Positions 1 to 32,000 of a stretch of 32,000 bases of DNA are shown here, piece after piece. Under the pieces are notes generated by a model. It did not search any database and had not been told where the DNA came from. It worked only from the letters and a program-made list of their open reading frames with translations. Both the position numbers and the translations under genes were made by a program. This DNA comes from Candidatus Saccharimonadota bacterium (GTDB taxonomy: Bacteria; Patescibacteriota; Gracilibacteria; Absconditabacterales; Absconditicoccaceae), in assembly GCA_000503875.1 (NCBI GenBank), contig CP006913.1, positions 30,001-62,000 on the forward strand, given 5' to 3'. How positions within the stretch are numbered: position 1 is the stretch's first letter; each line of letters begins with the position of its first letter.

Positions 1-335
1 AAAAAGCAGTTAAGGCCAAAAAAGACACGAAGGCAAAATTGAGAATCAAATTGAAAAGTTATGATGCAAAGATGTTGGAGTCTTCTGTTTGAAAAGTTGT
101 TGGTTTGCTTATTAAATCATGAGCAGAAATTAAAGGACCAATACCTTTGCCAAAAAAAAGAAAATTGTATACAGTTTTGAGAGCAAACTTTAAACATAAA
201 GATTCTAGAGAACAATTTGAAAGAATTACTTATGCTAGAATGATAGATGTTGTAGAAACGGGTTCTAAAACTATGGAATATCTCCAAAATTTAGCAATAC
301 CTGTTGGTGTTATGGTTGATGTAAAGGTTTTCTAA
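1..335 (+). CDS. rpsJ: 30S ribosomal protein S10 (5' end outside window)
   Basis: Open from the window edge in frame 3. Reads ...KLRIKLKSYDAKMLESSV[G]KVVGLLIKS[G]AEIKGPIPLPKKRKLYTVLRANFKHKDSREQFE... Bracketed G are in-frame TGA at 90-92 and 120-122. Stop TAA 333-335. The track shows only the last 62 aa. Confidence 0.93.
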
Positions 336-375
336 TCAAGATGTTTCTTTTTTAATTTAATGAATAATCGTACTA

Positions 376-978
376 ATGAATAAAGGAGGATTAGTGGTAA
401 AAAAACAAGAAATGACCAGGGTTTGGGTAGAAGATAAATTTGTCCCAGTAACTATAGTAAAAGTTGTGCCACAAGAAATTGTAAGATATAAAACAGCTGA
501 AAAAGATGGATATGCCGCAGTAGTTGTTGGTGTAGATAAAAAGGAAAAAGAAGCTAAAAAATGAAAAAAAATAGTTTACAAAGATACTATTGAATTCAAA
601 ATAGATTCTGATTATGAACAAAATAATCAGGTCGGTAAAGTTTTTGATGTAGATATGGTACAAGGAATTGAATCTGTTGATGTAATGGGAATATCAAAGG
701 GTAAAGGATTTCAAGGTATGGTAAAAAGATGTAACATAAAAGGAATGCCTGCAACCCATGGTCATAAATTCACAAGAACTTGAGGTTCAAAAGGAAATAG
801 AAAACCAAGAAGAACACTTAAAGGACATCCACATGCTGGACATATGTGAGTAGATCGCGTTACACTAAAAGATATTAAAATTCTTGATATCGTAAAAGCA
901 AATGGCGAACAACTTATTGCTCTAAAATGATCATTACCAGGAGCATATAATGGACTATTAAAAATTACACTAAACTAA
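376..978 (+). CDS. rplC: 50S ribosomal protein L3
   Basis: ATG 376, MNKGGLVVKKQEMTRVW... Four in-frame TGA. HAGHM[G]VDRVT and LK[G]SLPG fall on conserved L3 glycines. Stop TAA 976-978. The track has only 376-564. Confidence 0.93.
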
Positions 979-1019
979 TTATTACCCCAAATTAATTCTT
1001 AATTCTTAATTTATATAAC

Positions 1020-1649
1020 ATGGTATATTCTGTAGATATATATGATAAAAAATGAAAAGTTGTTTCGACTGTAGATCTTAACGAAGATATTTTTGCAGAC
1101 GGAAATGTAAATGAATCTTTGATTCATGAATATGTTATTTTGCAAGCAAGTAATGCTCGTCATAATATTGCTTGTACAAAATGAAGATGAGAAATCGCAT
1201 GATCTGGAAGAAAAATATTTAAGCAAAAAGGAACAGGAAACGCAAGGGCTGGAGATAGAAATTCCCCAGTAAGAAAATGAGGATGAGTTGCTTTTGGGCC
1301 TAGATGAGAAAGAAATTTTGAAAAGGCTATGAATAAAAAAGCAAGAAGAAATGCATTGATGGGTATTATTACCTTGAAAGCAAAGGATAAAGCTCTTTTG
1401 GGATTAAAAGATTTCGATCTTACTGAGCCAAAAACTAAAGATCTTCTTGATATAGTAAAAAATATTGGAATAGAAGGAAAGAAAGCATTATTTGTCTTGG
1501 GAAGTAAAAATCAAAATATTGAAAAATCCTTGAGAAATATTGCAAATGTAAAATACATTACCGTAGGATATCTCAATCCCTTGGATGTGATGTCTGCTAG
1601 TAAAGTAGTATTCTTTGAAACAGCTTTACAAGCAATTAATTCAAAATAG
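1020..1649 (+). CDS. rplD: 50S ribosomal protein L4
   Basis: ATG 1020. Reads ...TK[G]R[G]EIA[G]SGRKIFKQKGTGNARAGDRNSPVRK[G]G[G]VAFGPR..., the L4 core motif, with 7 TGA=Gly. Stop TAG 1647-1649. The track shows only the C-terminal 106 aa. Confidence 0.93.
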
Positions 1650-1674
1650 TTTATTTGATCTTACGAAAATAAGC

Positions 1675-2016
1675 ATGGTATTCACGCAAAAATTACAACA
1701 AAGAGCTAAAAAGAACGTTGAGAATAAAATAGTAAAAAAATTCTCAATCTATGATGTTATTTTGGCTCCTATAGTAACAGAAAAAACCTACAAATTTCAT
1801 GATACTGCAAACAAATATTGTTTTAAAGTGCACAAAGGTGCTAATAAAAACGATGTAAAAGCAGCTATCCAATATTTGTATAAGGTTACTCCTGAATCTG
1901 TTAACATCGTAAATGTTGTTTCTAAAAACAGAACTCAGAGAGGATTGGTTAGAAAAGCTTACAAAAAAGCTGTAATTACTTTGTCTAAAAAAGACAAAAT
2001 AGAAATCGGATTATAA
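1675..2016 (+). CDS. rplW: 50S ribosomal protein L23
   Basis: Reads ...KKFSIYDVILAPIVTEKTYKF...KVHKGANKNDVKAAIQYLYKV..., typical of L23. ATG 1675 is preferred over the track start at 1615, which would overlap rplD by 35 nt. A ~24 aa basic N-terminal extension remains either way. No TGA. Stop TAA. Confidence 0.88.
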   Translation: MVFTQKLQQRAKKNVENKIVKKFSIYDVILAPIVTEKTYKFHDTANKYCFKVHKGANKNDVKAAIQYLYKVTPESVNIVNVVSKNRTQRGLVRKAYKKAVITLSKKDKIEIGL

Positions 2017-2046
2017 GATATATTTAGTTTTGATTAGTATTTCACG

Positions 2047-2895
2047 ATGGCAATAAAAAAATACAAGCCGTATACCCCTTCTAGACGTTTTATGGTTGGA
2101 TACGACTTTAGCGAAATCACCACTAATAAACCAGAAAAATCTTTGGTTACCTCTTTGTGAAGAACGGGAGGAAGAAACAATCAAGGAAGAGTAACTTCTA
2201 GATGGATGGGAGGATGACACAAAAGACTATACAGGATAGTTGATTTTAAGGGATATGATAAAATAGATATCCCAGCAAAAATTGCTTCTGTAGAGTATGA
2301 TCCTTACAGAACAGCAAGAATAGTTCTTTTGAATTATGCTGATGGTGAAAAAAGATATGTATTAGCATGGAAAGGAGCTACTGTTGGTGAAGAAGTAATA
2401 ACAGGAAAAAATTCTCCAATCAAAGCAGGAAATAGAAAACAACTCAAAGATATTCCAGAAGGAATGAATGTTTTTGCTCTTGAAGTAACGCCTTTTTCAA
2501 AAGGTAAGTTAATAAAGACAGCATGATCATACGCTAGTATTGTAGGTAGAGATGACCAACAAAAGAAAGTGTTTATTAAAATGCCTTCAGGAGAAGTAAG
2601 AAAATTTGATGAAAATTGTTGGGCAACTATTTGAGAAATAGGAAATGATCAACACCAAAATGTTGTTATAGGAAAAGCTGGAAGACAAAGATGGATGGGA
2701 AAAAAACCTCACGTTCTTGGAAAAAATATGAATCCAGTTGATCATCCGCATGGAGGTTGAGAATGACATTCACCTATCGGATCAAAGAGATGACCAAAAT
2801 CATTTGCTTGAAAAAACGTTTCTGCTGGAATCAAAACTAGAAAAAGCAAGAAATGGTCTACGAGATTTATTGTATCTAAGAGAACAAAAAATTAA
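2047..2895 (+). CDS. rplB: 50S ribosomal protein L2
   Basis: ATG 2047, [16 protein letters not shown]... Reads RWMGG[G][10 protein letters not shown] and NPVDHPHGG[G]E[G]H, with TGA at 2758-2760 and 2764-2766 on the invariant GGGEG. Eight TGA in total. Stop TAA 2893-2895. Confidence 0.95.
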
Positions 2896-2923
2896 TTATA
2901 CATTTTAATTATTAGTTTATATC

Positions 2924-3181
2924 ATGGTAAGATCACTCAAAAAAGGGTTTTATGTCAATCCAAAGATAGAAAAGAAAGTAAAGGACATGGTTACATCTTG
3001 AGATAAAAAGGTGATAAAAACATGGGATAGAGCATGTCAAATTACTCCAGATATGTTATGATTTACCTTTGCGGTTCATAACGGAAAGCAATTTGTAAGC
3101 GTCTACATCACAGAAGATATGATGGGCCACAGATTGGGGGAATTTGTTCCAACAAGAACATTTAGAGGACATCCATTTTAA
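2924..3181 (+). CDS. rpsS: 30S ribosomal protein S19
   Basis: ATG 2924. [11 protein letters not shown]...VTS[G][19 protein letters not shown][G][37 protein letters not shown]. Stop TAA 3179-3181. Absent from the track. Confidence 0.93.
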
Positions 3182-3215
3182 TGGATAATTGTTTTAAATC
3201 TAAACATGAGTAATA

Positions 3216-3554
3216 ATGAGTAATAGTATGTCAGCTATATTGAAATATGCACTAGTTTCTCACCTCAAGATGGAACTAATAGCTAAATTAGTAAGAGGAA
3301 AAAAAATTCAAGAAGCTTTGGATACATTAGAATTTTTGCCAAAAAAAGCTGCAAAAACATTATACAAGGTTATTAAATCTGCAGCAGCTAATGCAGTAAA
3401 AAACGCTAATAAAGACGTAAATAGTTTATATATTGAAGCTATTGATGTTTGAGCTGGTCCGAAACTAAAGAGAATAAGATTCACATCAAGATCAAGAATT
3501 AGTCATTATGCTAAATACAGATCTTTTGTGAGAGTTGTTTTAAATAGTAAATAA
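3216..3554 (+). CDS. rplV: 50S ribosomal protein L22
   Basis: Track ORF 3216-3452 extended through TGA: ...LYIEAIDV[G]AGPKLKRIRFTSRSRISHYAKYRSFVRVVLNSK. Stop TAA 3552-3554. An alternative in-frame ATG lies at 3228. Confidence 0.9.
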
Positions 3555-3562
3555 TCTTTGAT

Positions 3563-4228
3563 ATGTGACAAAAGGCAAATCCAGTTGGAATGAGAGTTGG
3601 TATCGTAAAGTCTTGGCCATGTGAATGGTTTGGAAAAACAAAGGCTATAGGATCTGATTTTTTCGTTGAAGACATAAAAATAAGAAGATTTATAGAAAAA
3701 ACATTCCCTAGAACAGGAGTATCAAAGGTGGTTATTAGAAAAACAAATAAAGAAGGAGAAATAATTATATTCACTTCAAAAGTTGGTGTTTTAATGGGAA
3801 AACAAGGGACAAAAGTTAAAGAATTCGAAGATATGTTAAAAAAGACATTTAATAAAGATTTCAAGGTTGTTGTTAAAGAAGTAAAGAATCCAGAATTGTC
3901 TGCAAAAATTATGGCTGAATTTATAGCTGCTCAATTGGAAGCCAGAATGCCATATAGAAAGGTAGCCAAAAATGTACTTCAAAAAATTATAGAAAAAGGT
4001 GCTGCTGGTGCCAAAATTCAAATTGGAGGAAGACTTGGATGAACAGATATAGCAAGAACAGAAAAATTTATTAATGGAAGAGTTTCTTTGCAAACATTCA
4101 GATCAGATATAGATTACTGTCACTTACAAGCTATGACAAAATATGGAGTATTGTGAGTAAGAGTATGGATCCAAAAGTGAGTATTGAATACAAAGAATTC
4201 AGTTACTACAAAAAAAATAGCGTTATAA
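3563..4228 (+). CDS. rpsC: 30S ribosomal protein S3
   Basis: ATG 3563 is followed immediately by TGA 3566-3568. M[G]QKANPVGMRVGIVKSW is the canonical S3 N-terminus MGQK. The frame continues through TGA 4040-4042 and two more. Stop TAA 4226-4228. Confidence 0.94.
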
Positions 4229-4254
4229 GTTTTATTTAATGTGGATGTATAAAA

Positions 4255-4674
4255 ATGTTATTAACTCCAAAAAGATGGAAATATAGAAAACCAATCATCA
4301 AATCTTTGACAGGTAAAAGTGCAAGATGAACTACTGTTGCGTTTTGAGATTATGGATTAAAAGCAACAACAAGTGCATATATTTCCAATAAACAAATAGA
4401 ATCTGCCAGAAAGGTTATTGTAAGATCTATTAAAAAGGTTGGTAAAATATGGATTAGGATATTTCCTGATACACCATTTACCAAAAAAGGATTGGAAATG
4501 CCGATGGGTACTGGAAAAGGAGATGTTGATATTTATACAGCACCAGTAAGAAAATGAAAAGTGTTGTTTGAAGTAAGTGGTTTGAATGCTGCAGAAGCAC
4601 ACGAAGTTCTTATAAAAGCATCAAAAAAACTTCCAGTAAAAGCAAGAGTTGTTGCAAAAGGAGAAATTAGATAA
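4255..4674 (+). CDS. rplP: 50S ribosomal protein L16
   Basis: ATG 4255. MLLTPKRWKYRK...GKSAR[G]TTVAF[G]DYGLKA...RIFPDTPFTKKGLEMPMGTGKGDVD... Stop TAA 4672-4674. There is no forward ORF in the track because of 3 TGA. Confidence 0.93.
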
Positions 4675-4721
4675 TTTTATTTGTTTTATCGTTTGGTACA
4701 ATGAAGTGAAAAGCATTGTTT

Positions 4722-4928
4722 ATGAAAGAGTTGTCTTCAAAGTCAGTAAAGGAACTTGTAGATATGAGAAGAAAAATGAAAAAAGAACTTTTTGAGTTAA
4801 AATCTAAAAATGCAATGAGATGACTCAAAGAAACTCATAAAATTGGAGATACAAAAGTGAAGATAGCTAGAATAAATACTCTTTTATCTCTTAAGATTAA
4901 AGAAAACTATGGCAATAATATGAAATAA
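4722..4928 (+). CDS. rpmC: 50S ribosomal protein L29
   Basis: ATG 4722, with an in-frame alternative ATG at 4701. MKELSSKSVKELVDMRRKMKKELFELKSKNAMR[G]LKETHK... Stop TAA 4926-4928. Confidence 0.85.
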
Positions 4929-5163
4929 GAACATAAAAGAACTCATAGGAGAGGTAATAAGCGATAAAACAGATAAGACTTGTGTCGTATTAGTGAAGTC
5001 TGTAAAAATACATCCAATTTACAGAAAGAGATTTATCGTAAGAAAAAAATATTATGTTCATGATGAACAAAATATTGCAAAAATTGGAGAAAATGTAAAA
5101 TTTAGAGAAATCAAGCCTATAAGTAAACTTAAAAAATGGGCTTTAGTAGAAATTATAAAATAA
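4909..5163 (+). CDS. rpsQ: 30S ribosomal protein S17
   Basis: ATG 4909 overlaps the rpmC 3' end by 20 nt. MAII[G]NKNIKELIGEVISDKTDKTCVVLVKSVKIHPIYRKRF...KKWALVEIIK. Stop TAA 5161-5163. Confidence 0.88.
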
Positions 5164-5189
5164 ATCATTTATTTGTTTTTTAAAAAGCA

Positions 5190-5570
5190 ATGTTAAAGAC
5201 CGAATCAATTGTTGTTGTTGCTGATAATACAGGAGTAAAAAAGGCTAAAATAATTAGAATTTTGAAATCTTCTATGGCAAGAACAGCTACAATAGCAGAC
5301 AGAGTTGTAGTTGCTGTGCAAGAAGTTGCATCAACTTCAACAATCAAAAAATGAGAAGTTTCTCAAGCAATGATCGTAAGAACGAGAAAAGAAATAGCAA
5401 GAAAAGATGGAACATATGTAAGATTTTGAGATAATGCAGTAATTCTTATGTCAAAAGATGCAAAATGAGAAATCAAGCCTATAGGAAAAAGAATTTTTTG
5501 ACCTGTTGCAAAGGAATTAAGAGATTTGTGATATAGAAATATTACTAATATGGCCGAAGAAGTTGTGTAG
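5190..5570 (+). CDS. rplN: 50S ribosomal protein L14
   Basis: ATG 5190. MLKTESIVVVADNTGVKKAKIIRIL...VRTRKEIARKDGTYVRF[G]DNAVILM...IF[G]PVAKELRDL[G]Y... Five TGA. Stop TAG 5568-5570. Confidence 0.92.
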
Positions 5571-5614
5571 TAATTATAGATTTATATCGGCTTTTACATT
5601 GTTATATTTATTGA

Positions 5615-5905
5615 ATGAAAAAATTAAGATCTGGAGATCCTATCATAGTGATCGCAGGAAAATATAAAGGGAAAGTATCTTCTATAGAAAAAATAGATGA
5701 AGATAAGGTATGGGTAAAAGAAATAAATGAAGTAAAAAGAGCTATGAAAGGAAAGGGGTTTATCAAAAAACATCTTCCTATTCATATTTCAAATGTGATG
5801 TATTACGATGAAGCGACTAAAAAGCCTTCAAAAGTACAAATATCTACCACAAAAGAAGGGAAAAAAATAAGAAAAATAGCAAAGACAAACAAAGAAATTA
5901 AATAA
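5615..5905 (+). CDS. rplX: 50S ribosomal protein L24
   Basis: Intact track ORF with no TGA. MKKLRSGDPIIVIAGKYKGKVSSIEKI... is a KOW motif, and the gene sits in the expected position between rplN and rplE. Confidence 0.9.
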   Translation: MKKLRSGDPIIVIAGKYKGKVSSIEKIDEDKVWVKEINEVKRAMKGKGFIKKHLPIHISNVMYYDEATKKPSKVQISTTKEGKKIRKIAKTNKEIK

Positions 5906-5930
5906 TTTTATTGTGTTTATTTAAACATAC

Positions 5931-6470
5931 ATGAGTGCACTACAACAGTTTAACAAGGAAATCGTTCCTGCTCTAAAAGAAAAATTATGAGTAAAGAACA
6001 TACATTCAGTACCTAGAATAGAAAAAGTTGTCGTATCTGTAGGAATTTGATCATTGGCAACAAGAAAATCGGTTAAGGATTTTGATGAATTTGAAAAAAA
6101 TCTCATTAAAATAACTGGTCAAAAACCAACCTTAATCAAATCAAGAAAATCAATCTCTAACTTCAAATTAAGAGAAGGTATGCCAGTTATGTACAAAGTT
6201 ACCTTGAGAAGAGCAAGAGCTTATGATTTCTTGGCTAGATTTGTAAAAGTGGTTTTACCAAGACTTAGAGATTTCTCTGGATTATCTTCAAAATCATTTG
6301 ATCAAAAGGGAAATATGAATATTGGATTAGTAAATTACAATATATTCCCAGAATTAAATGTTGATGATGTAAATACACCTATGGGACTTCAAATAACTAT
6401 TGTTACTTCAACAACAAGTACAGAAAGATCAAAGGCGTTATTGCAAGAGTTATGATTATTATTCAAATAG
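5931..6470 (+). CDS. rplE: 50S ribosomal protein L5
   Basis: ATG 5931. MSALQQFNKEIVPALKEKL[G]VKNIHSVPRIEKVVVSVGI[G]SLA... joins the track ORF starting at 6054. It reads through TGA 6453-6455 to ...LLQEL[G]LLFK. Stop TAG 6468-6470. Confidence 0.93.
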
Positions 6471-6499
6471 TAAAACTTTAATTTATATTACGTATTCTA

Positions 6500-6715
6500 A
6501 TGGCAAGAACTGCATTGAAAGTAAAGCAATGGAAAATGTTCGAAAAAAGGTTCGTCAAGGGCCAAGATTTGAAACAACCTACGAAATATTATAACAGATG
6601 TAGATTATGTGGAAGATCAAAATCATTTATCAGAGATTTTGGTATTTGCAGAGTCTGTTTGAGATCATATGCAAGAGAAGGATTAATTATGGGATTAAGA
6701 AAAGCGAGCTGGTAA
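6500..6715 (+). CDS. rpsN: 30S ribosomal protein S14, zinc-ribbon (type Z) form
   Basis: Intact track ORF of 71 aa. CRLCGR...CRVC zinc ribbon and a ...GLRKASW C-terminus. Correct operon position. Confidence 0.9.
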   Translation: MARTALKVKQWKMFEKRFVKGQDLKQPTKYYNRCRLCGRSKSFIRDFGICRVCLRSYAREGLIMGLRKASW

Positions 6716-6745
6716 AAATTTTTTATTTTGTGAATGTTGCAAGTA

Positions 6746-7150
6746 ATGAGTTATGTTAATGCCCCTATTCATGATTTGTTAATTAGAATTAAAAATGCTT
6801 ACATGGCAAGAAAACCTCTTGTAGAATGAGTATCTTTTTCTAATTTTAAACAACAAGTACTTGAATTATTAAAACAATATGGATTTATCAAAAATCTAGA
6901 AATTGTTGAAGAAGATGGAAAAAAATTTATTAATATCTATCTTAATCCAGTTAAAGATTCAATTAATGATATTCCGAATGTTAAATTTTACTCAAAACCT
7001 TCGAGAGCTTGGTATGTAAGATCAAAAGATATTCACACCGTAGCTGGATGAAAAGGAATTGGTATTATTTCTACAAGCCAAGGATTGATGGCTGCTCATG
7101 TTGCAAAACAGAAGAAAATAGGAGGAGAACTTATTGCAGAAATCTATTAA
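6746..7150 (+). CDS. rpsH: 30S ribosomal protein S8
   Basis: ATG 6746, with an alternative in-frame ATG at 6734. [27 protein letters not shown][G]VSFS...HTVAG[G][32 protein letters not shown]. Stop TAA 7148-7150. Absent from the track. Confidence 0.92.
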
Positions 7151-7222
7151 TCAAAAAATAAAATCTGATGGAATATCTTCTATTTGGATATTCATTCGAC
7201 GTTTTATTAGTAAATATACATT

Positions 7223-7768
7223 ATGTCAAAAATTGGTAAGAAACCTATCATTATAAAAGATGGTGTTGAAGTAAAAATCAACAACAAAACAGTTGCTGTA
7301 AAAGGACCTAAAGGAGAATTGTCTTATACTTTGCTCGATGGCGTTAATGCTAAGGTAAATGAAGGATCTCTTGAGGTAAGCATAGATAATGATGAAAAGA
7401 GAAATCTTCGAGGATTAACAAGAACTCTTATTTCAAATATGATAGAAGGAGTAACAACAGGATATGAAAAGAAATTGTTGGTTATTGGAGTTGGATATGC
7501 TGCCAAAAAAGAAGGAAAAGGTATTCAATTATCTTTGGGACTTTCTCATAAAATAAACTTTGAAATACCAGCATCTATTCAATATGAAGTTGAACAAGAT
7601 CAAAAAGGTAACTATGTAATTACTTTAAAGAGTATTGATAAACAATATCTTTGAGAAGTTGCATCAAAAATAAGAGATTTGAAAAAGCCAGAACCTTACA
7701 AAGGAAAAGGTATTAGATATTTTGATGAAGTAGTAAAACTCAAAGCTGGAAAAACAGCTAAGAAATAA
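7223..7768 (+). CDS. rplF: 50S ribosomal protein L6
   Basis: Track ORF 7223-7654 extended through TGA: ...SIDKQYL[G][37 protein letters not shown]. Stop TAA 7766-7768. Confidence 0.93.
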
Positions 7769-7794
7769 TCTTTAAATCCATATAGTATACAGTC

Positions 7795-8154
7795 ATGCAA
7801 AATTTGAAACCAACAACAAAGGGGAAACTAGCTAGTTTCTTTAGAAGAAAAAATAAGGTAAATGCTATTATAAAATCTCAGCATCCTGATTTTAGAATTG
7901 TTGTAAATAGATCAAATAGATATATCAAAGCTCAATTATTGGACAAAACAGGAAATGTTATTGGCTTTGCTTGTGATAAAGGACTCAAATGAGAAACTAA
8001 ATCGCAAACAGCTCACGCAGCATGATTGTTACTAGCAAAAACAATAAAAGATAAAAAAATCGAAAAAGTTGTTTTTGATAGAAATGGATACTTGTACCAC
8101 GGAAGAGTAAAATCATTTGTGGAAGGGTTGAGAGAAGGTGGAGTAGTTTTGTAA
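7795..8154 (+). CDS. rplR: 50S ribosomal protein L18
   Basis: Track ORF 7795-7992 extended through 2 TGA: ...CDKGLK[G][10 protein letters not shown][G][42 protein letters not shown]. Stop TAA 8152-8154. Confidence 0.92.
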
Positions 8155-8188
8155 ATATCGTTTATTTATTATATAATCTATTGTGCTA

Positions 8189-8836
8189 ATGAAAGGTGGG
8201 AATAAAGATAAGACAAAAAAAGAATTTGATGAGTTGTTGCTTGAAGTAAGAAGAGTAACGAGAGTTACGACATGATGAAGAAGAATGTCATTTAGAGCGA
8301 CAGTACTTGTTGGAAATAAAAAAGGAAAAATCTGACTTTGAGTTTCAAAAGGAGCCGATGTTTCAATCGCAGTATCCAAAGCTTCTCGTGAAGCATACAA
8401 AAATATGTATATTGTTCCTCTTACAAAAGATAATACTGTTCCTTATATGACAAGTACAAAATATAAAGCATGTTTTGTAAAATTGTTACCAGCAAAAGCA
8501 GGTACCGGTCTTAAAGCAGGATCATCAGTAAGAGCTGTTTTGGAATTAGCAGGATATGAAAATATGTTATCAAAAATAGTATGATCAAATAATAAATTGA
8601 ATAATGCTATAGCAACTATAAAAGCATTATCAAGTTATAAACACAGTGATTTCTTCTCAAATTTCTTGACTAAAAAAGGAGCAAAAACTGAAGAAGTAGT
8701 GGTAGAAGCTACAACAACAACACCAGCTGAAGTAGCAAAACCAGTTCATAAAGAAGAATCAAAAGAAGAAAAAAAAATAGGAGATACAAAGCCAGCTGTA
8801 AAAAAGCCAGCTCCAAAAAAGCCAGCTAAAAAATAA
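8189..8836 (+). CDS. rpsE: 30S ribosomal protein S5 with Lys/Pro/Ala-rich C-terminal extension
   Basis: ATG 8189. ...LLLEVRRVTRVTT[GG]RRMSFRATVLVGNKKGKI[G]L[G]VSKGADVSIAVSKA... joins track ORF 8597-8836. The C-terminal tail ...KPVHKEESKEEKKIGDTKPAVKKPAPKKPAKK is not part of canonical S5. Confidence 0.92.
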
Positions 8837-8863
8837 ATTTTTTAATTATTGTGCTTATTACAA

Positions 8864-9529
8864 ATGAAATTACATACGCTCAAAAGAAGTAAAGGAATTG
8901 TAGGAAAAGCTAAAAGACTTGGAAGAGGAAATGGTTCTGGAAAAGGAAACTATTCTTGAAAAGGTCTTAAAGGACAAAAAGCAAGAAGTGGTACAACAAC
9001 AAGACCATTTTTTGAAGGAGGTCAAACTTCTATCGTTCAAAGAATTCCAAAAGCAAAAGGATTCAAGAGACATTTCAAATTAATAAAGGAAGTGGTAATT
9101 GTAAATCTTGGAAATCTAGATGCTGATATAAGAATCGTTGAAGGTATGGAAATTACAAAATCAACTTTAAAAGACTTGGGATATATCAAGAATGCTACAG
9201 CATATGTAAAATTACTTGGAAATGGAGATTGGACAAAGAAAGTAACATTTGTTGATATAGATACATACTCTAAATCAGCACAAGAAAAAATAGGAAATCC
9301 TTCTGCAAAAAAACCAGCTACAAAAAAAACAGCTGAAAAGATAGAAGAACCAAAATCAGAAAAAAAACCAGCTGCAAAAAAAACAGCTGAAAAGATAGAA
9401 GAACCAAAATCAGAAAAGAAACCAGTTGCAAAAAAGACAGTTGCTAAAGCTGAAAAACCAGCAGCAAAGAAACCAGCCGCAAAAAAACCAGCTGCAAAAA
9501 AAACATCAACAAAAAAAGACGCTAAGTAG
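8864..9529 (+). CDS. rplO: 50S ribosomal protein L15 with repeat-containing Lys/Ala/Pro-rich C-terminal extension
   Basis: ATG 8864. MKLHTLKRSKGIVGKAKRLGRGNGSGKGNYS[G]KGLKGQKARSG... joins track ORF 9092-9529. A C-terminal tail of ~75 aa made of AKKP and EKIEEPKSE repeats. Stop TAG 9527-9529. It follows rpsE after 27 nt with no rpmD between. Confidence 0.92.
9308..9415 (+). repeat. In-frame 54-bp tandem repeat (2 copies plus degenerate continuation) inside the rplO tail
   Basis: 9308-9361 and 9362-9415 both read aaaaaaccagct(a/g)caaaaaaaacagctgaaaagatagaagaaccaaaatcagaa, identical at 53 of 54 positions. They encode KKPA(T/A)KKTAEKIEEPKSE twice. Degenerate KKPA units follow to about 9510. Confidence 0.9.
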
Positions 9530-9554
9530 TTTTTAATGAATTATGTTTTTAGCC

Positions 9555-10910
9555 ATGCAGAAACTTATCAAAAAAATTCAAGATATTTTCGAAAATAAAT
9601 CCCTCAAAAGAAAGATTCTATTTACATTGGGAATGTTGGCGTTGTATAGACTATTGGTCTTTATACCAGTTCCGTTTGTAGATATTACTGCATTGATGAG
9701 TAAAACTATTGATGCTACATGATCTGGACTTGGGTATTTTGTAATGCTTCTTTGATGAGCATTAGATAGCTTTTCTATCATTGCAATAGGACTTGCTCCT
9801 TATATCAATGCATCAATTATTATGCAACTTATGGGATCTGTGGTTCCAAAACTAGAAGAACTTACAGAACAAGGTGAAGCTGGGCAACAAAAAATCCAAC
9901 AATATACAAGATATTTGACTTTACCATTGGCGTTTGCTCAAGGTATTGGAATGGTATATTTCATCAACTATATGTTGGGAGGAAATATTATAGCAACAAC
10001 AATGCCAAACATACTACTTTCTGCATTTGTAATGACCGTAGGAGCTATGGGATTGATGTGGATTGGAGAACTTATTACTGAAAAAGGAATTGGAAACTGA
10101 GTTTCTATACTAATTTTTGCTTCAATCGTAGCAGGAATTACTCAACAAGTATACGGAGAAATATCTGGAGCAACAAATATATGGTGAGTTATCGTATTTA
10201 TGCTAGTAATAGTTTTATGACTAGTATTGCTCTCTATATTTATTCTAAAATCAATAAAGGAAATTCCAATCATCTATTCTAGAAGAGGAAAAGTGCAAGA
10301 ATCGTCATTTCTCCCTATTCCTATGAATCCAGTTGGAATGATACCTATTATCTTCTCTATCGCATTCGTTTCATTTCCATATCTTCTTTCTAAGTTGATC
10401 GTACAATTTCAACCAATGAATGAAAGACTTATGGCAATGGCAAATTGGATAGAAATAAATCTGAATATTTATACACAAAATCCTGCTCCATTAGCAATAT
10501 TATTCTATTTCATACTTATAGTGGTATTCACATTCTTCTATACACTTATTGTATTTTCTCCTGATAAGATCAGTGATAATGTACAAAAGAGAGGTGGATT
10601 TATACCAGGAATTAGACCAGGAAAAGAAACAGCAAAATATATTAACGGAATTTTGATGCATTTGTGTCTTTGGGGAGGTATTGGATTAGCGTTAGTTGGT
10701 ATCTACAGTTACATATGGACATATATTCCATTTGTTCAAGATATTATCCAAGCAATTGGATCTCTACCAATGGTAGTAACTGGATCTGGAGTAATCATTA
10801 TCGTATGAGTAGTTCAAGATGTTATGAGTAAAGCCAAAACAGAAATGATGATGCAAAAATATGATAGTAGTGACCTAGATAAACTTTCACAAAATATCAA
10901 TAAATTGTAG
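9555..10910 (+). CDS. secY: Preprotein translocase subunit SecY
   Basis: ATG 9555, 451 aa through 7 TGA, joining track ORFs 9822-10100 and 10227-10808. Reads ...GLAPYINASIIMQLMG..., ...WIGELITEKGIGN[G]VSILIFASI... and ...QKRGGFIPGIRPGKETAKYI... Stop TAG 10908-10910. Confidence 0.94.
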
Positions 10911-10926
10911 AACTTATTGCAATAAT

Positions 10927-10967
10927 AAAAAAATCTGATACTCAATTACGAGATCAGATTTTTTTTG
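10927..10967. terminator. Bidirectional intrinsic terminator between convergent secY and the sdpI-like gene
   Basis: aaaaaaATCTGAT-actcaattacgag-ATCAGATttttttt. The stem arms are 10933-10939 and 10953-10959 and can be extended by A:T pairs. An A-run on the 5' side and a T-run on the 3' side would allow it to work on both strands. Confidence 0.7.
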
Positions 10968-10977
10968 AAAAAGAATT

Positions 10978-11628
10978 TTATTTATTTCCTCTCTTAAACA
11001 ACCAATATGAATATCCCATAGGAACGAGAACAACAATAATCATCGTGATAATAAAGGTAACGGCAATATATTTCAGAATAAATGCCTGTGCAAATAATAC
11101 TAATCCACCAAGTACCCACAACCATCAACTCAATCTATGCGTTTTATTCCAAACAGTTTCATCAGCGATAGTTCGTGGCGTTTTGACTCCTACAAAGAAA
11201 TTATGTTTTATTTTCCCCATATAATTTCCAAGTATAATGAAGAGAATTCCAAGTCATCCTAGCATAAGAGGGTTAATAGGATATTCAGGATGTAAGGTAA
11301 CAAGCAGGCTAATTCAATATGCATATGCCATAAAACTAATAAGTACAAATTGCATAATTTCTCGAACAGTTCCAAATTTTTCATAATTAGCTTTCTTTGG
11401 GTCTATTTTTGGTAAGAATCGAAATAAAACGATCATAGCCAAACAAATTAGCGGTATACCCAAAACACCCCCTAATTTTGATCAATAGTCATCGACCTGA
11501 CCTTGTAAGTTTCGGTGTCTTGGCATCTGTTCTGGAAGTTGATCATACACTGCTCGTCCTGTAAGGAGCATAGCGACAACTAGTCAAAGTTTAATTCCCA
11601 AAAAGGCGAAAGTTTTTTTACTTATCAT
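10978..11628 (-). CDS. SdpI/YhfL-family membrane protein (immunity/signalling partner of SdpR-like repressor)
   Basis: ATG 11628 overlaps the upstream gene by 11 nt. 216 aa through 5 TGA, with multiple hydrophobic segments. ...GNYMGKIKHNFFVGVKTPRTIADETVWNKTHRLS[G]WLW... matches the SdpI-family signature. Stop TAA 10978-10980. Invisible in the ORF track. Confidence 0.72.
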
Positions 11629-11887
11629 TGCGTTTATGATAGAGAGATAAAAAGTAATTCATAACTTCTTCGAAGACACTAGTATTGAGCGAATAAAACA
11701 CAAATTGTCCCTTTCTTTCATCGCTCACAAGATCTGCCTTTTTCAGTACAGAAAGGTGATGGGAGAGCGCTTCCTGCGTCACAGAGAAGTAGGTTTGAAG
11801 TTCTTTGACTGACATATCTTTGGTTTTCAAAAGCTCCAAAATCTGTCTTCTATTGGGATCAGATAATGCTTTAAACAGATTATTCAT
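11618..11887 (-). CDS. ArsR/SmtB-family transcriptional repressor, SdpR-like
   Basis: Intact track ORF. MNNLFKALSDPNRRQILELLKTKDMSVKELQTYFSVTQEALSHHLSVLKKADLV... is a winged HTH of the ArsR family. It is translationally coupled to the SdpI-like gene. Confidence 0.85.
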   Translation of the reverse strand: MNNLFKALSDPNRRQILELLKTKDMSVKELQTYFSVTQEALSHHLSVLKKADLVSDERKGQFVFYSLNTSVFEEVMNYFLSLYHKRNDK

Positions 11888-11900
11888 TGAACGTATAAAG

Positions 11901-11943
11901 ATATAAACGTTTGTTTATATAATAAAAAAAAAGAGAAATGCAA
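11901..11943 (-). promoter_or_regulatory. Putative promoter and palindromic operator of the sdpR-like operon
   Basis: Read on the minus strand: TTGCAT (11943-11938), 16 nt, TATATA (11921-11916). A perfect 8-bp inverted repeat ATATAAAC-gttt-GTTTATAT at 11901-11920 overlaps the -10. It lies 14 nt upstream of ATG 11887. Confidence 0.45.
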
Positions 11944-12015
11944 GCAGATTAGAGATTGTTTTTCTTCTCCTTTTTCCTACACTCAACATCGCTTTTTACA
12001 TAGTATGTGTTAGAT

Positions 12016-13566
12016 ATGAAATCACTTAACGGAATCAAAATAGAAAAAATAGGATATGGAGGGATCGGGCTGGCAAGAATGCCAGATGGCAAGAGAATCC
12101 TGATCAAGGGCTGAGCCCTCCCAGGCAACGTAGTTGATCTCAAAATCGTTAAACAAAAAAAAGACTACATCGAAGCTCATATTACAGAGATAGTAAGTTA
12201 TGATCCTGCAATTATTGATGGACAAGTTTTTTGTCCTCATTTTTTCTCATCACTTGAAAAGAAAGAACTTACAGATCAGGAAAAGACAACTATCGGGTGT
12301 GGAGGATGTAAACGACAAATGATGAGTTATGCAAATCAATTAAATCTCAAACAAGCGATTATCGAAGATGCATTTACCAAAATAAAAAGACTTGTTCCAG
12401 AGTTAGTTATTCTCCCTATTCTTGCTTCACCACAAGAAAAAAATTATAGAAACAAAATTGAATTCAGCTTTGGAAAATATGTAGTGAAACAAGATGATAA
12501 ATTAAATTTTTTATCAGATCGAAGCTTGGGATTTCACAAACAAGGAGAATTTAGCAAAATCGTAAATATTCACGAATGTGGATTGATTTCTGAAAAAGCA
12601 AATCAGCTATATGCATATATGAGAAATCTTTTACAATCATCAGAATTGCCAGTCTACGACCAGAAAACTCACAAAGGATTTTTGAGACATCTCGTTATCA
12701 GAGAAGGAATAAATACCCAACAAATATTAGTAAATCTCGTTGTTTCTGACCAATTTTTGGTTGCTGAAGATAAAAAAGCGCTTTGGGAGACATTACTACA
12801 TCACCTGCAAACGGACGAATATCTCAAACAAACCGTTACAACATTAGTTGTTACTTATAATAACTGACTCGCGGATATTACTCGCAGTCCAGAAAGTGAA
12901 ACCAAAATTATCACAGGAGAAGGCGTGATTTACGATAAACTTATCTTTCCACAACCTCAAGAAATCAATAAATCTGAATCATCTGAACAAACACATACGA
13001 TCGACGTTAGCTTTAGAATTTCACCATTCTCTTTCTTTCAAACGAATACGCTAGGAGCTCAGGTGCTTTTCCAAGCAGCAGCAACTATGGTAGGATATAC
13101 CAAAGGAACAATCTTAGATTTATATTGTGGAACAGGAAGTATTGGAATCAGTTTTCTCAAATTAGGAATGGGAGATAAATTGGTAGGAATAGAAATCGTA
13201 GAAGAGGCTATTGTCGATGCTCGACACAATGCCAAAATAAGTCTGGGGGATCAAGAGGTATTTTTCGCCGCTACTCCCGCAGAAAAAGCATTTACGACAG
13301 TACCAGAAATTACGCAGAAGCTTGCGGACCTATGACTAGTCGTCGTTGATCCTCCAAGAGATGGACTCCACAAAAACGTGATCACCACTTTAAGTGAACT
13401 CAAAAAAGAACATGACTTTAAACTGCTCTATATTTCATGTAATCCAGTAACGATGGCGAGAGATATCGAGCTTCTTTTGCAACAAGGTTTTGATCTTAAA
13501 CAAATCCAACCTGTCGACATGTTCCCTCAAACCCATCATATTGAGACTATTGGGATATTGGGATAG
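12016..13566 (+). CDS. rlmD: 23S rRNA (uracil-C5)-methyltransferase, RlmD/RumA family (TRAM + Fe-S + SAM MTase)
   Basis: ATG 12016, 516 aa through 3 TGA, joining track ORFs 12319, 12925 and 13378. N-terminal TRAM-like GYGGIGLARMPDGKRILIKG[G]ALPGNVV. Cys cluster CPHF...CGGCKRQ. ...FFQTN..., ILDLYCGTGSIG, L[G]LVVVDPPRDG and ...YISCNPVTMARD. Confidence 0.85.
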
Positions 13567-13858
13567 ATTAAGTTTGGAAAGAATCATAAACTATATTTGT
13601 TCTTTCGCAATAAAAAACAAATAAAATACATTCATCATTAAGGTTATATTATGTGTAAAATTACTATGTTATAACAATAAACAATATATAACCGTTCACT
13701 ATTACATTTTTTTAACGGCAAAAAACACAAACAAATAGGCAACGCTGTGTTTTTTATGCCTAAAAATGTAAGTGTTCACTTGTTATATATTTATTTATTC
13801 CTTTTATTGCTCGATTAATAAGTATAGAATAAATGATAATTTATATGTAATTCATAAG

Positions 13859-14443
13859 ATGGAAAGATACCAGCAAATTATGAACTTTATGAGAGAGATA
13901 GAAAAAATGAAATTAATAATCAGAATTTCAATTTTATCAGACCAAAAAACCCAGGAAGATGACACTCAACATAGTCGACATATGGCAATGATGTTAATGT
14001 GTTTAAAAGATGAAATGTGATTAGAATTTGATATGCTCAAAGCTATGAAAATGATCATGTTACATGATTTATGAGAGATATACGTCGGAGATTCATTTAT
14101 TGCTTTTGATAAAGAAGCAAAAAAGCTGAAAGATCAAAGAGAAAAAGAATCGCTAGAAAAAGTTTTATCATTGTTGCCAGATGATCTAAGTAGTGAATTT
14201 AGAAATTTAACAGATGAATATATCAAACACGAAACTATTGAAGCAAAAATAGTAAAGGCAATAGATCAACTCCAATATAAAATACAATATCTTGTTAGTT
14301 GATGACTTTATAAATGAAAAAATGTAGACATTGAACGATCGGCTGAGAAAGATTATGAATATGGAAGACCTAGAGTTGAATTCAACGAATATCTTCACGA
14401 TATGTTCAAAAAATTAGTCGCAGAAGCAAGACAGTATGATTAA
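13859..14443 (+). CDS. HD-domain phosphohydrolase (HD_3 / YfbR-like)
   Basis: ATG 13859, preferred over the track's GTG 13772. ...QEDDTQHSRHMAMMLMCL... and MIMLHDL[G]EIYVGD carry the H...HD...D metal-ligand pattern. Five TGA. Stop TAA 14441-14443. Confidence 0.7.
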
Positions 14444-14504
14444 CCTTGAATTCTTTTTTAAAATCATTACACCCATCAAGCTTTTATTTGATAAACAAAA
14501 AAAG

Positions 14505-15167
14505 ATGAGAAAATATCTTTTGATAGCAGGAATAGGATTATCTCTTGTTCTTGCATGATGTAGCAAAACAACTGCTCCAGTTGAAAATGATTCAACACCG
14601 AATACAGAAAGTTGAACACAAACCCAAGATTTATCTCTTAATAATCCAGAAATGTGTGCAAATGCAATTAAAGACCATTTAGCAAAAGCAGATCTTAAAG
14701 GAAAAGGAACAAAAACCGTTGAAAAAGGACATCAGATTGTTGTTCATTATGTAGGAAGATTGGATGAAGAAATAGTATTTGATACGAGTGTAGAAGATGT
14801 AGCCAAAGCGTGTGGAAAACATACGCCAGGAAGAAATTACAATGAAGGACTTGCCTTTACAGTAGGAGCTGGTCAGATGATAGCATGATTCGATAAAGGA
14901 GTAGAGGGTATGAAAATAGGACAAACTAAAACGGTAACAATTCCAGCAAAAGAAGCATACGGCGAATGGTCAAAAGATAATATTATTGAAGTGGAACGCA
15001 CGCAATTACCAGCTTGAGAATATCAAAAAGGAATGAAACTTATGAGTGCAATGGGACAACCATTTACTGTCTATGAAATAAAAGAAAAAACTGTGGTTCT
15101 TGATGCAAATCATGAATTAGCAGGAAAAGATTTGATATTTGATATCACTCTCGTAGAAATTAAATAA
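14505..15167 (+). CDS. FKBP-type peptidyl-prolyl cis-trans isomerase, predicted lipoprotein
   Basis: ATG 14505. MRKYLLIAGIGLSLVLA[G]CSKT is a signal peptide with lipobox L-A-G-C, where the Gly is TGA 14556-14558. FKBP core VHYVGRLDEEIVFDTS...FTVGAGQMIA[G]FDKGVEGMKIGQTKTVTIPAKEAYGE...LAGKDLIFDITLVEIK. Confidence 0.85.
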
Positions 15168-15169
15168 AT

Positions 15170-16276
15170 TTAAAAGATGATTGTAAAATCCCCAATGGAT
15201 GATGACTGTTCGTTGGTGGATTTTTTTATAAAAATTTTAACATTATAATCACCAACAAGTCCAATACCTTGTATAGTGAAAAAACTATCAGCCACAGGCC
15301 TAGGAAATGAGAATTGATATTCCAAAAAAGGATAAATATCATCATTTTGGGTACGAAGAAGATTAACAATTCCCATTCATAATTTAAGTCAGGTTATAGA
15401 TGGATTGCCATCTAAAATCGCATTAAAAGGACTATCTTTTACATCTTCAGCATTCAAAGAAAGAACATTATGCTCGGTAAGTATATTATAATAAACAAGT
15501 GGACTAAAATCATGGCCTCATCAAAAGTCTAGAAATCAAGTTTCATTAATAACTTTTTCTCTAATAGCAATATCCTGACTAGAGTCTACAATACCACCAC
15601 TATAATAAAGAATTGACATGGTAGGAACTATAGAAAATGGGACTCAATTAAAGTTTCAATCGAGAATCCAGTTTACCATAATATCATCTGAAATTCAATC
15701 TTCATCGGTATCGCAAGTATCACAAAGAGATTCCTCAAACTGCGCTCTTACTTTTGGAGGAAGCCTAAGAATTCAACTAAAAGATCAGCCAGAAAAATAA
15801 GATACGGAAGATATTCATGTATAGTATAAATGAGTTCATGTAGTATTATCTACACTCAAAATAATTTTTTCAGAAGTATAATAAGGAAGTTTGTTATAGT
15901 TTTTACTGTCAGTACCACTGGTTAAAAGATAATCTACATTTCCCTGTCATGATCAAGGAATTCTTGTTGTTCTAGAAGAAATTGTCCAAGCAAATCAATT
16001 ATTTGTAGCAGATAATAATCCAAAATTTCCCGTTAAAACATCGCTTTCTGGTCCAAAAGTAGTTCATTGCAAAAATCATCCAGATCATTCAAAGCCTGGT
16101 TGTTTATATTTTAAAATTAGATGAGCTCTTTCTACTCAAGCAAGTGCTCAATAATACGCACTATTGAAGTAAACAACATTTCCAATATTTTGCATAAATG
16201 GAGCAAAAACTGAGTAAATTGCACTCAGTATTCACATCATAATAGCCAATAATACAAGAATGAAAATGATAAACAC
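15170..16276 (-). CDS. Membrane-anchored/secreted hypothetical protein with PilX-N-like segment and Asp-rich Ca-binding-type motif
   Basis: A single frame runs from 16276 to TAA 15170-15172 through 21 TGA (verified line by line). N-terminal hydrophobic anchor FIIFILVLLAIMM[G]ILSAIYS, then NSAYY[G]ALA[G]VERAHL, which resembles the PilX_N pattern. CDTCDTDED[G]ISDD lies at 15683-15721. The start is uncertain (GTG 16276; see the A7 finding). The track shows only the last 68 aa. Confidence 0.6.
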
Positions 16277-16299
16277 TTTTTTTCATCAAAAGATAAAAA

Positions 16300-17652
16300 C
16301 TAATTTTTATGAATTAATATTTTTTTATATTGCCCATATACCAATCAAAACATTGCCATAAACGGATAAACAATCATTCTATCAACAAAACTATGAAGTA
16401 CAAGTCAACATATACCTAAGCCGAATATTCCCAATGATAAACTAAATAATACATATCCTAAATATCTTTGTTGCTTAGTTTCTTTTTCTTGAAAGCTCAT
16501 ACGCAATGATTTCCATCAAAGCCAAAGGAATCGCACATATAAGACCATCCAAGCTATAAATCAAAATATACCATATTCAATCCAAATTTGGAGAAATTGA
16601 TTTTCTGGATTATATTCTTTTCCTTCTCATAAGTGATGAGATGCGGGTCATGCTGTCCCTGGTCATTCTCCAAACCATGGGTGATCCTTTATTTTTTCCA
16701 AGGCGATTTGTAGGTTTTTTATATGTCATGTATTGGAAAATTGCCTATTTATAATTTGATCTCTTCCAAGATACGTTACTCATCAAAAAATAACAATAAT
16801 CGGAATACCCCCATATATCAAAGCCTTTTTCAGATCCTTTCTATATTCTATCAACAATAAAATTACTGTTTGGGTAATCCAGGCAATCCAGGCGGCTCTT
16901 GAAAATGTAGAAAGTACAGCTAATCCATAAAGACCTCATCCAAAAACAAAAGCTTTCCATCCTCTTCTTTTGATACACAAAACAAAGAACATCGGCCAAA
17001 AAGCGACCAAGAAAAATCATCGACTAATAGGTCTTTCAAACAGAAATTGGTTACGAACATATCCTTGATTATACTGTGAATAATAGGCTGCAGGTGGTGC
17101 AATGTTCATATCTCATTCGTAATTATATTGGTTATATCAAGCGAATTCTAATAATCTTGGAACGAAAAAAACAATAGCCCACCAAAATAAGCTTCATCGT
17201 AAAAGTCGTTTAATAACTTTACTATACCATCTTTCTAATGCATATTTTTGATCAAGAAATTCTCGAGAAAGTACCGAAAATACCAAAAAAATAACGAATC
17301 CAGTAATGCTATATCTAAGTGACATAACAGTCGCTCAAACTCAAGTTTGAGTTATTGCCAAACCGTTTAATATCGCAAGAAGTCCAAATCAAACAATAAA
17401 AACAACAAACCACTTGATAGAAAGATTGTTTAAAAGTTGTTTCCAAAAATGATGTTTTCGTGTTCGATATCCTATACCACCAACAAAAATCAGAATTATT
17501 ATTTCTTTCCACATCCAAATAATAGACCGTATTGGTCAATTTCGTCAGATTTTAAAACCAATAAATGTTTGTAGAAAAAATTGTAACAACAACCCAATAA
17601 AAAATATTTTGATCAGAATAAGTAATATATTTTGTAGCCTCTCTTTGTTCAT
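16300..17652 (-). CDS. O-antigen ligase / Wzy_C-family polytopic membrane protein
   Basis: ATG 17652, 450 aa through 20 TGA (verified line by line), stop TAG 16300-16302. Many TM segments. ...LSTFSRAAWIAWITQ..., ...IKDHPWFGE[G]PGTA[G]P... and ...NPENQFLQIWIEYGIF[G]FIAW... are Wzy_C hallmarks. Track ORFs 16920-17102 and 17315-17539 are in other frames and are rejected. Confidence 0.72.
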
Positions 17653-17677
17653 CACACAATGTCGAAAGAATAAAATA

Positions 17678-18733
17678 TTAGTTAGCTATTTGATAAAAGA
17701 TTGCAATCAATGTAATAGCAGCCAAAATTCACTGGAGCATCCAAGCTTTCATAACAATAGTTGCTTCAGAAATTCCTTTATGCTCTAGAAGATGATGAAG
17801 TGGCGCAGTAGCAAAAAGCTTTTTCTTACGATATTTTTTGGAAAGAATTTGTAAAAAACTTGATCCCGTATCTACTATAAAGAGTCCAAAAATAACTAAG
17901 AATGGAATAAAAATTCCCATTCTCATATTGAGAATATAGAGTAAACAAGAAAGTAATCATCCCAGTGCCAGTGCGCCACTATCTCCCATAAAAATTTTGG
18001 CGGGATTGATATTAAAAAACATAAACGCAATAAGCGAGGCAATTGTTATTCCGATAATCGTAGTTGCTAAATATGTCCCGTTAAAAAAGGTAACAACTGC
18101 CAATACGAACAAAATAATACTCATTAATCCTCATGCCAAACCATCTAGACCATCCGTTATATTTATAGCATTCACAATGCTTATTGTTATAAAAAACGTC
18201 AAAATAGGAAAAAAGATTCATAGGTTGATTTTGCCGGCAATAGGCCAAAGATTGACATAATCTACGCCAAGTTTAGCGTAAAACCATCGACTAATAAAAC
18301 CAGCAAACAAAAACATTCCAATTAATTTTGCTTTTGCACTAAGTCATTTTATTTTTCATTTTCCTCTAATATTGAGAAAGTCATCAATAATTCAAATGAG
18401 TCCCATACTAAAAAATCCAAATAGCAAAATATATGTTTCAGATCTTGTAATAAGAGAGTATGTTGTTCGACCTTTTCGTTTAAGAAAAACTGATATTATC
18501 AGCATAATACCCATAATCAAAAGGAATAATCAGCCTCACATAGTAGGAGTACCTTCCTTGTGTTTATGCAGATTTGAAAAAATAGGAGAACCATCTCCTG
18601 TAACCGAAGCCTCGCGTATTTTTTGTCCAGCTTTGAATTTTTTCAAAAGATGAATATAGATAGGATAGAGTATAATTGCCAAAAAAAACGCTCCAAGTCA
18701 AAATAAAATAATCTGGTTAAGTTTAAGTAACAT
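17678..18733 (-). CDS. mraY: Phospho-N-acetylmuramoyl-pentapeptide transferase
   Basis: ATG 18733, 351 aa through 10 TGA. HKHKEGTPTM[G]G[G]L with TGA at 18536-18538 and 18530-18532. IIDDFLNIRGK[G]KIK[G]LSAKAK, VNAINITDGLDGLA[G]G, FMGDSGALALG[G] and APLHHLLEHKG. Stop TAA 17678-17680. Confidence 0.9.
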
Positions 18734-18879
18734 TACAAAAAATACGAGCTAAACAATAGAAGAGTATGGAATACGAGCAAGGATTCAAGAGTTTTTAAAA
18801 CAACTTTCTTATTTTTTGCTTGTCTTGTTTTCTTGCTAAAAATCACTAAAAACGCTCTATTTATTCTTCATTCTTTCTT

Positions 18880-19917
18880 ATGGATATAAAAGCATTTAAA
18901 GAAACCTTTGATCCAATACTCAAAGATTATGTAGATATTAAAACCAACCAAGCAAAAGCATTGCTCAATGATGAAAGATTAAATAGTTATATCGATTATA
19001 TTCAGGATTTTTTATTTTCTGGAGGAAAAAGAATTAGACCATATGTGATGCGACTTACCTATAGATGATTTGGAGGAAAGTCTGATGAAGATGCAATGAA
19101 ATTTGCAATTGTTTTTGAATTACTTCATAGTATGGCGTTGATTCATGATGATGTGATAGACCAAGCTGATAAGAGACATAATATTCCTAGTATGCACAAA
19201 TATATAGCAACAAAACTTATTGATGAGAAATGACGTGTATGAGAGAGCCAAGCAATCTTGATCTGAGATCTTATTTTTTCACGAGTGTACGAGCTTAGTA
19301 ATAAAGAACATAATTTTCCCTCAACGCTTCTCACCAAGGCAAGAGAAAATCTCCACAGTATGATAGAAGAAGTAATTTTGGGACAAATGATAGATGTAGA
19401 TATGATGGCCCAGGAATCAGCTCCTTATGAACTTATAGAAAAAAAGAATTATTACAAAACTGCATCATATACGTTTATTAGGCCAATGTTAACTTGAGCA
19501 ATTCTTGCTGATGCAGATCAAGAAAGCCAAAATTTAATTATTGATCTAGGAAAATATCTATGATTAGCATTTCAACTCAGAGATGATATGATGGATATAA
19601 CGTTCTGAGATCCTACAAAATCTCCATTCTCAGATATCCAAGAAGGACAACAAACATATTTTACTAATTATATTTTTACTCATTGAACTGATCAACAAAA
19701 AAAGATACTCTATAATTCAATGGGAAAAAGGCTAAGTACTGATCAAATACAAGATTTACAAAAGATGTTTGAAGAAAGTTGAGCACTTATTCAATGAGAA
19801 AAATTATTGCAAGAATATTCAGAAAAATCTTCTACAATATTAGAAAAAATCTCATTCGAAAATACTTTAGCAAAAGAATGATTTATAATGCTGATCAAGA
19901 AGATTGCAAAGATTTAG
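18880..19917 (+). CDS. trans-Polyprenyl diphosphate synthase (IspA/GGPPS family)
   Basis: ATG 18880, 345 aa through 11 TGA. GGKRIRPYV, first Asp-rich motif LLHSMALIHDDVID, ILI[G]DLIF, second motif L[G]LAFQLRDDMMD, ...DIQEGQQTYF. Stop TAG 19915-19917. Confidence 0.85.
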
Positions 19918-21073
19918 AAAGTTTCTTATGTTTCTTATATGAAATAAGATAATGAAGTTTCAGAATAAATGTTATCCCAAATAAAACTCGTCCCAAGATA
20001 GAAAATACTGATATAAAGACAGTAGATTTTGCTGTAGTTTTGTTTTCTTGAATAGATTGAATAATGTCTGTCTTATCAAAAGGACAATTTATTTTTTTGC
20101 TAAGAGATGCTAAGGGATCAAAAGGAAATTGTAATGAAGATGCATTAGTTCCCAAAAAAGCAAGTGCTGCGCATTCTTCATCTGTTGCATAAATAGCTTT
20201 TGCCTTTCCAATCAAGTTTCTATACATCATTGGAGTAAGTGAGTTTTCAAAAACAATTCCGTTTTGAGTAATAAAATTAAATGTTTTTGTACTCATATTT
20301 GCTCATCCATAGTTTTGTTTATCGCTTGCAGAAATAGTAAGTTCAAGTTCTTTTCCAATAGGTAGCCATTTTTTTGGATAAAAAGAAAGCTGATCTTTCT
20401 CCCAAACAAGAGCAGAATCTCATCATGTATAACTTATCCCATCAAAATTTATTATTATAGAATTTGGATTGATTCCTTTGCCTATATCTTTTATTGAAAA
20501 CACAAAATAACTATCTAATCCCAATGTTTGCTTAGTATTTTGAGGTTTTATTAGGGTGATAGTCGGAGGAACAATATCTGGTTCACACTCAGCAACTTTA
20601 GCAAAAGATAATTTTTGTTCTACAAAAACTAAGACTTCTTTGTTGTTTTGATCAATCACATATGATGGTTTACGAATAGCCAAAAGCGATCCGGATGCAT
20701 ATTCATTACTTTTAAAAGAAATAGTAAACAAAGTCGTAGTCTCTCATTGAGGAATTTGTTTGTTTAGTAGTGAAACAATAATTTTATCATATTCTATTTT
20801 GCTGTCCAAAATTCATTTGTAAGCCTCACTTGGTTTGATATCCAAAATCTCCAATTTTTCTGGTTCATAAGAAACTACAAAACGAAAACTTGAAACACTC
20901 TCTTTGCTGCTTGTTTTAATACTTACCGTAGCAGTATGCATACATCAAGCATGTAATTTATCCGCTGGTTCAAATCTATCATCTGCAAATTCTGGTTGAA
21001 TAAAAATCTGAGCAGCATACGTAGAAGATCCCAAGAATAACAATCCTAATGCGAAAAGAGATTTTTTGATCAT
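19883..21073 (-). CDS. Cell-surface protein: signal peptide, cohesin-like and Ig-like domains, C-terminal TM anchor
   Basis: ATG 21073, 396 aa through 7 TGA, joining track ORFs 20423-20731 and 19895-20296. MIKKSLFALGLLFLGSSTYA signal peptide. ...FRFVVSYEPEKLEILDIKP... is cohesin-like. EPDIVPPTITLIKP...FSIKDIGKGINPNSIIINFDG...LTISASDKQNYG is Ig-like. C-terminal STVFISVFSILGRVLFGITFIL followed by a basic tail. Stop TAA 19883-19885. Confidence 0.6.
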
Positions 21074-21100
21074 AGTAGGTATAAAGAAAAATAAATCAGA

Positions 21101-21826
21101 CTATTTTTTGGTAGATTGTTTTTGACTATATTTTTTATATATCTTTTTTCAAATACTTTTAGTTGGTTTTTTTACTGGATTTTCTGCTCTAAAAACTTCA
21201 CAAAGATTATAACAAAGTTCACTAAGGATATAGAGCTGATGTAAGGAAATAATATCAAAAAGAGAATCGCCCTCCTTCAGATTGGTAAAAGCAATAGTAA
21301 TATCTAAGCCATATTCTTTGTTTCCTTTCCATTCTTTCCAATAATTAGCATAAGAGAATTTAAACGAAACAATAGGGTTCTTTGCGTAGACAAGAAAATC
21401 TCTCTGCTTAACAAACGCATCATTTTTGATTATAAGATCAGCGGTTGTTGTATGGCTAAGAATATTTCTAATTAATCTAATTATTTGTTCAAAGTCAAAA
21501 TAATGTTCATATAATCTGGAAACAACAAATTTTTTAAATTTTTCATCGTTTTCTAAAAGCTCTCTCATAATTCCAAAAATACCTCTAAACGAGCTAATTT
21601 CGACCAAGTATCAGAAAATATTTCTTTGATCTGGTTTTTCGTGAATTTGTTTGAGCAACGCTTTAATCATAGATGATTTAATCCCAAAATGTGAGCGTTT
21701 CCCCGTGACAATTGCAATATCCAAAACTTCTTTAGAGAAATCTTTGCTTTGAATCAAAAATTCCAGGTACTTTCCAAGAGAAAGAAATCTGTAATAACTT
21801 TGGAGGAGCTGGAGTTGATTATTCAT
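21101..21826 (-). CDS. Hypothetical protein with RNxxxH (HEPN-like) motif
   Basis: ATG 21826, 241 aa, joining track ORFs 21611-21826 and 21149-21607 through TGA 21611-21613 and TGA 21149-21151. Stop TAG 21101-21103. ...FEQIIRLIRNILSHTTT... places R-N-x3-H at 21452-21469. Basic C-terminal tail. No other family recognised. Confidence 0.5.
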
Positions 21827-21852
21827 TGGGTAGTAAGTAGATAAATATCTTT

Positions 21853-22992
21853 CTAATCATCATCTTCCTCATCTTCTTCGTCAACTACTTCTTCCGTTTT
21901 TTTCTTATGTACTTTTTCAAATCATAGTTGTCCACAAGCCGATTTTACACTTCTTCCCATCGAATCTCTCACGGTTGTTGTTATTCCAAATTTCTCCAAA
22001 ACTCTTTGAAATTCACGAATGGTTTCCATATCACTTTCTCCCAATTTAATGGCTGGATTTGTATTATAAGGAATCAAATTTACATGGGCCAATCTTCCAC
22101 GGAGCAACTGGCAAAGTTGTTTCGCAAGTTCTGGTTTGTCGGTCACATCTTTGATCATAATATATTCATAGAAAATTCTATTATTAGTCGCTTTTACATA
22201 TTCATCTATTGAACGCATCAAATCATTTAACTTGTAAGTTCTCGCAATAGGCATAATTTTTTCACGAAGATCTTGATTTGGTGCGTGAAGAGAGATCGCG
22301 AGTTTCACATCGATCATATCTGTTACCATTTTTTTGATTCCTGGAATTATTCCTGCAGTAGAGATCGTGATATGTCTTTTTGACAAAGAAAGTCTATCTT
22401 GTTGGAGCATTACTTGAATAGCATGTTTCATATTGTCGTAGTTCAAAAGCGGTTCTCCCATACCCATAAACACTACATTTCTCACGGCATGCAAAGTGTT
22501 ATCATCTTTTTTACCAAACTTCTTTTTGATATAATTATTTGCATAAAGGACTTGTGAAATTATTTCATCTCGAGTTAAGTTTCTACTGAAGCCAAGTTTC
22601 CCAGTTACACAAAAAAGACAATTTACAGGACATCCCACTTGTGAAGAAATACACAAGGTGATTCTATTTATTTTTGGTGTATTGTTTTTGACATGTTTTG
22701 CAGGTTGTCGATGATAGATAATCACGGTCTCAATTAGGTGTCCATCATGAGTTGTAAATCAGATTTTAGTTGTCTGTTTATCTTCTTTAATAGCCGTTGC
22801 TTCAAGAGAAATAGGCACAAAGTGTTCAGCTAATTCAGCTCTCATTTCCTTTGAAATTGTAGTCATATCATCAAAATCAATATTCTGATTTTTGTATATT
22901 TCATAAAAAATCTGTTTAACTTTAAACGGTTGGACTTTCTTTTCTTTGGCATAATTTGCTATTGCTTCATCGTCGAATAATACGTGTTTCAT
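21853..22992 (-). CDS. rlmN: Radical SAM 23S rRNA/tRNA adenine-C2 methyltransferase (RlmN/Cfr family)
   Basis: ATG 22992, 379 aa through TGA 22759-22761 and TGA 21922-21924. ...CISSQVGCPVNCLFCVTG... is the Cx3Cx2C motif. FMGMGEPLLN, ISTAG, SLHAP, NLIPYN, ...GRSVKSACGQL. Acidic tail EEVVDEEDEEDDD. Stop TAG 21853-21855. Confidence 0.9.
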
Positions 22993-23101
22993 AAATTGAA
23001 ATATTTTTATAATTAAAAATTTTAAATAATGATATTATTAACTTGATTTCTATTGTTTTTCCAACAAAAAACTAGGGAAAATTATATATTTCTATTTGCT
23101 A

Positions 23102-23129
23102 TTGACATTATATAAAAAATAGTTATAGT
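23102..23129 (+). promoter_or_regulatory. Putative sigma70-type promoter for the gene starting at 23161
   Basis: TTGACA (23102-23107), 16 nt, TATAGT (23124-23129), about 30 nt upstream of ATG 23161 in a 168-bp AT-rich divergent intergenic region. In a genome this AT-rich, chance matches are common. Confidence 0.4.
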
Positions 23130-23160
23130 GGTGGTATGTATTTATCTGTTATATATAATT

Positions 23161-23889
23161 ATGGCAACCAAAGATTTAAAAAAGATTGAACACGCACCAG
23201 AAAGACATGAGATAGCTGAAGATATAGTATCTATCAGAAATTTAAAATCTTTTACTCAAGAAAAAAGAGAGGTGCTTATCAAAGAACTTCTTGCTCAAAA
23301 AGAACTTACGCAAACACCAAGAGCGTATCCATTCCCGCAACATAAATGATATGCAGAAGTATGGAAATCTCTTACTCCAGATCAACAAAAAGAAATGAAA
23401 GACAATATCAGAGTGACTACTGACGGGAAAGTAGAAATGATTAAGATGAAAAAGAAATTTTCTGCGCTTACAGCTAAACATAACGGAAAAGATATCTTTG
23501 ATGGAAGTCATGTAGATGGAAATTGAAATACAGGAATCAAAGGAGTAACGTATTTAACAGGTAAAGCAGCCGAAAAGGAAGCAAAAAATCAAAGAAAAAA
23601 ACTATTAAAAGATAAATCAGAAATTGAACAATTTATTAGTTTCTTTCCTGGAGAAGGCACAAAAGAGAAAGTATTTAATTTTGTCAAGTTATTTGGCTTA
23701 GAAAAGGCTGGGTGTTGGCATCCTAATAATAAGGAATGGAACGGTGTCGGGTCTGTCGGCTATGTAAGGTTGTCTCGAGTAAATGGCAATGATAATGTAT
23801 ACGTACTCAAATGGTTTAATGATAATGTAAGTATAAATCGAGGCAATCAGGAATATCCGTCTCCTTTTCTTGCCTTTGAGGACTGCTAA
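23161..23889 (+). CDS. Hypothetical protein (possible degenerate FISUMP/DUF1566-like C-terminal module)
   Basis: ATG 23161, preferred over the track's GTG 23128. 242 aa through 2 TGA. Stop TAA 23887-23889. The C-terminus ...GLEKAGCWHPNNKEWNGVGSVGYVRLSRVNGNDNVYVLKWFNDNVSINRGNQEYPSPFLAFEDC loosely resembles FISUMP-type domains. No signal peptide was seen. Confidence 0.45.
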
Positions 23890-23901
23890 TTTTAAAACCA
23901 T

Positions 23902-23936
23902 AAAGATCAGCTTTCATTAGCTGGTCTTTTTCTTTA
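23902..23936 (+). terminator. Intrinsic terminator
   Basis: AAAGATCAGCT-ttcatt-AGCTGGTCTTT is an 11-bp stem with one G:U pair. It is followed by ttttcttt and starts 13 nt after the stop at 23889. Confidence 0.65.
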
Positions 23937-24002
23937 ATAAAATCAGATTTGCATTATCTTCCTAAATTTTTATAAGGAATACGTTTATATTACTATCTAG
24001 TA

Positions 24003-25616
24003 ATGAAATTTTTTTGAATTGAAAAAAGAAATGTTTCCACGCGAAAACCACTTCAGGCAGTTAGTGTAGTTTTTTTTATCCTTTTGGCTGCTGCTTTTTC
24101 TTTGATTTTATTTTACCATAAAATTTCTCTCTTCCTTTTTGAAAAGGATAAAATAGATGTTTTCAAAGAAGATTTACAACAAATAGCTATTTATTTTCTT
24201 CCTATTGATAAACAAGTTGCCCACTTCTTGGTAACATTAGACCATATTATTCAAGGATATCTCGCAGGAGAAAATATTCTCATCACCCAAGAAAAAGAAA
24301 TAGAGGAAACTCGAGAATATATGCAAAAAAACAAGAGTTATCTCAAAAAAATGTGATTTGCATGATATGAAAAAATTATAGATTTTGTAGCAGATTTACG
24401 AAAATATAAATCAGAATTTTTTGATTTGATGGGAAAAAATAAACCTTACAATTATCTCGTGATCTTACAAAATACAAATGAAAAGAGACCAAATGGATGA
24501 TTCTTCTGATCATTTGCATTTATTACAATGGATAAGGGGCATATAAAAAATCTAGAAATTGTTGATTCGTATTATCCAGATTTCATTGCTTATCGTACGC
24601 GTATTATGGCGCCAGAATGGACTTCTGCATTTCTTCCTGATCGTAAGATAGGATTTATTGCAGGAAATAAATTTGGATTCACGGATATCGATGGGAAAAA
24701 TCTCAAAGATCTCTATGAAAAAATGTTCAATGAAACCTACGAAATGCGAAAAGTGAAACAGACGATGGCACCAGATTTATACGAGAAATTGCTGAACAAA
24801 TATATCAAATGAGTAATCTTCATTAGATCAGATACCATAGAAGAGATTATTCCTGGATTTAGAGAAAAGATCTGGGAATGGCAATTTCTCAACGCTTCTG
24901 TCGATCTTTTGAGAGGAGAAATTCGCGGAAACAAAAAAGAAATGTATATCCAAGAAGTGAAATCTTTTTTTGCAAAACATAGAACCGATATTATCAAAAA
25001 TGTCGTAAATAATTTTGAAGAACTTACAAAAAAACAAGCAATTAATATCTGGCTGTCGAATGTAAGTACGGGGATGCAAGAAACTATTCAAAAAAACAAT
25101 CTGATAAACACCTTCAAAACAGGGTTTATGTACGCTTGGGATACCAATACTTCTTTTGATAAGGTAGATGGTTTTGTCACCAAATATATCCAAATCAAAG
25201 ACGCTAATAATGATACAGTCAAAGAAATGCGAGGAGATATCATCGATATTAATGATCTCTCAAAAGGTAAATATACCATGGGTATTTCTTATGAACTCAA
25301 AGTCCCTGATCAATATATTGCCTTTATCAAAGGATTAGAAAAAAAATACGATATCGAAATTACGGATAGAGAAAAATGAATATTAGCAATTCAATCTAGT
25401 GTTTTTGATGATCCAAAACGAGGAAAAGTTACCAAATGGCGAGAGACAAAATCTACTCTGTATGTACCCAAAAATATTGTTATCACCGATGTTGAAGGAG
25501 AAACTTTATATGACGAAAAATTTACAACACCATTTGCCAATGGATTGTTTTACCAGATATTAATCAATACAAATAATACCAAAAAATCTGTGAAAATAAA
25601 TTTCGAAATGAAATAA
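24003..25616 (+). CDS. DUF4012-family membrane-anchored protein
   Basis: ATG 24003, 537 aa through 7 TGA, joining track ORFs 24084, 24528 and 24909. N-terminal TM VSVVFFILLAAAFSLILFY. YLVILQNTNEKRPNG[G]FF[G]SFAFITMDKGHI matches the DUF4012 core (QN..E.R..GGF.GS). Stop TAA 25614-25616. Confidence 0.65.
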
Positions 25617-25955
25617 TTATTTACCAATAGTATTTTTTCTCATTTTAGTCCTTGTCCAACCTGACATCGGAGCAACAACCATTTCTGATCCACCAGAAGG
25701 TGTTCTAATATATCTATATCCATCAGGATCTAGTCTAAGTCTTGTTTCCCAGCAAATTTTTCTACCTCTCAAAAATCGGTGATAATCACGCCCCTTTGGA
25801 TTTGTCCAAACTCCTACAGCACCAAGATCTTTCCCTTCTTCTAGGGTAAGTTTTCTTTTTGGATATTCAAATCTTTTCATTCCTTTGAGTCTATTTGCTT
25901 GTTTCGATTGTATCGCTTTTTTCTTAGCAATTCCTTGTTTATTTGTTCTAGCCAT
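25617..25955 (-). CDS. Small basic hypothetical protein
   Basis: Intact track ORF of 112 aa, rich in Lys and Arg, with no TGA codons. ...GVWTNPKGRDYHRFLRGRKICWETRLRLDPDGYRYIRTPSGG... Its stop codon (25617-25619) directly abuts the stop of the convergent DUF4012 gene. No family recognised. Confidence 0.5.
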   Translation of the reverse strand: MARTNKQGIAKKKAIQSKQANRLKGMKRFEYPKRKLTLEEGKDLGAVGVWTNPKGRDYHRFLRGRKICWETRLRLDPDGYRYIRTPSGGSEMVVAPMSGWTRTKMRKNTIGK

Positions 25956-26022
25956 TTTTATAATGTTAAATTTAAATATTTAATTGTAGATTAGCAAGTT
26001 ATTTATAATAAATATCTTATAA

Positions 26023-26670
26023 TTATCAACCAATAATTTTTATCAACTCTTCAAATACTTTTTCAATCGGCTGATCACCGTTGATATGACGAACCAAGCC
26101 TTGTGCTTCTAATTTTGCTAAAGTAGGAATACAGAGTTCTTCATACCAAGCAAATCTGGTCTCTATTTTTTCAATCATTTGATCATCAGTTCTTTGATAC
26201 AGGTCTTTAGACTGGCAAATAGGACATTGAGCAATATCATGAAGATGCTGATTCAATATAGCACCACATCATTTACAAAGCCATCTTGCTGTTAATCTTT
26301 TGATTCCTATTTCTTTGCTGATATCCAAAATCACCCAAAGAAATTCTTTATTATATGATTTCATAAGTTCTATAAATTGTTCGGTTTCTCCTGGTTTTCT
26401 TGGAAAACCATCAAGCAACATTCCCTTTCCTTCTTCCATGGAAAGGAGAAATAATTCAAACAATTTTACCATAAAAACATCAGGAACTGCGTTTCCATGA
26501 TCGATCAACGATCCGATATAATCGCCAATTGTATTAGGTCTACTCTGTAATGTTCTCAACATTCCTCAAGCTTCAAAATATTTAATTTTATCTCAAAAAT
26601 GCTGGAGGAGCAAGTTTGCTTGAGTTCCTTTTCCAGATCATTGAATTCCAGATAAGATAATATTTTTCAT
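26023..26670 (-). CDS. adk: Adenylate kinase (zinc-lid type)
   Basis: ATG 26670. MKNIILSGIQ[G]SGKGTQANLLLQHF[G]... is the P-loop, with TGA at 26638-26640. ...LLDGFPRK... The lid reads CK[G]CGAI...CPICQS. It ends ...KIIG[G] with TAA 26023-26025. Joins track ORFs 26269-26562 and 26026-26256. Confidence 0.9.
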
Positions 26671-26693
26671 TCAAAAACGATACCATATAAAAT

Positions 26694-27698
26694 CTATTTA
26701 TTTCTGAGTCTCTCAAGTTCTTCTAACATCTGATAAATCAAAATACTTGCATAGGATCCGCTCGGCAAACTAAATTCAATCAACAGATCGTCATTTTGAT
26801 ATCTCACACGCGTTTCGCTTGGCATTACCCAAATTGGTCTTGGAATTCCAAAGATCTTATTTTTTTTATAACAAGCAAAGAATTCTGAATTAATTTTATA
26901 TTTTTCCATAAATTTTTTCTGAATTACTCATGCTTTCGTAGTTGGTTTTGCAATCGCTACATCATCTCCGAAGACGGGTCACGTGATCTGTCCATCTTTA
27001 ATAATTTCACCTTCAATCATCATTCTTCCTAGGGGTAATCTCTCTTTAAGATATTGGTTGAACAACCAACTGGCATATGCTTGAAGTTTGAATCTTGCTT
27101 CAAAATTATCTTTGATCGAGGTTTTCTTCTCTACGATTGCCTTCCCAATTTCCCAGTTTTTCCCATTGATTCCAAATCTCTGTGTTCCAAAGAAATTGGG
27201 AAATCCTTCTTCGAATAACTTCTCCACAATTTTTTGTGCACGTATTTTTGTCTGTTCTCCCAGTGCTTGTGTGGCTCTAAGTCTAATAGAGAAATGATTA
27301 GTGATATTATCGGTCATCTGGACAGGTTTGATATGATATGTTGTTTCAATGATTTTTGCTACACGAGAAAGCGTATTTAAGAATACTTCTTCACCTCCCA
27401 TTTTTTTCAAGGCACTCTGATAGATGCTGATCCATTGTCTGGTGATTGCATCTTTATCTTTGAGTCCAGCAACTCATAAGGTAAGTCTAGATATATGCAA
27501 TTCATTACATAGGAAGTTGATAATACCCATTGTTGTCATATTTTGTTTTTCAAAATAGACGAAAAAGGCATCTCCCGTTCAATCTAATTCAAAAGGCAAA
27601 CGTTCTTCAACAATAAAATCATATGATTTTTGTTTAAAAAGAAAGAGTGGTTTTGCTTCTTCATAATTTGATGATTTTGTCATTGGAATGATGGTCAT
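26694..27698 (-). CDS. truD: tRNA pseudouridine synthase TruD/Pus7 family
   Basis: ATG 27698, with an alternative at 27683. 334 aa through 4 TGA. ...L[G]VAGLKDKDAITRQW... is the catalytic-Asp motif GxKD. ...FPNFFGTQRFG... Joins track ORFs 26979-27410 and 26694-26909. Stop TAG 26694-26696. Confidence 0.82.
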
Positions 27699-27707
27699 AA
27701 GGTGAAA

Positions 27708-29225
27708 CTATTTTTGAATAATATTTATTTTAATTCTAGATTTAAGTTTTGTTACTGAAGTATACCACGGTGGTCTAACACTTATGGTTGCTGATGAAAT
27801 TTCCGGATAGCCAAGAAGCAATAATTTGGCTTTTTCTTTATTTATTCCTACAATACTTGTTTTAATGGTATCCAAAATATTATTAATATCTTTTTGAAAA
27901 TCATATCATTGAATAATAGTTAGTTTTGTTGGAATAATATATGCTCATAAAGCATCTTTTTTTATGGTAGAAAAGAAAACCACAGAAGATCTATCAATGG
28001 TAATAAGTTTAACTTTATCAGAAGGTCTTTGTTTGAGGTAAAGTTCAGTTTGCGTAAATAAATCAGATTGTTGAATATAAGCAAACGAAAGACGGGCAAC
28101 AATAGATCCTTTGAGATAGGGCACTTTTTCTTGTGCTTTATTTTCAATAGAAGTAGAAAGAATTTCGATACCAATCAGATCATCAAAATGGAGAAAAATT
28201 TGTCCAGGCAAAGTAAAATTCTGATTTATAATATTTTGTTTTTGTTGTTTAATGGTTGAGATAAGTTTTCATGAAAGCGCTTCAATATCTTTTTGTGTTA
28301 CAATACCTTCTGAAGTCATAGATCAACCAGAAAATTGAGCCGTTGCTACAGCATAAATATTTTTTAGAAAGAAACTTTCTTTGAGATTTTTAATATATAA
28401 AGTTGTATCTTTGGTAATATTACCTCTTGCTCCAATAACATTTCCTTCTTCATCCTGATCACTTGCAACAATTTCAACAATTTTATCAGAATGAGGGTCT
28501 AATTTGAACCAATCTTTTGATTTAAAAACAAGTCAGTCATCTGTTACAAATCTGGTTCATTTTAATAGATTATATTCTTTTTCTGTAGGGTTAAGAACTC
28601 TGATTGTTCATTGTGATGGACTTTGAATGTGCTTGATGTTTTTTACGCTGATTGATAACGTATATTTATAATCAATAAATCATGTTTGATAAGGAATAGC
28701 AAGATTTTTTGTTTGAAGAGCGAATTCTTTATCATTTGCAGGATAATAACGGAAATTATAAATTATATTTTCTGACTGATTAGCGGGATAGATATCAATA
28801 ATAGTTCTTGGAAGAATCAGTGAATACAAAAAATACAAAATAATCAATGCAAAGGCTACCTCAAATCCGAAAATCATATAAAACATATAGTTTTTTTTGG
28901 TATATGCTTGGAGATGAAATTGTTTGATATTAAAAAAGAATAGATAAACGAGATGTAATATCTTCAATAATTTATGTTTTTCTTGATGAATAATAGGAAG
29001 TCCGATTTTTTCAAAAAATCTTTTTGAATTTTCTGTTTTGGTAATAAAAAATGCGTGAATATTTCTTTGTTGTAAAAGTTCTTGAATTTGTTTTCCCCAC
29101 CATTCATTATCAAAAAAAGCATGCTCAGGATCTATGGAAATATGAACGGTTTTTCCATTGGGAAGCTTTTCGAGCGTTTTGAATATTTTATATAAACTGT
29201 GGTCTTTGAGAAAAAAAAGTTTCAT
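27708..29225 (-). CDS. Large single-pass membrane protein of unknown function (architecture resembles CPR proteins often annotated baseplate J/gp47-like)
   Basis: ATG 29225, 505 aa through 8 TGA (verified line by line), joining track ORFs 28680-29225 and 27945-28211. Stop TAG 27708-27710. N-terminal cytoplasmic domain, then TM YMFYMIFGFEVAFALIILYFLYSLIL, then the extracytoplasmic region ...TRFVTDD[G]LVFKSKDWFKLDPHSDKIVEIVASDQDEEGNVIGARGNITKD... Confidence 0.55.
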
Positions 29226-29274
29226 TCGTCAGTACTATATCTTTTAAAGCTTTTGATTTTTTATATTTTGATTG

Positions 29275-30069
29275 TTAGTTTTCCAAAATTGGTTTTGGAG
29301 TATTTCGTTTTTTATGATAATAGAGACAAAGCATAATAACAAAGAATGAGAGATGTTGTTTGATATCAAGACTAATATTTCCCATAGAAATTACCATATA
29401 TCTTGGATATTGTTGTATCATTAGAATGATATTGATCATGATCAGTAAATATGCTAATCATTGTAATCAAAACCCTCTCTTTTTCCAAATAATTCTTCTT
29501 ATATGAACAGCAAGTGCAATTGCTAATGCTCCCAAAGAAAGGAACAATCCAATAGGATATACTGCATCAAATTTATTTCGTTGGCTTTCTGAATGAAGAG
29601 CTTTCATTCCCAAAAAGGAATCAGTAGTGTTTCCTATAAAATTATCTCCCAAAAGCAAGAAAATCCCCAAAGGAACAATACACAAAGTAAACGCATAAAA
29701 AAAGATATCTGCCCAGATTTTTTTATTTTCTACTGTTTTTATTTTTTTGAAAAAAGAGCAAAGTGCTATAACTAACCCCAATAAAATACCAGCAAAATGG
29801 AATTTATATCAATAAGGTCCAACAATAGAAATCAATTGTTCGATAGTTGTTGGTATTATTGCTTGATTGGAAAGCATAAATTGAACATATGAACCCAAAA
29901 AATACACTAAAGTAATTACTAGAGGAAGTCGATAGAAAAATCTCCAAAATCCCTGTAAATACCTTTTGCTTAGGTACCAAACAATGATAATAAACGTAAG
30001 AAAAGAAATAACAATACCAATTCCTGTCATGTAAATTTTCGCTCACCAGATGGTAAGATAGGGATACAT
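29275..30069 (-). CDS. lgt: Prolipoprotein diacylglyceryl transferase-like membrane protein (divergent Lgt)
   Basis: ATG 30069, 264 aa through 4 TGA, joining track ORFs 29809-30030 and 29467-29781. MYPYLTIW[G]AKIYMTGIGIVISF..., ...Y[G]YKFHFAGILLG..., ...LLLGDNFIGN..., ...AVYPIGLFLSLGA... are Lgt-like but divergent. Stop TAA 29275-29277. Confidence 0.55.
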
Positions 30070-30112
30070 ACTATCAATTAACAATTAAAAGCTAACAGCT
30101 AAGCACCAAAAA

Positions 30113-31615
30113 CTAACGTAAGAATTCAATAATTTTTGTTTCTCTAATTCCTGTGATTCTAATAATTCCAGGGTAATCAAGTTGGCTATCTATTTTTTCT
30201 CCAATAGTTTTGAGAAGTTTTTCAAGTTCGAGATCTGAAATTTCTTTTGGATTTACATACACCATAATTTCTCTACCAGCTTGCATGATATGTACTTTAT
30301 CTATACCAGGAATTTCATTAATAAGTTTTTCGAGTTCTCCCATTTTTTCAATGAAGAGTTCTTTTGTATTAAATCTAGCTCCAGGTCTAGAAGCAGACAT
30401 AGCGTCAGCAGCAGTAACGATCCAAGCATAAGGATTATCGATAGGAACATCGTAGTGATGTGCTTCTGCAGCATTAACAATAATTGGATCCATTCCAAAT
30501 TTTCTAAGAACATCAGCTCCAATTTTTGCATGAGATTCACCTGTATTAGCGATAATTTTTCCAATATCATGAAGTAATCAAGCCTTTTTTGCAAGTAAGG
30601 TATCCAAACCAAATTCACTTGCGATAGCTTCACAGATTTTTGCTACTTCAACACTGTGTTGCCACAAGTTTTGACCATAACTAAATCTGAGATAATATTG
30701 ACCAATCATTTTTACAATTTCAGGTTTCATCATAGGAATATTGAGTACAGTCAACGCTTCTTTTCCTTTTTCTGTATATAACATATCCAAATCACTAACT
30801 ACTTGATTATATGTTTTTTCAATATAGAAAGGATTTATTTTCCCGTCTTTAACCAATCTTTCAAGTGTTGTTGCCGCAATATATCTTTTTTCACTATCAA
30901 AAGAAGATAGTCTAACTACAAGAGGAGTATCATCAACAATCAATTCCACACCAGTCATTTTTTCAAAATATGAAATATTCCTTCCTTCTCTTCCGATCAA
31001 TTTTCCTTTGAAATCTTCGTTAGGAAGATCAACTGTTTTAGTAGTAAATTCACTTACCGAATCAACAGCAACCCTAGGAAGTGCCTTACTAATAATCATA
31101 GCTGCTTCTTTATCAGCTTCCTCTTTTTTGATATTTTTAAGTTTTTCAATAAAGGTCGTAAAATCATTTTGATATTCTTTTTCAATCTGATCCATCAATT
31201 GTTTTTTTGCTTCTTCTTTGCTAAGTTTTGCCATTTCAGCAAGCTTATTTACTTGTTCGTTAATTTTTTCTTCTAGATCTTTTTGTTTATCGTTGAGTTT
31301 TCCTTTTTCTTGCTCTAATTTTTCTAATTTTTCATCCATTTTTTCTTCTCTAGCAAGCAATCTATTCTGAATAACTTCCATTTTTTGTAATCTTTGGTCT
31401 TCGATTCTTTGTGCTTTTTCTTCAGCTTGTTCCATTAATTTTTCTACTTTTTTCTTTGCTTCTTCAACCATTTCTTCCTCTAATTCTTTAGCTTTATTCA
31501 TTCTTTCTTTAAATTGGATTGCTTTTTGAGTAAGGGTTCTTTTATAACCATAAAATCCTGCTGCTCACCCAAATCCTAATGCAAGCAGGTATCCAAGAAT
31601 AACAAATATGTTCAT
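30113..31615 (-). CDS. rny: Ribonuclease Y
   Basis: ATG 31615. N-terminal TM MNIFVILGYLLALGFG[G]AAGFYGY, a Glu/Lys coiled coil, a KH domain (...GKLIGREGRNISYFEKMTGVELIVDDTP...) and an HD domain (...LLAKKA[G]LLHDIGK...AAEAHH...). 500 aa with only 2 TGA. Stop TAG 30113-30115. Confidence 0.93.
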
Positions 31616-31735
31616 CGGTTTTTCAATATATTGAGATAAAAAAATCTATAGTAAAATGTCCCTAAAAAGGGCACGCAAATAAATATAGGATTTCAGTTGA
31701 GAAATGCAACGGGAAAATAATATTGTAGGAAATAT

Positions 31736-32000
31736 TTAATTTAATTTTTCCAAGATTCATCATAATTCTAACAGTTTTTCTTCTTGCCGTCTATCAGTCA
31801 TTAACTGGATTCCCATTGGTAACATTTCACCATTTTCTTCTATCATTCCTCATGGAATAGACATTGCTGGAATTCCTGCCATATTAGCCGGAATAGTGTA
31901 CATATCTTCCAAATACATAGTCAATGGATCATTGATTTTTTCTCCGATTTTTCCTGGGAGAGTAGGCGTTGTAGGGGTTATGATTGCATCATACTGTTCG
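31736..32000 (-). CDS. gatA: Glutamyl/aspartyl-tRNA amidotransferase subunit A (3' end; 5' part outside window)
   Basis: The minus frame from the window edge reads ...[47 protein letters not shown][G][29 protein letters not shown][GG]ILEKLN. Stop TAA 31736-31738. Confidence 0.85.

Follow-up and report, generated by a model that had tools for sequence, protein, structure and literature searches.

NCBI translation table 25 is the Candidate Division SR1 and Gracilibacteria code, reportedly from Campbell et al. 2013; it reads UGA as glycine, stops at UAA and UAG, keeps CGA and CGG as arginine and is also used for other SR1 genomes. Loss of RF2 is expected with UGA reassignment. For RAAC1_SR1_1, Kantor et al. 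(2013, mBio 4:e00708-13, PMC3812714) reported UGA as glycine together with a tRNA-UCA gene: code 11 gave short split ORFs and code 4 normal lengths, conserved positions indicated glycine, and Prodigal picked code 4 for the RAAC1 scaffolds. That paper treats the same organism and makes the same UGA observation as the present analysis, and predates the CGA/CGG finding. Using Codetta, Shulgina & Eddy (2021, eLife 10:e71402, PMC8629427) assigned UGA to glycine and CGA to tryptophan in both GCA_000503875.1 and GCA_003543185.1, with CGG given as ‘?’ (fig4-data1). The same table counts no tRNA with anticodon ACG in these two assemblies and one each with GCG, UCG, CCG and CCA, and section 11 of the study discusses the tRNA mechanism of CGA and CGG as tryptophan. 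Part of that study describes two Gracilibacteria without UGA reassignment as encoding RF2 (PMC8629427). Both UGA as glycine (2013) and CGA as tryptophan (2021) are already known for the RAAC1_SR1_1 genome.

Anaerococcus and RFN20 Bacilli (PMC8629427) share with this organism a low GC content and the capture of a CGN-box arginine codon by tryptophan, but they are without tRNA(UCG), reassign CGG alone and keep CGA as arginine through tRNA(ICG); RAAC1_SR1_1, according to the literature, has no tRNA(ACG), and its reassignment mainly concerns CGA. Table 4 of Mycoplasma and Spiroplasma likewise has a sense UGA in low-GC reduced genomes, read as tryptophan there and as glycine here, where the literature points to an extra tRNA-Gly(UCA) rather than a tRNA-Trp(UCA) (PMC3812714). 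Here we analysed a 32 kb stretch of DNA, called the window throughout, and consider it highly probable that it follows the Absconditabacteria code, with UGA as glycine, CGA (and probably CGG) as tryptophan, and UAA and UAG as stops.

Source and gene content of the window

The window aligned to GCA_003543185.1 (DPJE01000004.1) with 0 mismatches, and its MraY and S19 are exact matches to RAAC1_SR1_1 proteins AHB40872.1 (Gly at TGA, Arg at CGA) and AHB40849.1, respectively. In the published table the codon-usage rows of GCA_000503875.1 and GCA_003543185.1 are near-identical. Judged by this identity, the window derives from the chromosome of candidate division SR1 bacterium RAAC1_SR1_1, or else from a MAG of identical sequence, in agreement with the SR1/CPR assignment of a preliminary description of this DNA. 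GTDB places the organism as UBA5124 sp000503875 (genus UBA5124, order Absconditabacterales), and the GC content of the window is 29–34%, about 31%. Translations of the locus in the style of tables 11, 4 and 25 are all present in the public protein collection: the deposited NCBI RAAC1_SR1_1 proteins follow table 25, with arginine at CGA, and ENA and Logan copies carry tryptophan at UGA positions. A version of MraY with tryptophan at CGA was absent from the collection searched.

The S10-spc ribosomal operon (1..10910, plus strand; identified by Pfam and by alignment to E. coli orthologs at 32–54% identity) runs S10 (5′ cut), L3, L4, L23, L2, S19, L22, S3, L16, L29, S17, L14, L24, L5, S14, S8, L6, L18, S5, L15 and SecY, and contains about 60 in-frame TGA and a single CGA. 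L30 is absent between S5, which ends at 8836, and L15, which starts at 8849, and no window protein matched Pfam L30; its absence, already noted in the preliminary description, applies to the window and fits the CPR/Patescibacteria set. Downstream lie an SdpI/DUF1648 membrane protein of 216 amino acids (10978..11628, minus strand) and an 89-amino-acid ArsR-type HTH regulator (11618..11887, minus strand; PF12840, PF01022), which overlaps the SdpI start by 11 nt to form an SdpR/SdpI-like pair and raises the gene count to 42. By gene models and Pfam, the other genes (12007..32000) all require TGA as sense; they include an RNA U5-methyltransferase, an HD hydrolase, an FKBP lipoprotein, a polyprenyl synthase, a cohesin-like protein, RlmN, a DUF4012 protein, Adk, TruD, RNase Y, the GatA C-terminus and several of no assigned function, among them a gene model with 21 TGA (15170–16276, minus strand).

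UGA as a sense codon

With TGA as a stop (table 11), the window held 2 ORFs of at least 200 amino acids, and freeing TGA raised this number to 25. Freeing TAG gave 2 such ORFs and freeing TAA gave 7, none of them exceeding the longest table 11 ORF (307 amino acids). The initial gene set comprised 41 ORFs with 95% coverage, 192 TGA and 86 TGG, ending in TAA (28) or TAG (13); splitting one over-extended ORF into two genes gave 42, which cover about 95% of the window and hold about 185 in-frame TGA in a hand recount based on ENA gene starts. TAA or TAG is the stop codon of all 42, making UAA and UAG the sole stops as in table 25; the absence of TGA-ended genes follows partly from how the genes were called, and the Pfam matches of the window proteins are all full length. 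S5 and L15 have long C-terminal tails that contain no TGA, so these tails are not read-through products. The preliminary description had counted about 180 in-frame TGA by hand and described 42 full-length genes ending in TAA or TAG, never TGA, all of which was borne out; the re-calling it proposed likewise yielded fragments under table 11 and full-length genes with TGA as sense.

Comparison with E. coli orthologs then bore on which amino acid is specified. Opposite 53 alignable TGA codons, the E. coli residue was glycine in 32, tryptophan in none (p = 5.7e-20) and cysteine in none; in the same alignments GGA and GGT columns were glycine at 74–76%, and TGG fell on an E. coli tryptophan at 10 of 20 aligned positions. 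Across 26 SR1 relatives, a window TGA was paired with TGA at 51% and with GGN at 27%, and a window GGA with TGA at 37%. Some relative carried GGN at 71 of 95 TGA positions, against 9 of 249 for an AAA control, and TGG was paired with TGA at 1 of the 95. By these alignments, TGA and GGN are freely interchangeable among the 26 relatives, and UGA supplies about one quarter of the window’s glycine codons.

Individual sites agree. TGA stands at S3 codon 2 (3566..3568, plus strand), where E. coli has glycine (MGQK), and twice in the L2 motif HPHGG-X-E-X (2758..2766, plus strand, as 2758–2760 and 2764–2766), which is HPHGGGEG in E. coli. MraY (17678..18733, minus strand; assigned by Pfam, with 10 TGA and 3 CGA) has two in its motif TPTM-X-G-X (18530..18538, minus strand, as 18536–18538 and 18530–18532), the first being glycine in three solved MraY homologs. 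Motif reading places further ones in the Adk P-loop GIQ-X-SGKGTQ (26638..26640, minus strand) and the lipobox L-A-X-C of the FKBP-type lipoprotein (14556..14558, plus strand). All seven of these codons, cited in the preliminary description, are in-frame, and the motifs read as it had described (S3 MXQK, L2 HPHGGXEXH, L4 RKXGXVAFGP, MraY TPTMXGX, Adk GIQXSGKGTQ, lipobox LAXC). Its central proposal, that UGA is glycine, neither tryptophan nor stop, is fully supported, and the tabulated TGA columns are mostly glycine and never tryptophan.

Other accounts of TGA fare poorly on the same data. The standard code, combined with pseudogenes, sequencing errors, programmed read-through or selenocysteine, explains the fragmented table 11 ORFs and nothing else; it would have to accommodate in-frame TGA throughout 42 genes, essential ribosomal protein genes among them, at positions where TGA or GGN is conserved in 26 relatives, in a sequence identical between independent assemblies and with no TGA column falling on cysteine. 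We reject it as having a negligible probability. A Mycoplasma-type table 4, in which UGA is tryptophan, also yields full-length ORFs, was Prodigal’s choice for these scaffolds (PMC3812714) and agrees with the ENA and Logan copies, but it is extremely unlikely and was likewise rejected: no TGA column is tryptophan in E. coli, TGA swaps with GGN and next to never with TGG in relatives, and counting TGA as tryptophan would put the content of that residue at 2.7%, compared with 0.8% from TGG alone.

CGA and, probably, CGG as tryptophan codons

Arginine-type codons in the window number 306 AGA, 19 AGG, 26 CGT, 9 CGC, 40 CGA and 2 CGG; CGA is about half as common as UGG, and the 2 CGG fall among 10,150 codons. 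In relatives, window CGA was paired with TGG and with CGA at 28% each, AGA lying outside the top eight, and window TGG was paired with CGA at 19%. At 19 of 25 CGR positions a relative carried TGG and at 1 of 25 a standard arginine codon; among AGA/AGG positions, 1 of 79 had TGG in a relative and 71 of 79 a standard arginine codon (p = 1e-14). Leaving MraY out preserved the difference, with TGG in a relative at 16 of 22 CGR and 1 of 76 AGA/AGG positions (p = 1e-12). Besides TGA, CGA and CGG, no codon deviated from its standard meaning. On these comparisons CGA is a tryptophan codon. Hydrophobicity of neighbouring residues did not separate CGA contexts from arginine contexts, nor did it separate TGG from arginine.

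Of the window’s genes, SdpI, with 5 CGA, a Pfam assignment and 120 aligned homologs, is best suited to testing CGA against an outgroup. CGA codons 39 (PRH-CGA-N; 11512..11514, minus strand) and 152 (KTP-CGA-T; 11173..11175, minus strand) each fall on columns that are tryptophan in 103 of 104 distant homologs. Codon 89 (CGA; 11362..11364, minus strand) is TGG in 3 of 3 aligned relatives, and its column is aromatic in distant homologs (Y 70, W 22, F 10). In the polyprenyl synthase, CGA codon 58 (RIRPYVM-CGA; 19051..19053, plus strand) aligns with W, Y, L, L and V in the five best solved homologs and with TGG (three), CGA (three) and CGG (one) in relatives, and CGA codon 135 (GDLIFS-CGA; 19282..19284, plus strand) with W, W, M, E and R in solved homologs and TGG (four), CGA (two) and CGG (one) in relatives; the best solved homolog, 3lk5, has tryptophan at both columns.

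For CGG, the evidence is one informative position of the 2 CGG codons, codon 43 of a Wzy_C (O-antigen ligase-like) membrane protein (16300..17655, minus strand; Pfam; 20 TGA, 16 TGG, 8 CGA, 1 CGG). At this codon (17527..17529, minus strand), TGG occurs in 14 of the 24 relatives, CGA in 5, TTT in two, ATG in two and ACG in one, and CGG probably also specifies tryptophan. Read so, CGA and CGG make up about one third of the window’s tryptophan codons, with 1 of 19 in ribosomal proteins and 41 of 109 in other genes (Fisher p = 0.0065).

The preliminary description had named table 25, and its UGA and stop assignments hold; its arginine at CGA and CGG does not, given the TGG swaps and the SdpI columns. 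Because CGA, and probably CGG, is read as tryptophan, table 25 would mistranslate 42 window codons.

Discussion

How CGA and CGG are decoded admits two further readings. That UGA alone is reassigned, to glycine, and CGA and CGG remain arginine, as in the deposited NCBI translation of RAAC1_SR1_1, would suit Wzy-like codon 64 and MraY codon 86, two CGA positions that are mainly lysine or arginine codons in relatives, and the arginine found at one CGA column in one distant polyprenyl synthase. We nevertheless judge it very unlikely, as CGA and CGG are exchanged for TGG and hardly ever for AGA, AGG, CGT or CGC, the opposite of true arginine codons, two CGA occupy SdpI columns that are almost invariably tryptophan, and Codetta infers CGA as tryptophan for the assembly (PMC8629427). 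Ambiguous or transitional decoding, mainly as tryptophan and partly as arginine or at low efficiency through tRNA competition or mischarging, is unlikely too, though less so; its corollary, that CGA would be confined to genes that are less critical or weakly expressed, we hold at the same low probability. The scarcity of CGA and CGG in ribosomal proteins and the few CGA positions aligned with basic residues speak for such decoding, and Shulgina & Eddy explicitly leave it open, stating that experiment alone can establish CGA as tryptophan or exclude ambiguity (PMC8629427). Yet the ribosomal avoidance would equally reflect codon bias against a rare codon with a low-abundance tRNA, or ancestral TGG retained at conserved sites, and CGA at two near-invariant SdpI tryptophan positions argues for faithful tryptophan insertion.

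We therefore favour the full Absconditabacteria code of Shulgina & Eddy 2021, with which the window shares UGA as glycine, CGA as tryptophan, low GC (31%), AGA-dominant arginine and rare CGG, and from which no difference was seen. Under this code, arginine would be encoded by AGA, AGG, CGU and CGC. According to the literature, UGA would be read by a dedicated tRNA-Gly(UCA), CGA and CGG by tRNA(UCG) and tRNA(CCG) with tryptophan identity, and CGU and CGC by tRNA-Arg(GCG); with tRNA-Arg(ACG) absent and CGU and CGC read in this way, the CGN box would become splittable. Low GC may have depleted UGA and CGR ahead of their capture. None of the decoding tRNAs (UCA, UCG, CCG) was found in the window or in 51 kb of the source contig, so the codon meanings come from this analysis and the mechanism from published tables.

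The one position supporting CGG as tryptophan is a small new point, as the published screen had left CGG unassigned for the RAAC1_SR1_1 genome. Were decoding of CGA and CGG ambiguous after all, RAAC1_SR1_1 would be a natural intermediate of sense-to-sense reassignment.

TGA is a sense codon throughout the locus

We compared ORF lengths between translation tables, a check proposed in a preliminary description made from the sequence alone. Under table 11, in which TGA is a stop, the window holds 85 ORFs of 60 aa or more, just two of which reach 200 aa. With TGA freed, 25 ORFs reached that length; with TAG or TAA freed, the numbers were 2 and 7, respectively, and none of these was longer than the 307 aa of the longest table 11 ORF, so the lengthening is specific to TGA. 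A non-overlapping TGA-sense gene set covers 95% of this AT-rich window (GC 29-34%). An initial set, with one over-extended ORF, contained 192 TGA and 86 TGG codons and had 28 TAA and 13 TAG stops, and resolving that ORF into an SdpI-like gene and an ArsR-type gene gave a final count of 42 genes. A hand recount, with gene starts as called on the European Nucleotide Archive (ENA) copy, put in-frame TGA at ~185. The preliminary description had arrived at 42 genes, all ending in TAA or TAG, with about 180 in-frame TGA. All seven TGA positions that it cited (7/7) proved right, within the motifs described: 3566-3568 in S3, 2758-2760 and 2764-2766 in L2, 18536-18538 and 18530-18532 in MraY, 26638-26640 in Adk and 14556-14558 in a lipobox.

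Pfam matches identified an S10-spc operon that spans S10 to SecY. S5 leads directly into L15 across a 12 nt gap with no L30 between them, bearing out the absence of L30 noted in the preliminary description. Both proteins in this region (8183-9529) are long, S5 with 217 aa (167 in E. coli) and L15 with 226 aa (144 in E. coli), and extend into long C-terminal tails rich in Lys, Ala and Pro; in that of L15, KKTAEKIEEPKSEKKP occurs twice as a near-perfect tandem repeat. These tails contain no TGA and are therefore not read-through products. Past the operon lie genes for an SdpI-like protein, an RNA U5-methyltransferase, an HD hydrolase, an FKBP lipoprotein, a Wzy_C-type membrane protein, MraY, a polyprenyl synthase, RlmN, a DUF4012 protein, Adk, TruD, RNase Y and the end of GatA, together with several proteins that had no Pfam family match. 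Among the last is a 368 aa protein (15170-16276, minus strand) with a hydrophobic N-terminus and 21 in-frame TGA, the densest in the window, which is kept just in closer SR1 relatives (29-70% identity).

Directly after secY, on the opposite strand, an 89 aa ArsR-type HTH gene (11618-11887, minus) lies 5' of the 216 aa SdpI/DUF1648 membrane protein gene (10978-11628, minus) and overlaps its start by 11 nt, an arrangement resembling the SdpR/SdpI immunity pair of Bacillus. In most bacteria adk, map and infA follow secY; in the window adk is at 26023-26670 on the other strand, ~15 kb from the secY region.

UGA is synonymous with glycine codons

SecY and 19 ribosomal proteins, 20 window proteins in all, were aligned with their E. 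coli K-12 orthologs after TGA had been masked as X so as to presuppose no meaning. The E. coli residue opposite TGA was Gly at 32/53 aligned codons (p=5.7e-20 against a Gly background of 9.4%) and was never Trp (0/53) or Cys (0/53). For comparison, GGA and GGT lay opposite an E. coli Gly in 74-76% of cases, and TGG opposite an E. coli Trp at 10/20 positions.

We also paired codons without any translation table. Of 27 loci fetched around MraY homologs, 26 from Absconditabacteria/SR1-type MAGs were used, and an Erysipelotrichaceae outgroup was excluded. Window TGA was partnered by TGA in 51% and by GGN in 27% of cases, and window GGA by TGA in 37%. At least one relative carried GGN at 71/95 TGA sites (9/249 for an AAA control), TGG occurred in a relative at 1/95 and an Arg codon at 0/95. 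This interchange indicates that UGA is a synonym of GGN in the SR1 clade, as the preliminary description had proposed from Gly positions in conserved proteins. Table 4, in which UGA is Trp, was rejected on the absence of Trp from the E. coli columns and the single TGG site in relatives, and TGA-as-stop readings were rejected because TGA pairs with TGA or GGN in relatives and faces Gly in E. coli.

CGA, and probably CGG, encodes tryptophan

The window contains 40 CGA and 2 CGG codons. Just 1 of these 42 lies in the ribosomal-protein genes (~3,000 codons), in which AGA is nearly always the Arg codon. In the 26 relatives, window CGA was partnered equally by CGA and TGG (28% each), with AGA outside the top eight partners; window TGG was partnered by CGA in 19% of cases, and window AGA by AGA, AAA and AGG. 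A relative carried TGG at 19/25 CGA/CGG sites and a standard Arg codon at 1/25, as against 1/79 and 71/79 of AGA/AGG sites (Fisher p=1e-14). The MraY query had W at CGA, in two search patterns, which may have biased three MraY sites towards TGG; without MraY, the TGG counts were 16/22 for CGA/CGG versus 1/76 for AGA/AGG (p=1e-12).

Extending the partner analysis to all codons left TGA, CGA and CGG as the only deviations once artefacts were set aside. TGG and ATG were flagged since neither Trp nor Met offers a further synonymous codon, and AGA since its commonest substitution is Lys. For the Ser codon TCC, Trp codons made up 23% of non-identical partners (n=75), a pairing that probably arises from one or two variable Ser/Trp sites, Ser still being the majority partner.

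Outgroups that use the standard code point the same way. For the polyprenyl synthase, both CGA columns are W in 3lk5, the best of the solved homologs, and Y and W in the next best; across the solved homologs the first column reads W, Y, L, L, V and the second W, W, M, E, R. At the transmembrane CGA column of MraY, one of the three solved structures shown has a gap and the others have L and V, and RlmN codon 141 (CGA) faces A and V.

The decisive outgroup case for CGA, judged by alignment, is the SdpI-like protein, whose gene has five CGA codons. We aligned 120 homologs, 104 distant (36-54% identity, the named ones from other Patescibacteria) and 16 close. The distant homologs have Trp in 103/104 cases at codon 39 (PRH-CGA-N) and again in 103/104 at codon 152 (KTP-CGA-T); at codon 89 they have Y (70), W (22) or F (10), and at the remaining two columns the residues are for the most part hydrophobic or vary, Arg not being among the commonest. 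Database sequences of the 16 close relatives mostly show R at the CGA columns, as expected if the shared codon was translated with the standard CGN box. Together, the CGA/TGG exchange in relatives and the standard-code outgroup columns indicate that CGA encodes Trp in the window organism. For CGG, a single informative site at 17527-17529, with TGG in 14/24 relatives and CGA in 5/24, suggests that it probably encodes Trp as well.

At two CGA codons, Wzy-like codon 64 (17464-17466, minus) and MraY codon 86 (18476-18478, minus), the relatives have mainly AAA, AAG or AGA, not TGG; these may be variable loop sites or remnants of an old Arg meaning. The hydrophobicity of neighbouring residues did not differ between CGA and Arg codons, nor did it between TGG and Arg codons, leaving the test powerless. 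A first visual impression of more hydrophobic CGA contexts was withdrawn.

These comparisons show a code equal to table 25 with CGA, and probably CGG, read as W and all other codons unchanged. Table 25, the code assigned in the preliminary description, thus stands for UGA=Gly but is incomplete: the relatives and SdpI columns place CGA, and probably CGG, with Trp.

CGA and CGG are scarce in ribosomal proteins

Splitting the window into ribosomal (1-9529) and other genes, we found that CGA/CGG make up 1/19 Trp codons (5%) in the former and 41/109 (38%) in the latter (p=0.0065). The TGA share of Gly codons showed no significant difference (23% and 28%, respectively). Highly expressed genes seem to avoid CGA/CGG, the younger reassignment. 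This scarcity may come from the usual bias against rare codons, or may point to ambiguous or less efficient decoding; ambiguous decoding can be excluded by experiment only (Shulgina & Eddy, PMC8629427).

Decoding tRNAs and a proposed mechanism

Searches with ARAGORN and Rfam found no decoding tRNAs in the window, in 51 kb of the source contig or at the 27 related loci. Ordinary tRNAs were found, including Gly-UCC and Gly-GCC in relatives and a cluster of tRNA-Ile(GAU), tRNA-Phe(GAA) and tRNA-Pro(UGG) on the source contig (7873-8128 of L034, the locus taken from it), directly preceding tuf and the S10 operon, ~1.5 kb before window position 1.

A metagenome scan for tRNA-Gly(UCA) with a guessed pattern, the clade's tRNA-Gly D-arm joined to a UCA anticodon loop, matched 71 loci, 13 of which had a tRNA(UCA). 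None of the 11 extracted genes (0/11) carried Gly identity elements and the host contigs were not SR1-like; the guessed pattern was wrong. One scanned locus, L052 (contig Ga0265780_10000024, 349 kb, locus GC 0.47), contains at 553-628 (minus) a tRNA(UCA) of 76 nt. It starts with GCG and, by eye, apparently ends with CGC plus U73, which a script parse did not confirm; such ends would constitute the Gly identity set. A second tRNA(UCA) lies 1.2 kb from the first, and reading TGA as sense doubles the coverage of this locus by ORFs of 150 aa or more (1.38 vs 0.68). The contig probably belongs to another UGA-recoding organism.

In the mechanism drawn from the literature, UGA would be read by a dedicated tRNA-Gly(UCA), and CGA and CGG by tRNA(UCG) and tRNA(CCG) bearing Trp identity elements. 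CGU and CGC would be read by tRNA-Arg(GCG); the inosine-forming tRNA-Arg(ACG) is reported missing, which would make the CGN box splittable, and UCG wobble would make CGA and CGG change together (PMC8629427). Under codon capture, also from the literature, low GC would first have made UGA, CGA and CGG rare. Loss of RF2 would be expected.

Public records translate the same DNA in three ways

Both reassignments have been described. For RAAC1_SR1_1, code 11 gave 2,288 short ORFs (mean 289 bp) and code 4 normal ORF sizes, UGA was assigned to Gly from conserved alignment positions, and a tRNA-UCA gene was present that differs very little from its counterparts in other SR1 genomes (Kantor et al. 2013, PMC3812714). 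CGA and CGG were predicted to encode Trp across the Absconditabacteria, and the Figure 4 source data include GCA_000503875.1 (RAAC1_SR1_1; GTDB UBA5124 sp000503875, order Absconditabacterales) and GCA_003543185.1 (Shulgina & Eddy 2021, PMC8629427). A 2026 paper repeats the Absconditabacteria reassignments (PMC13092985); a search of the 2026 NAR paper's supplements found no entry for this assembly or clade. UGA=Gly (published 2013) and CGA=Trp (2021) are already known for the clade and for this very genome.

Exact look-up of window proteins lacking TGA located matching contigs, and the window aligned at full length with 0 mismatches to DPJE01000004.1 (GCA_003543185.1), to a 264 kb contig in ENA that stems from a sediment metagenome (PRJNA167727) and to Logan contigs. 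Translated with Gly at TGA, S19 and MraY exactly equal AHB40849.1 and AHB40872.1 of RAAC1_SR1_1, in keeping with the preliminary description, which named Absconditabacteria (SR1) and Gracilibacteria. At NCBI, GCA_003543185.1 goes under Gracilibacteria (taxid 2044595, now 'Candidatus Altimarinota bacterium'); despite that label, it consists of SR1/Absconditabacterales sequence.

Gene calls of GCA_003543185.1 are table 11 style fragments, ENA and Logan proteins are table 4 style with Trp at UGA, and NCBI RAAC1_SR1_1 proteins are table 25 style with Arg at CGA. An MraY that has Gly for UGA together with Trp for CGA was absent from the 15-billion-protein collection searched, and at the two almost invariably Trp positions of the SdpI-like protein most database relatives are written with Arg. 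Three differing wrong public translations of one DNA matter for annotation, not as new biology. Homology searches, structure predictions and conservation analyses that use SR1 proteins inherit these translation errors, and scans of the SR1 clade need a custom code, table 25 with CGA and CGG as W.
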